DNA from: Planctomycetaceae bacterium
GTDB lineage: Bacteria > Planctomycetota > PLA2
Direction of reading: 5' to 3'
NCBI GenBank assembly: GCA_011525755.1
Contig: WYBS01000066.1
Coordinates: forward strand, 1 to 56,394
DNA: 56,394 nt
Part shown: piece by piece, positions 1-56,394 of the stretch
Layout of the letters: the number at the start of each line of letters is the position of its first letter
How positions within the stretch are numbered: the first letter of the stretch is position 1
Made by a program: the position numbers and the translations under genes
Notes under the pieces: generated by a model
Told to the model about the DNA's origin: nothing
The model's input: only the letters and a program-made list of their open reading frames with translations
Databases searched by the model: none

Positions 1-69
1 CCCGCGCCGGGGAGGTTGTCGAACTCGCCCCTCTCCTGCGCCTCGCGGATGATCCGGTCGATGTCGCGT

Positions 70-102
70 TTCATTGTACGGAGCCTGACACGATTCAATG
101 AA
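70..102. repeat. 33-bp AT-rich palindromic repeat, copy A (TTCATTGTACGGAGCCTGACACNNTTCAATGAA), just downstream of the stop of CDS 139-570
   Basis: Near-identical copies seen directly at 566-598 and 3797-3829, and inverted at 3872-3904. Terminal 7-bp inverted repeats TTCATTG/CAATGAA. About 45% GC in a 70% GC background. Confidence 0.8.
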
Positions 103-138
103 CCGCCGGGCTCCCGGCGTGGGCGTGTGCGTCGTGCC

Positions 139-570
139 TCATGTGCCCTTCAGTTCCTCGGCGATGGCGAGGAAGAGATCCTCGTAGTCCTCGCGGTCGG
201 AGACCGTGCGGTCGTTGTTCGGCTCGCGGCCCCCGCCCGCGTACTCGCGCGTGCGCACGAGGCCGAGCCGCACGCGCGCGCCGCCTTCGAGCCCGGGCTC
301 CACGACGACGTGCGCGAGTCGGTACCAGACGTCGATCACCCCCTCCTCGACCGGCGACTTCGCGGTGACGGACGCGCCGAGCGGGTCGGCGCGGACGACG
401 GTCCACCCCTTCGCGGCGAGCGTCGCGACGGCCGCGTGGTACGCCTGCTCGGCGGTGGCTTCGGGGAACGTGTGGACCCATGCGCCGTCGACCTCCCGGG
501 TGAGGTCGATCCTGCCGCTCGCCGCGCACGCCACCGCAAGGAGAAGCGGGATGAATCGCACGGGATTCAT
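139..570 (-). CDS. small secreted protein or lipoprotein, hypothetical
   Basis: ORF 139..594(-). A signal peptide (MNPVRFIPLLLAVACAASG) begins at the second Met. The start codon lies inside repeat copy B. Non-repetitive, protein-like composition. Confidence 0.55.
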   Translation of the reverse strand: MNPVRFIPLLLAVACAASGRIDLTREVDGAWVHTFPEATAEQAYHAAVATLAAKGWTVVRADPLGASVTAKSPVEEGVIDVWYRLAHVVVEPGLEGGARVRLGLVRTREYAGGGREPNNDRTVSDREDYEDLFLAIAEELKGT

Positions 571-598
571 TGTACGGAGCCTGACACCATTCAATGAA
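566..598. repeat. 33-bp palindromic repeat, copy B, spanning the start codon of CDS 139-570 and the stop of CDS 591-902
   Basis: Direct sequence identity to copy A except 2 nt. Confidence 0.8.
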
Positions 599-902
599 CG
601 GGGAGGAGCCCGCCGAGGATGCGGCTCCTCTGGAACGGGCTGCGGTCGAGCCAGGCGCGCGCGAACCTGTCAAAGTCGAGGCAGTGCGCGTCGCGCGCGC
701 GCGCGGCGAGGTACGCGACTCCCGCGTCCTCCGACCCGAGCCTCGCGCGCAGGATCGCGACGCGCCTCTCGTCCGGCAACTCCGTCCACTCGTCGGTAGC
801 GGCCTCCTCCTCGGCTGCCACGCGCCGGCGGATGTCCAGGTCGTCCGCATGCAGCCGTGCGGCAGCGAGGGCGACGCAGACGCGGACGAGCCGGATGCGC
901 AT
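591..902 (-). CDS. small secreted hypothetical protein
   Basis: ORF 591..950(-). An internal Met is followed by a signal-peptide-like segment (MRIRLVRVCVALAAARLHA). Acidic mature region. Confidence 0.4.
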   Translation of the reverse strand: MRIRLVRVCVALAAARLHADDLDIRRRVAAEEEAATDEWTELPDERRVAILRARLGSEDAGVAYLAARARDAHCLDFDRFARAWLDRSPFQRSRILGGLLPVH

Positions 903-976
903 GACTCGGGGGTGGCAGGATTCTAAACGCGGCCGCCCGGACTCCCGCATGGTGAAGTGAGGGGGCTCCGGGGGCC

Positions 977-3796
977 GTGCGGCACGTCATTCGCTGGGAT
1001 CGTTCGCCCGTGCGGCTCCGACTCCTTTTCCTCGTGCTCGCGTCCGCGCTGCCCGCGCTCGGGGAGGAGCCGTCGCGCGCGATCCGTGTCCGCGTGGTGA
1101 CGTTCGGCGGCGCGCCGGTAGCAGGCGCGCGCCTCGAGGTACGGCGGACCGTCACGGACCCCTACGACCCGATGTGGCCCGGGGCCGGGGCGCCGACCAC
1201 CGAGGCATGGTGGCGCGGGACCCCTGCCGGAGCCGACGACACGCTCGTTGCTGCGGCGGCGACGGACGACCAGGGCTGGGCGCGGATCGACGGCCTTCTG
1301 GACGGCGCGTTCGACGTGACGGCGCACGCGCCCGGGCTCGCCGTCCGCGGCGCCCAGGTACTCTCGCCGCCGGTCCGCGGCGCGCCCGCCCCGACGATCC
1401 TGCTCGACGCGGGCCACACGCTCCGTGGACGCGTGGTCTCCGAGGCCGGAGCGGCCATCGCCGGCGCGCTCGTCTTCGCGGAGTTCTCGTCCGCGGGCAT
1501 GGCACGCTGGTCCGACAGCGAGCGACCGCTCGTCGCACGCGCCGACGACAGGGGGGAGTTCCGGATCGACGGCGTCCCGGCGGGATCGGCGGTCCTTCAC
1601 GCCTGCCCGCCGGGCACGTGGTTCGCCCGAGACCATCTCGTCGACGCGCCGCGCGACGTGCCGGTGGAGATCGTGCTCTCGCTCCACGGCGTCGAGGCCG
1701 TCGTCAGGGACCTGCGTACGGGCGTCCCGGTCCCGGGCGCCAGCGTGTCGTTCTCGACGTACGGCTTCCACATGTCCAACATGCTTGTGCACGCAGTCAC
1801 GGGCGAGTCGGGGCGCTTCAGCCTCGCCGTTCCGGAGCGCTGGCTCGGTGCGGGCCAGATCGTGGCGCCCGGATACCTGCTTGGGCTTCGCCTCGGCGAG
1901 TCGATGGAGAACCCGCCGGACCTCGAGCGCCTCGCCGGACGGACGCTCGAGATCCGCGCGGTGCCGGGCGCTCGCGTCCGCGGCGTCGTGCGCGATCCCT
2001 CGGGGCCCGTCGCCTCCGCGATCGTGACCGCAACCTGGCTAGCGGGATTCGAGACGCCTTGCGTTTGGGAGCGGAGCGGGCCCGACGGCACCTTCGAGCT
2101 TTGGGCCTGGCCCGGCCTCCTGCACGTCGCCGCGCGGCCGCCGGGCGCGCCCGCGGAGGAGGACCAGGAACTCGATGTCCTGCTCGCGACCGGCAAGGCG
2201 GGCGAACGCGGGCTCGTCGATGTTCCCGGCGAGGGGCGCGACGGCATCGTCCTGTCGCTGCCCGCGCGGCCGCGCGGTGGCCGGATCACCGGGCGCGTCG
2301 TCACCACCGCCGGGGTGCCCGTGCGCGCGTGGCCCGGCATCGCGGGGGACAAGCGTCGCCGTGGCGCCGCGACCGGGATGGACGGCGCGTTCGATCTCGA
2401 GGGCGTCCCCGCGGGCGAGGCGAGGGTCGCGGTTCACGTCCAGGGCATCGGCGAGGTGAAGAGCGAACCCCTCCGGATCGAGGATGGCGGGACCACCCAC
2501 GTCGATCTGGTCGTCCCCGGCGAGCCGCTGGGGCGTGTGGAGGGGCGCGTGGTCGGCCGAGCGGGTCCCGCCTACGTCGTCGGGACGTTCGGGCGCCGCT
2601 TCCCGGTCGCTTCCGACGGGAGTTTCGCGTTCGACACGGAAGTGCTCGCCGGCGAGGTCTCGATCGATGTCGTCGGGCCCGACGGGTTGGAGGGCTCCGC
2701 GAAGGCGAAGTGCGCGAAGGGCGGGCGCGTGAACGTCGGCGAGATCCGGCTCGAGGAGCCCCGCTTCGCCGACTTCCGCGTGGTCGCCGAGGGCGGAGCG
2801 CCCGTCCCCGGCGCCACGGCATCGATCTACATCCCGCCGGATGCGATCTACTGCGGTGCTTTCGAGCTGCCGACCGACCTCGGCGTGCCTGCGGATCGCG
2901 AAGGCCGGATCCGGATTCGGTTACCGCGCGCCGAGCACTTCGACCTGAGGATCCGCGCCCCCGGCTTGTCGGGGCTCGACCTCTCGCATGGATTCGCACG
3001 CGACGTGGTCGTGCTGAAGCCGCTCGGGGCGATGGCGGGCCGCGTGCGCCTCGCCGACGGGACGCCGGCGGCGGGCTGCCGCATCGAGGCGTCCACGCGG
3101 TTCAAGGACGATGTCCCGTCCTACGAGCGCGAGGCGGTGGCGGACGCCAACGGGCGGTTCCGGATCGACGGCCTCGTCTCGGCCGGGCACGACGTCTTCA
3201 TCGAGTCGGGCGCGTCGGGGCCCTCGATCGCCCGGCTGAGAACCGAGGTGGTCGCGCCGGACGAGGCGCTCGACCTCGTCGTCGAGCGCGCGTCCGTCAT
3301 CGAGGGGCGCGTCGTGGACGCGCGCGAACGACCGGTAGCCGACATCGAGGTCACCGCGAGCCCGTGCCAGGACGGCCTCCCGGAGTTGGAGACGCGCACC
3401 GGCGCGGACGGCGGGTTCCGGCTCGCCGGCGCCGTCGCGGGCAAGTACGACCTGCGGGTGAGCCGCGACGGCCTGTGGCCGGACGGCAAGAGACGAGGCG
3501 TGGCCGCGGGCACGAGGGATCTCGTGCTGCGCGCCGAGATCGGCTACCGGATCACCGGGCGCCTCGTCGACGGCGACGGCAGCCCGCGGGCGGGCTGGGT
3601 CGTGGAGGCCGAGCGGAACGACCGGGGCGGGTGTCGCGACCACCGCGCCCGCACCGACCGGCTGGGCCGGTTCGTCCTCGAAGAGATGGAGGGAGGCCTG
3701 TGGAACCTGAAGGTCGGCAGGTGGGGCCATCTTGATCCCGAGTCCGGCGGGAGGGTCCGCGCCGGGTCCGAGGAGGTCGTGCTCGTCCTCCGGTGA
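977..3796 (+). CDS. large secreted protein built from about 9-10 tandem carboxypeptidase-regulatory-like (prealbumin/Ig-like) domains
   Basis: 939-aa ORF with a GTG start and an N-terminal hydrophobic segment (LRLLFLVLASALPALG). Recurrent ~90-aa units with G-R-V-V...G-x-P-x-A-G-A motifs and 'DGRFRIDGL'-type strands. Confidence 0.7.
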   Translation: MRHVIRWDRSPVRLRLLFLVLASALPALGEEPSRAIRVRVVTFGGAPVAGARLEVRRTVTDPYDPMWPGAGAPTTEAWWRGTPAGADDTLVAAAATDDQGWARIDGLLDGAFDVTAHAPGLAVRGAQVLSPPVRGAPAPTILLDAGHTLRGRVVSEAGAAIAGALVFAEFSSAGMARWSDSERPLVARADDRGEFRIDGVPAGSAVLHACPPGTWFARDHLVDAPRDVPVEIVLSLHGVEAVVRDLRTGVPVPGASVSFSTYGFHMSNMLVHAVTGESGRFSLAVPERWLGAGQIVAPGYLLGLRLGESMENPPDLERLAGRTLEIRAVPGARVRGVVRDPSGPVASAIVTATWLAGFETPCVWERSGPDGTFELWAWPGLLHVAARPPGAPAEEDQELDVLLATGKAGERGLVDVPGEGRDGIVLSLPARPRGGRITGRVVTTAGVPVRAWPGIAGDKRRRGAATGMDGAFDLEGVPAGEARVAVHVQGIGEVKSEPLRIEDGGTTHVDLVVPGEPLGRVEGRVVGRAGPAYVVGTFGRRFPVASDGSFAFDTEVLAGEVSIDVVGPDGLEGSAKAKCAKGGRVNVGEIRLEEPRFADFRVVAEGGAPVPGATASIYIPPDAIYCGAFELPTDLGVPADREGRIRIRLPRAEHFDLRIRAPGLSGLDLSHGFARDVVVLKPLGAMAGRVRLADGTPAAGCRIEASTRFKDDVPSYEREAVADANGRFRIDGLVSAGHDVFIESGASGPSIARLRTEVVAPDEALDLVVERASVIEGRVVDARERPVADIEVTASPCQDGLPELETRTGADGGFRLAGAVAGKYDLRVSRDGLWPDGKRRGVAAGTRDLVLRAEIGYRITGRLVDGDGSPRAGWVVEAERNDRGGCRDHRARTDRLGRFVLEEMEGGLWNLKVGRWGHLDPESGGRVRAGSEEVVLVLR

Positions 3797-3829
3797 CCTG
3801 TTGTACGGAGCCTGACACCATTCAATGAA
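3797..3829. repeat. 33-bp palindromic repeat, copy C, immediately after the stop of CDS 977-3796
   Basis: Sequence identity to copies A and B. Confidence 0.8.
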
Positions 3830-3871
3830 TAGTCGGTCTTCTGGGGCCGGCACCGGCCCAAGCTCCCCGGG

Positions 3872-3904
3872 TTCATTGAAACGTGTCAGGCTCCGTACAT
3901 TGAA
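3872..3904. repeat. 33-bp palindromic repeat, copy D. It is inverted relative to copy C, and the pair flanks a GC hairpin between convergent genes.
   Basis: The reverse complement matches copies A-C: TTCAATGTACGGAGCCTGACACGTTTCAATGAA. Confidence 0.8.
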
Positions 3905-3913
3905 ACGCCGTAC

Positions 3914-4723
3914 CTAGAACAGCCACTGCTTCATGCAGTAGACGCTGCCGCCCGACTTCAGGAACTCCCCCGTCTCGACCGGGTGGATCGTGAAACCCGC
4001 CTGCCGCAGCTTCTCCTCGAGCGCCGCGCTCCCGCGCTGGATCACCACGTGCTTCCCGGACGCGAGCGCGTTGCACGCGAAGCCGTCCCGCGCCTCCCGC
4101 TCGTCCGCTTCGATCACCCGCTTGAAGTTCCGGCGGATCAGCGTGTTCCCCGCCCGCGTGAACGCCTTCGGGTAGACGAGCGCCGTCTTCGGGTCGAGCG
4201 GGCAGAGGCACGTGTCGAGGTGGTAGAAGTCCGTCTTCAGTTCGAGCGTCAGCGTCTCGACGCCGAAGACGATCCCGAGGAAGGGGTACACCTCCGCGAC
4301 GGAGCGCTGGCCGTACCCGCCCCAGAGGATCCGCCTCCCCGGGTGCCACACCGCGTCGCCGCCTCCCTCGAAGAGCACCGGGCTCTCGATCACGTCGTAG
4401 CCGTGCTCCGAGAACCACCTGCGGTGCGCCTCGACCTCGCGCTGCCGCGACTCGTGCCGCATCCGCGAGAGGACGGCCACCTTCCTCCCGTGCCGGTTCA
4501 CGCCCGTGAACGACGGGTTCGCGCAAAAGACCATGTCCTCGCAGCCGGGCGTCGGCGGGAGCGTCTCGACCTCGAGCCCGATCCCCCGGAAGGTCTCCGC
4601 GAGCGCGTCCCACTGCTCGCGGGCGCGCGCGCGGTCGACCTTCCCGGCCTGCCCCTTCATGAAGACGTTCTTCACGTCGACCACGTCGAAGTGGTCGGGC
4701 GGGCAGAGGAGGACGCCCTTCAC
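3914..4723 (-). CDS. amidinotransferase-superfamily protein (dimethylarginine dimethylaminohydrolase / arginine deiminase-like)
   Basis: 269 aa. The FYHLDTCLCPL motif and a C-terminal GGSVYCM catalytic-Cys motif are typical of the DDAH/amidinotransferase fold. Confidence 0.75.
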   Translation of the reverse strand: MKGVLLCPPDHFDVVDVKNVFMKGQAGKVDRARAREQWDALAETFRGIGLEVETLPPTPGCEDMVFCANPSFTGVNRHGRKVAVLSRMRHESRQREVEAHRRWFSEHGYDVIESPVLFEGGGDAVWHPGRRILWGGYGQRSVAEVYPFLGIVFGVETLTLELKTDFYHLDTCLCPLDPKTALVYPKAFTRAGNTLIRRNFKRVIEADEREARDGFACNALASGKHVVIQRGSAALEEKLRQAGFTIHPVETGEFLKSGGSVYCMKQWLF

Positions 4724-5739
4724 GGCTGCTCCCCGCCCTCCTCCTCTTCCCCGGGCCCCATCTCCTCCCCCCGCGAGAGCCTCTTGAGCGTCGCCACGCC
4801 GCGCAGGAACTCGGTCTTCGGCATCGCCGGGCAGCCCCAGAGGATGCTGCCGTCCTTCCAGGGGCCGATGACCCCCGTCTGCGCGCCCACGCGGCAGCGG
4901 TCGCCGAGGTGCGCCTGGTTCGAGAGGCCGACCTGCCCGCCGACCTCGCAGTCGTCGCCGATCGTCGCGCCGCCCGCCATCCCCGTCTGGGCCGCGAGGA
5001 ACGACCGCTCGCCGATGACGCAGTTGTGGCCGAGATGGACGAGGTTGTCGAGCGCGCTGAACCTGCCGACGCGCGTCACGTCGTAGCGCGCCCGGTCGAT
5101 CGTCGCACAGGCGCCGACGTGGACGTCGTCGCCGAGGACGACGGTGCCGACGTGGTGGAGCCGCACGGGGCCCTTCGGCCCCGGCGCGTAGCCGAACCCG
5201 GGCCGCGACAGGACCGCGTTCGCGCCGATGCGCACGCGGCTGCCGGCGACGAGGCCCGCGTGGAGCACGGCGCCCGGCTCGACGCGGCAGTCCTCGCCCA
5301 GCTCGACCCCGTTCTCGACGACCACGTGCGCCTTGAGGATCGTCCGCGCGCCGATCCTCGCCTTGCCGACGACCGCGTAGGGGCCCACGTGCACGCCGTC
5401 GCCGAGCGTCGCCTCGGGGTCGATCACCGCGGTCGGGTGGATTCCGGGGGGCTCCGGGGGCGCGACGAGCCCGAGCGCCTCGATGATCCGGTTCAGCGCG
5501 GCGAGCGGGAACGGCGAGAGGATCGCGGGGCGGCCCTCGAGCTTCTCCGAGAGGTCCTTGTGCGCGAGGAAGGCGCCGGCCTTCGATGCGCGCGCGGCCT
5601 CGAGCCAGCGCGCCGACTCGACCGGGGCGATCTCCTCCTTCGTTGCGCTCCCGAGCGATGCGACCCCCGTGATCCGGACGTCGGGCCTTCCCATGAGTTC
5701 GCCTTCCGCGGCCCTGCAGAGTTCCTTGAGCGTCGGCAT
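4720..5739 (-). CDS. lpxD: UDP-3-O-(3-hydroxyacyl)glucosamine N-acyltransferase LpxD
   Basis: Left-handed beta-helix hexapeptide repeats (…GDDVHVGACATIDRA…IGANAVL…) and the LpxD N-terminal region. Start chosen at MPTLKEL. The stop overlaps the downstream gene's start. Confidence 0.8.
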   Translation of the reverse strand: MPTLKELCRAAEGELMGRPDVRITGVASLGSATKEEIAPVESARWLEAARASKAGAFLAHKDLSEKLEGRPAILSPFPLAALNRIIEALGLVAPPEPPGIHPTAVIDPEATLGDGVHVGPYAVVGKARIGARTILKAHVVVENGVELGEDCRVEPGAVLHAGLVAGSRVRIGANAVLSRPGFGYAPGPKGPVRLHHVGTVVLGDDVHVGACATIDRARYDVTRVGRFSALDNLVHLGHNCVIGERSFLAAQTGMAGGATIGDDCEVGGQVGLSNQAHLGDRCRVGAQTGVIGPWKDGSILWGCPAMPKTEFLRGVATLKRLSRGEEMGPGEEEEGGEQP

Positions 5740-5783
5740 GGCATGAGCGTACCCGTAGGGCTTCGCGTGGTACAAGGACGGCG

Positions 5784-6260
5784 ATGGCGCGGATCCGGCC
5801 CGCCTCGGACGCGGATGCGGCGGGCGTGATCGCGGTGATCGCGCGCGCCTACGCGGAGTACCCGGGGTGCGTCCTCGACGTGGACCGGGAGGAGACGGCG
5901 CTCAAGAGGCCCGCGTCGTCGTTCGACCGGTTCTGGGTGGTGGAGGAGGGGGGGCGCGTGGGGGGGTGCGTGGGGCTCTCGCTCGGCGAGCCCGCGGAGC
6001 TGAAGAAGCTCTACCTGGACGCGGCGCTGCGGGGGAGGGGCCTCGGCCGGGAGCTGATCGCGCTCGTGGAGGAGACGGCGCGCGCGGCGGGCGCGAGACG
6101 GATCGAGCTGTGGTCGGACACGCGCTTTTTGACGGCGCACGCGGTGTACGAGCGCTGCGGCTACCGTAGGACCGGCCGCACGCGCGACCTCCACGACCTC
6201 TCGCACACGACGGAGTACCACTTCGAGAAGGCGCTGGGCGAGCTGACGAAGCGGTCGTAG
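5784..6260 (+). CDS. GNAT family N-acetyltransferase
   Basis: 158 aa with acetyl-CoA binding motifs (…LYLDAALRGRGLGRELIALVEE…) and a C-terminal YERCGY motif. Confidence 0.8.
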   Translation: MARIRPASDADAAGVIAVIARAYAEYPGCVLDVDREETALKRPASSFDRFWVVEEGGRVGGCVGLSLGEPAELKKLYLDAALRGRGLGRELIALVEETARAAGARRIELWSDTRFLTAHAVYERCGYRRTGRTRDLHDLSHTTEYHFEKALGELTKRS

Positions 6261-6588
6261 CGCCGGGCGTGCGGTACAATCGCGATCGCCTGTCGATGCT
6301 GGTTCCCGGGAGGGAGACCGTGCGTCCGCTGCTCAACGTGATCGCGTGCCTCGTCGTGCTCCTCGGCTTCGTGGCGTGCGGGGACAAGCACGCCGTTCCG
6401 CACGAGTTGGCGCCGCGGTCGTCGGCGGATGCGATCGGCGACGGTACGCCGAACCGGACGTTCCCGAGGAAGTGGTCCTTGGCGAGGTTGCGCTCGATGA
6501 TCTGCACGAAGAACGCATCTTCCGCGGGCAACGCGATGCACCCGCCGTGTTCGTTCGCGTTCGCGAGGGCGGGATGCGGGAGGTTGCC

Positions 6589-7473
6589 ATGCGCCGATGG
6601 ATGACCGCTCTCGCCCTCCTTGCCGCGCCGGTGTGGGCGCAGGGCGACGAGCCGAAGGAAGAGGAGGCCGGGGACGACGAGGTCGTCGAGAAGCCCGAGG
6701 GCTTCGTGTATACGCCCGCCGGCCGCATCGGGCGCGGCGAGCGCGACGCGCCGACGGCGTTCGTGCGGCTGCGCGAGGGCGGCGCGCTCCAGATCAGGTC
6801 CGGCGAGGAATGGAAGGACGGAACGCTCAACGACCTCGCGAAGTTCCTCAAGGAGTTCGTCGAGCAGCAGGACCGCGAGATGCGGAAGGACACCAAGTCG
6901 GCGTACGAGACGGTCGCCGGCGCGAAGGTGTCGCGGCTCTTCGTATCGCTCGACGTCGAGCCGACCGTGCCTTGGCAGCACGTGCAGTGGCTGATGATGG
7001 CCGCGGCCGAGCAGAAGTACTGGAAGGTCGAGCTCACCGACGGGACGAGGAAGATGCTCGTGTTCCTTCCCGCGGACCGCGGTATGCCCAAGGAGCCGCC
7101 GCTCGAGATCAGGATCTCGGTCCACGCCGTCGCGAGGCGCGAGAAGAAGGGGGCGTGGGGCGGCGTGGCGGTCAATCGCCCCGTCGACGTGCGCTACAAG
7201 ATCGGGAACGAGGAGACCGCCGACCTCACGGACGTGAAGGACTACATCCGGAAGGCGCACAAGGCGGTCAAGGACACGCCGGGAGCGAAGATCGGCGGCG
7301 AGGTCAAGGCGGGCAACAAGGTGCCGCTCTCCAAGATGCTCGATCTGCTGGAGGCCTTCGAAGCCTCGGGGCTCGAAACGATGTCCTTCTACGGCAACGC
7401 CCCTCCCGCTCCCGAGGTCCGCGATGCCCCGCGGCTCCCGTACCCGCTCAGGAACTACCCCGCGGTGGACTGA
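6589..7473 (+). CDS. secreted hypothetical protein, possibly with tandem ExbD/TolR-like periplasmic domains
   Basis: Signal peptide MRRWMTALALLAAPVWA-QG. Charged periplasmic-type sequence. A diverged copy of its N-terminal segment lies in-frame upstream (see findings). Confidence 0.55.
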   Translation: MRRWMTALALLAAPVWAQGDEPKEEEAGDDEVVEKPEGFVYTPAGRIGRGERDAPTAFVRLREGGALQIRSGEEWKDGTLNDLAKFLKEFVEQQDREMRKDTKSAYETVAGAKVSRLFVSLDVEPTVPWQHVQWLMMAAAEQKYWKVELTDGTRKMLVFLPADRGMPKEPPLEIRISVHAVARREKKGAWGGVAVNRPVDVRYKIGNEETADLTDVKDYIRKAHKAVKDTPGAKIGGEVKAGNKVPLSKMLDLLEAFEASGLETMSFYGNAPPAPEVRDAPRLPYPLRNYPAVD

Positions 7474-7672
7474 AGTCGCCCGGAAGCCCGCCCGGAATGC
7501 GGCGCGCGGCCTGCTCGTCGCTCGTCCGGAGTGAGACCGACCTCCGACCTCGCGCACGCTTCGGCCGCGCGCTCAGGGAGTCGTCAGCTTCCCGGCGGAC
7601 GATGCGGGCGCGCTGGCCCGCACGCCCTCGGGGCCGCGCGAGGAAACCGCGAGGGCGTCGAAGGAGCGAGCA

Positions 7673-8413
7673 ATGCGAAAGAGGGCATGGGTAAGCGCCT
7701 TCCTCGTCGCGACTGTCGCGCTCGTGCTCGGCACGGCGGCGCCGGACGCGTCGGCGAAGAAGAACTGCAAGGAGGAGGAGGAGGTCGAGCTCGAGATCGC
7801 GAAGATCTACTGGGAGTACAACTCCTCGGGCAACGATCTCGGCGTCCACGTCTTCCTCGACGGCGAGGACTGGAAGAGCATGAAGATCTATAGCCCCGAC
7901 GGCAAGACGCTCTTCAAGGTCGAGGGCAAACAGGGCTACAAGGAGCTCGGCATGACCGAGCTCTTCTTCGAGGGGGCGGAGCCGAACCTCGACGAGTACC
8001 CGCTCGAGGACCTCCTCGACCTCTTCCCGGAGGGATGCTACGAGTTCGATGGCAAGACGGTCGACGGCGCGGAGATCGAGGGCGAGGCGTACCTTTCGCA
8101 CGCGATCCCCGACGGCCCCGAAGTCTCCACGGACGGCGTGTCCGGCAGCCAGCTCGTGATCGAGTGGGAGCCCGTCGACGACAACCCGGACGGCTTCCCC
8201 GACGAGGCGTTCACGATCGTCGGCTACCAGGTCATCGTCGAGGGCAGCGACGGGATGAAGTTCGACATCAAGCTGCCCGGCGACGCCACGCACGTGACGG
8301 TGCCGCCGGAGTTCGTGGACGCGCTCGAGTCGGGCGAGGAGTACGACTTCGAGGTGCTCGCGATCGCGTCGAACGGCAACCAGTCCATCACGGAAGGCAC
8401 GTTCGAGAAGTAG
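7673..8413 (+). CDS. acidic secreted hypothetical protein
   Basis: Strong Shine-Dalgarno sequence (AAGGAG) 7 nt upstream. Signal peptide MRKRAWVSAFLVATVALVLGTAAPDASA. 246 aa, Asp/Glu-rich. Confidence 0.75.
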   Translation: MRKRAWVSAFLVATVALVLGTAAPDASAKKNCKEEEEVELEIAKIYWEYNSSGNDLGVHVFLDGEDWKSMKIYSPDGKTLFKVEGKQGYKELGMTELFFEGAEPNLDEYPLEDLLDLFPEGCYEFDGKTVDGAEIEGEAYLSHAIPDGPEVSTDGVSGSQLVIEWEPVDDNPDGFPDEAFTIVGYQVIVEGSDGMKFDIKLPGDATHVTVPPEFVDALESGEEYDFEVLAIASNGNQSITEGTFEK

Positions 8414-8423
8414 GGGAAGGAGA

Positions 8424-8458
8424 GGGGGTCCGGGGGCCGCCGGCCCCCGGAGCCCCCC
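8424..8458. terminator. GC-rich inverted repeat downstream of CDS 7673-8413 (GGGGGTCCGGGGGCC/GGCCCCCGGAGCCCCC)
   Basis: Near-perfect inverted repeat starting 11 nt after the stop, followed by a T-containing tract. It is built from two inverted copies of the over-represented G5CTCCG5 motif. Confidence 0.4.
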
Positions 8459-8558
8459 ACTTCGGCGATTTGCCCGGAGCGGGCCGGGCGAGCGGCTTCC
8501 CGGGCCCTTCACCCGCGCCGGGCGTGACACCGGCCTCCGACGTATAGGAGGTGCTACA

Positions 8559-9107
8559 GTGGGTTTCATGCATCGGGCGAAGGTCCGCGCGACCCGCGAG
8601 GACTACGAGAGACTCCCCGAGCACGTCCGGGCGGAGCTCATCGACGGGGAGATCGTCGTGACCCCGACGCCGACGGACCGGCACGAGCGCATCGTGTTCG
8701 GCCTGATCTTCGCCGTCCAGGACCACCTCGGGCCCCTCGGGCGGGGGCGACTCCGCGGCTCGAGGACCGAGGTGTTCGTAACCGAGGAGGGCGAGGAGAG
8801 GGTCCTCCAGCCCGACGTGTGCGTGCTTCCGGATGGGGCGAAGCCGCAAGGCGCGAAAGCGCCGACGCCGGTGTGGGTGGCCGAGGTGCTCTCCCCTTCC
8901 ACGGCCGCGTTCGACCGCGGCATCAAGCTGCGGCTGTACGCGGCAGCCGGGGTCCGCGAGGCGTGGCTCGTCGATCCCGACGCCGAGACGGTGGAGGTTG
9001 TCGACCTCGCGACCGGAGCGCGGCGTGCCTTCGCCAAGGGCGAGCGCGCCGCCTCGACGGTCATCCCGGGCCTCGCCGTGGACGTGACACGCCTTCTCGC
9101 GGCCTGA
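8559..9107 (+). CDS. Uma2 family (DUF820) putative endonuclease
   Basis: GTG start with AGGAGG 7 nt upstream. Uma2 motifs (PDLAIEVLSPST-type 'AEVLSPSTAAFDRGIKLRLYAAAGVREAWLVDP'). Confidence 0.8.
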   Translation: MGFMHRAKVRATREDYERLPEHVRAELIDGEIVVTPTPTDRHERIVFGLIFAVQDHLGPLGRGRLRGSRTEVFVTEEGEERVLQPDVCVLPDGAKPQGAKAPTPVWVAEVLSPSTAAFDRGIKLRLYAAAGVREAWLVDPDAETVEVVDLATGARRAFAKGERAASTVIPGLAVDVTRLLAA

Positions 9108-9485
9108 CTACCGCGCGACCTGCGGCCAGACGATGTCGTCGTCCGTGCCCGCGCTGCCGTCGGCGCCGACGCAGCGGATGCGCACGTCCATGTCCGCGTG
9201 CTCCAGCACGTAGGGGCGCCCCCACGGGTCGTCGGCGACGTACAGGAACTCCGGCTCACCGGGCTGCAGCGGGACTTGCATGTCGTCGAGGCGCACGGGC
9301 AGCTCGCCTCGGATCTTGGCCCAGAGCCGAGCCGCGTCGTAGTACTCCTTGCACTTGATCTGCGCGATGCTGGTGTTCTTCCGGCCGCATACGAAGTCAC
9401 GGGGGAAGAGTCGAGGACCGAGCAAGGCCAGGAGCCCTGTCGCGAGGAGGAGGAGGGCGCCGGCAAGGCACAGGATCCGCTTCAT
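9108..9485 (-). CDS. membrane-anchored protein with a type II secretion GspG C-terminal-like domain
   Basis: Start chosen at MKRILCLAGALLLLATGLLALLGP. C-terminal 'DDPWGRPYVLEH…VGADGSAGTDDDIVW' resembles the GspG/pseudopilin C-terminal motif. No prepilin N-terminus. Confidence 0.5.
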   Translation of the reverse strand: MKRILCLAGALLLLATGLLALLGPRLFPRDFVCGRKNTSIAQIKCKEYYDAARLWAKIRGELPVRLDDMQVPLQPGEPEFLYVADDPWGRPYVLEHADMDVRIRCVGADGSAGTDDDIVWPQVAR

Positions 9486-9562
9486 GCCATCCATCCGACG
9501 CGCGCGCGGCGGGCGATCTTCCCGGTTACACTGGCCGCGCCGCAACGCGCCCGGAGAACACG

Positions 9563-10405
9563 ATGGCCCTCCGTCGCGCGATCATGCTCGTCTTCGGCCT
9601 CCTCTCGCTCACCGGCGGGGAGACCCTCTGGTGGATCGACGTCCGCCCGCTCCCGCAATGGCTCGTGGCCGTGCCGGGCGCGATCCTCCTCCTCCACGCG
9701 CTGACCGGCCGCCTCGGCCGCCCGGCCACGGCGACCGCGGTCCTGCTCGCGGCGGTCGCAGCGGCGAACACCCTTCGCTACTACGCGCTCCCCTCCGTGC
9801 CCCCGGTCCCCCTGAGCCTCCCCGTCGCGGGACTGCTCGCGCTCGCGGCGATCCCCGGCCGCCCGAGGCTCACGCTGCCCTTCGCGGCGCTCCTCTTGGC
9901 GCTCTTCCCGCTCGCGCACGTCTACACGTTCGGCCGCACGAGCTACGCGCGCGACGCGGACTGGATCGTCGTGCCCGGCGCGCGGTGCTACGCCGACGGG
10001 ACGCCGTCGCAGGCGCTCCGGGAGCGCGTGAGGACCGCGTGCCGGCTCTGGCGCGAGGGGTACGCGTCGCGGCTCTTCCTCTCAGGGGGTCCGGGGGACG
10101 GCGCGACGCACGAGGTCGAAGCGATGCGCGCGCTCGCGATGGAAGAGGGGGTGCCCGCGGGGGAGATCGCGGTGGACCGGGACGGCGTGAACACGCTCGC
10201 GACGATCCGCCACGCGCCGCCGGGGCGGCTGCTTCTCGTGAGCCACTTCTACCACCTGCCGCGCGCGAAGCTGCTCGCGCGCCGCGAAGGCCGCGAGGCG
10301 TACACGGTGCCCGCCGACGAGGAGCGGAGGATCCGCGGCACGCCGCGGTTCGTCGCCCGCGAGATCGCGGCGTTCTGGTGGTACCTGCTGGCGACGGCGC
10401 GCTGA
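9563..10405 (+). CDS. YdcF/ElyC/SanA family (DUF218) protein
   Basis: N-terminal TM helices followed by a DUF218-like domain (…SRLFLSGGPGDGATHEVEAMRALA…GVNTLATI…). Confidence 0.75.
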   Translation: MALRRAIMLVFGLLSLTGGETLWWIDVRPLPQWLVAVPGAILLLHALTGRLGRPATATAVLLAAVAAANTLRYYALPSVPPVPLSLPVAGLLALAAIPGRPRLTLPFAALLLALFPLAHVYTFGRTSYARDADWIVVPGARCYADGTPSQALRERVRTACRLWREGYASRLFLSGGPGDGATHEVEAMRALAMEEGVPAGEIAVDRDGVNTLATIRHAPPGRLLLVSHFYHLPRAKLLARREGREAYTVPADEERRIRGTPRFVAREIAAFWWYLLATAR

Positions 10406-10475
10406 TACAGCGCCTGTCCTTCGGTTTCCTCGGCCTTCGTCCGGTGTCCGGGGTACCCTCATCCGGGAGTTACCC

Positions 10476-10766
10476 ATGGCCACTCAGAAGAAGCAGCCGG
10501 ATCAAGTGCCCCTCGTCTGGGGCGAGGACCCTGACCTGAGGACGATTCACGCCAACCATCTGTGGCTCAGCCGCCAGGAGGACGACATCTTCCTTACGTT
10601 CGGGGAGCTCCCGCCGGTCCCGTCGCCCGGAGCCGAGAAACTGCCCGACAAGGTCTACATCCGGCCCGTGGCGCGGATCGCCGTATCGCCGCTCGCTCTT
10701 GCGCGCATGGCGAAGCTCTTGGAGCAGAACATCGCCGCGGTCGATCGGCACAAGGCAGGTGCATGA
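10476..10766 (+). CDS. small protein, DUF3467-like
   Basis: 96 aa. 'IHANHLWLSRQEDDIFLTFGEL' resembles the DUF3467 core. The stop overlaps the next start (ATGA). Confidence 0.5.
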   Translation: MATQKKQPDQVPLVWGEDPDLRTIHANHLWLSRQEDDIFLTFGELPPVPSPGAEKLPDKVYIRPVARIAVSPLALARMAKLLEQNIAAVDRHKAGA

Positions 10767-11377
10767 GTCGGAGACGCAAGACCTCTCGCGCGACCGACAC
10801 GGCTGGTCTGTCGCCTGGAAGCATGCGGCGGGATGACGACACCAGCCGGCTCGTACGCTTCGCACGGCTCGTGAGACAGCAGTTCGTCTCGCACGGGCCC
10901 GTCGTGCGCGAGTCCGATCTCGAGAAACGACCGCTCTCTCCCGTCGAACGTGCCATTGACGCGTCCCGGTGGATCTTGGATCTCAAGTCGAACTGGGATG
11001 GCGAGGGAGCGGTTTCCTGTGATGCCGCATGGCACCGCGCGACCGAGTACCTGCGCCGGCAGGTGCGTTGGGTCTTCGAGCGCTTGGGCGCGACGCTCGA
11101 AGCGCCCGAGCTGATGCCGTTGGCGGACGGCAGCATCGACATCCACTGGGAGACGCCCGCGTGCGAGCTCCTGATCAATGTGCCGTCTGATGCGAGCCGC
11201 CCGGCGTCGTTCTACGGCGACGATCGCGGCGAACTGAACATCAAGGGGACGCTCGCAACAGAATCCTTCAACGAGGGACTACTCCAGTGGCTGGCAGCGC
11301 GACAACCTTCCGGTGGCCGAGAGAGCACATCCCGAACGACCACCGCCTCCTTTTCCGCGTCCACCGCACATTCGTGA
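10763..11377 (+). CDS. hypothetical protein, translationally coupled to the DUF3467-like gene
   Basis: ATG overlaps the upstream stop. The central region is protein-like (…WILDLKSNWDGEGAVSCDAAWHRATEYLRRQVRWVFERLG…). The C-terminal 30 aa are low-complexity. Confidence 0.45.
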   Translation: MSRRRKTSRATDTAGLSPGSMRRDDDTSRLVRFARLVRQQFVSHGPVVRESDLEKRPLSPVERAIDASRWILDLKSNWDGEGAVSCDAAWHRATEYLRRQVRWVFERLGATLEAPELMPLADGSIDIHWETPACELLINVPSDASRPASFYGDDRGELNIKGTLATESFNEGLLQWLAARQPSGGRESTSRTTTASFSASTAHS

Positions 11378-11673
11378 AGGGAGACGGGTCTCCCGGCGCT
11401 TCCGCGTTTCAGGACAGGGGCGGCGCGATGTCCACCGACTGGGAGAAGTACTCGAACGCGGCGGAGACGCAGGGGCGAGGTCGTGTACCGGCCGACAATG
11501 GAGTCGTGTCGTTCGGCGTCGGCCCGGTCCGCTCGATCCCGCAGGTCGTAGAGCACTCTCCCGCGCACGATAATCGCGCCCACTCCGACGTGCTCGGGGA
11601 GAAAACCCCCGAGGTGCGGCTCTTGCTCCGGCGCCTTGCGCTTTGGAAGATCCGCGTGCCCCCGGGCCGCTAG
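11287..11673 (+). CDS. hypothetical protein or fragment, overlapping the 3' end of the previous gene in another frame
   Basis: GTG-initiated 128-aa ORF with a conserved-looking segment (FQDRGGAMSTDWEKYS…HSPAHDNRAHSDVLGEK). The frame is open from 11191. It could be the downstream part of a frameshifted gene. Confidence 0.3.
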   Translation: MAGSATTFRWPREHIPNDHRLLFRVHRTFVKGDGSPGASAFQDRGGAMSTDWEKYSNAAETQGRGRVPADNGVVSFGVGPVRSIPQVVEHSPAHDNRAHSDVLGEKTPEVRLLLRRLALWKIRVPPGR

Positions 11674-12503
11674 GTGCTCCGGGCGTCCCGGCGGATCGAG
11701 TCGGGGTCGACCTCGCCCGGCTGCCACAGCACGCGGCCTTCCATGCCGCCCGCCACCGTCAGCGATTGGCCGGTCACGTGGCGCGCCGCCGCCGAGCAGA
11801 GCCACACCGCCGCCTTCGCGATGTCGTCCGCCCGCGCGATCTGGCGCAGCGGCATCGTCTGCGCCACGCGGCGCAGCAGGTCGAGGTTATTGAGCTCCGG
11901 ACGGTCCACGTGCGTCGCCGTCCAGCCGGGCACGAGCAGGTTCACCCTGCCCCGCGGGTCCAAGGCAACGATCTCGTTCTTGAGCGTGAGCATCAGCCCG
12001 ACGAGGCCCGCCTTCGCCGTCGCGTAGTCCGCGTAGCCGCGCTCGCCGAACGTCGCCGCCGTCGAGCCGATGAAGAGAAGCGCGCTCCCGTCGGCGCCCG
12101 TGCGGGCGAGCGACGCCATGAACGCGCGCGCGGTCCACACGCTCACGAGGAGGCTCGACTCGATCGTCTCGCGGATCCGCTCCTCGGAGGCCTCGTCGAG
12201 ACGCGCGGAGGCGGGCGGCCGCGCGCCCGCGTTCGCGACGCAGATGTCCACGCGCCCGAACCGCTCCCGCGCGGGCCCCCACGCCCCCTCCAGTTCCGCC
12301 GGACGGCGGGCGTCCGCCTCGACGACCAGCGCGCGGTCCTTCCACGGCCGCGTCGAGAGCCACTCGCGGAGCCTCTTCCCGCCGCGGAACGCGTGGCAGA
12401 CGACGTTGCAGCCCTCCCCGGCGAACGCCTCCGCGATCGCGCGGCCGATGCCGCCCGAGGCGCCCGTGACGAAGGCAGTGCGGCCGTTGAGCCCGAGGTC
12501 CAC
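11670..12503 (-). CDS. SDR family oxidoreductase
   Basis: TGASGGIG Rossmann motif, NAG motif ('CVANAG'), and the YxxxK catalytic pair (YATAK). Confidence 0.85.
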   Translation of the reverse strand: MDLGLNGRTAFVTGASGGIGRAIAEAFAGEGCNVVCHAFRGGKRLREWLSTRPWKDRALVVEADARRPAELEGAWGPARERFGRVDICVANAGARPPASARLDEASEERIRETIESSLLVSVWTARAFMASLARTGADGSALLFIGSTAATFGERGYADYATAKAGLVGLMLTLKNEIVALDPRGRVNLLVPGWTATHVDRPELNNLDLLRRVAQTMPLRQIARADDIAKAAVWLCSAAARHVTGQSLTVAGGMEGRVLWQPGEVDPDSIRRDARST

Positions 12504-12509
12504 GGCGCG

Positions 12510-13703
12510 CTACGGTAGCACGGGCCAGCCCGCGGCGCGCGCGGCCGCGAGCCTGGCGCGCACCTCGCCGAGCGCCGCCTCGCGCTCCGCCGCCGCCGCG
12601 TCGATCAGCCCCTCGATCGAGAAGATCACGTCGAGGAAGGAGCCCTCCCTGCCCTCGAGCTCCGCGCGCGCCGTGCGGAGGATCTCCTGCTGCGCGGCGC
12701 GCCGCATCGTCGCCGCCGAGAGCTCGGCCTCCGCCGCCGCCGCCTCGTGGCGCGCCGCCTCCGCGTCGCGGAGCCCGTCGAGGATCGCCCCCTCCATCTC
12801 GAGCCGGGCGGCGTCGCGGGCCGCCTCCGCCGCGCGCGCCTCCTTCGAGGCGCCGAAGGGAAGCGTGATCGCGACCGCGCCGAAGAAGTCGACCGGGTCG
12901 CCGCCGACCGAAGGGCTCACGACCAGCGCCGGGTACTGCTCCGCGACCGCGCGCCGGAACTCCTGCTCGGCGACCTCGTAGGACGCGAGCTGCCGCTGGA
13001 GATCCGCGCGCGTCTTCAAGATCACGCGCCAGTCCGGCGCCGGGAACTCCGGCCACGGCGACCCGAAGGGCGCGATCTCGACCGCCGCGAGCGGCGATGC
13101 GCCGAGCAGCCGGAGGAGCCGGAGCCGGTTGGCCGCCCGCTCCGCCTCGCGCCGCTGCCGCTCCGCGCGGAGGGACTCGGCCGTCGCCCGCATGACGTCC
13201 TCCGCGGACGCCGGCGCGAAGCCCGCGCGCACGTAGGGCGCCGGGTCGAACGCCGCCTCGGGCATCGGCAGCGACGCGAGCACCCGCTCGATCTCGTACG
13301 CCTCCGCGATCTCGCCCGCGATCTCCCTCGCGCGCTCGTGGTGCGCCATCCACGCCTCGCTCCGCCGCGCGCGCGCGAGCGCCTTGTCCGCCCCGCGCCG
13401 GCCCATGCCGAGAAGCGAGAAGACGTCGAGGACGAGGATCAGCTCGGGGTTCTGGTCGCTGTCGATTCCCGCTTCGAGTTCGGGGGGCTCCGGGGGCACG
13501 GAGACGTTGACCGCCGCGGCGCGCTTCCGGAGCGCGAGGAGATCCGGGTTGTGGAGGATCGCCCACTCGACCGCCTGTTCGTACGGTACCGAGCCCTCCG
13601 GAGGTTCGGGCGCCTCGAGCACCGTCGCCTCCATGTCGACCGGCGCCGCCTTGTAGGAGACGCACGCGCCGAGGAGCAGGAGAAGCGGGAGCGTCCGGGT
13701 CAC
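12510..13703 (-). CDS. TolC-like outer membrane efflux protein (outer-membrane factor of the heavy-metal RND system)
   Basis: GTG start with a lipoprotein-type signal (LPLLLLLGACVSY). Coiled-coil Ala/Arg/Glu-rich repeats typical of outer-membrane factor (OMF) proteins. Position downstream of the pump genes. Confidence 0.75.
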   Translation of the reverse strand: MTRTLPLLLLLGACVSYKAAPVDMEATVLEAPEPPEGSVPYEQAVEWAILHNPDLLALRKRAAAVNVSVPPEPPELEAGIDSDQNPELILVLDVFSLLGMGRRGADKALARARRSEAWMAHHERAREIAGEIAEAYEIERVLASLPMPEAAFDPAPYVRAGFAPASAEDVMRATAESLRAERQRREAERAANRLRLLRLLGASPLAAVEIAPFGSPWPEFPAPDWRVILKTRADLQRQLASYEVAEQEFRRAVAEQYPALVVSPSVGGDPVDFFGAVAITLPFGASKEARAAEAARDAARLEMEGAILDGLRDAEAARHEAAAAEAELSAATMRRAAQQEILRTARAELEGREGSFLDVIFSIEGLIDAAAAEREAALGEVRARLAAARAAGWPVLP

Positions 13704-14173
13704 TTGTGGTCGTGCCCCTCGCCCTCGAGCGGCGACTGGTAGTTCTTGTCGCCGATCTTCACCCGGATCCGGCCGTCCCACGGGTCGGCCTTGAGCCCCT
13801 CGTGCGAGCCCTTCCACGCGGAGGCCTTGCCGTCCGCGCCGGGCTCGACCGGCGTCAGCTCGACCGTGGCCGGGCCGCCCGCCGTCATGATGTTCACCGC
13901 CGGCTTCTCGACCGCGACCGGGGTCTTCATGTCCTCGCCGAGCACGTAGACGGTCATGTTGCCTCCGTCGTGGTCGTGGATGATCTCGAGGTGCGCGGCG
14001 CCGCCGCCGAGGTCGAGGATCTCGCCGCCGTGCGGCGCCTCGCCGTGCTCGTGGGCGTGCTCCTCGCCGGGCGGGTGGTCGTGGCCCTCGTGTTCGTCCT
14101 TCGGCGCCGCCGGCTTGTCGCCGCCGCATGCCGCGACGAGCGCGAGGACGAGAGTGCATTCAAGGATTCGCAT
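13700..14173 (-). CDS. His-rich periplasmic lipoprotein, putative metal-binding chaperone of the efflux system
   Basis: Lipobox LVAACGG. N-terminal HEGHDHPPGEEHAHEHGEAPHGGE and C-terminal EGEGHDHK His clusters. Sits between the RND pump and the OMF. Confidence 0.7.
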   Translation of the reverse strand: MRILECTLVLALVAACGGDKPAAPKDEHEGHDHPPGEEHAHEHGEAPHGGEILDLGGGAAHLEIIHDHDGGNMTVYVLGEDMKTPVAVEKPAVNIMTAGGPATVELTPVEPGADGKASAWKGSHEGLKADPWDGRIRVKIGDKNYQSPLEGEGHDHK

Positions 14174-17100
14174 GGGTTCCTCCTTCGGGTCGTTCGTGGG
14201 TCACGGGCGCGATCCCCTCGAAAAGCTCCTCCGCGACGCGGTCGCGCGGCTCGCGGTGAGTGACGTGGGCCTCGGCCGCGCGCCGCCCGAACGCGAGGAA
14301 GAGGCCGGGGGTGACGATGATGTCGAGCAGCGTGCTCGAGATGAGGCCGCCGAGGATCGCGGTCGCGACCGGGTAGAGCAGCTCGCGGCCGGGCCGGTCG
14401 GGCGTGAGCACGATCGGCACGAGCGCGATCCCGGCGCAGAGCGCGGTCATGAGCACGGGGACGAGCCGCTCCTTGCCCGCGCGGAGGACCATCTCCTTGC
14501 CGAAGGGCATCCCCTCCTCGCGCATCACGTGGAGGTAGTGGTCGATCAGCAGGATCGAGTTCCGCGCGGCGATGCCGGCGAGCGCGATCAGGCCGACGAT
14601 CGTCGCGACCGAGACCGACTGTCCCGTCGCCACGATGAAGAGGACCGCGCCGATCCCCGCCATCGGGATCTTCGCCATCACCTGCCAGGCGAGGTTCAGC
14701 GACCGGTAGTGGCCGACGAGGATCAGGAACATCGTGGCGAGCGCGAGCGCGGAGAGGATCGCGAGACGCCTCTGCGCCTCCTGCTGCGCCTCGAACTGCC
14801 CCGAGAGGCGGATCGAGTAGCCGGGCCGCTCCGCGAGCCGCGCGCGGACCGGCACGAGCGCCCGCTCCAGGTCGCCCACGACCTCGCCGAGCGAGCGCCC
14901 CTGGACGTTCAGCATCACGACGATCCGGCGAGACACGTTCTCCCGGTTGATGTTGTTCGGCGTCCACGTGAGCTCCACGTCGGCGACCTCCGAGAGGACG
15001 ATGCGCTCGCCCTCGGCGCCGTGGAGCGTGAGCTCGGCGATCCGGTCGAGGTCCGACCGGTCCTCCGCCCGGAGCCTCAGCACGATCGGGTACGCGATCT
15101 GCCCGACGACCATGCGGGAGAGCTCGCCGCCCTCGAGCGCGAGCTCGACGACCTCCGCGACCCGCTCGACGGTGAGGCCGCGCCGCGCGATGTCCTCGCG
15201 CCGCGGACCCACGTCCACCTGGCGCATCAGCACCTGCGGCTCGACGATCAGGTCCTTCACGCCGTCGATGTCCGCGACCGCCGACTGCACCTCGCCCGCG
15301 ATCTGCCGGAGCGTCTCGAGGTCGGCGCCGAAGACCTTGATCGCGACCTGCGCGTTGACGCCCGAGAGGAGGTGCGAGAGGAGGTGGGCGAGCGGCTGCT
15401 CGACGGACGACGCGACGCCCGGGAACTCCTGCGCGATGCGCTCGCGGATCTCGCCGATGATCTCCTCGCGGCTGCGGCCCGCGCCGGGGTCGAAGGTCAC
15501 GATCACCTCCGACATGTTGACGCCCTCGGCGTGCTCGTCCCCCTCGCCTCGGCCCGTCTTCCGCCCGAGCATCGCGACCCCCCGGACCCCCTTGATCTCC
15601 TGCTCCAGGCGCCGGGCGAACGCGTCGGAGGTTTCGAGCGAGGCCCCGGGCGGCAGGATCAGGTTGACCTGCGCCGTCCCCTCGTTGAACGGCGGGAGGA
15701 ACTGCGAGCCGCGCGTGCCGAGCACGACCAGCGACACGACCGCGACCGCGCCGACCACCGTGGCGATCTGCGCGGGATGGCGGCAGGAGAAGTCCATCAT
15801 GCCGCCGGCCACGGCCTTCGCGTGGCGCACGACCCACGAGTCCCCGCGGCGCTCCGTCGCCTTCGCGCGCGGCAGCAGGTAGAAGCAGAGGACGGGCGTC
15901 ACCGTGAGGGAGACGACGAGCGAGGCGAGGATGCTCACGATGTACGCCACGCCGACCGGCGTGAAGAGGCGCCCCTCCATGCCGGTGAGCGCGAAGAGCG
16001 GGACGTACACGACGACGACGAGCAGCGTGCTCACGAGGATCGGCTTCCGGACCTCGCTCGATGCCCGGTAGACGACGAGGAGGGGGGGCACGGGGGACCC
16101 GCGCTCGCGGTTCTCGCGCAGGCGCCGGAAGACGTTCTCGACGTCCACGATCGCGTCGTCCACGAGCACGCCGATCGCCACCGCGAGCCCGCCGAGCGTC
16201 ATCGTGTTGATCGAGACGTCGAGCAGCTTGAAGACGAGCGCGGTGATCGCGACCGAAAGGGGCAGCGCGGTCAGGGTGATCGCCGTCGTGCGGATGTTCA
16301 GGAGGAAGAGGAAGAGGATCACGACGACGAGGAGCGCGCCGTCGCGGACCGCCTCGACGACGTTGTCGATCGCGCGGTGGATGAAGCCCGCCTGCTCGTA
16401 GAGCGCGGGGAGCAGGAGGACGTCCTCGGGCAGCGAGGGGGCGAGCGCCTCGAGTTCCTTCGCGACGCGGTCCGTCAGGTCGACCGTGTCCGTCGCCGGC
16501 TGCTTGAAGACGGTGAGGATCACGCCGGGCATGGCGTTGACGCCCGCCTCGCCCACGCGGATCGCCGCGGGGCCGAAGCTCACCTGCGCGACGTCGGAGA
16601 TCCGCACGGGCCGCTCGGGGTCCGCGCGGACGAGCGTGCTCTCGAGGTCCGATGGCCCTTTCACGAGCCCCGGCACGGTGATCGTCGGCCCCTCCGGGCC
16701 GACGGCGAGCACGCCGCCCGAGCCGGCGACGTTGGCGCCCTTGATCGCTTCCGCGATCTCCTCGAGGGTGACGTCGTGCACGCGGAGCGCCCGCGCGTCC
16801 GCGATCACCTGGAGCTGGCGCGGGCTCCCGCCGATCGGCACGACCTGCGCCACGCCGGGGAGCGCGAGCAGCCGGGGCTTCACGACCGTGTCGGCGATCG
16901 CGCGCAGCTCGGACGCGTCCGTCCTCCCGCTCCGGCTCTGGATGCCGATCTGGAGGATCTGGCCCATGATGCTCGAGATCGGGGCCATCGCGGGCTCGAT
17001 GCCGGGCGGGAGCTGCGGCTTCGCGGCGGCGAGCTTCTCCTGCACGATCTGGCGGTTGCGGAAGATCTCGGTCTCCCAGCCGAACTCGACGAACACGACC

Positions 17101-17378
17101 GAGAGGTCGAGGCCCGAGGAAGAGCGCACGCGCGAGACGCCCGTGGCGCCGTTCATCGCCTGCTCGATGGGGCGGGTGACGAGGCGCTCGACGTCCTCGG
17201 GGACCATGCCGTGGGCCTCCGTGAGGATCGTCACCGTCGGCCGGTTCAGGTCCGGGAGCACGTCGACCGGCAGCGAGACCGCGACCAGGATCCCGTACCC
17301 GCAGAGCGCGACCGCGAGGAGCAGGATCGTGCCTCGCCCGCGGAGGCTCGAGGCGATGACGCGGTTGAGGTTCAGCAT
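14160..17378 (-). CDS. CusA/CzcA family heavy-metal efflux RND transporter
   Basis: 1072 aa, 12-TM RND architecture. 'AIGVLVDDAIVDVEN' HME-RND signature. Large periplasmic loops. Confidence 0.9.
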   Translation of the reverse strand: MLNLNRVIASSLRGRGTILLLAVALCGYGILVAVSLPVDVLPDLNRPTVTILTEAHGMVPEDVERLVTRPIEQAMNGATGVSRVRSSSGLDLSVVFVEFGWETEIFRNRQIVQEKLAAAKPQLPPGIEPAMAPISSIMGQILQIGIQSRSGRTDASELRAIADTVVKPRLLALPGVAQVVPIGGSPRQLQVIADARALRVHDVTLEEIAEAIKGANVAGSGGVLAVGPEGPTITVPGLVKGPSDLESTLVRADPERPVRISDVAQVSFGPAAIRVGEAGVNAMPGVILTVFKQPATDTVDLTDRVAKELEALAPSLPEDVLLLPALYEQAGFIHRAIDNVVEAVRDGALLVVVILFLFLLNIRTTAITLTALPLSVAITALVFKLLDVSINTMTLGGLAVAIGVLVDDAIVDVENVFRRLRENRERGSPVPPLLVVYRASSEVRKPILVSTLLVVVVYVPLFALTGMEGRLFTPVGVAYIVSILASLVVSLTVTPVLCFYLLPRAKATERRGDSWVVRHAKAVAGGMMDFSCRHPAQIATVVGAVAVVSLVVLGTRGSQFLPPFNEGTAQVNLILPPGASLETSDAFARRLEQEIKGVRGVAMLGRKTGRGEGDEHAEGVNMSEVIVTFDPGAGRSREEIIGEIRERIAQEFPGVASSVEQPLAHLLSHLLSGVNAQVAIKVFGADLETLRQIAGEVQSAVADIDGVKDLIVEPQVLMRQVDVGPRREDIARRGLTVERVAEVVELALEGGELSRMVVGQIAYPIVLRLRAEDRSDLDRIAELTLHGAEGERIVLSEVADVELTWTPNNINRENVSRRIVVMLNVQGRSLGEVVGDLERALVPVRARLAERPGYSIRLSGQFEAQQEAQRRLAILSALALATMFLILVGHYRSLNLAWQVMAKIPMAGIGAVLFIVATGQSVSVATIVGLIALAGIAARNSILLIDHYLHVMREEGMPFGKEMVLRAGKERLVPVLMTALCAGIALVPIVLTPDRPGRELLYPVATAILGGLISSTLLDIIVTPGLFLAFGRRAAEAHVTHREPRDRVAEELFEGIAPVTHERPEGGTHANP

Positions 17379-17385
17379 GGGCGAA

Positions 17386-19044
17386 TCAACCGTGGCTGTG
17401 GCCCGCGTGCGGGTCCGCGCCGCCGCCCGACCCTGCCTGGAGCGCGAGGGAGAGCGCGTACGCGCCGCGGAGGACGATGCGGTCCGCCTCGAAGATCGCG
17501 CCGTCGTTCGCGACGACGGCGACCCGCGAGTCGAGGTGCTCGACGCGCACCGGCACGGGGCGGAAGGTGTCGCCGTCCTCGAGCAGCACGATCATCTCGC
17601 TGCCGCGGAGCACCACGGCGGACGCGGGCAGCACGAAACGCCCCGGCAGCCGTTCCACCGGCACGTGCACGAGGTACCGGATGCCCTCGCGGAGCTTCCA
17701 CGTCCGGTGCGTCGCGCCGCCCGGATCGACGCGCTCCGCGAGCGGCGCGTTCTGCGCGAGCGCGAACGCGGCCCCGTGCGCGGTGTGATCCTCGCCCGGG
17801 GCGAGCCGCACGAGCGGGAGCCCCTCGAGCTCGGGCGCGGAGCCGGGGACGAGCGGCTCCGCCCGGAGCGCCTCGCCCGCCTCGAGCGCGCCGTGGAGCG
17901 CCGGGAGGTCGGCGCCCGCCGCAGCCATCCGCAGGTACACGGAGCGGCGGTCCACGCACCTCGCGAGGACGTCGCCCGCCTCCACGTGCGCGCCGGGCTT
18001 CACGTCCACGTCGAGCACGTCCCAGTCGGGCGCGTCCGCGGGCGCGCGGACGGTCACGACGGCCGCGAGCGCGCCCGAGGCCTCGAGCGCCATGATCCAC
18101 TCGACGCTCGCGCCCTCCTGGAGGAGCCCCGCGGTCTCGAGGAAGGCCGTCGCGAGGCCCGGCCGCGCACGCACCGCCGCGACGTAGTCGTCGCGGACGG
18201 CATCGGCCGCCACGAGCTCCCCGAGCACCGCGATCGTGTAGCGGAGCTCCCGCACGCGAGGCGGGAGCGTGGCGAGGACGGCGTCGGCCGCGTCGGTCCA
18301 GAGCTGGTTCCGCTGCAGGACGCGGCGGACGGCGTCGGAGGAGATCAGCACGTCCTCCTCGCCCGCCTGCGCGCGGTCGATCTCCTCCGCGGAGAGCCCG
18401 TGCCGCTCGACCTCCTCGCGCGCGAGCTTCAGCGCGTCGCCGGTGCGGCGCTCCTCGTACACGAGGTCGATCTCCGCCTTCGCCGGCAGCGGCTGCGCGC
18501 CGTCGCCCGCGCCGCGCAGCAGCGCGCGCACGCGCTCGAGCTCCTGCTTCGCGATCGCGTGCGCGGCGGCGGCCGACCGCAGCTCGGTCAGCGAGTGGTG
18601 GTAGTCCTCGTCGAGCGGCCGGAGGACCGCGTCCGTGAGCGCGAGCACGGGGCGCGGGAACGGGTCGCGCGCGATCTCCGCGACCGCGTCACCCGCCGCG
18701 ACCTTCTGCCCGGCGATGACGGCGACGCTCCGCACGACGCCCGAGACGGGCGCATGCACCGGCCGGACCGCGGCCGGCAGGAGCTCGACCTCGGCCGGCA
18801 CCTCGCGCGGACGCACGAAGTCGGAGAGCTTGGCCTCGCCGATCTCGACCCCGATGTTTGCAAGCGTCCGCGGCGAGAGCGCGGCGGCGGCGCCCGGGGC
18901 GTGGTCGTCGGTGGTTGCCTCGCGCGAGTGCCCCTGCGACGCGGCGAACCAGCCTCCGACGAGGCCGATCGCGAGCAGCAGCAGCGGCACCGCCGCCGAG
19001 GCGGCGAAGCGGACGAACGGGGGCTTTCGTGTTTCCTCTGACAT
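17386..19044 (-). CDS. efflux RND periplasmic adaptor subunit (CusB/CzcB-like)
   Basis: N-terminal TM anchor. Membrane-fusion-protein (MFP) beta-barrel/lipoyl-like segments. C-terminal His-rich tail (PHAGHSHG). Confidence 0.85.
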   Translation of the reverse strand: MSEETRKPPFVRFAASAAVPLLLLAIGLVGGWFAASQGHSREATTDDHAPGAAAALSPRTLANIGVEIGEAKLSDFVRPREVPAEVELLPAAVRPVHAPVSGVVRSVAVIAGQKVAAGDAVAEIARDPFPRPVLALTDAVLRPLDEDYHHSLTELRSAAAAHAIAKQELERVRALLRGAGDGAQPLPAKAEIDLVYEERRTGDALKLAREEVERHGLSAEEIDRAQAGEEDVLISSDAVRRVLQRNQLWTDAADAVLATLPPRVRELRYTIAVLGELVAADAVRDDYVAAVRARPGLATAFLETAGLLQEGASVEWIMALEASGALAAVVTVRAPADAPDWDVLDVDVKPGAHVEAGDVLARCVDRRSVYLRMAAAGADLPALHGALEAGEALRAEPLVPGSAPELEGLPLVRLAPGEDHTAHGAAFALAQNAPLAERVDPGGATHRTWKLREGIRYLVHVPVERLPGRFVLPASAVVLRGSEMIVLLEDGDTFRPVPVRVEHLDSRVAVVANDGAIFEADRIVLRGAYALSLALQAGSGGGADPHAGHSHG

Positions 19045-19089
19045 GTCCTTCTCCTGGCCTGAACCGAAGTGCGCACGAAGGCGCGCGGC

Positions 19090-19413
19090 TCAGCGGAGGA
19101 GGACGGTGGTTCGCACGGGAACGACGCGCGGTGCGTCCGTCTGCGAGGAGGAAGGGGGGGGGCGGCGGGGGCCCCGGGCGGGCTCCGCGCAGCCGACGGA
19201 CGGGAGCGCGAGCTGCACGACGATCCACGGCCCGCCGGCCTCGGTCGGAACGTCCGTGCAGCAGCTGGCGTCGTTGTCGGGACCTTCGTGGTGCTCGTGG
19301 CTGTGCTTCCCGGGCGCCGCAGGGGCGGCGTCCTCGTGCCCGAAGCACACGCGCAGAGGCCAGAGTGCCGTCGCGATGGCAACGAAAAGGCCAAGGGCAG
19401 CCGCGAACCTCAC
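19090..19413 (-). CDS. small His/Cys-rich membrane or secreted protein, putative metal-binding
   Basis: GTG start. Hydrophobic N-terminus (FAAALGLFVAIATALWPL) followed by HEDAAPAAPGKHSHEHHEGPDNDASCC. Position directly upstream of the adaptor gene. Weak. Confidence 0.35.
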   Translation of the reverse strand: MRFAAALGLFVAIATALWPLRVCFGHEDAAPAAPGKHSHEHHEGPDNDASCCTDVPTEAGGPWIVVQLALPSVGCAEPARGPRRPPPSSSQTDAPRVVPVRTTVLLR

Positions 19414-19445
19414 GAACGGCGAGAATACACGGCCACCCCCACCTG

Positions 19446-20135
19446 TCAATGGCGGTTCCGGAACGAGATCCGCCGCGCCTGGACGGAGCCGATCGCGTCC
19501 AGCGCGCGGCGCACGCGCCGGGCGAGGCCCGCGGTCTCCGGGAGCGCCGCACCGCCGATCACGATCCGGTTCTCGTACTCGTCCAGCTCGACCGCGACCG
19601 CGCGCGCGTGGGGCCGGGCGACGGGATCGAGGAGCGCGTCCCACGATGCGCCCGGCTCCGGGAGGACGTTCGTCACCGCGACGCCCCGGGGCGCGAGCCT
19701 TCCGCGGACGAGCGCCGGGAGCGCGTCGAACGACGCCTTCGGCTTGACCGTCGTGCCGGGGCCGGGCACCGACAGGTCCTCGACGATCAGGTCGAAGGGC
19801 TCGCCGCCGCGGGCGAGCCACTGGAGGGCGTCCGCACGCGCGACGCGGACGTCGCCCGCCCACGCGCCCGAGATCCCGCGGAAGAGCGCCTCGCCGGAGG
19901 GGTCGAGGTCGACCGCCTCGATCGGGTGACGGAACCCCATGGCCCGCAGCGGCGCGACGACGCCGCCGCCCGCGAACCCGAGGAGCGCGAGCCGCGGGCC
20001 CGGCGCGAGCGCCGCGACGCACGCGGCGAGGACGTCGAACAGGCAGTGCGTGGGTCCCGGCTGCGCGAGGACCTCGGACAGGATCACGTCGTTCTCGAGG
20101 AGGCGCAGGCCGCGCCGCGTCCGGACGATCCTCAC
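19446..20135 (-). CDS. class I SAM-dependent methyltransferase (spermidine-synthase-like fold)
   Basis: GTG start overlaps the upstream stop (GTGA). 'LALLGFAGGGVVAPL' glycine-rich SAM motif. 'DLIVEDLS' acidic motif. Confidence 0.7.
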   Translation of the reverse strand: MRIVRTRRGLRLLENDVILSEVLAQPGPTHCLFDVLAACVAALAPGPRLALLGFAGGGVVAPLRAMGFRHPIEAVDLDPSGEALFRGISGAWAGDVRVARADALQWLARGGEPFDLIVEDLSVPGPGTTVKPKASFDALPALVRGRLAPRGVAVTNVLPEPGASWDALLDPVARPHARAVAVELDEYENRIVIGGAALPETAGLARRVRRALDAIGSVQARRISFRNRH

Positions 20136-20878
20136 AGGGGCTTCTCGAAGAAGAGCGAGCCGAAGGTGAAGGGCCGCTCCGGGTGCGTGCGCGAGATCGG
20201 GTAGCGGCGGCCGTCGTCCACGAAGTCCCTGTTGCCGAGGAGAGGCAGCGCGATCGCCTGTTTCAGCGCCTCGACGTCCGCGGGCGTCCGCACGGGCGCC
20301 TCCGAGCGCGCGTTCTCGCCATAGTCGAACGTGATCGCGAGCTGGCCGCCGGGCCGCAGGAGCCGCGCCATCGCCGCCGTGACCCTCGCCTGCCCATGCG
20401 GGACGATGTGCTCGATCACGCAGAGGCAGTAGGCGCGGTCGAAGCCCCCCGGAGCCCCCAACGATCCCGCCGGCGGGGACTCGCTCGCGAGGTTCGTCGT
20501 CAGCGCGCGCACGGGGATCTGCGCCCGCGCGGCGGTGCGGTTCGTCTCGTCCACGAGGCCGCTGTCGATGTCGAGGCTCACGACGGAGTGCCCGAGGCTC
20601 GCGAGGTAGAAGACGGGCAGCGTCATCGCGCCGCCCACGTCGAGGATGCGAAGGGGCTCCGGGGACCGGAGGGCGCCGGTGAGCGCGAGCGCCCTGCTGT
20701 ACTCCCACATCTTCTGCGGCCGCACGCGCACGCGGCGCCGGATGCGGCCGTTGACGCCGAGGCGGAACCCGCGCAGGAACCAGCGCCATACGAACCGGCG
20801 CAGCTCGCGGCAGGCGGGCGCGATCGCGGCGTCGCGGAGGTCCTCGTAGGCGAGCGTCTTGTTGAGTGGGTGGGTCAC
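20132..20878 (-). CDS. class I SAM-dependent methyltransferase
   Basis: 'RILDVGGAMTLPVFYLA' motif I. 'VVSLDID' motif II. 'LRPGGQLAITF' motif. Confidence 0.8.
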   Translation of the reverse strand: MTHPLNKTLAYEDLRDAAIAPACRELRRFVWRWFLRGFRLGVNGRIRRRVRVRPQKMWEYSRALALTGALRSPEPLRILDVGGAMTLPVFYLASLGHSVVSLDIDSGLVDETNRTAARAQIPVRALTTNLASESPPAGSLGAPGGFDRAYCLCVIEHIVPHGQARVTAAMARLLRPGGQLAITFDYGENARSEAPVRTPADVEALKQAIALPLLGNRDFVDDGRRYPISRTHPERPFTFGSLFFEKPL

Positions 20879-22860
20879 GTGCGCGGCTTCCTCGGCTTCG
20901 GCGTCCTCGTCTTCCGGGGCGGAGGCGGGATGTCGATTCTCGACGCATCAGCGTAGCGAGGGTAGTCGAGTTTCGGCAGCGACGCCCCCTTCGCGACGCC
21001 CAGCTCGTCCTTCGCGGCGTGGATGAGCCCGCGCAGGTGCGTGAAGACGACGGTCGCGGCGACGCCCATGAGGAAGAGGTTCATCGCGACGTGGCCCGCG
21101 GGCACGAGCGGCTCGAGCAGGAACGCGAGCGGCACGGTCGCGAGCGCGCTCGCGAGGAACCAGGCGTCCGTTCCGGGCCGGCGGACCCTCGGCAGGAACG
21201 CGATCCCCGCGGCGAGGAGCGCGATGAGGAGCCAGATGCGTCGCGGCGCGGGCAGGTCCGGCGGGTCGAGCATCGTCGCCACGAGCGCCGCGCCCATCAC
21301 CGCGGGCGCGACCACCTGGATCGCCGCGATCTCCCGGCGGAAGCGCCTCGCCGAGCGGTCGCGGTCATGCTCGCAGCCGGGCGCGCACCACTTGAGCCGC
21401 GCGAGCTGCCGCCACCAGACGGAGAGGCGCAGGAGCGGCCCGCCGATCCGCACGATCAGGATCAAGGCGACGCCGGCGAGCGCGGTGCCGTGCCAGCTCG
21501 ATGTGTAGAAGCCGTAGGAGAGCGCGAAGTAGGAGAGGAGGAGCAGCGCCGCGGGGAGGAGGCGGTAGGCGTAGAGAAGCGCCCAGCGGTAGGCGCTCGG
21601 GTCGAACCACCTCGGGGGAGCGCCCCCCGCCTTCCCGTCCACGGCGCGCGCGAGGATCCAGGCGAACAGCTCGCGGTCGCCCCAGTAGGCGTTGTGCGCG
21701 ACGCCGGGGACCTTGTAGCGGTTGAAGACGACGTCCTCCACGCGGTCGAAGACCTCGAGCACCGCGGGCGCGGTCGCCGCGACGTCGAGGTTGTGGCCGA
21801 CCGGGTCCTGCTCGTCCGCGTAGTTGAAGTGGCGGATGCGGACGGACTTCCGGAGATCGCGCAGCTCCGGGTCCATCCAGAGGTGCGGCAGGTTGAGGTA
21901 CCGGTAGTTCTGCCACCAGAGGACGAGGTACTTGTCGATGGGGGAGCCGAGCGTGACGAAGGAGTCCACGCGGCGGATCCACGACGTGTCCCGGACGGGA
22001 ACCTTCGGGTCCGTCTTCGCGAGGTCCGCGCTGCTCACGTACTCGGGGAAGGGGAGGTCATGGCCGCCGGGGGAAGGAGTGGCGCGGATGTCCTCGCGCG
22101 CGTGGGCGTAGAGGAGCGCGTCCAACGCCATCACGCTGCCGAGGCTGTGCGCGACGACCGTGTACCGCGGCTTCTCGCCCTCGACCGGGCCGCGGCCGTG
22201 CTTCAGCTCGAACTGGAGCGCGTGCGCGGCCTCGACGCGCGCGAGGAGCCGGTGGAAGCGGCGCACCGCGAGCCCGCGGCAGTGGGAGTACTCGCCGTAG
22301 ATCTGCACGTCGCCGAGGAAGTCGTTGAAGATCTTCGCGCGGAGTGCCTGCGCCTTCGTGCGGAGGATCGTGTCGACACGGAGCGCGAGCTCGCGGATCT
22401 CGCGGACGGTGACGCGCGCCCACGTGGGCGGCGCCTCGTCCGGGCCCGCGCCTCTCGCCTTCTGGTCGAGGCGGGCGAGGAGGCCGTCGGTCCATACGTC
22501 CGGCTCCTGCCCGACGTCGCCGAAGTCCCTCCTGAGCATGTCGGCCCACCAGAGGTCGACGAAGCGGAGGTTCTCGCCGCTCGTGTCGGGTTCGCCGAGG
22601 AAGCGCCCGAGCGCGGGCTCGGGGAGGGCGGGGATCCCCTTGAACTCGAGCCAGGGCCGGAAGTCGTCGGGCTCTTGCAGGTATCGGCACCCTCCCTCGA
22701 CGGTCTCCTTCCCGGTCTGGCCGGTGGCGAGGCCGAGCGTGAGCCCGCCCGCGGCGGCGTGGTCCCTGCGCCGCGCCTCGGCGAACCGGTTGACGACGGC
22801 GAGCACCGTCTCGTTCTTCCGCTGCTCCCCGATCCCGTGCACGACGACGACGTAGCGCAT
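20875..22860 (-). CDS. alpha/beta hydrolase (lipase/esterase-like, GHSLG nucleophile elbow) with a C-terminal multi-TM domain
   Basis: 'VVAHSLGSVMAL' nucleophile elbow. The C-terminal ~230 aa are strongly hydrophobic. The stop overlaps the next gene's ATG. Confidence 0.75.
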   Translation of the reverse strand: MRYVVVVHGIGEQRKNETVLAVVNRFAEARRRDHAAAGGLTLGLATGQTGKETVEGGCRYLQEPDDFRPWLEFKGIPALPEPALGRFLGEPDTSGENLRFVDLWWADMLRRDFGDVGQEPDVWTDGLLARLDQKARGAGPDEAPPTWARVTVREIRELALRVDTILRTKAQALRAKIFNDFLGDVQIYGEYSHCRGLAVRRFHRLLARVEAAHALQFELKHGRGPVEGEKPRYTVVAHSLGSVMALDALLYAHAREDIRATPSPGGHDLPFPEYVSSADLAKTDPKVPVRDTSWIRRVDSFVTLGSPIDKYLVLWWQNYRYLNLPHLWMDPELRDLRKSVRIRHFNYADEQDPVGHNLDVAATAPAVLEVFDRVEDVVFNRYKVPGVAHNAYWGDRELFAWILARAVDGKAGGAPPRWFDPSAYRWALLYAYRLLPAALLLLSYFALSYGFYTSSWHGTALAGVALILIVRIGGPLLRLSVWWRQLARLKWCAPGCEHDRDRSARRFRREIAAIQVVAPAVMGAALVATMLDPPDLPAPRRIWLLIALLAAGIAFLPRVRRPGTDAWFLASALATVPLAFLLEPLVPAGHVAMNLFLMGVAATVVFTHLRGLIHAAKDELGVAKGASLPKLDYPRYADASRIDIPPPPRKTRTPKPRKPRT

Positions 22861-22891
22861 GCCCGCATGGTACTCGGCACAGGGTCGGGCG

Positions 22892-22909
22892 CGCGCAACC
22901 GGTTGCGCG
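22892..22909. promoter_or_regulatory. perfect 18-bp palindrome CGCGCAACCGGTTGCGCG in the divergent promoter region
   Basis: Seen directly, 32 nt upstream of the hydrolase start and 68 nt upstream of the C45 lipoprotein start. Confidence 0.4.
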
Positions 22910-22976
22910 GGAATGGTTTGCGGTGGCGTGATGCGGGTCTGGGGTCCGCGTCGGTGTCCGGTGTAATCTCGACGGG

Positions 22977-24059
22977 ATGGCGTGGCGCTGGTTCCTGCTG
23001 TCCGTGGTCGCGGTCGCTGCGTGCGACGCCAAGCCGAAGGCGGCCCCCGGAGCCCCCTCGCCTGCCGCTCTCGTCGCCGGAAGCATCGAGACCATCGACG
23101 GCATCACCGTCGTCCGGGTGCGCGGCACGCCGAAGGAGATGGGGACCCAGGCGGGAACACTCCTCAAGGAGAAGATCCGGATCCTGCTCAGCGACTACCT
23201 CGGCGCCGTGCTGCCCGGGGACCGGTCGTTCCCGCTGCTCGCGGCGCGGCAGATGGAGGCGCACATCCCCGCGCGATACCGCGAGGAGATGAAGGCGCTC
23301 GCGGACGCCGCGGGCGTGCCGTACGACGACCTGCTCGTCGGCAACGTGATGGTCGAGCTCTTCCAGCAGTGCAGCACTGCGGTCGTCTCCGGCAAGCGCG
23401 CGGAAGGCGGCACGCTGCTCTTCGGGCGCAACCTCGACTTCCCGCCCGAGGGCATCCTCGAGAAGCACTCGGTCGTCATCGACTACGCGCCGGCGGAAGG
23501 GCGACGGTTCGTCGCCGTGACGTGGCCGGGGCTCGTCGGCGTGCTCTCGGGCATGAACCGCGACGGGCTATGCGTCGCGAACCTGCTCGCGGTCTCCGGG
23601 GACCAGTCGCTGGACGGGTGCCCGTACGCGTTCCTGCTGAGGGACGTGATGGAGGGCTCGGGAACCGTGGAGGATGCGCTCGCGATCCTCAAGAGGAGCC
23701 GCCGCACGACGGCCAACTCGATCATGCTCGCGGACGCGAAGGGCGCCGCGGTCGCGGAGACGACGCACGAGAGGATGGCCGTGCGCGAGATCGAGGACGA
23801 CCGCCTCTTCGCGACGAACGACTTCCGCGCGGACGGCGGCGTCCGCTGCGACCGCTACGACAAGCTCGCCGAGCTGGTCGCCGGCGCGAAGGCCCCGCTC
23901 GGCGCGAAGGACATGGAGCGGTTTCTCGACGAGGTCGATCTCGGCGCCATCAACGTCCAGTGCATGGTCTTCATCCCCGAGCGTCGCGAGCTGCGCGTCT
24001 CCCTCGGCCGGATCCCGGCGGCGAAGGGGCCGTTCGTCCCCCTCAGGCCCTGGGAGTGA
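22977..24059 (+). CDS. lipoprotein, peptidase C45 / acyl-CoA:6-APA acyltransferase-like Ntn hydrolase
   Basis: Lipobox VAVAAC. 'LFQQCSTAVV' with a candidate N-terminal nucleophile Cys. Overall AAT/C45-like length. Confidence 0.7.
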   Translation: MAWRWFLLSVVAVAACDAKPKAAPGAPSPAALVAGSIETIDGITVVRVRGTPKEMGTQAGTLLKEKIRILLSDYLGAVLPGDRSFPLLAARQMEAHIPARYREEMKALADAAGVPYDDLLVGNVMVELFQQCSTAVVSGKRAEGGTLLFGRNLDFPPEGILEKHSVVIDYAPAEGRRFVAVTWPGLVGVLSGMNRDGLCVANLLAVSGDQSLDGCPYAFLLRDVMEGSGTVEDALAILKRSRRTTANSIMLADAKGAAVAETTHERMAVREIEDDRLFATNDFRADGGVRCDRYDKLAELVAGAKAPLGAKDMERFLDEVDLGAINVQCMVFIPERRELRVSLGRIPAAKGPFVPLRPWE

Positions 24060-25584
24060 CCGGCAGCGACAGCACGAAGCGCGCGCCGCCGTCCGCGGGC
24101 GCCTCGTGCGCGAGGTCGCCGCCGAGGTCGCGCGCGAGGCCGCGCGAGAGCGCGAGCCCGAGGCCGAGCCCCCGCACCGGGTCCGCCTCGTCCCTCCCCG
24201 CGCGCTCGAACGGCCGGAAGAGCCGCGCCGTCCCCCGGACCCCCTCCCCATGATCCAAGACGGAGATCCGCGCGACGCCGCCGTCGACGGACGCCGCGAC
24301 CTCGATCGCCGACCGTCCGTACTTGCACGCGTTCTCGACGAGATTGAAGAGGACCTGCCCGACCGCCGCGGGGTCCGTGAAGAGCGTCGCCGGGGGCGCC
24401 TCGCCGATCGAGAGCGGAAGCCCCGCTCCCTCCGCGCACCGCCGGAGCGCCGGCGCCGCCTCCTCAAGGAGCGCCGCGAGAGTCACCTGCCGCGGCGAGA
24501 GCCCCGCGCGCCCTTCCTCGAGCCTCGCGTGCGCGATCACGTTCTCGACCATCCGCGCCATGCGCCCCGACTCCTGCCGCAGCGTGTCGTGGTAGAGCGC
24601 GCGCTTCTCCTCCTTCACGAGCCCCTGCGCGAGCAGGTCCGAATAGAGGCGGAACGTCGTCAGCGGCGAGCGCAGCTCGTGCGTGACGAGCGACGCGAAC
24701 CGGCGCTGCCGCACGCCGAAGTCCACGCTCTTCTTCAGGGCGAAGCCGAATCCCGCGACCGCGAGGAGCACCACGGCCCACGTCACGAGAAGCGCCGTGT
24801 GCGTCGCCGTCCAGTCATGAATCGAGGGGGCTCCGGGGGCCGCGGCCTCGAGGACCACGGGCAGCGTGAAGAGGCGGCGGTCGCTCGCCTCCTCGTCCGC
24901 CGCGGGCGCGAGCGCGGCGTCGGGGAAGAGATCGCGGATCTCACCGAGGAGCCGGCCCTCGAGCCTCGGCCAGTCGACGAGGAAGCCCTGGAGGCGGCTC
25001 CCGGCGCGGCGGACGAACACCAGATCGCGTCCCTGCCAGAGCGGCTCGAGGGAGCCCACCGCCGTGTCCTCGCCGGTCTTCTTCGCGTACGCCGCGACCT
25101 GCGCGCGCTGCTGCCACGCGTCGTCCTCCTTGAGCTGCCGGATCGCGACCGTCTGCGCCTCCGCCTCCTTCAGCCGCCCCGCGACATCGCCCTCGCCGAC
25201 GAGCCCCTGGATCTCGTTCAGCACGTTGCAGTTCATCATCAGCGTCTCGGCGGGGACCTTGTCGTTGACCTGCGGGGAGGTGAAGGTCCCGAGGGCGTCC
25301 ACCTGGAAGTGGAGCCGGATGAAGTCGGGCTTCTCGATCGGCGTCGCGTAGGCCTCGGGCGGCCGCTCGGCCTCGCGCCGGAGCATCTCGGAGAAGGCGC
25401 GGTCGAGGCGCCAAAGCGAGATCCGTAATTTTTTCTGGTACGCGGCCGCGTGCTTCGCCGCGGTCTCGCCGCGCTCGAGGTCGATCATCTTCCGGCTGAT
25501 CGCGGCCATGACGAGGAGGACCGCCGCGACGCCCAGCGCGAAGGCGATCCAGAGCTTCCTGCCCCCCGGCCCCCCCCGCTTCAT
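24043..25584 (-). CDS. sensor histidine kinase
   Basis: Two TM segments flanking a periplasmic domain. H-box 'LVTHELRSPLTT'. N/G boxes 'LFNLVENACKYG', 'DHGEGV', 'GLGLGLALS'. Confidence 0.85.
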   Translation of the reverse strand: MKRGGPGGRKLWIAFALGVAAVLLVMAAISRKMIDLERGETAAKHAAAYQKKLRISLWRLDRAFSEMLRREAERPPEAYATPIEKPDFIRLHFQVDALGTFTSPQVNDKVPAETLMMNCNVLNEIQGLVGEGDVAGRLKEAEAQTVAIRQLKEDDAWQQRAQVAAYAKKTGEDTAVGSLEPLWQGRDLVFVRRAGSRLQGFLVDWPRLEGRLLGEIRDLFPDAALAPAADEEASDRRLFTLPVVLEAAAPGAPSIHDWTATHTALLVTWAVVLLAVAGFGFALKKSVDFGVRQRRFASLVTHELRSPLTTFRLYSDLLAQGLVKEEKRALYHDTLRQESGRMARMVENVIAHARLEEGRAGLSPRQVTLAALLEEAAPALRRCAEGAGLPLSIGEAPPATLFTDPAAVGQVLFNLVENACKYGRSAIEVAASVDGGVARISVLDHGEGVRGTARLFRPFERAGRDEADPVRGLGLGLALSRGLARDLGGDLAHEAPADGGARFVLSLPVTPRA

Positions 25585-26246
25585 AGGAGCATGTAGCCTT
25601 GCCCGCGCACGGTCTTCAACGCCTCGCCCCCGATCTTCTCGCGCAGGCGGGCGATGTGCATGTCGATCGTGCGCGTGGTGATGCCGTGCGGGTCGAGGCC
25701 CCACACGCGCTGGAGGATCTCGTCCCGCGAGACCGGGTGGCCGCGCGCGGAGGCGAGGTAGCGGAGGAGTTCCGCCTCGCGCTGGGAGAGCTCGTGCGTC
25801 TCGCCGTCGCGCGTGACCTCGCGGCGCTCGAGGTCGACGCGGCAGCCGGCGATCTCGACGGTGCCGCTCAGCTTCGGGCGCTCGGCGGATCGGCGGAGGA
25901 CGGCCCCGACGCGCGCGAGGAGCTCGGACGCGCTGAAGGGCTTCACGACGTAGTCGTCGGCGCCGCCCTTGAGCCCCTTGACGCGGTCCTCCTCGGAGCC
26001 GCGCGCGGTGAGCATGATGACCGGGAGCGCGGGCCGCGCGCGGCGGAGCTCCTCGAGGACCAGGAAGCCGTCGCGCTTCGGCAGCATGATGTCCAGGAGC
26101 ACGAGGTCGGGCTCGCGCGCGGTGCCCTCCCGGATCGCGGACTCGCCGTCCGCGCTCTCGATGGCGCGGTAGCCGGACGCCTCGAGCGCGTCGACGACGC
26201 CTCGCCGGATCGCCGGATCATCCTCGACCACGAGCACGGTTCGCAT
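25581..26246 (-). CDS. OmpR-family response regulator
   Basis: Receiver domain 'VLVVEDDPAIRR…DLVLLDIMLP'. Winged-helix C-terminus 'LTQREAELLRYL…RTIDMHIARLREKI'. The stop overlaps the kinase start. Confidence 0.85.
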   Translation of the reverse strand: MRTVLVVEDDPAIRRGVVDALEASGYRAIESADGESAIREGTAREPDLVLLDIMLPKRDGFLVLEELRRARPALPVIMLTARGSEEDRVKGLKGGADDYVVKPFSASELLARVGAVLRRSAERPKLSGTVEIAGCRVDLERREVTRDGETHELSQREAELLRYLASARGHPVSRDEILQRVWGLDPHGITTRTIDMHIARLREKIGGEALKTVRGQGYMLL

Positions 26247-26373
26247 GGAGGAAGCATAGCGCATCCCTTGCGCCACGTTGTGCGCGCGAACCCCTGCCGG
26301 ATCGCGCTTTGTGGCGTCCGGATGCGGCATTGCGGTCCGCAGCGCGGTCGTAACTCGTGGGTAAACAGCCGAC

Positions 26374-27942
26374 TCAGCGGGCGGGTGGCGGCTTCTGCAC
26401 CGTGACCGTCTCGCGATCTCCGGGCTTCAGCGTGAAGGCGCGCTCTGTCACGATGTCGGTTCCGCGGCGCACGAGGAACCTCCAAGGGCCGGGCGGCAGC
26501 TGCTCCAAGGTCGTTTCTCTCTGCACGAGGAAAAACGACCGTGCCCGGAACCGGCGGGGCACTTCCCAGATCGCGGTCACGACCCAGTCGAGGCCCGCGG
26601 GCTTCTCGGGGAGCTCGACGCAAAGCGACGCGCAGCGGGGCATGGTGACCTCCACGCGCACGCTTCCTTCCCGGGGAACATCGACACCGAAACTCCGCAT
26701 GTCCGGCAGTCCGGCCGAGGCCGGCCAGACATGCACCGTCCACGATCCCGGCGGCAGCCCTACGTCGTGGTGGCCTGTGGGCGAGGGGCGCGTATGGAAT
26801 CCGCCGACCGCCGTGCGCCCGGCGCGGTGGAACGCGACCGCGAGCGCGTCCCGCACCAGGGTGCCGTCGTCGTACATGACCTCCAGCCGCACGTTGGCGA
26901 GCCGTGGCGTCATGAGCCCGAGCGCGAGCGCCACGTTCTTGCGATCCGCCGTGAACGAACGGTCCATGCGGAAGTGCTCGTACCCGATTGCAGCCGCCTC
27001 GACGTTCACCCACGGGGTCAAGTGCGGGTCCATCCCGACGTGACCGTACCGCTGGTTAATGTGGCGATCTTTCCACTCGACGAAGTGATCCCAGAACGCG
27101 CGCTCGTTCGCGCCTTCTGGAAGCGGCGCCACCCTGACGACGGCGCGGGGAAGCGGCTCCTCGGTCTCGATGTCAACGATGACGTAGGCCCCGCGCGACC
27201 GCTCGCGACCGTGCAGGACTACGTCCGTCGTTCCCGACCAGACCTCGGACTGCGGGTGGATCATCCACGGGCCGTGCCCGGCGAACAGCCGGTGAGGCCC
27301 GCGGGCGTGACCGAGAAAGACGAACCTGCCGCTGTCGTCGGTGACGGCCGTGTCGCCCGATCCGTGGATGACGTCGCTGAGGATCCACTGCTCCAATCCG
27401 GCGTCGGGTCGGACGAGATCGGCTATCCCGCCGGAGGGGATGCTCCACACCTCCACGCCTCGCACGGGTTGCCCACCTTGGTCCACCACCCTGCCCTCGA
27501 TACGGCTGCTGTGCGCAAACAGGCGGAAGTCCAGCGCGATCTCTTCAAGAGGACCTACGCGTTGACCGAGCACGCGCGCGGGCATGAGACCAAGGGCGTC
27601 CGGCGGCTCGGCCGTCACGTCCAAGTGGTAGGCCTCGCCGAACTCCGGGAGGCGGACGAGATAGCGGCCGTCGGATCGAGTGACGGCTCTGGCGTGCTGG
27701 TCACTCGTGCCCACGAACCGCGCAACGACTGCCACGCCGCCCACCGGTCCTTCGGGCCCGCACACCACGCCGTGCAGCAGCGGGGAATCCGGGGCGACGG
27801 TTGCGGTAGCCTGCGCCCCAGCCCGCGACGGCGCGCCCCACGTGCTCGTCGAGGTAGAACCTAACGCTTGCCACGGCCCGCCCGGCGCTTCACCTTCCGG
27901 GCGAGGGGCGAGGAGGTGCGCTTCCTCACCGAAGCGATCCAC
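26374..27942 (-). CDS. hypothetical protein with carboxypeptidase-regulatory-like domains (paralogue of 977-3796 and 31112-32920)
   Basis: 'SDGRYLVRLPEFGEAYHLDVTA' and 'DDSGRFVFLG' repeat strands. No signal peptide at the annotated N-terminus, so the true start is uncertain. Confidence 0.5.
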   Translation of the reverse strand: MDRFGEEAHLLAPRPEGEAPGGPWQALGSTSTSTWGAPSRAGAQATATVAPDSPLLHGVVCGPEGPVGGVAVVARFVGTSDQHARAVTRSDGRYLVRLPEFGEAYHLDVTAEPPDALGLMPARVLGQRVGPLEEIALDFRLFAHSSRIEGRVVDQGGQPVRGVEVWSIPSGGIADLVRPDAGLEQWILSDVIHGSGDTAVTDDSGRFVFLGHARGPHRLFAGHGPWMIHPQSEVWSGTTDVVLHGRERSRGAYVIVDIETEEPLPRAVVRVAPLPEGANERAFWDHFVEWKDRHINQRYGHVGMDPHLTPWVNVEAAAIGYEHFRMDRSFTADRKNVALALGLMTPRLANVRLEVMYDDGTLVRDALAVAFHRAGRTAVGGFHTRPSPTGHHDVGLPPGSWTVHVWPASAGLPDMRSFGVDVPREGSVRVEVTMPRCASLCVELPEKPAGLDWVVTAIWEVPRRFRARSFFLVQRETTLEQLPPGPWRFLVRRGTDIVTERAFTLKPGDRETVTVQKPPPAR

Positions 27943-28184
27943 GACTCGTCCGCGGCGATAGCACGGTCGATCTCGTCGCGATGGTCGAAGTAGTAGGCCA
28001 GCGCCGCGTGGACGTCGGCCAAGGAGAGGTCATGCTCCGCGGCGATCTCGTCGGGCGTGAGGCCCAACCGTTCGTGCCAGATCGCGATGTTCTGGACCGT
28101 GATCCGGCGTCCGGAAACGCGGGGGCGGCCCCCGGCGATCCCAGGAGTGATCTCGATGTGGGCTGCGAGCTTGTCAGACGCCAC
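27861..28184 (-). CDS. DUF433 domain protein (antitoxin-like)
   Basis: 'GIAGGRPRVSGRRITVQNIAIWHERLGLTPDEIAAEHDLSLADVHAALAYY' matches the DUF433 consensus. The C-terminal basic tail overlaps the next ORF. Confidence 0.7.
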   Translation of the reverse strand: MASDKLAAHIEITPGIAGGRPRVSGRRITVQNIAIWHERLGLTPDEIAAEHDLSLADVHAALAYYFDHRDEIDRAIAADESWIASVRKRTSSPLARKVKRRAGRGKR

Positions 28185-28203
28185 TTCGTTCCTCGGAGCA
28201 CCA

Positions 28204-28749
28204 TCATACCCGGGAGCGCATCGCGGTTCCCCCCCCGCCCCCCTTCCTCGGAATCCAGAGCCCCACGCGCCGGCAGTACGCCTCGTACTCCTCCCCGAAC
28301 CTCGCGCGCAGGTGGCGCTCCTCGAACGGGCGGATCCCGAAGTGCCAGACGAGTGCCCCCGCGAGGCTGTAGGCGATGACGCCGTACGACCCCGCGAAGA
28401 ACCCGACCGCGCAGCCCTGCGCGATCCCCGCGACCGCCATCGGGTTCCGCACCACGCCGTACGGGCCCCGCACCACGAGCCGCCGCGGGTGGTCGAGCGG
28501 CAGCGGCGTCCCCTCGCCCGCGACCGCCATCGTGTACCCGCTCACGAGCCCGACGACGCTCGCGACCGCGAAGACCGCGGCGCCGAGCCACCGCTGCGGC
28601 GCGAACCCCGCGATGCCGAGCCGCGCCTCCGCGCCGACGATCAGCCACGGGAAGAGGAAGAGCAGCGTCCCCCAGAACACCACCACCTGCACCATCGTCT
28701 TCGCGACGTTCCAGTCGGGGCCCGCGGGACGCGCCTCCCTGAAGATCAT
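28204..28749 (-). CDS. isoprenylcysteine carboxyl methyltransferase (ICMT/PEMT) family membrane methyltransferase
   Basis: Start at MIFREARP. Multi-TM. C-terminal 'GPYGVVRNPMAVAG…RPFEERHLRARFGEEYEAY' ICMT signature. Confidence 0.75.
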   Translation of the reverse strand: MIFREARPAGPDWNVAKTMVQVVVFWGTLLFLFPWLIVGAEARLGIAGFAPQRWLGAAVFAVASVVGLVSGYTMAVAGEGTPLPLDHPRRLVVRGPYGVVRNPMAVAGIAQGCAVGFFAGSYGVIAYSLAGALVWHFGIRPFEERHLRARFGEEYEAYCRRVGLWIPRKGGGGGTAMRSRV

Positions 28750-29105
28750 GGGAGCCGCAGCGCGAAGAAGAGGGTCAGCGCGATCGCGGGCGCCATCAGC
28801 GCGGGCGCCGCCCACGCGCCGCCCGAGAGCAGGGCCGTGAGAAGGCAGTAGAGCGTCGCGTACGCGACCCCGCCGGCCGTGAACCAGAGCGCGGGCCGCG
28901 CCCACGGCCGCTCTCGGCGAAGGCCCAAGGCCGCCGCGAACGACCCGCCGATGATGATCGCCGCGTCCGGCAGCGCGTACGCATGGAGGGTGAATGGGGG
29001 GGCTCCGGGGGCCACGAAGAGCGCGCGGAAGTCCGGCCACGCGAGCACAAGGACCCACCAGAGGATCCCGAGGACCCCCTGCACACACAGCCAGATGACG
29101 GCCAT
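28746..29105 (-). CDS. small integral membrane protein, hypothetical
   Basis: ~120 aa with three or four TM helices (MAVIWLCVQGVLGILWWVLVLAW…). The ATG overlaps the upstream stop. Confidence 0.55.
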   Translation of the reverse strand: MAVIWLCVQGVLGILWWVLVLAWPDFRALFVAPGAPPFTLHAYALPDAAIIIGGSFAAALGLRRERPWARPALWFTAGGVAYATLYCLLTALLSGGAWAAPALMAPAIALTLFFALRLP

Positions 29106-30190
29106 CACCGCGGAGAGAGGATCCAGCCGAGGACCTGCTTCTTGTCCACGATCTCGAGCAGCCCCTTCCGCGCGGCCTCCTCGACGATCCGCGCGGCGTC
29201 CCCCGCGGCCCCCTGCTGCATCATCTGCATGGTCATCGCCTGCGGCGACTCGCCCGAGACCTCCCCCTGCATCTCCCGCACCTGCTCCTCGGCCTTTCGC
29301 CGCGCCTCCTCGACCTTCCGCTTCGTCTCCTCGACGAGCGGCTTCGCGAGCGCCTGCTGTTCCCCTGTGAGCCCCATCTCGAGCACGAACTCGCCGCCGC
29401 GCTCGTTCGGCCCGACGAGCGGCGGCAGCGCGTCGATGTAGCGGAGCTGCCCGGGCGTGAGGATCGTGTTCGCGCGCGCCACGATGGTCTTGAGCAGCTC
29501 CCCGACGCGGTCGACCGCGGCGTCGTGCTCGGGGCCCTGCTTGAGCCGCCGGATCTCCGCCGCGTCCGCCGCGCTCTCCGACTCGAACTCCGCGATCAGC
29601 GCGCGGATCTTCCCCGCCTGCGCGAGCGTGAGTCCGGGCACCTGGTAGACATGGCCCGGGAGGTCCGGCGGCCGGTGGTAAGGCTGCGGCAGGAGCGGGT
29701 GGATCGCGAGGCGCTGCTCCTCCGTGAGGACGGTGCCCACGACCCTCCAGTAGCGCTTCTCGATCTCCCGGACCTGCCGGTCGAAGCTCTCCTGGATCTG
29801 CCGCTTCGTCGTCTCGTCCCGGATCCCGGGGAGGAGCCGGTCGCGCTGGACGACGAGCGCCCATTCGGCCGCGAGGACCGCGGGGTGGAGGTGCTCGAGC
29901 AGCTCCTTCTGCCGCGGCGCGAGGTCGGGCGCCGCGAGCGGGATGTCGCTCGCGTAGCGCTCGACGAGGAGGGGCCCGGGGAGGAGACCCTCGATCCGCT
30001 CCGCGACGCGCGGGTCGACACCCGCCTCGACGAGCGCCTCCCGGACTCCTTCCGTGCGGCCGATGAGGCGCTCCCCGATCTCGCGGCGCTCCTTCGGGTA
30101 GAGGCCCGGGAGGAGCTCGATCTTCTCCGGCGTGAGCGGCGCGGCGGCCGTCCCGGCGACAAGCAGAAAAAACACGGAAAACCCGCGCAT
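29105..30190 (-). CDS. periplasmic LTXXQ-motif protein (Spy/CpxP family-like)
   Basis: Signal peptide MRGFSVFFLLVAGTAAA. Repeated LTxxQ motifs (LTEEQRLAI, LTPGQLRYI, LTGEQQALA). Confidence 0.65.
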   Translation of the reverse strand: MRGFSVFFLLVAGTAAAPLTPEKIELLPGLYPKERREIGERLIGRTEGVREALVEAGVDPRVAERIEGLLPGPLLVERYASDIPLAAPDLAPRQKELLEHLHPAVLAAEWALVVQRDRLLPGIRDETTKRQIQESFDRQVREIEKRYWRVVGTVLTEEQRLAIHPLLPQPYHRPPDLPGHVYQVPGLTLAQAGKIRALIAEFESESAADAAEIRRLKQGPEHDAAVDRVGELLKTIVARANTILTPGQLRYIDALPPLVGPNERGGEFVLEMGLTGEQQALAKPLVEETKRKVEEARRKAEEQVREMQGEVSGESPQAMTMQMMQQGAAGDAARIVEEAARKGLLEIVDKKQVLGWILSPR

Positions 30191-30326
30191 GAGGCGGTGA
30201 ATCGTACCTCCGCGGGCGCCCCGAAGTGACACCTGCGGGCGACGTATGTAGGGCGGCCACTCCGCCGCCCGCCCGCCGCGGGGGTCGCGGAGGGCAAGGG
30301 TCCGTTCCACCGAAAGGAGATCCCGC

Positions 30327-31091
30327 ATGCGTCTCGTCCTCCTCGCGCTCCTCCTCTCTTCTCTCCTCGCGGCGCCGGCCCGGGCGGAGAACTGCGCCTG
30401 GGCGCTGGCCCCCAACATCACGCCGCCCGACCTGCGGCTCGGCCGCGGCTCGGGGACGTCCTACCCGTCGCACTGGACCTGGCAGTACATCCTCCATGCC
30501 GACCACTTCGTGATCTACGGCGACATGAGCGCGAACACGCACCGCGCGACGACCAACCTGAGCGCGGCCGCGAGCGGCAACGCGACCTTCACGATCACGC
30601 GGATCATCGCGTGCCGTGCCCCCGCCGAGGACATCGAGGGGACCGCGCGGAATGAGTTCACGGCCCGCGCCGCGATCAACGACGACACCTACGCGCAGGC
30701 CTACGGCAGCCAGCGGATCAAGGCCGCCAAGATGGACCTCGAGTGCCACGCATGCGGCGGCGTCGAGGCGACCTCCAAGGGCCACGGGGACGGCAACTCC
30801 GGGACCTTCACGATCCAGGCCTATCCCGGCGGTCCCAGCATGGTGATCCACTGGTCCAAGGGCGGGTCGGTGGAGAAGGCGTTCCAGGACAGCGACGGCG
30901 GCACCGGGGGAAAGACGCCCGAGATCATCACGTGCCAGACCAACCTCAGCCTCTCCGTGTCGGTCGGCTGGTGGGATGACGCGGGCGAGGCGCAGATCAA
31001 GAATTCCAAGTCCGAGCTCAAGGTCTGGGGGACGTGCGACGGCTACTGCGGGGTCATCGTTCCGGTGATCGAGGCGTCGGTGGGATACTGA
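30327..31091 (+). CDS. secreted hypothetical protein (Cys-containing)
   Basis: AAGGAG Shine-Dalgarno sequence 7 nt upstream. Signal peptide MRLVLLALLLSSLLAAPARA. 254 aa. Confidence 0.7.
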   Translation: MRLVLLALLLSSLLAAPARAENCAWALAPNITPPDLRLGRGSGTSYPSHWTWQYILHADHFVIYGDMSANTHRATTNLSAAASGNATFTITRIIACRAPAEDIEGTARNEFTARAAINDDTYAQAYGSQRIKAAKMDLECHACGGVEATSKGHGDGNSGTFTIQAYPGGPSMVIHWSKGGSVEKAFQDSDGGTGGKTPEIITCQTNLSLSVSVGWWDDAGEAQIKNSKSELKVWGTCDGYCGVIVPVIEASVGY

Positions 31092-31111
31092 TACGCTCGA
31101 AGGAGGCGGGG

Positions 31112-32920
31112 ATGACTCGGCACGGTTGGTGGATCGCGGTCGCGGCGGCTCTCGTCGCCGTCGCCGCCGTCATTGCTCTCTTCGCGCGGGGCCCGGCGTC
31201 CGGCCGGGCCCCCGTCCAGGCCGGCGGCGCGTCGCGAGACGCGCGAAGCGACGCCGGCGAGGCCGCCCGCGGCGGTCTCGTGCGCGTGACCGTCGGCGTG
31301 CTGCCGGGGGGCGCGAGCCCGGAGTGGACGCTCGAGCTGCGCGACGCGGGGGATACGCTCCACGCGGAGCGCGGGACGGGCGAGCGCGAGTGCGTCCTCG
31401 GGCCGGTCGCCCCCGGCCGCGCGCTCCTCACGCTGCGGGCCCGTGGGTTCGTCGGCGAGAGCCGACGCCTCGAGATCGGGCCGGGGGAGATCACGATCCC
31501 CTTGGTGCTCCGCCAGTTCGGCCGCGTCTCCGGGCGCCTCCACCGCGACGGGATGCCCGTGGGCGCGGCGCTCGTCCGCCTCTCCATGCCGCGCGACTCC
31601 TTCCCGATGCTCATGCACCTCGCGGAGGAGGATCGCGTCTCCGAAATGACCTGGAGCGCCGAGTCGGACGGCGAGGGGCTCTACCGGTTCGATGGCGTGC
31701 CGCCGGCCGACGGGTACAGGCTCGTCGCCGCGGACTTCGACCACTCCCCGGCGCACGCGGGCCCGTTCGCGGTGAAGCCGGGCGAGGAGGCGATCGTGGA
31801 CATCGTCATGGTCGTGGGCTCGCACCTCGCCGGCCGGATCGTGGATTCGCGCGGCGGCCCCTGTGCGGGGACGACCGTTCACGTCTACGTGAAGTCCGCG
31901 AAGCTCCCGATGGTCGGCTGGATGGACGAGGCGCGCGCCCGCACGGACGACGACGGCCGCTTCGTCACTCCGGCGCTCACGGGCTCCGCGACGCGGATGC
32001 TGAAGGCATGGGTCGCGGTGGACGGCGTGCAGGAGATCATCCAGCACGAGACGGACCCGCCCGAGCGGGGGACGAAGGACGTCGGCACGCTCGCGCCGAC
32101 GCCCGGGATCGTCCTCTTCGAGGCGGAGAGCATGACGGGCAACGGGCCGTTCAAGATGACCGTCGTCGTGAACGGGGATCCGCCCGGGGTCGGGCAATCG
32201 GTCATCGTGAACGACCTCGCCTTCGATCGCGAGGGGCGTGCGCGCGTCATGGGCTTTCCGGCCGGCGAAGGCGTCTACTGCGTCACGAATGCGGACGGCC
32301 GGTCCGTCGCCGAAGGGACGTTCCGGACGACCGGGCGGGACGTGGTCGTGAAGATCCCCGCGTTTGTCGAGCCCGCGCCGCGACCGCCGAAGCCGGAGGA
32401 GAGCCTCGTCGTCGAGGTCGCGGACACCGGCGAGGATGCGATCGTCGTGCTCATCGGCGAGGGCGAGTTCCTCATGTGGCGCCAGGTCCGGAGGGACGAC
32501 CGCTCCCCGGTCATCGAGCGCGTCCCGCCGGGACGCTATACGCTGCACGTGACCGCGGGCGACCGCTACTCGCAGCAGGAGGTGACGCAGGTCAAGGGGC
32601 AGGACCTGAAGCTGTCCGTCATCCCCGACCGCATCGGCAGGTCCCTCACCCTCCTCGTGCTCCAGGACGGCAGGCCCGTCCCGGGCGCGCGGGTCCAGCT
32701 GCGCGGGTTCAGGGCGGGGGCGAGGGGCCTTCGCGCGCCCTGGGCCGAGGGCGGCGAGGACGGGCGCGTCGTGCTCCGGGGGCTGCCCGCGGACGTGACC
32801 GTGCTGGCCGCCACGGTCCTCAACAAGGAGGGCCAGGGGCGCACCTACCCGGCCATCGAGGTCACGGATGCGGGCGAGGCGACCGTGGACCTCGCGAAGG
32901 CGCCGGACGAGCAGCGCTGA
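31112..32920 (+). CDS. membrane-anchored protein with multiple carboxypeptidase-regulatory-like domains
   Basis: GGAGG Shine-Dalgarno sequence. N-terminal TM helix (WWIAVAAALVAVAAVIALF). 'GRVSGRLHRDGMPVGAALVRL', 'LAGRIVDSRGGPCAGTTVHV', 'TDDDGRFV' repeats. Confidence 0.7.
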   Translation: MTRHGWWIAVAAALVAVAAVIALFARGPASGRAPVQAGGASRDARSDAGEAARGGLVRVTVGVLPGGASPEWTLELRDAGDTLHAERGTGERECVLGPVAPGRALLTLRARGFVGESRRLEIGPGEITIPLVLRQFGRVSGRLHRDGMPVGAALVRLSMPRDSFPMLMHLAEEDRVSEMTWSAESDGEGLYRFDGVPPADGYRLVAADFDHSPAHAGPFAVKPGEEAIVDIVMVVGSHLAGRIVDSRGGPCAGTTVHVYVKSAKLPMVGWMDEARARTDDDGRFVTPALTGSATRMLKAWVAVDGVQEIIQHETDPPERGTKDVGTLAPTPGIVLFEAESMTGNGPFKMTVVVNGDPPGVGQSVIVNDLAFDREGRARVMGFPAGEGVYCVTNADGRSVAEGTFRTTGRDVVVKIPAFVEPAPRPPKPEESLVVEVADTGEDAIVVLIGEGEFLMWRQVRRDDRSPVIERVPPGRYTLHVTAGDRYSQQEVTQVKGQDLKLSVIPDRIGRSLTLLVLQDGRPVPGARVQLRGFRAGARGLRAPWAEGGEDGRVVLRGLPADVTVLAATVLNKEGQGRTYPAIEVTDAGEATVDLAKAPDEQR

Positions 32921-32963
32921 GGACGGGGCCACGACGGCGCAGGCGCCCCGCCGCGAGGGTCTC

Positions 32964-33773
32964 TCACCCCCGCGCGAGCGCGCGGACCTCGTCCGCGAGC
33001 GCGAGGTTCGTCGAGATCGCGCTGCCGCCGCGGTGGGTGGCCGCGCCGGCGAAGTCCGTGAAGCGGCCGCCCGCCTCCTCGACGATGGGCTGGAGCGCGG
33101 CGCAGTCCCAGATGGCCATGATCGGGTCGAGCATGATCTCCGCGCGCCCCGTCGCGACGAGCACGTGGCCGTAGCAGTCGCTCCAGCCCCGTTCGGTCGC
33201 CACTCGCTGCCGCACGCGCTGGTAGAAGTCGGCATGGCCGCTCCGCTCGAAGCCGCGCGGCGACGTCGTGCAGAAGAGCGCCCGGTCGAGCCGGTCGACG
33301 GCCGAGACGCGCGCCCTGGCGGTGGTCTCGCTTCCGCCGAGACCGAGACCGCGTGCCCACCATGCGCCCTCGCCGCGCGCGGCGAAGGCCGCCTCGCGCA
33401 GCGCGGGGAGGCAGACGACGCCAAGCGCGGCGGCGCCGTGGACCTCGAGCGCGACGAGCGTCCCGTAGAGAGGGACCCCGTGCATGAACGACCTCGTCCC
33501 ATCGATCGGGTCGAGGATCCAGCGGCGGCCGCTCGTGCCGTGCCGCTCCCCGGACTCCTCGCCGACGATTCCGTCGTCGGGGAACGTGCCGCGGATCCGA
33601 TCCACGAGCAGCCGCTCCGCTTCCCGGTCGGCGCGCGTCACGGGCGTGCCGTCCCCCTTCGTCTCGACGCCGAGCCGCTCGCTTCCGAACCAGTCGAGCG
33701 TCGCGGCGCCGGCCTCGCGAGCGATGGCGAGGGCGAAGGCGAGTTCCCGGCTCAAGCGCGAGAAGCCTAGCAC
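32964..33773 (-). CDS. inositol monophosphatase family protein (possibly histidinol-phosphatase HisN-like)
   Basis: 'GIVGEESG' and 'WILDPIDGTRSF' metal-binding motifs. 'WDCAAL' motif. Confidence 0.85.
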   Translation of the reverse strand: MLGFSRLSRELAFALAIAREAGAATLDWFGSERLGVETKGDGTPVTRADREAERLLVDRIRGTFPDDGIVGEESGERHGTSGRRWILDPIDGTRSFMHGVPLYGTLVALEVHGAAALGVVCLPALREAAFAARGEGAWWARGLGLGGSETTARARVSAVDRLDRALFCTTSPRGFERSGHADFYQRVRQRVATERGWSDCYGHVLVATGRAEIMLDPIMAIWDCAALQPIVEEAGGRFTDFAGAATHRGGSAISTNLALADEVRALARG

Positions 33774-33866
33774 GTCCCCCCTTCCCCCGCCTTCCCCCTT
33801 CGCCCGCCGGAAAACGGAGCGGGCGGCCTTGATCGGCCGCCCGCCCTCGGGAAGTCCGTTCGAAGC

Positions 33867-36017
33867 CTACTCGTCGTGGCCGCCGCGCACGAAGTAGACC
33901 GGGGCGATCGAGATCGCGACCGGCCGCGGGACGTTGACGAAGTTCGGCGGCGGGTTGAAGAGCAGGTTGAAGTCGAACCGCATGTTGCCGCGCTTGAAAC
34001 CCGCGTCGACGGCCGACGTGCCGTCGCTCCGCGGCTTGATGTACGTCTCGAGGATGCGGTCGTTGGAGACGATCCCGCCGAGGCGCCGCAGCGATTCCTT
34101 CTTGAATGCGGACGACTTGTAGTTCGTCTGGTTGTAGGCCTGCTCGCGCTCCTTCTCCTCGGCCGTGAGGCCGTAGTAGATGTCCTTGATCGGCTCGCCG
34201 GTCGTGTCGATCTGGAAGCCGTCGATGCCGACCCGGCCGGCCGCCGAGAGCAGCGTGGCGTTGATCTCGGCCTGCGTGGGCATGCTGTTCGTGAGCAGCA
34301 GGTCATCGCGCGCGATGATGCCGAGGACGCTGTTGCCCTTGTAGTTCTCGTTGCGCTGGTATGGCATCGTGTAGTCGCCCCCGTTGAGCATCGCCGTCCG
34401 GCCGGCGTCGTCCACGTAGCGGAGGTTGCCGGTGATGCGCACCTTCTCGTTGCCGACGATCGTGAGGCGGCCGTTGAGGTCGCCGCTGAGCTTCGTGATG
34501 CGGCCGTCGATGAAAATCGTGTTCGCCGTCTCGCCCAGGCCGACGGTCGTCGTGCTCACGAGCGCGGGCGCGACGTACGTCTTCTCCGTCCACGTGTTGG
34601 TCACGGACTCGTAGATGGGGACCTGCTTCTCGACCTCGACGTCCTGCGTCTGGTAGACCGGCACGTCGATGTAGTAGGTCTCCGTGGTGTAGGTGGCGAC
34701 CTGGCGCGTGCGCGTCTCGGTCGTGCTCCCCACCTGCACCCGCTCGGTCGTCGTGTAGGTCTCGGTCGTGTAGCCCGTGATGACGCTCTTCTCGCAGGCG
34801 TACTCCTCGGTCACCCACACGTACTCGCCGGCGAGGCCGTCGCCGCCGCCGCCGACCGCCGTGCCGCCGCCCGCGCCGTCGTCATAGGGGACGAAGATGC
34901 GGACCTGCCGCGTGCACGTCGTCGTGACCGTCGAGTAGATCGGGACCTGCCGCGTCTTTTCGACCTCGCGGTACTCGTAGACCGGCACCGTGACCGTGTA
35001 CGTCTCGGTCGTGTAGCCGGTGACCACCTGGCGCGTGCGCTGCTCCTGCGTCGTGCCGACCTGCACCTGCTGCTGCTCGATGACCGTCTGCGTCTCGTAT
35101 CCCACGACCACCTGGGTCGTGGAGGTCTTCGTGACCGTGTCATACCGCGGCGGCGTGTACTGTCGGATTCGCGCCGTCCCGTCCGCGAAGAGCTGGATCT
35201 CGGCGTCGAGGCCCGCCTCGCCGCGGAACGTGTTGGCCTTCGTCGCGAGGTCCTCGAAGTTGACCTCGTCGAGGCTGATCAGCTGCGCCTCCGGGTTGCC
35301 CGTGGCGATGTTCGTGTTCCCGGACGTGGCGCCGGCCTCGTAGGCGAAGCCGTTCACCGCGGAGACCGAGTCGACGTAGTTGCCGTTCGGGAAGTAGAAG
35401 GCGAGCGAGTCGTTCGAGTGGATGAGCCCGCGGGGCGCGCCCGACACGCCGAGCGTGTGGCGGTTCTGGAAGAACACGAACGAGCTGAAGGGCTCGTTCT
35501 CGCGCACGAGGGCCGAGAGCAGGCGGGTCGTGTCGCCCGCGCGGCCGTCGGCCTCGAGCACGTAGTAGCTCTGCGAGAGCCCGGCCGGATCGACGTCGTC
35601 GATCTCGTTCCCCTTCAGCTGGGCGAGCCGCTTGATGTACTCGCGGGCGCGGTAGACGCGCACGTCGGTGCCCTCGATCTTGCCGTGGAGGACGCCCGCC
35701 GGATCCTTCAGCCACTCCTCCTCGGGCGGCGCCTCGCCGGCGATCGTGCCGCCGTGCTTGCCGCCGATCGCGTCGAGCAGCTCGATGTTCTGGTTCTCGT
35801 CGTTGTAGGCGCTCGTGTTGATGACGTTGAGCGCCATCTGGATCTTCGCGTAAGCCTCGTTGTACGCGCGGGATTCCTGCTCGAGCACGGTCTGGTGGCG
35901 CGCCTCGGTCACGACGCGCCCCGAGCTCAAAGCAGCAAGCCCGGCGATGGCGGTGGCGAGGAACACGACGACCAGGAGGATCGTCCCGCGCTCCTCAGCC
36001 CTCCGGATACCTCTCAT
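33867..36017 (-). CDS. PilX N-terminal domain protein with Thr/Tyr-rich tandem repeats (type IV pilus-associated, large secreted)
   Basis: N-terminal 'ERGTILLVVVFLATAIAGLAALSSGRVVTEARHQTVLEQESRAYNEAYAKIQMAL' matches the PilX_N pattern. Two tandem ~60-aa repeats (TGYTTETYT…VPVYEYREVEKTRQVPIYSTVT). Confidence 0.65.
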   Translation of the reverse strand: MRGIRRAEERGTILLVVVFLATAIAGLAALSSGRVVTEARHQTVLEQESRAYNEAYAKIQMALNVINTSAYNDENQNIELLDAIGGKHGGTIAGEAPPEEEWLKDPAGVLHGKIEGTDVRVYRAREYIKRLAQLKGNEIDDVDPAGLSQSYYVLEADGRAGDTTRLLSALVRENEPFSSFVFFQNRHTLGVSGAPRGLIHSNDSLAFYFPNGNYVDSVSAVNGFAYEAGATSGNTNIATGNPEAQLISLDEVNFEDLATKANTFRGEAGLDAEIQLFADGTARIRQYTPPRYDTVTKTSTTQVVVGYETQTVIEQQQVQVGTTQEQRTRQVVTGYTTETYTVTVPVYEYREVEKTRQVPIYSTVTTTCTRQVRIFVPYDDGAGGGTAVGGGGDGLAGEYVWVTEEYACEKSVITGYTTETYTTTERVQVGSTTETRTRQVATYTTETYYIDVPVYQTQDVEVEKQVPIYESVTNTWTEKTYVAPALVSTTTVGLGETANTIFIDGRITKLSGDLNGRLTIVGNEKVRITGNLRYVDDAGRTAMLNGGDYTMPYQRNENYKGNSVLGIIARDDLLLTNSMPTQAEINATLLSAAGRVGIDGFQIDTTGEPIKDIYYGLTAEEKEREQAYNQTNYKSSAFKKESLRRLGGIVSNDRILETYIKPRSDGTSAVDAGFKRGNMRFDFNLLFNPPPNFVNVPRPVAISIAPVYFVRGGHDE

Positions 36018-36193
36018 GTTGCAACTCCTTGCCTTGAAGGAGACCCCAAACCCCGGCGCACCCGGGCTCCGCCCCGGATGCGCCGAGGGAAGAGTCCCAC
36101 TCCGGCGGGGGAAGGCAAACGCGCGGGCGTCTCAGTGCGGGACAACCCGTCCGGGATGGGGAAGGGGAAGGGCTCTCGGGAGGGGGAAGGGGC

Positions 36194-36631
36194 CTACGCG
36201 GCGCGCCGCCGGAGGCGCAAGAGCGCGAGACCGAGGAGGGCCGTCCCCGCGACCATCAGGCCCGCCGGCAGGCCGTCGCCGGTCCGGTAGATCTTCCCGA
36301 TGCGTTCGATCGCGCGCCGGAGGCCGGGCGTCGCGTCGACGAGCGGGGCGACCAGGTGGTTCACGACGAGGAACAGGAGCCCCACGAAGAAGAGGATCTC
36401 CCCCCAAAGGAGGAGCCGGAAGATCGCTCCCCGGCCGAGCGCTCCCGCCGCGACCTCGAGCGTGACGACCACCAAGGCGGCGGAGCCGAGGCTCACCGCG
36501 ACCCCCGGCAGCGCGACCTGCCGGAGGACCGCGAGCTCGCCCGTGCCCAGGCAGACGGCCGCGAGGCCGATGAGCCACCCGAGGAACCCGACCGCCGTGC
36601 CGACGTAGGCTCCGACGCCTATCTTCTCCAT
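36194..36631 (-). CDS. small integral membrane protein, hypothetical
   Basis: 145 aa with four predicted TM helices. Downstream of MOSC on the same strand. Confidence 0.5.
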   Translation of the reverse strand: MEKIGVGAYVGTAVGFLGWLIGLAAVCLGTGELAVLRQVALPGVAVSLGSAALVVVTLEVAAGALGRGAIFRLLLWGEILFFVGLLFLVVNHLVAPLVDATPGLRRAIERIGKIYRTGDGLPAGLMVAGTALLGLALLRLRRRAA

Positions 36632-36707
36632 GCACCCGTCTCCGGTGCGGGCCGTCGGGACACGCCCCGCGCGTCGCTTCAGGGTACCACCGCGGCGGAC
36701 TCGCGCC

Positions 36708-37142
36708 TCACCCCGCCCATTCGACGGGGTCGCCCGCTGCGATCCCGCCGCCCGTGACGACCTCGGCGAAGACGCCGCCGCCCCAGCGCGCCCGCATCGC
36801 CTCGCGGAGGCCGGGCAATGCCTCGTCCATCCGCTCGCACGGGCGGGTCTCGCCGCGCACGCGCAGCACGCAGCAGCCGACGCGGAGGATCCGCCCGCGG
36901 CTCTCCGCGAGGTCGATCTCCGAGACGAGAAGGTTCGCGCGGCGAACCAGGGGGTCGATGTTCGCGCCGAGCTCCGCCATGATCTCCGCCCACCGCTCCG
37001 CGGAGAGGATCGTCACCTGGCGACGGCCACCGCGGTCGGCGTTGCCGTCGATGCCGGAGCCCGCGATGAGCGTGGCGCGAGGCACGTCCACCGTGGGGGC
37101 GCGGCGCCTGCGCTTGATCCAGATCCGCTCGAGACGGGGCAT
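36708..37142 (-). CDS. MOSC domain protein
   Basis: Start at MPRLERIW. 'GDNLLVSEIDL…GETRPCERM' MOSC beta-barrel signature with the conserved Cys. Confidence 0.75.
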   Translation of the reverse strand: MPRLERIWIKRRRRAPTVDVPRATLIAGSGIDGNADRGGRRQVTILSAERWAEIMAELGANIDPLVRRANLLVSEIDLAESRGRILRVGCCVLRVRGETRPCERMDEALPGLREAMRARWGGGVFAEVVTGGGIAAGDPVEWAG

Positions 37143-37198
37143 TCCTCTCCGCTTCGGCGAGGCCGCCCGCGGCGGGCCGGCCTGCCCCCGGACCCCCT

Positions 37199-38806
37199 CT
37201 ACGTCTTCTTCTGCCTCGGCTCGCCGTCGCCCTTGACCGGCGGCGTCGTTGCCCGCGCGGTCTCCGGGGCCGGCGCCTTCTGGTCGCCCGTCATCTTCCC
37301 GAAGTAGTCGGGCATCTGGACGCCGCCGATGTCGCGCATCATCTGGAGCATCGGGGGCAGCGCGCCCGCGAGCCCCTGCAGGAACCCGGCGGTCGCGGAC
37401 TTGCCGTTCGTGCCGTTGCCCGGGTCCCACACGACGACCTTGTCGAACTTGATGTTGCTGATCGCGCTCGATGCCGTGTCGGCGAGATGGTCGAGGTGCT
37501 CGAGCATCATCATCTGGAAGGCCGCCTGCGCGTCGCCGCACGCCTTCACGATCTCGGCGAAGCCCTGGCCCTTCTTCTGGAGGATCTCGTACTGGCCGCG
37601 CGCCTCCGCCTCGAGCTTCGCGAAGATCGCGGACGCCTCGCCCTGCGCCTCGATGCGGCGCCGCTCGGCCGCCGCCTCGGCGTCGACGATCATCTTCGCC
37701 TTCTGCGACTTCGCGAGGGCGACGAGCTCGGCGTTCTTCTCCGCCTCGATCTTCGCCTCCTGCGCCTTCGCGGCCTCGGTCTGCGCCTCGTACTGCGCCT
37801 TCAGGACCTCCGCCTCGGCCACGCGCCGGCTCGTCTCGCCGCGCTGGTAGGCGACCGCCTGCTCCGTCGCGAGGTCCGCGTTCGTGCGCGCGATCAGCGC
37901 CTGCGCGTCGTTCTCGCCCTTCACCGCCTGGGCGTTCGCCTCGGCCACGCGCACGCGCTTCTCGCGCTCCGCGTCGGCGACCTGGGCGTCGCGCTGGAAG
38001 TGGGCCTTCTGCTCGCCGACCTTCGCCTCCTTCTCGAGGTTGGCGACCTGGATCGTGCGCTCCTTGTCGGCGTCCTTCGTCCCGATGTCGCGCTCCTTCT
38101 GCGCGACCGCGACCTCGATGTCCTTCTCCCGGTTGGCGCCCGCGACGCCGACGGCGCCCTTCTTCTCCTGCTCGGCGACGTCGATCGTCGCCTGCTGGAT
38201 CGCGGTCGCCGCGGCCTTGCGCCCGATCGCCTCGATGTAGCCCGAGTCGTCGGTGATGTCCGTGATGTTGACGTTGATCAGGACGAGGCCGACCTTCCGG
38301 AGCTCGGGCTCGAGCGACTTCTGGATCGAGGAGAGGAACGCCTCGCGGTCGCGGTTGATCTCCTCGATCCGCATCGACGCGATCACCTGGCGCAGCTGGC
38401 CGAAGATGATGTCGCGCGCCTGCGCCATGATGTCGTCGGACGCGAGGTTGAGGAGGCGCACCGCGGCGTTCTGCATGATCGTCGGCTCGGTGCCGATCGC
38501 CACCGTGAACACCGAGGGCACGTTGACGCGGATGTTCTCGAGCGAGAGCGCGCCCTTGAGCGGGATCTCGATCTGGATCGGCTCGAGGTCCAGGTAGGCG
38601 TAGTCCTGCACGACGGGCCAGATGAAGGCCGCGCCGCCATGCACGCACTTCGCCGCCTGCGCCCCCGTCACCTTGCCGTAGACGACGAGGACCTTGTTGG
38701 AGGGGCATCGCCGGTAGCGCTTGATCAGCAGCAGGAGGATGCTGAACGCGAAGACCGCGACGAAGAGGATGAGCAGGACTTCGGGTCCCGGTGCCGCAGC
38801 GAACAT
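37199..38806 (-). CDS. flotillin family protein (SPFH domain, YqiK-like)
   Basis: N-terminal TM. SPFH domain. Long Ala/Glu/Lys/Gln-rich coiled coil (EA repeats). Confidence 0.9.
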   Translation of the reverse strand: MFAAAPGPEVLLILFVAVFAFSILLLLIKRYRRCPSNKVLVVYGKVTGAQAAKCVHGGAAFIWPVVQDYAYLDLEPIQIEIPLKGALSLENIRVNVPSVFTVAIGTEPTIMQNAAVRLLNLASDDIMAQARDIIFGQLRQVIASMRIEEINRDREAFLSSIQKSLEPELRKVGLVLINVNITDITDDSGYIEAIGRKAAATAIQQATIDVAEQEKKGAVGVAGANREKDIEVAVAQKERDIGTKDADKERTIQVANLEKEAKVGEQKAHFQRDAQVADAEREKRVRVAEANAQAVKGENDAQALIARTNADLATEQAVAYQRGETSRRVAEAEVLKAQYEAQTEAAKAQEAKIEAEKNAELVALAKSQKAKMIVDAEAAAERRRIEAQGEASAIFAKLEAEARGQYEILQKKGQGFAEIVKACGDAQAAFQMMMLEHLDHLADTASSAISNIKFDKVVVWDPGNGTNGKSATAGFLQGLAGALPPMLQMMRDIGGVQMPDYFGKMTGDQKAPAPETARATTPPVKGDGEPRQKKT

Positions 38807-38817
38807 GACTTTCCTCC

Positions 38818-39375
38818 CTAGCTCCGGACGACCTTCAGGAGGTCGTCACCCTCGACCGCCTCGACCGTCACCTGCAACCCCGTCTCGAGGGTGTCGCCGT
38901 CGGTGACCGCCGGGAACTCCATGGACCGACCCTGGATCTCCAGCGTGACCTTGCCGCGGCCGACGCCGTGTCCGGGGATCCGCAGATAGACCGTGCCGTT
39001 CGCGCCCACCGCGTTCCGGACGTTGACCGTGCCCGACGCGCTGAGCCGCGCGAGCCCGCGCATCGTCCACGCGACGACGAACATGCTCGCGAGGCCCGAG
39101 CCGGCCGCGGTGCCGATGCGGGCCGCCTGGCCGAGCGAGCCCCAGACGATCAGCCCCACGAGGCCGAAGACGCCCGCGAACGCGGAGAGCGCCTTGAACG
39201 AGAGGATGCCGAAGAAGAGGTTACCGTGCCCCTCCGTGCCGGCCTCCCCGTGCAGGTCGCCGTGGTCGGCGTCGACGTCCGTGTCGCTCCCGAGCCCGAG
39301 CAGCTGGAGCACGAGCTGGAGCCCCACGAGGACGCCGCCGACAATGGCGCAATACTTGTAGATCGCGTACTCCAC
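38818..39375 (-). CDS. NfeD/YqiJ family membrane protein (flotillin-associated)
   Basis: N-terminal TM helices plus a C-terminal OB-fold-like region. Directly upstream of flotillin. Confidence 0.8.
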   Translation of the reverse strand: MEYAIYKYCAIVGGVLVGLQLVLQLLGLGSDTDVDADHGDLHGEAGTEGHGNLFFGILSFKALSAFAGVFGLVGLIVWGSLGQAARIGTAAGSGLASMFVVAWTMRGLARLSASGTVNVRNAVGANGTVYLRIPGHGVGRGKVTLEIQGRSMEFPAVTDGDTLETGLQVTVEAVEGDDLLKVVRS

Positions 39376-39449
39376 CGATCCCTCCCGGGCGCTGCCGCCC
39401 GGTCATTGTCCGTTTCGGGCCCCTTGCCGCGCAAGCCCGTTTCGAGTCG

Positions 39450-40448
39450 TTACCTCCCCCGGGCCCCCTCTATTCGCACCATTCCGCCGGAGACGAGGAA
39501 CCTCACCGGCAGGAACCGCTCGATCAGCGCGGCGTTCGTCGTCGCGTGCGACGAGAGCGGGAGGGTGCGGAAGCCGCCGCCGCCCGCGAGCGCCATCGGT
39601 AGGAGCAGCTGGTCCGCGAGGTGCTCGCCCACGGGCACGTCCGCGGCGAGGTAGCGCTCCGCCTCCGTGAGGGCGCGCTCCGCGACCCTCTCCGCGGGCA
39701 CGCCCTTCGCGCCGAAGCCGGTCGCGAGCTCGGATGCGTGCTCCGACTCGACGTGGAGCATCACCACGTTGCCGGGACCCGCCGACTCGACGGGTCGCGC
39801 CTCGGCATCCTCCCAGCCGACGACGCGGAGCTCCCGCTCGGCGATCGAAAGGGGGAGGTTCGAGACGATCGCCTCCGCGCGGCGCCGGACGACCCTTCCC
39901 CGTTGCAACAGATGGAGGGGGGCGAGGGGGGAGGGGTGAATCTCCGCGCGCACCTCCCCGCCGCCCGCGGGGAAGAAGCCGTGGCGGACGAGCTCCAGAT
40001 TCACCCGCGCTCCCATGCGCCGGATCGTCGTCACGAAGACGCGGGCGAGGAAGTCGAACGGCGGCGCGAGCGGGTTGTGCGTGCCGCCGAAGAGCCGGAG
40101 GCGCGAGGGGGCGTCCGCCGCGAGCAGCGCCGGCAGGACCGTCTGGAGCACGAGCGTGACGCTGCCCGCGGAGCCGACGTCGAAGGAGTAGTCGCCGGGC
40201 CGGATCCCGCGCGGGGCGAAGTCGAGCTCCGCGCTGCCGAGGCGCGCCCCCTCGACCCGGGCATCGCCGATCCGCGCCGCGGCCTCGACGGCGGTCAGGT
40301 GCTGGCGGAGGAGCCCCGGCCGCCCGCGCCTCGCCCGGATGTCCACGAGGCGGATCCGGCGCCCGGTCACGAGCGAGAGGCCGAGCGCGGTCCGGACCAC
40401 CTGGCCGCCGCCCTCGCCCTCGGCGCCGTCGATCCGGAGGGGCTCCAT
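39450..40448 (-). CDS. rtcA: RNA 3'-terminal phosphate cyclase
   Basis: 'DGAEGEGGGQVVRTALGLSLVTG…GLLRQHLTAVEAA…GSAGSVTLVLQTVLPAL' is highly characteristic of RtcA. Confidence 0.85.
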   Translation of the reverse strand: MEPLRIDGAEGEGGGQVVRTALGLSLVTGRRIRLVDIRARRGRPGLLRQHLTAVEAAARIGDARVEGARLGSAELDFAPRGIRPGDYSFDVGSAGSVTLVLQTVLPALLAADAPSRLRLFGGTHNPLAPPFDFLARVFVTTIRRMGARVNLELVRHGFFPAGGGEVRAEIHPSPLAPLHLLQRGRVVRRRAEAIVSNLPLSIAERELRVVGWEDAEARPVESAGPGNVVMLHVESEHASELATGFGAKGVPAERVAERALTEAERYLAADVPVGEHLADQLLLPMALAGGGGFRTLPLSSHATTNAALIERFLPVRFLVSGGMVRIEGARGR

Positions 40449-40528
40449 GTCCCGGATTATGACCTTTGCGCCCGCGGCGCGGCGCTCCCCCGGTGAAAGC
40501 GAGCGGCACGGCCTGTATAAGGGAACCC

Positions 40529-42004
40529 GTGAAGGCGTGGGTGCTTCTCGGGATCGGCCTCCTCGCCGCCTGCGGCGGCGGGGGCGGCGGGGGAGGCGGC
40601 GGTGCCGCCGCCTTCGCGATCGTCTCCACGGTGCCCGTCGACGGCACGATCGGCTTCGCGCCGGGCGCCGGGATTTCCGTCAACTTCTCCGACAACGTGG
40701 ACGTGGCGACCCTCACGCAGGCGACGCTCGTGCTCACGCGCACCGACGGGAGCCAGGTGCCCGCGAACATCGTGACGGCGCCCGCGAACCCGCGCAACGT
40801 GCAGCTTCGGCCCTCCCCCGACCTCCCGCCGGACGCCCGCTTCCACCTCCTCGTGAAGGGATCGATCCGGTCAGTGGCGGGAGTGCCGCTCGGCGCGGAC
40901 AAGGGCGTCTGCTTCATCACGAGCGGGCCCGAGCCGGCCGTCCGCGAGGACCAGGTCCTGGACCTCGGCGACCGGCTCAACGTGCCCCGCTACCTCGCGC
41001 AGGTCGTGCGCGTCGGGTCGCGGACCTTCGTGATCGGCGGCCACAGCAGCGACACCGAGGCGACCGATACCGTGGAGGAGTGGGATCCGGGCACGCGGAG
41101 CTTCAAGCTGCTCTCCACGAAGCTGCTCGGCCCGCGCGCGGAGTTCACGGCGACGGTGCTCTCGGACGGGCGCATCCTCCTCGTCGGCGGCGTCGCGGCG
41201 CCCGGCGGCGCGCCGCTCGCGACGACGGAGACCTTCGATCCGGCGAGCGGGTCCTCCCCCGGGCCCCCTCTCCTCGAAGCGCGAAGGTGGCACGCCGCGA
41301 GCCGTTTCCGCTCCGGGGTGCTCGTGTCAGGGGGCTTCGGGGGCAGCGGCGATCCCCTCGACACGCTTGAGTTCTTCGAGGGCGGGTCGTGGAACGCGCA
41401 TTCCGGGCACCTCGCTCAGCCGTCGGCGCAGCATCTCCAGTTCTCGCGCGGGTTCGACGAGGTGTACGTGGCCGTCGGCAACCTCGCCCAGGTCGCGGCG
41501 CGCGTGGACAGCGTCGCCGTGACGGGGTTCTTCGAGGGGGACGCGCGGTTCCGGTCGCAGGGCACGGTGCTCCACGACGGGCGCGTGATGATCGTCGCGG
41601 GCGACACGCGGAGCGTCGTGATCCACGATTTCGAGGAGGACGTGTCGTACCTCGCGACGAAGCTGCTCTTCGACCGGCGCGGCGCGTACAGCCTGACCAC
41701 GTGGGGATCGAGCGGCCGGCTCTACCTGACGGCGGGCGGGTTCCAGATCTCGGCGGGCGGGCGCGTGATCCGCTCTCTCGAGCTAGTGGAGTACCTCCAG
41801 AACCCGGGCGGCGCGCCGAACGTCGCGATCTACACGGTGACTGCGTCGGAGCTCCCGGTCCCGATGGCGGGCCACGTCGGATTCAACGACCCCCTGGGAG
41901 CGACCGTGCTCGCGGGCGGCATCGAGGACGCCGCCGGCGCCCCGACGCGCCGCGTCGTGATGATCCTCGACAACCGCACGACGCCCCCCGCGACGTGCCA
42001 GTAG
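40529..42004 (+). CDS. Kelch-repeat lipoprotein with an N-terminal Ig-like (SbsA-type) domain
   Basis: GTG start with AAGGGA Shine-Dalgarno sequence. Lipobox LLAACGGGG plus a poly-Gly linker. Repeated 'DGRILLVGG / SGVLVSGGFGG / HDGRVMIVAG' Kelch blades. Confidence 0.7.
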   Translation: MKAWVLLGIGLLAACGGGGGGGGGGAAAFAIVSTVPVDGTIGFAPGAGISVNFSDNVDVATLTQATLVLTRTDGSQVPANIVTAPANPRNVQLRPSPDLPPDARFHLLVKGSIRSVAGVPLGADKGVCFITSGPEPAVREDQVLDLGDRLNVPRYLAQVVRVGSRTFVIGGHSSDTEATDTVEEWDPGTRSFKLLSTKLLGPRAEFTATVLSDGRILLVGGVAAPGGAPLATTETFDPASGSSPGPPLLEARRWHAASRFRSGVLVSGGFGGSGDPLDTLEFFEGGSWNAHSGHLAQPSAQHLQFSRGFDEVYVAVGNLAQVAARVDSVAVTGFFEGDARFRSQGTVLHDGRVMIVAGDTRSVVIHDFEEDVSYLATKLLFDRRGAYSLTTWGSSGRLYLTAGGFQISAGGRVIRSLELVEYLQNPGGAPNVAIYTVTASELPVPMAGHVGFNDPLGATVLAGGIEDAAGAPTRRVVMILDNRTTPPATCQ

Positions 42005-42007
42005 AAC

Positions 42008-44470
42008 TTGCGAGCGGGGAACATCCTCCCCGCGGCCGCCGTTGCCAAGGGCGTGGTGCGGAAGGGCCTTCTCTCGCTGATCGTCTGCCTCGGGGCGGCG
42101 CGGGCGGACGAGGTGGCGCTCGCCGATGCGGGGAGGCGCGTCGAGGGGCTCGATCAGCTCCTCCGCGCCGCGAAGTCGACGGACAAGGAGCTCGTCGCGG
42201 CCGTCGAGGCCGTCGGCGCCGCGCTGCGCGACCTCGCCCCAGACGCGGACCCGCGCGAGCGCGGGCGCGTGCGCGACAGGGCGACCGACGCGCTGTTCAA
42301 GGCGCTGCGGCTCGAACGCGTTGACCGGGAGACGAAGCGCAACCTGCGCGCGCCGGTGCAGCTCGCCGCCGTCCTTGCCCTCCGCCACATCGACCGGGAG
42401 CGCGCGGACGACCTGATGCGGGTGATCGAGCGCCACATCCTCGGCGACCGCGGCTACGACGTGGACCCGTCGTTCTACGACGCGGTGCTGGACCCGCTCG
42501 TGCGGCTCCGCGCGAAGGGGACGTTCGAGTGGGTGCTCGAGGAGGTGGTCAACCCCGACACGGCCGACGACGCGCGTGACCGGGCGCTCGCGGGGCTCGA
42601 CGCGCTGCTGCGGATCCCCGCGACCGGCGACCAGCGCCGCGTCGCCGTCAACCGCATCCTCGGCATCTACCAGTCCTACATGTTCCACGTCGAGGACGAC
42701 TTCCTCGAGATCGCGGGTTACCGCGGAACGAAGTACAAGGGGATGCGCGGCGCGGGCCCCTACTGGGAGTCGATGCGGCCGACCGTGATGCGCACGCTGC
42801 GCGAGCTCTCGACGGACCCGCGCACCGGCCTCCCGGCCTTCGACATCGACACGAAGGGGGAGATCGGGACGCTCGAGCGGCACCAGGTGTGGTACGCGCA
42901 GAACAGCCTCGCGGGCCGCGCGCCGTGGGTGGACGGCGCGCGCGAGCCCAGGCGGCGCGCCGACGCCCCCTACACGCGCATGCCGCCGCCGGCGTGGTTC
43001 GCGCTCGGCGCGCCGTGGCAGCACGCGTGGCGCACGAACCGCACGGTCCTCGACCGTCCGCTCGCGCCGGCGGCGTGGCGCGACGAGCTCCGCGCGACGA
43101 CGCTGCCCGATCTCGCCGCGAGGATGCTCGGCGATGCCGCCTGGCAGGTCCGCGCCGCGGCGTGCCTGACGCTCGGCCGGATCGCCGCGCCGGGGGCGGC
43201 AGAGGCGCTGCGCGCGCGCGTCGAGCGCGACCCGGTCGAGGAGGTGCGCGAGGCGGCTCTCCTCGGGCTCTCGCTGCTCGCGGAAGAGGCGCAGCGCGAC
43301 TTCCTCCGCGCGCGCGCGGCGGACGCCGCCGAGAACCCGCGCCTGCGCGCCTACGCGCTGCTCGCGCTCGGGCTCCTGAAGGACGCGGAGACGCCGCGCG
43401 CGATCCTCGCGTCGGGCGACGCGCCCCCCGACCTCGGCGCGTGCGCGGTGCGCGCGCTCGGGCTCGCCGGCGGGACGGCGCCGGAGGTCGCGGCGATCCT
43501 CGCGGACCGGCGGCAGCCGCCGCATCTCCGCGGCGAGGCCGGCACGGCGCTCCTCGTGCTCGATGACCGGGCGGTGCTGCCGGAGGTGATGACCGTCTTC
43601 AAGGAGCGGGCGAGGGGGACGCCCGTGGCGGCCGCGGCGGCGGCGATCGCCGCGCGCCTCACGCCTCCCGACGACACGCGCGCGATCAGGCGCCTCGCGC
43701 GGGAGACGGGCGACACCGACGGCAACTTCACGGGTGTCCGGACGCTGCTCGCGACTTCCTTGGCCGGAATGGGGGGGGCGCGGGGGGCCGCGGCACTCGC
43801 GGAGGAGTACGCGAACCTCCGCCCGAACAGCATGCGTTTCGTCGAGCGGGGCCACTTCCTGATCGCGCTCGGGCGTATGGCCTCCGATCCGGCGAAGGAG
43901 ATCCTCCGGGCGGAGATCCTGGCGCTCGACCACGAGTGGGATCTCGGCGCGTGCGCGCTCGGCCTCGCGCTCGCGGGCGAGCACGGTTCCCTCCCGACCC
44001 TCCGCACCCTGCTTCCCGCAAGGGGGGAGACGTACGCGCCCCACGGCATGATGGCCCTCGCGCTCTTCTCCGATCCGGCGGGCCGCGTGCTCATCCGCGA
44101 GGCGCTCGCGAAGCGGCGCTCGGACGACGTCCTCGAGGAGGGGGCGCTCGCGCTCGCGCTGCTCGACCGCGAGAAGGCCGTCCCGGACCTGCTCGCGCTC
44201 TGGGCGCGAGCGCGGCGCGCGGAGCACTACGACGCGTTCGCGTGGGCGTTCCGGCTCGCGGCGTCGGCGGACGCGATCGCGCCGCTGCGCGCGATGGTCG
44301 AGGGAGGCCCCGACCCGGTGCAGCGGGCGTTCGCGCTGATGGCGCTCGGGCGGATGGCGGATCCGGCGGCGCCGCTGCACGCGCTCGCGCGCGATTCGAA
44401 CGTCTACGCAGACAACCCCACGCTCCTCGACCTCGCGCGCTGGCGCGACGCCGCGCCGCTCCTGGACTGA
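42008..44470 (+). CDS. HEAT-repeat protein (PBS-lyase-type repeats), probably secreted
   Basis: Repeated 'WQVRAAACLTLGRIAAPGAAEAL…EEVREAALLGL' HEAT units. The annotated TTG start lacks a Shine-Dalgarno sequence. An alternative GTG start lies near 42053, before a signal-like segment (VRKGLLSLIVCLGAARA). Confidence 0.65.
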   Translation: MRAGNILPAAAVAKGVVRKGLLSLIVCLGAARADEVALADAGRRVEGLDQLLRAAKSTDKELVAAVEAVGAALRDLAPDADPRERGRVRDRATDALFKALRLERVDRETKRNLRAPVQLAAVLALRHIDRERADDLMRVIERHILGDRGYDVDPSFYDAVLDPLVRLRAKGTFEWVLEEVVNPDTADDARDRALAGLDALLRIPATGDQRRVAVNRILGIYQSYMFHVEDDFLEIAGYRGTKYKGMRGAGPYWESMRPTVMRTLRELSTDPRTGLPAFDIDTKGEIGTLERHQVWYAQNSLAGRAPWVDGAREPRRRADAPYTRMPPPAWFALGAPWQHAWRTNRTVLDRPLAPAAWRDELRATTLPDLAARMLGDAAWQVRAAACLTLGRIAAPGAAEALRARVERDPVEEVREAALLGLSLLAEEAQRDFLRARAADAAENPRLRAYALLALGLLKDAETPRAILASGDAPPDLGACAVRALGLAGGTAPEVAAILADRRQPPHLRGEAGTALLVLDDRAVLPEVMTVFKERARGTPVAAAAAAIAARLTPPDDTRAIRRLARETGDTDGNFTGVRTLLATSLAGMGGARGAAALAEEYANLRPNSMRFVERGHFLIALGRMASDPAKEILRAEILALDHEWDLGACALGLALAGEHGSLPTLRTLLPARGETYAPHGMMALALFSDPAGRVLIREALAKRRSDDVLEEGALALALLDREKAVPDLLALWARARRAEHYDAFAWAFRLAASADAIAPLRAMVEGGPDPVQRAFALMALGRMADPAAPLHALARDSNVYADNPTLLDLARWRDAAPLLD

Positions 44471-45475
44471 TCAGCCGACGTCCAGCGCCGCCGCGAACGC
44501 GTTGCGGACGACGGCGTCGACGAGCGGGGGCACGCGCGGATGGTCGACGCCCGGATGCTCCTTGCCGCCCCAGCCGAGCGCCCGCGCCGCGTGCTTCACG
44601 TACGCGAGACGCACCTCGCGCGCGAGCCGCCCCCGGTCCCCCCCCGCGACCGCCACGTGCAGGTCGAGTAGATCGTCCGCGAGCCGCGCGCGCTCCGCGG
44701 GCGTCGGCCCCTCGACCAGCAGGTGACCGAGGTCCGCAGCCGCCGGTCCGCTGCACGCGCCCGTCCAGTCGAGGATCACCGGCTCGCCCCGCGGCGGGAA
44801 GATCACGTTCTCGATGTGGAGGTCGCCGTGGAGGAGCGTCCTCGGCGCGGCAAGGAGCTCCGCGTCGATCTCCGGCAAGGCGTCCGGGAGCGAGGCGACG
44901 AGATCGAGTCCGCCCGGCGGCAGCGACGCGCCGTAGCGCTCGAGGAACAACGGCGTCCGCTCGCGGACGATCTCGACGAGCGGCGTCCGCCGGGATCCCC
45001 ACGGGCGCAGGTCCTTCAGCACGTCGTGGCCCGCGAACGCGGCGTGGAAGCGCGCCATCGAGCGCACGACGGCCTGCACCTGCGCGCGCGTCGCCCCCTT
45101 CAGGATGTCGCCCTGCTCGGCCGGTCCCATGTCCTCGAGCAGCAGCACGGCGCGATCCGCATCCTCGTCCACCGCGCTCGCGAGGAGGCGCGGCAGCCGG
45201 ATGGGCATGAGCGGCGCGAGGCGGCGGTAGAAGTCGTTCTCGATCGCGCCGCCCTTCGCGCGGGCGAGCTTCGCCACGAGGGGGAACGGAGGGGGCGCGG
45301 GGGAGGTCTTGAGCCCGAGGCGGACGACCGTGCCGTCGAGGCCGAACCCCTCGCCGATCACGACCGGCGTGAGCCCGGTGACCCGGAGGTCCGCGAAGCC
45401 CGGCGCCTCGGCGAGCATCGCCGCGAGCCACGCGGGCGTGATCTCGGCAGGCGTCCCGGGAACGGCGCGCATCAT
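44471..45475 (-). CDS. phosphotransferase (APH/CHK-like kinase) family protein
   Basis: 'LLHGDLHIENVIF' catalytic loop. 'ILDWTGACSG' metal-binding Asp. Starts ATGATG, overlapping the stop of the upstream ORF. Confidence 0.75.
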   Translation of the reverse strand: MMRAVPGTPAEITPAWLAAMLAEAPGFADLRVTGLTPVVIGEGFGLDGTVVRLGLKTSPAPPPFPLVAKLARAKGGAIENDFYRRLAPLMPIRLPRLLASAVDEDADRAVLLLEDMGPAEQGDILKGATRAQVQAVVRSMARFHAAFAGHDVLKDLRPWGSRRTPLVEIVRERTPLFLERYGASLPPGGLDLVASLPDALPEIDAELLAAPRTLLHGDLHIENVIFPPRGEPVILDWTGACSGPAAADLGHLLVEGPTPAERARLADDLLDLHVAVAGGDRGRLAREVRLAYVKHAARALGWGGKEHPGVDHPRVPPLVDAVVRNAFAAALDVG

Positions 45476-45954
45476 TCCTCGAGCAGGTGGAGCCGCGGCA
45501 GGACGTCCCCGAAGCGCACGCCCGCGCGGATCGTGGAGGGGCCGTCGGGAAGTTCGCCCTCGATCGGGTACGCGTCGGGCCAGCCGCCGATCCGGAACCG
45601 CGCGCCGTCGCCGCCCCTCTCCACGCGGCCCTTCGCCGTGATCCGCGTGCGCACGACGCGTCCGCCGCCGGCCCGGACCGCCGGTGCGAGCGCCGCGAGG
45701 TCGAGCGTGCGGTCCCGCGCGGGCGTGACGTAGACCCGCTGCGTTCCGAACTCGACCTCGACGTGGTGGACGCCGTCCAGGCGCCCGACGGCATCCCGGA
45801 TGCCGTCCGCTCACCCCATTCACTTGAGCTTGTCGAGCATGAGGACGACGCGCAAGAGCCCCGACGGCCCCTCCGTCGCGACCGACGGCACGGGCGCCCG
45901 CGGCGCCGCGCAGCCGAGGACCGCGCCGGCGAGGAGCAGGGAGATCGTCCGCAT
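45472..45954 (-). CDS. putative selenoprotein: lipoprotein with a MerP/CopZ-like heavy-metal-associated (HMA) domain in which both CxxC cysteines are in-frame TGA (U-M-G-U)
   Basis: A single frame is open over 160 codons except for two TGA codons at 45820-45822 and 45811-45813. Signal/lipobox MRTISLLLAGAVLGC. 'RVVLMLDKLK-U-MG-U-ADGIRDAVGRLDGVHHVEVEFGTQRVYVT' aligns to the HMA beta-alpha-beta-beta core. A perfect 8-bp hairpin GACGGCAU-CCGGG-AUGCCGUC starts 2 nt after the second TGA. Confidence 0.5.
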
Positions 45955-46009
45955 CGGCCAAGGCTAGCACGGCCCCGCCGCGGCGGCTGTGGGATACTCG
46001 GCGCTGCGA

Positions 46010-48195
46010 TGGCGCGGGCGGCAGCGCTTGCTCTTCTCGTCGCGGTGCTAGAGACCGACGTCCGCGCGGACGAGGCTGCCGGGCTGGCGGCGCTCCTTGG
46101 GACGGATCGCGCCTGCGAGGCGGCGATGAAGCTCGCGGACCTCGGACCGGCGGCGAAGGAGGCCGTGCCGCAGCTCGCGCACGCGCTAGAGAGCTCGGAC
46201 GGAGAGCTGCGCTGGCGCGCCGCCTGGGCGCTGTCGAGGATCGGCCCGGACGCCGTCCCGGCCGCCCCTGCGCTGGCGGAGACCTTCGGCGCGGAACTCG
46301 GGATGACGCAGGCGGCCGCGAGGATCGCCCTCATCCGAATCGGTCGCGGGGCCACGGGCGCCCTGATCAAGGCCATGGCGTCGGCACCCGAGCGGTACGT
46401 GCACGGCAAGACGAACCGAGCCACGCAGCCGGACTACCTCGAGCTCCTCCTCGATGCGGATCCGGATCCCGAGGCGGCCGTGCCCGCCGTGCTGAAGCTC
46501 CTTAGCAACGAGGCCGCGCGGGACGAGGCCTTCGCGGTGCTCGCGCGCATGGGACCTCGCGCGGCGGCAGCCGGTCCTCCCCTCGCCGCCCGCTTTCGCG
46601 GGCTCGGGGAGAAGGAGTCCGCCGAGGCGCACGGTCTTCTCGACACGATGGTCGCCCTCGGCGAACCCGGTGTCGCGATCCTCGCCGAGCTCGCGCAGGC
46701 GAGCCTGACCGACGATCGGCGTGGCAACGTGATCGGCGCTCTCGCCCGCATCCCGGGGCCGGGCGTGGCGTCGGCGAAGCCGTGTCTCGAGGCCACCGCG
46801 ATCCGGACGGAGCTCGCAGGGGCCCTCCGGCACATCGCCAAGGCCGGGCCCCACGCGGCCGAGCTCGTTCCCCTGCTTGAGCCGCGGATCGCGCGCTGGG
46901 AGGCGCCGCCCAAGTCCGCCGCGGCGCTTCTTGCCCTCGGCGAACCGGGGGTCCAGGCATTGGAGAGGCTCCTCTTCAAGGCCGACGCGAGGCTCCGCAC
47001 CGAGCTCGCGAAGCAGCTGTGCGAGGAGGAATGGGAGTACTCGAAGTCCGATCCCGACGGCCGCGTGAGCTGCCCGCTGGTCGAGGCCCACCGGGCCGTC
47101 GTCGTCCCGTGGCTCTTGAAGCTGGGCCTGCCGAAGGATCCGGCCGATGCGAAGAAGGAGATTCTCCGGTCGCTCGCGCGCATTCGGCTCACGGGCGCCG
47201 ACGCGCGGGCAGCCGCGACACTCGCCGGCCTGCAATTGAAGAGCGATTCCACGCCCGTCGCGGTGGAGGCGTGCGGGCTTGCCGGCAGCCTCGGCCCCGC
47301 CGCCGCCTCGCTCGCCGGTCGCCTCAAGTCGCTGGTCAAGGGCTCCGACCACGACGCGGCGGTGGTCGCAGCCGCCGCGCTCTGCGAGATCGGGAAGGGC
47401 GGGCCGAAGGAGTCGGATCTGCTGGGGTGGGCGATCGCGCGCGCGATCGAGAAGGACGACGCCCCGCGGGTCCGGGACCTGACGGAGTGGCTTCCGCGGG
47501 CCGGGCCTCCGCCGCCCGCGCGGTGCCTCGAGATCTCGAAGATCCTGCTCCCGAGGGTCAAGCCGATCCGGTCCGTCGGCGTCGACGAGTGGTTCGAATC
47601 CAACGCGGCCGCGAGGACGCTCGCGTACCTGCTCCCCGGGCTCCCCGCGAGCGAGCGGGGGCCGGTCCTCGCCGCGCTTCGCGACGAGTCCAGGCCGGCG
47701 AGCCTGACGGTGTGGAGCCTCGCGAGGGCCGGGATGATCGAATCGGTCGCGGAGCTCCTCTCCCCGGTCGGCGATCTGACGGACGTCGCGCTCGAGGGGA
47801 TCGCCGCCGCGCCCAGGAGCCCGTGGAGCGCGCTGGTCGCGCACCTGACGCATGCGAGCCCGGAGGTCCGCCGGTTCGCGGCGCGCGGGCTGCTCCTCCT
47901 CGATCCGGCGAAGGCCGGCGAGCAGGCGTGCCTCCTCGGGCTCGGCGACGACGAGACGTGCAGGTTCGATGCGGAGCTCGTCGCCGTGTATCGGAAGCTG
48001 GACCCGTCGCCCGCGCCCGCGCTGCGGAAGGGGCTCGAGAGCGGCAACGCGACGACGCGTCACCGCTCCGCGGTCATGCTCGGCGCCCTCGGCAGCCGGG
48101 ACGCGATTCCCGTGATCCGGGAGGCCATGGAGCAGAGGAACCTGTTCACCCGCAAACTCGCGCTCGAGGTGCTCGATGCGCTCCTCGCGGAGTGA
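46010..48195 (+). CDS. HEAT-repeat protein with signal peptide
   Basis: Signal MARAAALALLVAVLETDVRA. Many 'ELRWRAAWALSRIGPDAVPA'-type HEAT/PBS-lyase repeats. Confidence 0.7.
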
Positions 48196-48197
48196 CC

Positions 48198-49181
48198 TCA
48201 GAGGTCGCGCAGCCGCGGGTACTTGAACCGCATCGCGTCCTGGAACCAGCGCGGGTACTCCTTCCAGTGCGCGGCGAGCACCTCCGTGTCCTCGCGGTCC
48301 GGTTCGACGACGAAACGGCCGTCCTCCGGCGGCGGGACGAGCAGCGGCACCTTCACGCACTCGCCGCGGCTCGCGACGATCTTCCAGGCGCGCACGTCGT
48401 CCGTCGTCTCCTCGTCCACGTAGCGCTCCGCCACCTCGATCCCCGTCACCGGCTGGAAGAGGTAGGCGCTGAGCGTCGCGAGGTCGTTCGGGAACGCGGC
48501 GAGCGGCTCGTCGAAGCTCTCGGCGAACACGAAGAGCCCCTTCCCGATCTCCTCGTACACGTGCGGCCGCGCGACGTACGAGAAGATCGCGAGCTGCTCG
48601 TGCTCGAGACACTGCGGCAGCGTCTCGCGGTCGGTGCCCGAGATCTCGAGGCGGAGGTCGTAGCGCCAGACCGTGACCGGGAAGGTGTCGGGAGCCTCGG
48701 GGAGGGGCGGCAGCTCCTCCACGGGAGGCTCCTGCGGGGGACCGGGAGGGGGCGCGGGGGAGGGGGGCGGCGGAGCCGCCGCGGCGCGGCCGCGCTCGGC
48801 CGCCCCGATCCACGCGAGGTTGAGCGCGTTGACGGTCGCGTGCGCGACGGCGCACGGCCACACGGAGCCGGTGCGCTCGCGCAGGAACCCGAACACGATG
48901 CCGGCGAGGAACGCGAAGATCGGGTAGCCCGCGAGTTCGCGCACGGGCACGACGTGGCAGATCGCGAAGAGGAACGACGTGCCGACGAGGCCGAGCTGCG
49001 GCCAGAGCGCGCCGCGGAAGCACATCTCCTCCGCGACGCCGGAGACCGCGGCGAGGAGGATCGCGTCGCCGCCGCGGATGGGCCCGAAGAAGCCGCCGAG
49101 GAACCGCGTGGCCTCCCGCATCCGCGCGGAGAGCCGGTGCGCGACGTGGCAGACCGCGACGATCCCGAGGCCGAGGAGCAC
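48198..49181 (-). CDS. CPBP-family intramembrane metalloprotease domain fused through a Pro-rich linker to a C-terminal domain of unknown function
   Basis: The three CPBP motifs are present (EEMCFRG, FAICH, HATVN). 'APPPPSPAPPPGPPQEPP' linker. ~180-aa soluble C-terminal domain. Confidence 0.65.
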   Translation of the reverse strand: MLLGLGIVAVCHVAHRLSARMREATRFLGGFFGPIRGGDAILLAAVSGVAEEMCFRGALWPQLGLVGTSFLFAICHVVPVRELAGYPIFAFLAGIVFGFLRERTGSVWPCAVAHATVNALNLAWIGAAERGRAAAAPPPPSPAPPPGPPQEPPVEELPPLPEAPDTFPVTVWRYDLRLEISGTDRETLPQCLEHEQLAIFSYVARPHVYEEIGKGLFVFAESFDEPLAAFPNDLATLSAYLFQPVTGIEVAERYVDEETTDDVRAWKIVASRGECVKVPLLVPPPEDGRFVVEPDREDTEVLAAHWKEYPRWFQDAMRFKYPRLRDL

Positions 49182-49375
49182 CCCCTCCCCGAGACCCCTC
49201 CCCGTGGGCGCCGAGGGCCCGAACAGGTCGACCCCGAATACCCACGCCCACCCCGCCGAAACCAGCGCGACCAGGGAGTAGAACAGGGTAACGGTTGACC
49301 TGCGCGGCAGGCGTAAGTCCTTTCTGGGAAAAGGGTTGCGTCAGTTCGGATGCGGAACTGCTTCCGCGCCTTTCC

Positions 49376-50358
49376 CTACCGGCGCATCGACCATACCACG
49401 GCGGATCCGCCCTCCTGCGCGCGCTCGAACTCCGCGCGCGAGCGGATGCCCCGGTAGCCCTCCGCGACGATCACCTGGCCGCACACGCCGCCGAGCGTGT
49501 TGCCGGGGCCGGGCAGCGCGAGGATGTCTGGCGCGTACTCGCGGAGCGCCACCCGCACCGACGTCGTGAACCGGAAGGGCGTCGTGAGCTGGGTGCCGAG
49601 CGTGTAGGCGGCGAGATCCTCCGGGTCGGTCGACCACGGCGTGAACCGCGCGCCGCGGCCGTCGACGAGCGTCACCAAGGGCGCGCTCCAGCCGAGCCCC
49701 GCGAGGTGGGCGGCGCCCCTCGACACCCCCTCGACGAGAGGCGTGTGGTAGGGGCCGTGCTGCTTCAGCCGGTACGGGTAAAGGCTCGGCCCCATCTCGA
49801 CCGGCGGCAGCCGCTCGAGCAGGTGCGCGACGCCCTTCTCCGTGCCCGCGAGCACCGCGTACCCGCCGAGGTCGATCGACGCGAACGCCTCGCCCGGCGC
49901 GGCGGCGAGCGCCTCCTCCACGCGCGCCGCGAGCTTCCCGTCGATCCGCCACTGGTCGTCGATCAGCGGGTAGAGCACCTGCCCGCCGTCCGCGTGGCGC
50001 ATCTGGAGGATCGAGATCTCCTGCACGAGGCGGAACCCGTCGGCGAACGAAAGCGCGCCCGCCGCGGCGAGCGCCGTGTACCAGCCGAGCGAGTTGCCGC
50101 CGATGCAGACGACCTCGTGCTCCTTCATCGCCTGCGCCGCGTCGATCATCGAATGGAGGTAGATGAGCGCCGACGCGTTGTCCGGCCGCAGGTGCACCTC
50201 GCCGTCCCAGCGGGCGCGGTCCATCTCGAGGACCGGCGGCAGGCCGTACCCCGCGCGCAGCGCGTCCGCCTCGGCGACCCACGGGTGGTCCTCGGGCAGG
50301 AGCTTCATCGTCCGCTTCGTGTACGCGCCGCGGCCGGGGAAGAAGAGAGCCGCGCGCT

Positions 50359-50362
<4 letters not shown>
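49376..50362 (-). CDS. FabD-like acyltransferase (malonyl-CoA:ACP transacylase family) with a GNSLG active-site variant
   Basis: 'FFPGRGAY' for FPGQGSQ. 'GNSLGWYTALAAAGALSFADGFRLV' for GHSLGEY…. 'LKQHGPYHTPLV' for the second conserved His region. Confidence 0.75.
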
Positions 50363-52440
<2,078 letters not shown>

Positions 52441-52685
52441 GTCGATGGCCCGCGAAAGCGCCTGGTCCTCGAAGAGCGCGACGGCTTCGCGCGCGAGCAG
52501 GCGGCCGCCCGCGCGCAGTGGCGCGTCGCGCGGCAGGCGCGGCGCGCCCTCCGCGGTCTCGAGATAGGCGTCGAGATTGCGCTCGACGATCGTGATGCGG
52601 TCCGAGATGCCCTAGAGAATCGCCGGGACCGGGGACGGCGCCAAGAAACGCCGAGTCGCCGTGGGAACGGGACTCGCCCGCGGGA

Positions 52686-53144
52686 CTACCGGCGGGACTC
52701 GAGGACGTAGCCGGTGAGGCCGCCGCAACCGACGAGGATGCACACCGCGAGCAGGTGGCCGTGGCCGGAGATCAGGATCGACTCCGGCGCCAGCATCGAC
52801 GAGGGGTCCCAGCCCATCCGGCGCATGAGGAACGCCGCGCCGTACGCGAGCGGGAGGAGCATCACGCCCTTCAGGAGGCCGCCCCCCGTCCGCTGGACGA
52901 AGTAGCCGGCGAACGCAGCGAACAGGAACTCGAGCAGGAACGAGTGCCAGTAGAAGCCGATCCGCGTCACGACGACCGTGATGCCGATCGCCACGAGCAT
53001 CGCGAACACGCCGCTGAGCGCGCCGCGGATCCCCTTGCCCGCCTCGCGCACGCTGCTGCCGCGGAGCGCGGCGCGTTCGCGGGCGATGAATTCCTGGCGG
53101 AGCTTCAGGCCGGGGTCCATGAATCTCTCATCGGCCTCCGGCAT
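52686..53144 (-). CDS. integral membrane protein, hypothetical
   Basis: Start chosen at MPEADERF. Four hydrophobic helices. TAG stop. Confidence 0.5.
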   Translation of the reverse strand: MPEADERFMDPGLKLRQEFIARERAALRGSSVREAGKGIRGALSGVFAMLVAIGITVVVTRIGFYWHSFLLEFLFAAFAGYFVQRTGGGLLKGVMLLPLAYGAAFLMRRMGWDPSSMLAPESILISGHGHLLAVCILVGCGGLTGYVLESRR

Positions 53145-53277
53145 GGGGAAAGAGGGGGGCCGGGGGGGAGGTGCGTCCCGGATCGGGACGACCGGCGCGC
53201 GCAAGGGCTGTTTCCGCGGCCACGGCCGAGGCCGTGGCCCCCGGAGCCCCCCCGGTTCGCCCCCGGACGCGCCGCGC

Positions 53278-54936
53278 CTACGCCTTCGACGGGCGCCAGG
53301 CGCCGTCGACCACCTTCCTCGCGAACTCCTCGATCCGGGCGCCGAGATCCTTCGGCGTGAGGCCGAACGCGGTCTTGATGTCGGTCCCCTCGCGCTTCGC
53401 CGTGTAGTGGGCCGTCATGAAGTCGATGAGCTGCTGCCGGTACTTCCCGTTCTCGGCCCAGTAGAGGTAGTGGCAAGCCGCCGCGGACTGCTCGTAGAAG
53501 AGCCGCGCCTCGCCGAACGGCTGCGGGGTGATCCCCCACGGTTTTTTCGCCGTGGCGACGACGCCGGTCTTCGTCACCCACTCCCCCTGCGCCTTCGCCT
53601 GCGAGAGCCCGAAGAGCCTCTCCCAGTCGATCAGCTTGCCCTTGTCCCGCGAGATCGCCGCGACGACGCTGAGGCTGTTCGCGTGGGGCGCGAAGTGCGA
53701 CCACTTGTAGGTGTCGATGTCGTAGCTGCCCTCCTCGATGAAGGTGGCGAAGCCCTCGACGACCCAGTAGCCCGGCACGATGCCGCGGTTCTCGGCCGTC
53801 GAGAAGTCGCTCGCGTGCCAGCGCGGGTTCCTGCGCTCGATCCAGTGGTGGGTCAGCTCGTGCACGAACACGCGACGCACCTCGCGCGTCGCGTCCGGCG
53901 TCTCCGGCCAGAAGAAGCGCGAGACGTTGTCGCTCCGCGAGTAGACGCCGAGCGACATGCGGGCCATCGGGTTCCCGCCGAGGCTCTGCACGTACTCGTC
54001 CCGCGACTCGAAGAAGTAGATGACGAGCGGCTCGTTGTCGTCGCGCCTCGGGTTGTCCGTGGCGAAGATCTTCGCCAGCGCGCGGGAGGTGATCTTCGCG
54101 TACCGCACGCACTTGCCGAGGATCTCGGTGCGGTCGTCGATCGGCGTCAGGAAGACGATCTCCGCGCCCTCCTCCCGCGTCTCGACGCCGTTCAGGTCCT
54201 TGCGCCAGACGGTGCGGGCGCGCTGCATGTCCGGCGCGCGCCGGCCGAGCGGGCGCACCTCGCCGCGCAGCACGTCCACCTGCCAGTCGAGCCAGATGCG
54301 GCGCCCCTTGGCGGGATCCGGCCGGCCCTCCGCCGTGCTGCCGAAGGGGGGGTACTCCGGCGCGATCCCCTCGAGGATCGCGAGCGCGGCCTCGTTCTTC
54401 TCGTTCATCCGGAGCGCGGCGCGCAGCAGCTGCCAGCCGCGGTACTCGTGTCCCTCGCCTGCGTCGAGCTCCGCCTTCGCCCGCTTGCAGAGGAGGTCGG
54501 AGAGCACGATGCCCGCGTCGGGCGCGGCCCCCGGGGCCCCCTCCTTTCTCTCCGCGGAGAGCAGGCGCTTGTCCCAGTCGGCAGCCTCCTTCGCGGGAAG
54601 TCCCGACATGGCCGCGAGCACGAGCATCTCCCGCGCGGCATCGACGGCGCCCGCCGCGACGGCCTCGGGGAAGAGCTTCCGGCACAGCGCGAGCCGGTCC
54701 CGCACCGCGATCGCGCGGCACGCGTCGAGCTGCGCCTCGAACGACGGCGCGTGGAGCGCGAGGCCCTTGTCGTCCTCCCAGAGGAGGACCTCGTCGAGCG
54801 GCACGGCGCGGCCCGCGACCGTGAGCGACGCGTCGCCCTTCGCGACCGGGCCCTCGAGGATGGTCCGGTCGCGGAGCACGACCGTGTCCGCCGCGGCGAG
54901 CGCGGGGACGAGAAGCAGCGTCGCGAGGGTCCTCAT
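53278..54936 (-). CDS. secreted putative zinc metallopeptidase (HEXXH, DUF1570/MA-clan-like)
   Basis: Signal MRTLATLLLVPALAAA. 'VFVHELTHHW' HExxH motif plus a downstream Glu ('EGFATFIEEG'). Confidence 0.7.
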   Translation of the reverse strand: MRTLATLLLVPALAAADTVVLRDRTILEGPVAKGDASLTVAGRAVPLDEVLLWEDDKGLALHAPSFEAQLDACRAIAVRDRLALCRKLFPEAVAAGAVDAAREMLVLAAMSGLPAKEAADWDKRLLSAERKEGAPGAAPDAGIVLSDLLCKRAKAELDAGEGHEYRGWQLLRAALRMNEKNEAALAILEGIAPEYPPFGSTAEGRPDPAKGRRIWLDWQVDVLRGEVRPLGRRAPDMQRARTVWRKDLNGVETREEGAEIVFLTPIDDRTEILGKCVRYAKITSRALAKIFATDNPRRDDNEPLVIYFFESRDEYVQSLGGNPMARMSLGVYSRSDNVSRFFWPETPDATREVRRVFVHELTHHWIERRNPRWHASDFSTAENRGIVPGYWVVEGFATFIEEGSYDIDTYKWSHFAPHANSLSVVAAISRDKGKLIDWERLFGLSQAKAQGEWVTKTGVVATAKKPWGITPQPFGEARLFYEQSAAACHYLYWAENGKYRQQLIDFMTAHYTAKREGTDIKTAFGLTPKDLGARIEEFARKVVDGAWRPSKA

Positions 54937-56102
54937 CCGATCTCCTCCGGAACGAGCGCGAGCATCGACTTGCCATCCGCGGGCACGAGCAGCAGCAGGG
55001 CGTCACGCGCGGGGACGGCGTGGAAACGGAGCCCCTTCCGGAGCACCGCCCCTTCCGGCCGCTCGCGCGCATGCCAGAAGACCGCGTTGCCGATCACGTC
55101 GCCGCACCAGTCGCCGTAGACCTGGCAGGACTCGCCGAGCCAGATCGCCCCGGCCGGCGCCTCGAAGAGCTCGGGGCGGTCCGCGGCGGCGACGCGCGGG
55201 ACGCGCGGGCTCTTCTCGTCGGCGTAAAACATCGTCCAGGCCCGGTCCGCCGACATCGAGAGGAGCAGGCGGTCGCCGACGAAGGGCTCCGTGAGGAGCT
55301 TCTCGGTCCGCGAGAGCGTGAGCTCGGCCGTGCCCGGGTTGCGGGCGAGGACCGCCCATGTCTGCGCCTTCTCCGGCGGGAGCAGGGCGCCGACGATGCG
55401 GTTGCCGACGACGACGCGCCCGCCGCCGCCCGCTTCCGCCGGATCGGCGAGCGTGACCGAGGAGGCCTCCTTCCCGTCGGCCCGTGCGTACGCGGAGAGG
55501 ACGAGCTTCGTGCCGTCGCGGCGGAGCGCGTAGACGTGGCCGTCGCGCACGGCGGGCTCGCCCGCGAACGCGCCCTCGACCTTCCACGCCGGCCGGGATA
55601 GCCCGGCGCGGAGGCTCAGGAGCGCGCGCGGCGTCGCGACGTAGATCTCGTCGTCCACGATGCGCGGCGGCGAGGCGCCGCCGCCGACGTCGGAGCTCCA
55701 CTGGCGCGAGAGCGTGCGTCCGTCCAGCTGGATCTGGGCGAGGGTCTTCCCCTCCTCGAGGAGGAACGCGCTCCGCGAGGCCACGGCCGGCTGGCCCGGC
55801 GCGCGCACGGAGGTCTTCGCCCACGGCTTCCCGGTCTCGGCGTCGAGCGCGACGAGCTCGGCCGCCTTGGCGTCGCCGTCGACGAGGAAGATCGCGCCGT
55901 CCCAGACGACGGGGGGGAAGAGGACCGAGGCCTTCGCCTTGTAGGTCCAGGCGATGCCGCCGAAGGTCTCCGGCGGCTGGGCGCGGCTCTGGCCGCTGTT
56001 CGAGGCGGGGCCGCGCGCGTGGCTCCAGCGGGTCGGGGGGGCGATGCCGCCGTCGTCCGCGAGCGCGACGGCGGCCGCGAGGAGGAGGGCCAGGTGTCTC
56101 AT
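54933..56102 (-). CDS. PQQ-like beta-propeller repeat protein, secreted
   Basis: Signal MRHLALLLAAAVALA. Repeated 'DGAIFLVDGD / DDEIYVAT / DGHVYALRRDG' propeller blades. Confidence 0.65.
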   Translation of the reverse strand: MRHLALLLAAAVALADDGGIAPPTRWSHARGPASNSGQSRAQPPETFGGIAWTYKAKASVLFPPVVWDGAIFLVDGDAKAAELVALDAETGKPWAKTSVRAPGQPAVASRSAFLLEEGKTLAQIQLDGRTLSRQWSSDVGGGASPPRIVDDEIYVATPRALLSLRAGLSRPAWKVEGAFAGEPAVRDGHVYALRRDGTKLVLSAYARADGKEASSVTLADPAEAGGGGRVVVGNRIVGALLPPEKAQTWAVLARNPGTAELTLSRTEKLLTEPFVGDRLLLSMSADRAWTMFYADEKSPRVPRVAAADRPELFEAPAGAIWLGESCQVYGDWCGDVIGNAVFWHARERPEGAVLRKGLRFHAVPARDALLLLVPADGKSMLALVPEEIG

Positions 56103-56176
56103 CGGCAGGGCACCCATGATACGCGGGCGCGGCGAAGGATCTTGCAGGAAGGCGGGGGCGTGCGACGCTCTAACCG

Positions 56177-56394
56177 ATGTTCAACGTCGTCCTCGCCGAG
56201 CCCCGCGGCTTCTGCGCCGGCGTGGACCGGGCGATCGAGATCGTGGAGCGGGCGCTCGAGAAGTTCGGGCCCCCGATCTACGTACGGCACGAGATCGTCC
56301 ACAACCGCCACGTCGTCGAGAAGCTGCGGGCGAAGGGCGCGGTCTTCGTCGAGGAGCTGCGCGATGTCCCGCGCGGGGCGGTCGTGATCTTCTC
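56177..56394 (+). CDS. ispH: 4-hydroxy-3-methylbut-2-enyl diphosphate reductase, 5' part (truncated by the window edge)
   Basis: '[43 protein letters not shown]' is the canonical IspH/LytB N-terminus. Confidence 0.85.

What the first reader, a model, noticed from the sequence alone, without database searches (positions are those of the whole stretch)
70..3904. Four copies of a 33-bp AT-rich palindromic element clustered in 4 kb, including an inverted pair forming a compound hairpin between convergent genes
The consensus is TTCATTGTACGGAGCCTGACAC[C/G][A/T]TTCAATGAA, with 7-bp terminal inverted repeats. Copies sit at 70-102, 566-598 and 3797-3829, plus one in reverse at 3872-3904. It is about 45% GC in a 70% GC genome.

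Copies A and B bracket one small secreted-protein gene. Copy B contains that gene's ATG and abuts the stop of the next small gene. Copies C and D lie head-to-head, 42 bp apart, around a GC hairpin at about 3845-3862. They sit exactly between the convergent 939-aa carboxypeptidase-regulatory-like-domain protein and the DDAH-like gene.

This looks like a REP/MITE-like or regulatory palindromic element, not coding sequence. The repeat is translated in three different spurious ORFs.
Basis: seen in the sequence. Interest (0 to 1): 0.55.

Follow-up and report, generated by a model that had tools for sequence, protein, structure and literature searches.

The report
Transposase-linked short repeats in Planctomycetota
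The four 33-bp repeats are real copies of a small dispersed DNA element; in related bacteria the same element forms the inverted repeats flanking a RayT-type (REP-associated) tyrosine transposase gene, so this is a new sequence family of an already known kind of selfish repeat.

Summary
Four copies share an exact 16-nt core, GTACGGAGCCTGACAC, at 70-102, 566-598, 3797-3829 (all +) and 3872-3904 (-). None is expected by chance, and there are none elsewhere in the 56 kb.

The element is dispersed. It occurs on several contigs of two Planctomycetota MAGs and on about 18 metagenome contigs, as singles, tandem copies and inverted doublets. It lies between genes and often abuts a stop or start codon.

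In three independent loci (L011, L046, L054) two inverted copies flank a 328-333-aa Y1/HUH transposase gene. This gene scores above the Pfam Y1_Tnp cut-off, and its best solved relative is E. coli TnpA_REP. More distant homologues are flanked by related but different inverted repeats in the same geometry. One such transposase (P0045) co-occurs in three sequencing runs with the window's own proteins.

- Copy A is a lineage-specific insertion; five relatives have the empty site.
- Copies B and D are old orthologous copies whose core has stayed invariant (P about 1e-6 under neutrality).
- C and D form a REPIN-like doublet.

Closest known: REP/RAYT and especially TIRYT/TIRtron repeat families. This is a new member of a known kind, of modest interest. 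Mobilisation by the transposase is inferred, not shown.

The parts
70..102 (+). Copy A (TTCATT GTACGGAGCCTGACAC GA TTCAATGAA). It lies between the stop of the lipoprotein gene and the start of the DJC28-domain gene, antisense to both.
   Evidence: Exact match. Absent at the orthologous site in five related lineages.
74..129 (+). 56-nt block that is extra in the window relative to relatives. It comprises most of copy A, a GC hairpin (CGCCGGG-CT-CCCGGCG, 105-120) and a tail. It is followed by 130-141 (CGTCGTGCCTCA), which resembles 63-73 (GTCGCGTTTCA).
   Evidence: Six-lineage alignment of the gene2/gene1 junction; sequence. The flanking duplication is not significant once the obligatory stop codon is discounted (own estimate, p about 0.09).
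566..598 (+). Copy B. It contains the TGA stop (591-593) of truncated gene3 and sits 6-7 nt upstream of the conserved GTG start of the lipoprotein gene.
   Evidence: An orthologous copy is present in all six lineages compared, with a canonical core in four.
3797..3829 (+). Copy C, with a degenerate left arm. It starts directly after the TGA of the 939-aa gene and is the left half of the doublet.
   Evidence: The breakpoint of the 2.8-kb segment missing from L003 falls in its left arm.
3830..3871 (.). 42-bp spacer of the doublet, with a GC hairpin (GGGCCGG-CA-CCGGCCC). The spacer is about 84% identical to the sequence that follows an unrelated copy upstream of clpP in another MAG (L005).
   Evidence: fold; L005 1428-1497 against window 3904-3839.
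3872..3904 (-). Copy D, 9 nt downstream of the TAG of the DDAH-like gene. It is the right half of the doublet.
   Evidence: An orthologous copy with an invariant core is present in five lineages.
3905..3913 (-). GTACGGCGT, a partial extra core start between the DDAH stop codon and copy D. It is absent in L003.

Best explanation
The 33-bp units are non-autonomous copies of a short dispersed repeat family. This family is the cognate inverted repeat of a RayT/TIRYT-type single-strand DNA (Y1, HUH) tyrosine transposase found in an uncultured, high-GC Planctomycetota lineage.

**Shown**
- The repeat is dispersed, extragenic and occurs in both orientations relative to genes.
- It occurs as singles, tandem copies and inverted doublets.
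- In three independent loci two inverted copies, right arms facing inward, bracket the transposase gene. The upstream copy lies 65-82 nt before the ATG. The downstream copy overlaps the stop codon.
- More distant homologues of the transposase carry different but related inverted repeats in the same geometry.
- Copy A is present only in the window's species.

**Inferred**
- The transposase, encoded elsewhere in this genome (probably P0045), recognises the invariant asymmetric core, with the arms as a weak stem or as pairing with the partner copy. It copies or moves units and doublets in trans through single-stranded intermediates, as proposed for REP/REPIN-RAYT systems.
- The C/D doublet has the same orientation as the repeats around the gene. 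It is therefore either a REPIN-like unit or an internally deleted transposase locus.
- Direct copies (B and C) then act as recombination substrates. This would explain why the genes between the DDAH-like gene and the lipoprotein gene differ between relatives exactly at element boundaries.
- Transcribed doublets form a very stable RNA hairpin between convergent genes. This is a likely side effect on transcript ends, not the reason the element exists.
For: 1. **Repeat is real and non-random:**
2. **Dispersal.**
   - The genome scan found it on 6 contigs of two Planctomycetota MAGs only. One MAG (SMAG_U1411) has at least 8 canonical copies on 6 contigs.
   - The metagenome scan gave 22 contigs, about 18 with arms. 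General consensus: T[TC]CGTT GTACGGAGCCTGACAC NN TTCAACGAA.
3. **Arrangement.**
   - Seven inverted doublets all have right arms inward: window C/D, L003, L012, L016, L019, L021, L022.
   - Tandem copies occur in L005, L023 and L024.
4. **Transposase link.**
   - L011 carries inverted canonical copies at 706-738 (+) and 1804-1836 (-) around a 333-aa ORF.
   - That ORF hits Pfam Y1_Tnp at 24.2 bits (cut-off 23). Its best NCBIfam model is the REP-associated tyrosine transposase, at 48 bits, below the cut-off of 80.
   - L046 (protein P0045) and L054 (P0046) have the same architecture, with canonical repeats of 19-27 score.
   - In an alignment of 26 homologues the HUH histidines (H60, H62) and the Y119-I-D-x-N motif are invariant.
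   - The best PDB hit of the profile is 4ER8, E. coli TnpA_REP.
5. **Co-variation of protein and repeat.** Homologues at 51-57% identity (L041, L043, L055, L056) are flanked by different inverted repeats that still start with GTAC(G/C)G, in the same geometry.
6. **Same genome as the window?** The exact P0045 protein and the window's exact lipoprotein P0001 are both found in runs SRR10810250, SRR14787578 and SRR31893987. Seven assemblies break exactly inside the upstream repeat, as expected for a multi-copy sequence.
7. **Mobility.** The A site is empty (overlapping ATGA/GTGA stop-start) in L003, L036, L039, L037 and L016, and filled only in the window species. A 71-nt unit (33-mer plus spacer) is shared between unrelated loci in different genomes.
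8. **Gene turnover bounded by copies.** The 939-aa gene and gene3 are present, absent or decayed between D/C and B in six lineages.
Against: - No transposase gene lies in the 56-kb window. Its presence in this genome rests on sample co-occurrence only.
- The single unit is a poor hairpin (-4 kcal/mol, z = -2). It lacks the GTAG or CGTC tag of classical REPs and the GGGGWSAS motif of most described TIRYT repeats.
- Copy number appears low to moderate, not the hundreds typical of REPs. It could not be counted in a complete genome.
- Orthologous copies B and D have kept an identical 16-nt core across lineages in which only 43-47% of fourfold sites of the neighbouring gene are invariant (P about 1e-6). 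A purely selfish, decaying element would not do this without gene conversion or host-level selection.
- The A insertion is flanked by an imperfect 11-nt duplication, which Y1 transposases are not expected to make. The duplication is not statistically convincing.
- No biochemical or population evidence of transposition is available.
Confidence: 0.8

Rival explanations
1. The element is a cis-regulatory site (an operator or promoter element) of the host. For example, it could be an outward-facing -10-like TACAAT that drives leaderless transcripts of the gene next to the left arm, or a binding site of a transcription factor.
For: - Copy B is kept at the orthologous position just upstream of the lipoprotein gene in all six lineages. 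TA[C/G]AAT lies 6-7 nt before the conserved GTG even in the two lineages where the rest of the element has changed.
- In L005 TACAAT lies 7 nt before the clpP ATG.
- The cores of orthologous B and D copies are invariant beyond neutral expectation.
- In 9 of 39 copies the left arm abuts a start codon on the opposite strand.
Against: - At least 14 of 39 copies sit directly after a stop codon, pointing into the 3' end of a gene. Many lie between convergent genes, so there is no fixed orientation relative to transcription.
- The majority consensus gives TACAAC, not TACAAT.
- The sigma-70 scan finds nothing in 1-4300.
- Neighbouring genes share no functional theme.
- This reading does not explain why the same sequence brackets a transposase gene in three loci.
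Confidence: 0.1
2. The element is a MITE derived from a conventional (DDE) insertion sequence. C/D would be the complete 108-bp element with 33-bp terminal inverted repeats, and the single copies would be decayed halves.
For: - C/D has the form TIR-spacer-TIR and folds strongly.
- Doublets of 87-131 bp recur.
- An imperfect 11-nt direct repeat flanks the A insertion.
Against: - No DDE transposase was seen next to any of about 45 copies.
- The only gene bracketed by the repeats is a Y1/HUH transposase.
- Doublet spacers are not homologous between loci, apart from window/L005.
- Tandem and single copies are as common as doublets.
- The A insertion carries one copy only, and its flanking duplication is not significant.
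Confidence: 0.05
3. The element is functional at the RNA level: a transcript-end hairpin (terminator, stabiliser or RNase site) or a protein- or sRNA-binding motif in 3' UTRs.
For: - Most copies lie within 0-20 nt after a stop codon in sense orientation.
- The doublet RNA folds at -71 and -69 kcal/mol on the two strands (z = -8.9 and -7.0). The D/B doublet of L037 folds at -50 kcal/mol.
- The arms show modest covariation.
- In L027 the element sits between a stop codon and a canonical hairpin-plus-T-run terminator.
Against: - Both orientations relative to transcription occur.
- Single units fold weakly.
- No U-tract follows the doublet and no terminator-like site was scored.
- There is no Rfam match.
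- This could be a secondary effect of a transposase-spread repeat rather than a rival origin.
Confidence: 0.05

Closest known systems
TIRtrons / TIRYT (TIR-associated tyrosine transposases) and their 'moderately abundant' TIR repeat families (Di Nocera et al. 2013, PMC3733652). These correspond to TnpA_Y1 subclass 2.1, which has a C-terminal DnaA_C/HTH-like domain (Quentin et al. 2018, PMC6006769).
   Same: - A RAYT-like Y1/HUH protein of about 330 aa with a C-terminal HTH-like extension.
- The gene is bracketed by inverted repeats that are not classical REP hairpins. One repeat overlaps the 3' end of the gene.
- The same repeats are scattered in the genome in moderate numbers as singles, dimers and clusters.
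- Such families were reported in a planctomycete (R. baltica).
   Different: - The repeat sequence is new (no literature hit) and lacks the GGGGWSAS motif shared by most described TIRs.
- It has an invariant 16-nt asymmetric core between AT-rich 7-bp arms.
- Orthologous copies are conserved across species.
- Assignment of the protein to subclass 2.1 was not tested phylogenetically. The HTH hits are weak: Sigma70_r4_2 E = 0.003, DnaA domain E = 0.17.
REP / BIME / REPIN elements with RAYT (TnpA_REP) in REPtrons (Nunvar 2010; Bertels & Rainey 2011; Ton-Hoang 2012; Messing 2012, PDB 4ER8). Cited from my own knowledge and as cited.
   Same: - Short (about 33 bp) extragenic repeats, mostly just downstream of genes.
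- Inverted doublets that form long hairpins.
- A single-copy Y1 transposase gene flanked by inverted copies and held at a syntenic locus in related genomes.
   Different: - No GTAG or CGTC tag (GTAC instead).
- The unit is not a stable GC-rich hairpin.
- Copy number seems much lower.
- The protein scores below the NCBIfam RayT cut-off (48 against 80 bits).
Bacterial MITEs such as Correia/NEMIS, RUP and ERIC
   Same: A roughly 100-bp TIR-spacer-TIR unit between genes that is transcribed into a hairpin.
   Different: The associated enzyme is a Y1/HUH transposase, not a DDE one. There is no consistent target-site duplication. Single and tandem units are common.

Membership tests
REP/REPIN-RAYT system | Short (20-40 bp) repeat, extragenic, several copies per genome | tested here: met
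   All four copies in the window are intergenic. SMAG_U1411 carries at least 8 canonical copies on 6 contigs. Total copy number per genome could not be counted.
REP/REPIN-RAYT system | Each unit is an imperfect palindrome that forms a stable stem-loop | tested here: inconclusive
   Only the 7-bp arms pair: -4 kcal/mol, z = -2.0. Across 41 copies the arms are 82.6% paired, with 16 double changes against 7.7 in shuffles. The 16-nt core is not self-complementary.
REP/REPIN-RAYT system | Conserved unpaired GTAG (or CGTC) tetranucleotide at one end | tested here: not met
   The invariant tetranucleotide next to the left arm is GTAC. No GTAG or CGTC is present.
REP/REPIN-RAYT system | A Y1/HUH transposase gene flanked by inverted copies of the repeat (REPtron) | tested here: met
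   Met in L011, L046 and L054. These are relatives or the probable same population, not the window itself.
REP/REPIN-RAYT system | Inverted doublets (REPINs) as a frequent arrangement | tested here: met
   Seven doublets, all with right arms inward. C/D folds at -39.5 kcal/mol as DNA and -71 kcal/mol as RNA.
REP/REPIN-RAYT system | The transposase binds and cleaves the repeat as single-stranded DNA | not testable with these tools
   Needs biochemistry.
TIRtron/TIRYT (TnpA_Y1 subclass 2.1) | RAYT homologue with HUH and catalytic Tyr motifs | tested here: met
   Pfam Y1_Tnp is above the cut-off. H60, H62 and Y119 are invariant in 26 homologues. The best PDB match is 4ER8, with both motifs aligned.
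TIRtron/TIRYT (TnpA_Y1 subclass 2.1) | C-terminal DnaA_C / HTH_23 / HTH_28-like DNA-binding domain | tested here: inconclusive
   Only weak hits: Sigma70_r4_2 E = 0.0028, below the cut-off, and DnaA domain IV (3PVP) E = 0.17. No structure was predicted.
TIRtron/TIRYT (TnpA_Y1 subclass 2.1) | Gene flanked by terminal inverted repeats rather than REP hairpins, often overlapping the gene's 3' end | tested here: met
   Seven loci show this. The upstream repeat lies 65-91 nt before the start codon. The downstream repeat overlaps the stop codon in L046, L054 and L056 (inner end -6 to -8 nt past the stop-codon end) and by the TGA in L011.
TIRtron/TIRYT (TnpA_Y1 subclass 2.1) | TIR shares the GGGGWSAS motif (the majority of described cases) | tested here: not met
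   The motif is not in the 33-mer. A GTGACACC motif lies between the upstream repeat and the start codon in some loci.
TIRtron/TIRYT (TnpA_Y1 subclass 2.1) | TIR copies form a moderately abundant dispersed family (singles, dimers, clusters) | tested here: met
MITE of a DDE insertion sequence | Regular target-site duplication and a parent IS with the same TIRs that encodes a DDE transposase | tested here: not met
   Only one filled/empty pair is available. Its 11-nt flanking similarity is 8/11 and includes an obligatory stop codon. No DDE gene lies next to any copy, and the only bracketed gene is Y1_Tnp.
Integron attC / Xer dif-like recombination site | attC: RYYYAAC...GTTRRRY, 55-140 bp. dif: 11-6-11 bp with a nearby tyrosine recombinase | tested here: not met
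   The arms have the opposite polarity (GTTG...CAAC), the unit is 33 bp long, and a 19-nt conserved centre separates the arms. No integrase lies in the neighbourhood.
Intrinsic terminator | GC-rich hairpin followed by a T-run | tested here: not met
   0 sites in 1-4300. No T-run follows the doublet on either strand.

The most novel reading that the evidence does not exclude
The copies are no longer merely selfish. The invariant 16-nt core at orthologous sites (B and D, P about 1e-6) could mean that the RayT-like protein, through its C-terminal HTH domain, binds these sites as double-stranded DNA. The sites would then serve the host, either as regulatory or insulator sites at gene boundaries, or as recombination sites. 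In the second case they would drive cassette-like gain and loss of the genes between the DDAH-like gene and the lipoprotein gene. That would be a Y1-transposase-based gene-exchange hotspot, analogous in outcome to integron or pdif modules.
Probability: 0.12. Interest if true: 0.6.

Novelty: new member of a known kind. Interest (0 to 1): 0.3.

Why it matters
- **Annotation.** It explains an odd AT-rich repeat and three spurious ORFs in a 72%-GC genome, so these stretches should be masked as repeats rather than called as coding sequence.
- **A documented example.** It adds a case from an uncultured Planctomycetota lineage of a RayT/TIRYT-type transposase with a clearly identifiable cognate repeat family. 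For the HTH-carrying subclass 2.1, Quentin et al. reported no REP-like sequences near the gene, only the terminal inverted repeats of Di Nocera's TIRYTs.
- **A small system for study.** The material is compact: an invariant 16-nt core, covarying arms, two paralogous transposase loci with different repeats, one recent insertion, and old orthologous copies. It could be used to ask how such proteins recognise their DNA and how the repeats persist.
- **Limits.** It does not open a new category of biology.

Tried and rejected
- **Rfam.** A search of 1-4300 at E up to 10 returned only weak chance hits such as CRISPR-DR and miRNA models.
- **Literature.** A search for the core sequence found no paper.
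- **Sigma-70 promoter or intrinsic terminator.** The scan found none. I also compared the sequence by eye with sigma-54, ECF, LexA, Fur, CIRCE, IHF, hix/res and loxP-type sites. None fits in spacing or sequence. This rests on my own knowledge and is not a formal test.
- **Integron attC or dif/pdif module.** I considered this because copies bracket single genes. It is rejected on arm polarity, length, the conserved 19-nt centre and the absence of an integrase.
- **Relation between the 939-aa gene and the long form of gene3 in L003.** BLASTP shows no real similarity, so an inversion is rejected.
- **Viral origin.** The four viral-contig matches are chance hits in 42-46% GC contigs without arms. 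L009, L010 and L020 from the metagenome scan are likewise chance hits.
- **Strand-specific wobble pattern in the arms,** which would reveal which strand folds. Both G:T and A:C mismatches occur, so this is uninformative.
- **My own crude gene caller.** It was unreliable for neighbour statistics. I replaced it with a stricter boundary test, which still undercounts.
- **Target-site duplication at A.** It looked attractive at first (8/11, 9/11 and 10/11 matches), but it is not significant once the required stop codon is removed.
- **NCBI record of P0045.** The 26.7-kb contig could not be retrieved, so I could not prove that P0045 and the window come from one assembly.

Full report
**1. The observation**

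- The 33-mer consensus matches at 70-102 (+), 566-598 (+) and 3872-3904 (-) with at most 1 mismatch, where no match is expected by chance.
- A 17-nt core (TGTACGGAGCCTGACAC) is exact at all four claimed places, including 3802-3818. Expected 0.11; 0 of 100 shuffles reach 4.
- Copy C (3797-3829) has a degenerate left arm (CCTGTTG).
- No other copy or arm-only variant exists in the remaining 52 kb.
- The unit is 42% GC in a window of 67-76% GC.
  - A minus-strand run of genes: gene3 (902 to 591), a lipoprotein-like gene2 (570 to 139), and a DJC28-domain gene1 (74 to off the window end).
  - A plus-strand 939-aa CarboxypepD_reg protein (977-3796).
  - A minus-strand DDAH-like gene (4723 to 3914).
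- Seven independent assemblies of the same species show the same four copies, so this is not an assembly artefact.
- One detail needs correcting. The ATG inside copy B is probably not the start of gene2. It is out of frame in relatives, whereas a GTG 9 nt downstream is conserved.

**2. The element is dispersed**

- A scan of one genome per species (185,579 species) found the core plus part of the right arm on six contigs. All belong to two Planctomycetota MAGs.
- One of these MAGs (SMAG_U1411) carries at least eight canonical copies on six contigs.
- A metagenome scan gave 22 contigs. About 18 of them (66-72% GC) carry the arms as well. The three low-GC hits lack arms and are chance matches.
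- The general consensus is T[TC]CGTT GTACGGAGCCTGACAC NN TTCAACGAA. The window's clade uses ATTG/CAAT instead of GTTG/CAAC.
- Because the scans required the core, its invariance across loci is partly built in. Within the window it is not, since 3 mismatches were allowed.
- Across 41 distinct copies the 7-bp arms are 82.6% paired, with 16 double (compensatory) changes against 7.7 in shuffles (0 of 500 shuffles reach this). The complementarity is therefore maintained, but modestly.
- A single unit folds weakly (-4 kcal/mol, z = -2).
- Copies occur in three arrangements.
  - Singles.
  - Tandem copies (L005, L023, L024).
  - Inverted doublets: seven cases, always with the right arms facing each other.
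- The left arm usually lies within 0-20 nt of a gene boundary. This is a stop codon on the same strand in at least 14 of 39 copies, or a start codon on the opposite strand in 9 of 39 (an undercount). Orientation relative to transcription is therefore not fixed.

**3. The decisive link**

- On metagenome contig L011, two inverted canonical copies (706-738 + and 1804-1836 -) bracket a 333-aa ORF that begins MARRPRIDFPGAWHHVTNRG.
- This ORF scores above the Pfam cut-off for Y1_Tnp (24.2 against 23 bits). Its best NCBIfam model is the REP-associated tyrosine transposase, at 48 bits, below the cut-off of 80, so it is a distant relative.
- A database search found 386 homologues at E up to 1e-10. Many are named 'REP element-mobilizing transposase RayT' by their source.
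- In an alignment of 26 homologues the HUH histidines (H60, H62) and the Y119-I-D-x-N tyrosine motif are invariant.
- The best solved relative of the profile is E. coli TnpA_REP (4ER8), with both motifs aligned. The C-terminal third gives only weak DnaA-domain-IV and sigma-region-4 HTH hits.
- Two further homologues at about 60% identity have the same architecture with the canonical repeat: P0045 (L046 and seven other assemblies) and P0046 (L054). The upstream copy lies 65-82 nt before the ATG. The downstream copy overlaps the stop codon (CGT TGA inside the right arm).
- Homologues at 51-57% identity (L041, L043, L055, L056) are bracketed in the same geometry by different inverted repeats that still begin with GTAC(G/C)G, for example GGTACGGTGCCAGGC. 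Protein and repeat have therefore diverged together.
- These genes occupy two syntenically conserved loci, as is typical of RAYTs.
  - Locus I lies beside the 2-oxoacid dehydrogenase and PMT genes.
  - Locus II lies beside an acetyltransferase and an ABC transporter.

**4. Is the transposase in the window's genome?**

- The window itself has none.
- The exact P0045 sequence and the window's exact gene2 product (P0001) are both found in runs SRR10810250, SRR14787578 and SRR31893987, and in neighbouring runs of the same series.
- Both proteins are also held in an unannotated NCBI assembly.
- The P0045 repeats use the window's arm type (TTCATT...TTCAATGAA).
- Seven short-read assemblies break exactly inside the upstream repeat, as expected for a multi-copy sequence.
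- This makes co-residence likely, but it is not proven.

**5. History of the four copies**

The backbone LpxD, DDAH-like gene, [variable segment], gene2, gene1, PEPCK is shared by six lineages whose DDAH genes are 79-89% identical to the window's or L003's in pairwise BLASTN.

- **Copy A.**
  - It is present only in the window's species. In L003, L036, L039, L037 and L016 the gene2 stop and gene1 start overlap (ATGA or GTGA).
  - The window has an extra 56-nt block (74-129) that holds the element and a GC hairpin.
  - The block is followed by 12 nt that resemble the 11 nt on the other side. Once the obligatory stop codon is set aside this is 5 of 8 matches (my estimate, p about 0.09), so a target-site duplication is not established.
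  - An alternative reading fits a Y1 mechanism: insertion 3' of a native TTCA by a unit that itself ends in CTCA. This is speculative.
- **Copy B.** It is present at the orthologous position in all six lineages. The core is canonical in four. L003 and L039 share a variant (GGTGGCCCGCTCCGTA[C/G]AAT).
- **Copy D.** It follows the DDAH stop codon in five lineages, often without its left arm. It is absent from L039/L040, as is C.
- **Doublet partners.** In L037 and L016, D and B themselves form the doublet.
- **Genes between the copies.**
  - The window has the 939-aa gene plus a 103-aa remnant of gene3.
  - L003 and L039 have an intact gene3 of 720-750 aa.
  - L036 has decayed pieces of the 939-aa gene.
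  - The breakpoint of the 2.8-kb segment lies in the left arm of C.
  - Recombination between the direct copies B and C would convert the window's layout into that of L037 and L016. The direction of change cannot be told.
- **A longer dispersed unit.** A 71-nt stretch (copy D plus spacer) is 84.5% identical to a copy upstream of clpP in another genome. Units longer than 33 nt are therefore also dispersed.

**6. Constraint**

- Only 43-47% of fourfold-degenerate sites of the adjacent DDAH gene are invariant across these lineages.
- Even so, the 16-nt cores of orthologous D (five lineages) and B (four lineages) are identical. The probability under neutrality is about 1.5e-6 and 5.7e-6.
- Arms, the NN positions and flanks do drift.
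- The core is therefore held by selection, by gene conversion among copies, or by repeated replacement. This does not fit a simply decaying relic.

**7. Mechanism**

*Shown:* the repeat family exists and is dispersed; it is physically linked to a Y1/HUH transposase in a REPtron/TIRtron layout; protein and repeat co-vary; one insertion is lineage-specific; gene-content differences are bounded by copies.

*Inferred, by analogy with TnpA_REP and IS200/IS605 enzymes (my own knowledge):*
- The protein recognises the core in single-stranded DNA and spreads units and doublets in trans.
- Doublets are the REPIN-like replicative form or deletion derivatives of the transposase locus.
- Transcribed doublets form a very stable hairpin: -71 and -69 kcal/mol for C/D on the two strands, and -50 kcal/mol for the D/B doublet of L037. 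This may affect transcript ends, although no terminator-like or sigma-70-like site is scored.

**8. Comparison with known systems**

- The closest description is the TIRtron/TIRYT class of Di Nocera et al. 2013. These are RAYT homologues flanked by terminal inverted repeats rather than GTAG-tagged hairpins. Their repeat families are 'moderately abundant', occur as singles, dimers and clusters, and were reported in the planctomycete R. baltica among others.
- Quentin et al. 2018 equate this class with TnpA_Y1 subclass 2.1, which carries DnaA_C/HTH-like C-termini.
- The present family differs in three ways.
  - Its sequence is new: there is no literature hit, no GGGGWSAS motif and no GTAG tag.
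  - It has AT-rich arms around an invariant asymmetric core.
  - Orthologous copies are conserved across species.
- It is a new member of a known kind.

**9. Rivals**

- **Host operator or promoter.** This has some support for copy B and the clpP copy (TACAAT 6-7 nt before the start codon). It cannot explain copies after stop codons, copies between convergent genes, or the transposase link.
- **DDE-type MITE.** It lacks a parent element and a consistent duplication.
- **Purely RNA-level element.** This is contradicted by the mixed orientation.
- **Integron attC or dif-like sites.** They fail on structure.
- **Viral origin.** It is excluded.

**10. Verdict**

Interest is modest. The open points are the unexplained invariance of old copies and the role of the elements in local gene turnover.

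Noticed in passing
window 961-977, 8423-8457, 23041-23057, 24826-24842, 28998-29014, 53235-53251, 54525-54541 and others: A second dispersed, GC-rich motif, GGGGGCTCCGGGGGCCG, is present. It has 4 exact copies (961, 8441, 23041, 24826) and 24 hits at up to 3 mismatches, against 3.3 expected. At 8423-8457 two copies form an inverted pair right after a TAG stop. One copy sits just 5' of the start of the 939-aa gene. The motif also lies next to copy B in L036 and copy C' in L003. It shares CGGAGCC with the 33-mer core and may be a second REP-like family.
   Followed up: partly
window 591-902 (minus): gene3 (103 aa) is an internally deleted remnant of a 720-750-aa protein with no Pfam match. The intact protein is present in L003 (2176-4335) and L039 (3781-5961). 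About 1.84 kb is missing from the window's copy.
   Followed up: partly
window 977-3796; L036 5207-5912: The 939-aa CarboxypepD_reg gene is intact only in the window's species. L036 carries two small ORFs that are decayed pieces of it. L003, L016, L037 and L039 lack it.
   Followed up: partly
L041 about 2425-2465; L043 about 3955-4000; L055 about 2955-3000: Between the upstream inverted repeat and the RayT start codon there is a conserved GTGACACC motif, followed by a CCTCC...GGAGG hairpin that includes the ribosome-binding site. GTGACACC resembles the CTGACACC end of the repeat core and could be an autoregulatory site.
   Followed up: no
L036 5183-5215: The partner of copy D in SMAG_U1411 is a hybrid unit. 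It has canonical arms around a GGTGCCTGGCAC centre, which is the palindromic core type that flanks the paralogous RayT genes (L043, L055). The two repeat families therefore mix at one site.
   Followed up: no
L037 2952-3586; L011 300-704: PIN/VapC-type toxin genes (with a VapB antitoxin in L037) lie near element-bearing loci. In L011 the PIN gene's stop codon is 1 nt from the upstream repeat of the transposase locus.
   Followed up: no

Follow-up and report, generated by a model that had tools for sequence, protein, structure and literature searches.

A candidate lineage-specific 14-nucleotide genomic tag in a narrow clade of uncultured Planctomycetota

Introduction

Among the sequence-specific recognition processes that favor DNA carrying an exact word, the best documented is the molecular drive that underlies DNA uptake sequences in the Neisseriaceae (DUS, 10-12 nt) and uptake signal sequences in the Pasteurellaceae (USS). 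Other repeated elements include HIP1 (GCGATCGC) of cyanobacteria, an 8-nt palindrome that is hyper-abundant, lineage-restricted and linked to methyltransferase sites, and the Rickettsia palindromic elements, which are insertions of 100-150 nt. Uptake sequences arise through recombination, under drive or a balance of mutation and selection, occupy permissive locations, and act as terminators when present as inverted pairs (PMC2397512); dialects of these sequences have also been described (PMC3630211).

Here we describe a 14-mer, M1 (CCCCCGGAGCCCCC), and a sister word, M2 (CCCCCGGACCCCCT; AGGGGGTCCGGGGG on the opposite strand), in the window, which is the whole of a 56-kb contig of a Planctomycetota MAG (72% G+C, Pro/Gly/Ala-rich). 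The pair resembles DUS and USS in being (i) a short exact word that is greatly over-represented (here in the regions sampled) and equally split between strands (7:7); (ii) found within genes in several frames, in permissive linkers (here of LpxD, a kinase and a lipoprotein); (iii) placed after genes, here with one inverted pair (hairpin 8424-8457) and with three copies lying past stop codons; (iv) divided into clade-specific dialects (GGAG versus GGAA); and (v) highly conserved at its sites, which arise in place or by recombination and include sites that differ too much from their homologues to have been reached by one point mutation after another, as well as a mosaic segment (L265). It differs in belonging to another phylum with no known competence, in its length of 14 nt and almost pure G/C composition, in a density that is roughly 4 times lower, and in a possible orientation preference relative to transcription. 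Like HIP1, it is an abundant, lineage-restricted short word in coding and non-coding DNA that is made and kept in place and whose function is debatable, whereas HIP1 is a far denser 8-nt palindrome and the 14-mer is non-palindromic.

Results

All nine perfect M1 copies listed in a preliminary description of this DNA were found in the window, five at the ranges first given and four with ranges off by one base; the corrected coordinates are used below. Five perfect copies of M2, which that description missed, bring the number to 14 in 56 kb, or about 1 per 4 kb. The nine M1 copies compare with expectations of 0.01 (100 dinucleotide shuffles) and ~0.00 (third-order Markov model). When proteins were held fixed and codons were redrawn from window usage, 0.17 coding copies of M1 were expected versus 6 observed, a number attained in 0 of 3,000 runs, and 0.04 coding copies of M2 were expected versus 3 observed. 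With all nulls at or below 0.2 against 6-9 copies, the earlier statement that M1 lies far above chance was borne out, and the Markov-model or codon-run expectation named at the time as grounds for refutation fell short in the window. C5-N4-C5 stretches are common across related lineages, as would suit an excess produced by chance or by codon runs in such a G+C-rich genome; however, the word forces rare codons and is missing from sister lineages of equal composition. We reject this origin on the basis of the nulls and consider its likelihood negligible.

The conserved unit is the 13-14-nt word itself, because 14 of 18 occurrences of the octamer TCCGGGGG fall within the 14-mer and sharing of flanks past it is not significant (p = 0.24). 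The 20-mer and 21-mer previously reported as shared between copies do exist, and it is their extension past the 14-mer that lacks significance. The copies at 10084 and 24232 share an identical 22-mer, AGGGGGTCCGGGGGACGGCGCG, although they are read in different frames (p ~0.06), and T occupies position +6 at 11 of 14 family sites versus 42-47% of other C5-N4-C5 sites. There are nine perfect M1 copies to only three with one mismatch, though 42 one-mismatch words are possible. Of the degenerate variants proposed earlier, the one near 54530 reads CCCCCGGGGCCCCC (54528-54541), while CCCCCGGGCCCC at about 39455 and 41260 is probably unrelated, since motif-less relatives have it too, encoding PPGP. 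A one-mismatch variant, CCCCCGAAGCCCCC, at 50757..50770 (+) and 41330-41343(-), is of uncertain family membership; the copy at 50757 is kept in L254. The GAAG spacer turns up three more times in L257 and also in L255, there at a different site.

The sampling covered ~150 kb out of a few syntenic regions. Family copies were carried by the window, L130, both DASUGR contigs, L006/L254, L056 and L265 at roughly 1-3 copies per 10 kb, including 4 copies in 2.6 kb of L265, and one copy each was detected in L256 and L257. The word is in strong excess in the window and across ~100 kb from relatives, the regions covered here. No family copies were found in ~76 kb of L132, L133, L258 and L007, and two of these four more distant lineages match the window at ~80-84% nucleotide identity. 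Of 239 unrelated loci (1.63 Mb) seeded with M1, a second copy was present in three alone, two being long repeats and one a pair of overlapping copies. In these comparisons the 14-mer family is restricted to one narrow clade of uncultured Planctomycetota. Its dialects are GGAG in the window and L130 and GGAA in DASUGR, and precisely in the tag-bearing stretches the window resembles L265 more closely than L130. Within the window, M1 is absent from 29 to 53 kb; this uneven spread and the density below that of DUS and USS speak against an uptake tag.

The genic copies were examined at each site, with strands given as those on which CCCCCGGAGCCCCC (M1) or CCCCCGGACCCCCT (M2) reads. Six M1 copies lie in genes with the peptides first described. 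Two encode PPEPP: copy 5447..5460 (-) in lpxD (4720-5775, -), in the linker joining the N-terminal domain and the hexapeptide-repeat domain, where equal-length orthologues read CCCCCGGAACCCCC (L005), CCCCCGCACCCCCC (L006) and CCCCCCGTGCCCCC (L007); and copy 13483..13496 (-) in an OEP/TolC-like gene (12510-14159, -), where equal-length orthologues read CCCCCCGTCCCCCC (L132) and CCCCCGGTCCCCCC (L133), both PPVPP, and DASUGR has GGAA. Three encode APGAP: (i) 23044..23057 (+), directly past the signal peptide of a C45/AAT lipoprotein gene (22977-24059, +) and common to L130 and L265; (ii) 24826..24839 (-), ahead of the second membrane helix of a histidine kinase (24043-25581, -), with all orthologues of equal length (GCCCCCGTGGCCCCC in L132 and GCCCCCGAGGCCCCC in L133); and (iii) 28998..29011 (-) in a small membrane-protein gene (about 28740-29100, -), where L132 encodes APGAP with GGG, so that the change in the window is a synonymous GGG to GGA (5.7% of glycine codons). 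The sixth, 20446..20459 (+), is antisense in a methyltransferase gene (20132-20878, -), encodes GAPG with the rare codon GCT, and is common to L130 and L056; the gene is missing from L132 and L133 and reduced in DASUGR to a ~70-nt remnant that retains the GGAA variant.

Three M2 copies are also genic. The copy at 10084..10097 (-) in a DUF218 gene (9563-10405, +; SGGPGD) uses the rare codons TCA, GGT and GGG, and the identical peptide of L005 is encoded with four synonymous differences in the 14-mer and one more immediately downstream. The copy at 15579..15592 (+) in an AcrB-family gene (14160-17378, -; KGVRG) is common to L130, while L132, L133 and L131 read GGGGGTTCGGGGG, GGGGGTGCAGGGGG and GAGGTCCCCGGGG, respectively. 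The copy at 24232..24245 (+) encodes GEGVRG in the ATP-binding domain of the histidine kinase; L265 has the window state, L130 and L131 have the GGAA variant GGGGGTTCCGGGGG, and motif-less L132 (GGCGTGCAGGTG) and L133 (GGCGTGCCGGCG) are without G5 runs.

Orthologues show no length change at eight of these nine coding sites (those of LpxD, OEP, the small membrane protein, AcrB, DUF218, the methyltransferase and both kinase sites), which refutes insertion as the origin and with it the earlier suggestion of a hotspot for in-frame insertions of 15-18 nt. A small mobile in-frame insert akin to the Rickettsia palindromic elements, which are likewise repeated DNA elements within reading frames, could draw on the lipoprotein site, the sole one within an indel, which spans 27 nt relative to L131 and lies in a linker that aligns poorly; but the other eight sites arose by substitution, and no flank is conserved past the 14-mer. 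We therefore reject the insert from the orthologue lengths and rate it as highly improbable. The alignments show instead that the word arose in place by directed base changes. The substitutions are clustered, the synonymous ones lead to the rare codons GGA, GGT, TCA, GCT and GAA (TCA, GGT, GGA and GCT having 1-6% usage), and the amino-acid changes are V to E, V/E to G and P to R. In the DASUGR MAG, GGAA replaces the GGAG of the window at three independent sites, at two of which it forces the rare codon GAA (7.5% of glutamates). The use of three reading frames, both strands and intergenic DNA, together with the forced rare codons, supports the original view of a highly iterated short element and places its action at the level of DNA.

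Most sites show 2-3 differences, all within the 4-nt spacer. Such a pattern could be a neutral mutational by-product, in which short templated patches anchored on C5/G5 runs, through microhomology-mediated template switching or very short ectopic conversion, copy the spacer between sites, so that spacers would evolve in concert and lineages would drift to GGAG, GGAA or GGA-. Consistent with this reading, C5-N2-6-C5 pairs are about as dense in three of the four motif-less lineages, where spacers vary, as in lineages that carry the motif, and only the spacers are homogenized; the GGAA variant of DASUGR and the 22-mer shared by 10084 and 24232 also fit. However, the G5 runs themselves were newly made at 24232 and 10084, flanks are otherwise unshared, intergenic copies are kept while their flanks decay, and the changes oppose both GC3 bias and protein sequence. 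Furthermore, we know of no precedent for recombination on 5-nt anchors at genome-wide frequency, and we find the neutral route unlikely.

The remaining copies are intergenic. M1 at 961..974 (-) lies between ORF 977-3796(+) and a divergent gene on the minus strand starting near 901, and is kept in L005 (12654) and L006 (2114) amid diverged, rearranged flanks; gene 977-3796 is missing from L006. M2 at 8423..8436 (-), reading AGGGGGTCCGGGGG on the plus strand 10 nt past the stop of gene 7673-8413, and M1 at 8444..8457 (+) form the 5′ and 3′ arms of a hairpin (8424-8457; -44.7 kcal/mol, z = -2.6, U tract absent). The hairpin of the preliminary description is real, and its other arm is the second over-represented word, M2, not a degenerate M1. 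M2 at 37185..37198 (+) is 1 nt past the stop of a flotillin gene (37199-38806, -); L257 (~80% nucleotide identity) keeps a copy 3 nt past the stop in intergenic DNA that is otherwise diverged, and none was found at this position in L258. M1 at 53238..53251 (+) is 26 nt past the stop of gene 53278-54936(-) and is followed by the hairpin CCACGGCCtcGGCCGTGG; L254 and L256 keep the copy after the stop and L255 has a near-GGAA form, in indel-rich flanks. The post-stop copies are conserved islands amid diverged flanks. They are also the oldest copies; this counts against an uptake tag and could instead suggest a role in RNA or in termination.

Relative to transcription, M1 and M2 tend toward opposite orientations: the C-rich form of M1 is on the sense strand at five of six coding sites, the G-rich form of M2 is on the sense strand at three of three, and the three copies 1-26 nt past stop codons have the G-rich form sense. 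Such a preference is not expected of a pure double-stranded-DNA tag and also argues against an uptake tag.

A binding site, one of the functions first proposed, is possible, if doubtful. The word would then be recognized by an abundant sequence-specific DNA- or RNA-binding protein, such as a nucleoid-associated protein or a 3′-end factor, with each site under ordinary selection, the post-stop copies as the functional core and the coding copies arising later. This reading is favored by copies 961, 37185 and 53238 being conserved islands across 2-4 lineages, by the post-stop placement with the G-rich form sense, by the M1/M2 orientation preference and by the T at +6. However, 9 of the 14 copies are in genes in three frames, known sites of nucleoid proteins and regulators are degenerate whereas perfect copies here outnumber one-mismatch copies 3:1, and the word sites have no conserved partner structure. 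Searches of Rfam at the gathering threshold gave no match, no tRNA or tmRNA gene was found, and the scanned stretch 1-4200 held no promoter-like or terminator-like consensus. The word is non-palindromic and its flanks are not conserved, whereas a REP, MITE or RPE-like mini-insert would have a palindromic structure or conserved element ends.

A Chi-like signal had also been suggested. The word shares with the Chi sites of RecBCD/AddAB its over-representation, location in genes, species or lineage specificity and in-place origin, and ~1 per 4-6 kb resembles the density of E. coli Chi. Chi sites are, however, co-oriented with replication and 5-8 nt long, far below the 13-14 nt of this word, and the copies are split 7:7 on the 56-kb contig, a result of 7/14 or fewer having p ~0.04 under a 75% bias. 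GC skew across the contig is flat and does not indicate a replication direction. A Chi-like signal, or another polar motif of the KOPS or AIMS kind that serves recombination or segregation and is read on single-stranded DNA, is very unlikely.

Discussion

For this excess, with its one-clade restriction, indel-free origin, rare codons, lineage variants, equal strands and conserved post-stop copies, the reading we favor, at a probability of roughly 0.35, is a candidate self-tag of the uptake-sequence type, kept by sequence-specific drive or selection. As part of this tentative reading, the family CCCCCGGA[G/A/C]CCCC[C/T], which comprises M1 and M2 in the window and CCCCCGGAACCCCC in a sister MAG, would be a lineage-specific genomic tag and not a mobile insert. 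Existing near-matches became the exact word where they stood, through directional base substitution; most of them were C5-N4-C5 stretches encoding linkers rich in Pro or Gly, or else were C-rich elements between genes. A sequence-specific recognition process, and hence a reader protein, would favor DNA with the exact word; tag-bearing fragments would be preferentially taken up and recombined, and the tag would gather wherever proteins tolerate it. A literature search found no report of natural transformation in Planctomycetota, which counts against this reading.

In a quite improbable alternative, an active sequence-writing process would install the exact 14-mer at near-matches throughout the genome, at the expense of codon bias and even of protein sequence. 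An oligonucleotide or a retroelement could serve as the template, or short-patch conversion linked to repair could be at work; lineage variants would reflect template changes, and the word would record a new kind of directed genome editing in bacteria instead of uptake.

The self-tag remains an unproven candidate for the function of the 14-mer. Should it act as uptake sequences do, no earlier self-recognition word of this sort is known to us outside the Proteobacteria, and it would indirectly point to natural transformation with kin discrimination in the Planctomycetota, whose gene exchange is barely studied. Whatever its function, the tag system is young. The existence of sister lineages at ~80-84% nucleotide identity without the tag means that gene-by-gene comparison could reveal the reader or writer protein, and the birth of a genome-wide word can be followed here site by site, which is impossible for the ancient DUS, USS and HIP1 systems.

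M1 and M2 treated as one over-represented word family

Two 14-mers framed by G5/C5 runs, M1 (CCCCCGGAGCCCCC, with GGAG as the spacer) and M2 (AGGGGGTCCGGGGG), were examined for their abundance in the window. M1 was found at nine sites in the 56,394 nt, four on the forward and five on the reverse strand, against an expectation of 0.01 copies in dinucleotide shuffles and about 0.00 under a third-order Markov model, and it ranked first at k = 13 and 14 in a k-mer survey of the window; thus, the over-representation claimed for this 14-mer in the preliminary description is borne out. M2, which had been overlooked there, has five perfect copies (about 0.00 expected) and when written ungapped, CCCCCGGACCCCCT, is unlike M1 at two positions. 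Because of this two-position difference, and because one orthologous intergenic site in two loci of relatives carries M2 in L005 and, through one G/C substitution, M1 in L006, the words were counted as one family of 14 copies in 56 kb. The copies divide 7:7 between the strands, a split that lends no support to a polar signal of the Chi or KOPS type or to the Chi-like role proposed earlier, and the GC skew of the window is flat and gives no replication direction.

The excess is confined to a sharp word. Runs of at least five G or C are depleted in the window (176 vs about 443 expected), and 14 of the 18 TCCGGGGG octamers fall within family copies, so that the unit is taken to be the whole 13-14-mer. 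Perfect M1 copies (n = 9) outnumber one-mismatch copies (n = 3) despite 42 possible one-mismatch words. The 20- and 21-mer flanks that had been described as shared between sites do not reach significance (P = 0.24), and the GGGGGCCCGGGGG sequences, once regarded as degenerate variants, are conserved PPGP-coding sequences found also in lineages that lack both words. Extension of the family to a bipartite motif by a T at +6 (10 of 12 sites) was rejected, as T follows other C5-N4-C5 sequences at 42-47%, motif-less lineages included, and is only marginally family-specific. Among positions +4 to +6, T at +5 and +6 after any C5-N4-C5 reaches 40-55% (14% background), again with the motif-less lineages included, which may be due to a polypyrimidine context or to a bipartite pattern that is older and degenerate. 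The spacer variant CCCCCGAAGCCCCC, which may be a further family member, occurs at sites that differ between lineages: three in L257, positions 41330 and 50757 of the window, and the L255 orthologue of window position 54528.

Codon usage and gene context

Nine of the copies lie in coding sequence. When the proteins were held fixed and synonymous codons redrawn from the window's own usage (3,000 runs), 0.17 coding copies of M1 were expected vs six observed and 0.04 of M2 vs three, and none of the runs attained the observed counts. Runs of Pro/Gly codons therefore fail to account for it. The word forces rare codons, including GGA (5.7% of Gly) at each of the three sites that encode APGAP, GCT (2.0% of Ala) in the methyltransferase, and TCA (1.0% of Ser) and GGT (3.3% of Gly) at the DUF218 site. 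Pfam upheld the earlier gene calls (LpxD, OEP/TolC-like, class-I methyltransferase, C45/AAT lipoprotein, and histidine kinase), the copy attributed to a membrane protein lies in a small gene upstream of a PEMT gene with its APGAP frame correctly read, and AcrB, DUF218, and flotillin come in with the M2 sites. The peptide given by M1 is PPEPP at two sites, APGAP at three, and, on the antisense strand, GAPG at one; that given by M2 is GGPG at one site and GVRG at two. Within genes the two words tend to opposite orientations. Intergenic DNA holds the other five copies. Those at 8423, 37185, and 53238 follow a stop codon by 1-26 nt and show their G-rich form on the sense strand, and the copies at 8423 and 8444 pair into a strong hairpin that lacks a U tract.

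Origin of the copies in place

Orthologue alignments were of equal length at LpxD, OEP/TolC-like, both kinase sites, the small membrane protein, AcrB, DUF218, and the methyltransferase. The only site within an indel (27 nt) was that of the lipoprotein, in an N-terminal linker that aligns poorly. An in-frame insertion hotspot, as had been suggested, is refuted by this lack of length difference at the eight other coding sites. Compared with the motif-less loci L132 and L133, the window clade shows: (i) at OEP (13483), a V to E change from CCCCCCGTCCCCCC (L132) or CCCCCGGTCCCCCC (L133); (ii) at the kinase site 24826, a G encoded by the rare GGA in place of V or E (GCCCCCGTG/GAGGCCCCC in L132 and L133); (iii) at the small membrane protein (28998), a synonymous GGG to GGA change (GCCCCCGGGGCCCCC in L132); and (iv) at the kinase site 24232, G5 runs that are themselves newly made (GGCGTGCAGGTG in L132, GGCGTGCCGGCG in L133). 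At DUF218 (10084), the sister MAG locus L005 encodes the same SGGPGD peptide with four synonymous differences inside the 14-mer plus one more immediately downstream.

Distribution and lineage variants among relatives

The window, a whole contig, derives from an uncultured member of the Planctomycetota. The genome records nearest to it are Planctomycetota metagenome-assembled genomes, and syntenic loci from relatives across a range of divergence were compared. M1, its GGAA-spacer variant, and M2 were counted, respectively, at 4, 1, and 2 copies in L130 (19.4 kb); 3, 4, and 2 in contig 194 of the sister MAG DASUGR (29.5 kb); 3, 0, and 1 in L265 (2.6 kb); and 1, 0, and 1 in L255 (13.3 kb). L006 (10.2 kb) has two M1 copies; L254 (13.5 kb), L256 (16.8 kb), and L056 (1.2 kb) have one each; and L257 (20.5 kb) has a single M2, with no copies of the other words in these five loci. 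All three words were absent from L132, L133, L258, and L007 (about 76 kb searched), of which L132 and L133 share about 80-84% nucleotide identity with the window along most of the alignment and L258 about 75%, and the LpxD of L007 is 55% identical to that of the window. MAGs with the word include GCA_036273915.1 and the JAKLKT01 assembly, and those without it in the loci compared include GCA_975199915.1. L007, a more distant Planctomycetota MAG, has GGCCCCCGGGCCC at 6913, 8948, and 10595, three times in 11 kb vs about 0.004 expected, which may be its own over-represented word. Of 239 unrelated control loci found through M1 (1.63 Mb), only three carry it a second time, two being long repeats and one an overlapping pair. 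L062 and L015 were rejected as multi-copy loci of the family, being unrelated long repeats that contain the 14-mer by chance, as was L014 with its two overlapping copies. Searches of metagenome and viral collections with the 14-mer served as a control only and, apart from one orthologue (L056), turned up little but single chance matches in unrelated contigs.

In LpxD, OEP, and a methyltransferase remnant, three sites independent of one another, DASUGR has CCCCCGGAACCCCC in place of the M1 of the window, which forces the rare GAA codon at the first two; the alteration of one position at all three argues for a force acting on the family as a whole. Of the spacers in C5-N2-6-C5 pairs, 35-56% are GGAG, GGA, or GGAA in the motif clade, and those of the other lineages are varied. 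A neutral templated process that homogenized the spacers between C5 runs is a rival explanation for such patterns. It is consistent with C5-N2-6-C5 pairs being about equally dense in all loci but L258 (about 4-7 per 10 kb), with changes mostly within the spacer, and with a 22-mer common to two M2 sites in different reading frames, itself marginal (P about 0.06). However, the runs themselves were built at some sites, flanks are not shared, and the intergenic copies are conserved as islands of identity within diverged, indel-rich flanks. The 961 copy is kept in three lineages; the 53238 copy in L254 and L256 as well as the window, L255 having a near-GGAA form; and the 37185 copy in the window and L257. 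The old copies just past stop codons, together with the orientation tendencies of M1 and M2, would suit a selected binding site of a putative DNA- or RNA-binding protein, yet such a site fits poorly with nine coding copies and with the sharpness of the word.

L265 (1-2631) aligns to 22977-25581 of the window at 70-85% identity over most of the kinase gene, further off than L130, yet is 92-96% identical, and nearer than L130, in two stretches holding M1 and M2. This mosaic, as read from the alignment, hints at recombination between lineages. At the N-terminus of the kinase, L265 also has an additional M1 at the position of the window's CCCCCCGGCCCCCC.

Neighboring genes and elements

Gene content varies near some copies. 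The window, L130, and L056 have the methyltransferase gene (20132-20878), L132 (about 13650) and L133 (about 13625) lack it, and DASUGR has a remnant of about 70 nt (L131 4404-4475) that retains the region of the start codon and about 35 nt surrounding the motif, here in its GGAA form. The 939-aa CarboxypepD_reg gene adjoining M1 (977-3796) is missing in L006 (2105-2107) and mostly missing in L005, and a DUF3300 gene is inserted beside M1 in DASUGR and L257 (L255 10650-11484). A role of M1 as a cassette-type recombination site at such gains and losses is not supported, since the motif lies on one side only of 977-3796 and DUF3300.

A repeat of about 32 nt, cATTGTACGGAGCCTGACACnATTCAATGAAc (opposite strand TTCATTGAATnGTGTCAGGCTCCGTACAATG), occurs at 60-115, 556-611, and 3787-3842 on the forward and 3860-3915 on the reverse strand. 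Near 82 and 578, the ATG that ends the repeat serves as start codon for the neighboring gene, and one of these two genes begins with a lipoprotein signal peptide; the repeats near 3809 and 3885 are arranged as an inverted pair. The repeat is kept in L005 and L006, at times directly beside M1, and may act as a common promoter or leader of transcripts that are short or leaderless. The 32-nt GGAGCCTGACAC element has GGAGCC in common with M1 yet is a separate local repeat. Upstream of gene 52686-53121, a conserved intergenic block (53122-53200, reverse-strand sense), also found in the orthologous regions of L254, L255, and L256, has the order hairpin GTCCCGATCCGGGAC, C-rich element CCCCCCCGGCCCCCCTCTTTCC, GGAGG, and ATG. 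The C-rich element, which may pair with the G-rich M1 upstream, has turned into an M2 copy in DASUGR. Rfam and tRNA scans, and a promoter/terminator scan of the 1-4200 stretch, found nothing.

Possible relationship to DNA uptake sequences

A sequence-specific process would favor the exact 14-mer, as suggested by (i) an exact word at many dispersed sites, in all frames and on both strands equally; and (ii) its origin in place against codon and protein constraint, its lineage variants, and its non-coding conservation. The drive that maintains DNA uptake sequences is the best-understood process of this kind. The uptake sequences of Neisseriaceae (DUS) frequently occur as inverted pairs with a terminator function, lie at permissive places in the core genome, are highly conserved, and in many cases arise with too many differences for point mutations (Treangen et al., PMC2397512), and their dialects track phylogeny (Frye et al., PMC3630211); all of these features are mirrored in the M1/M2 family. 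Imported recombination tracts are also reported to be enriched for DUS. The family is roughly 4 times less dense than DUS and the USS of Pasteurellaceae, and the tendency of M1 and M2 to opposite orientations in genes is not predicted by a pure double-stranded-DNA tag. A literature search found no evidence of competence in Planctomycetota. Given these three points, and as the loci come from syntenic regions only, a putative uptake tag of the DUS type is proposed tentatively, with a probability of about 0.35.

A literature search for the four words returned synthetic linker sequences only and, in the searchable papers, no occurrence in a genomic sense. The phenomenon itself belongs to a known class, the lineage-specific hyper-abundant oligomers (DUS, USS, the cyanobacterial HIP1, and Chi). 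What is new is the phylum, the non-palindromic word framed by G5/C5, and its unusual youth, which means that a reader or writer protein should be findable by comparative genomics.
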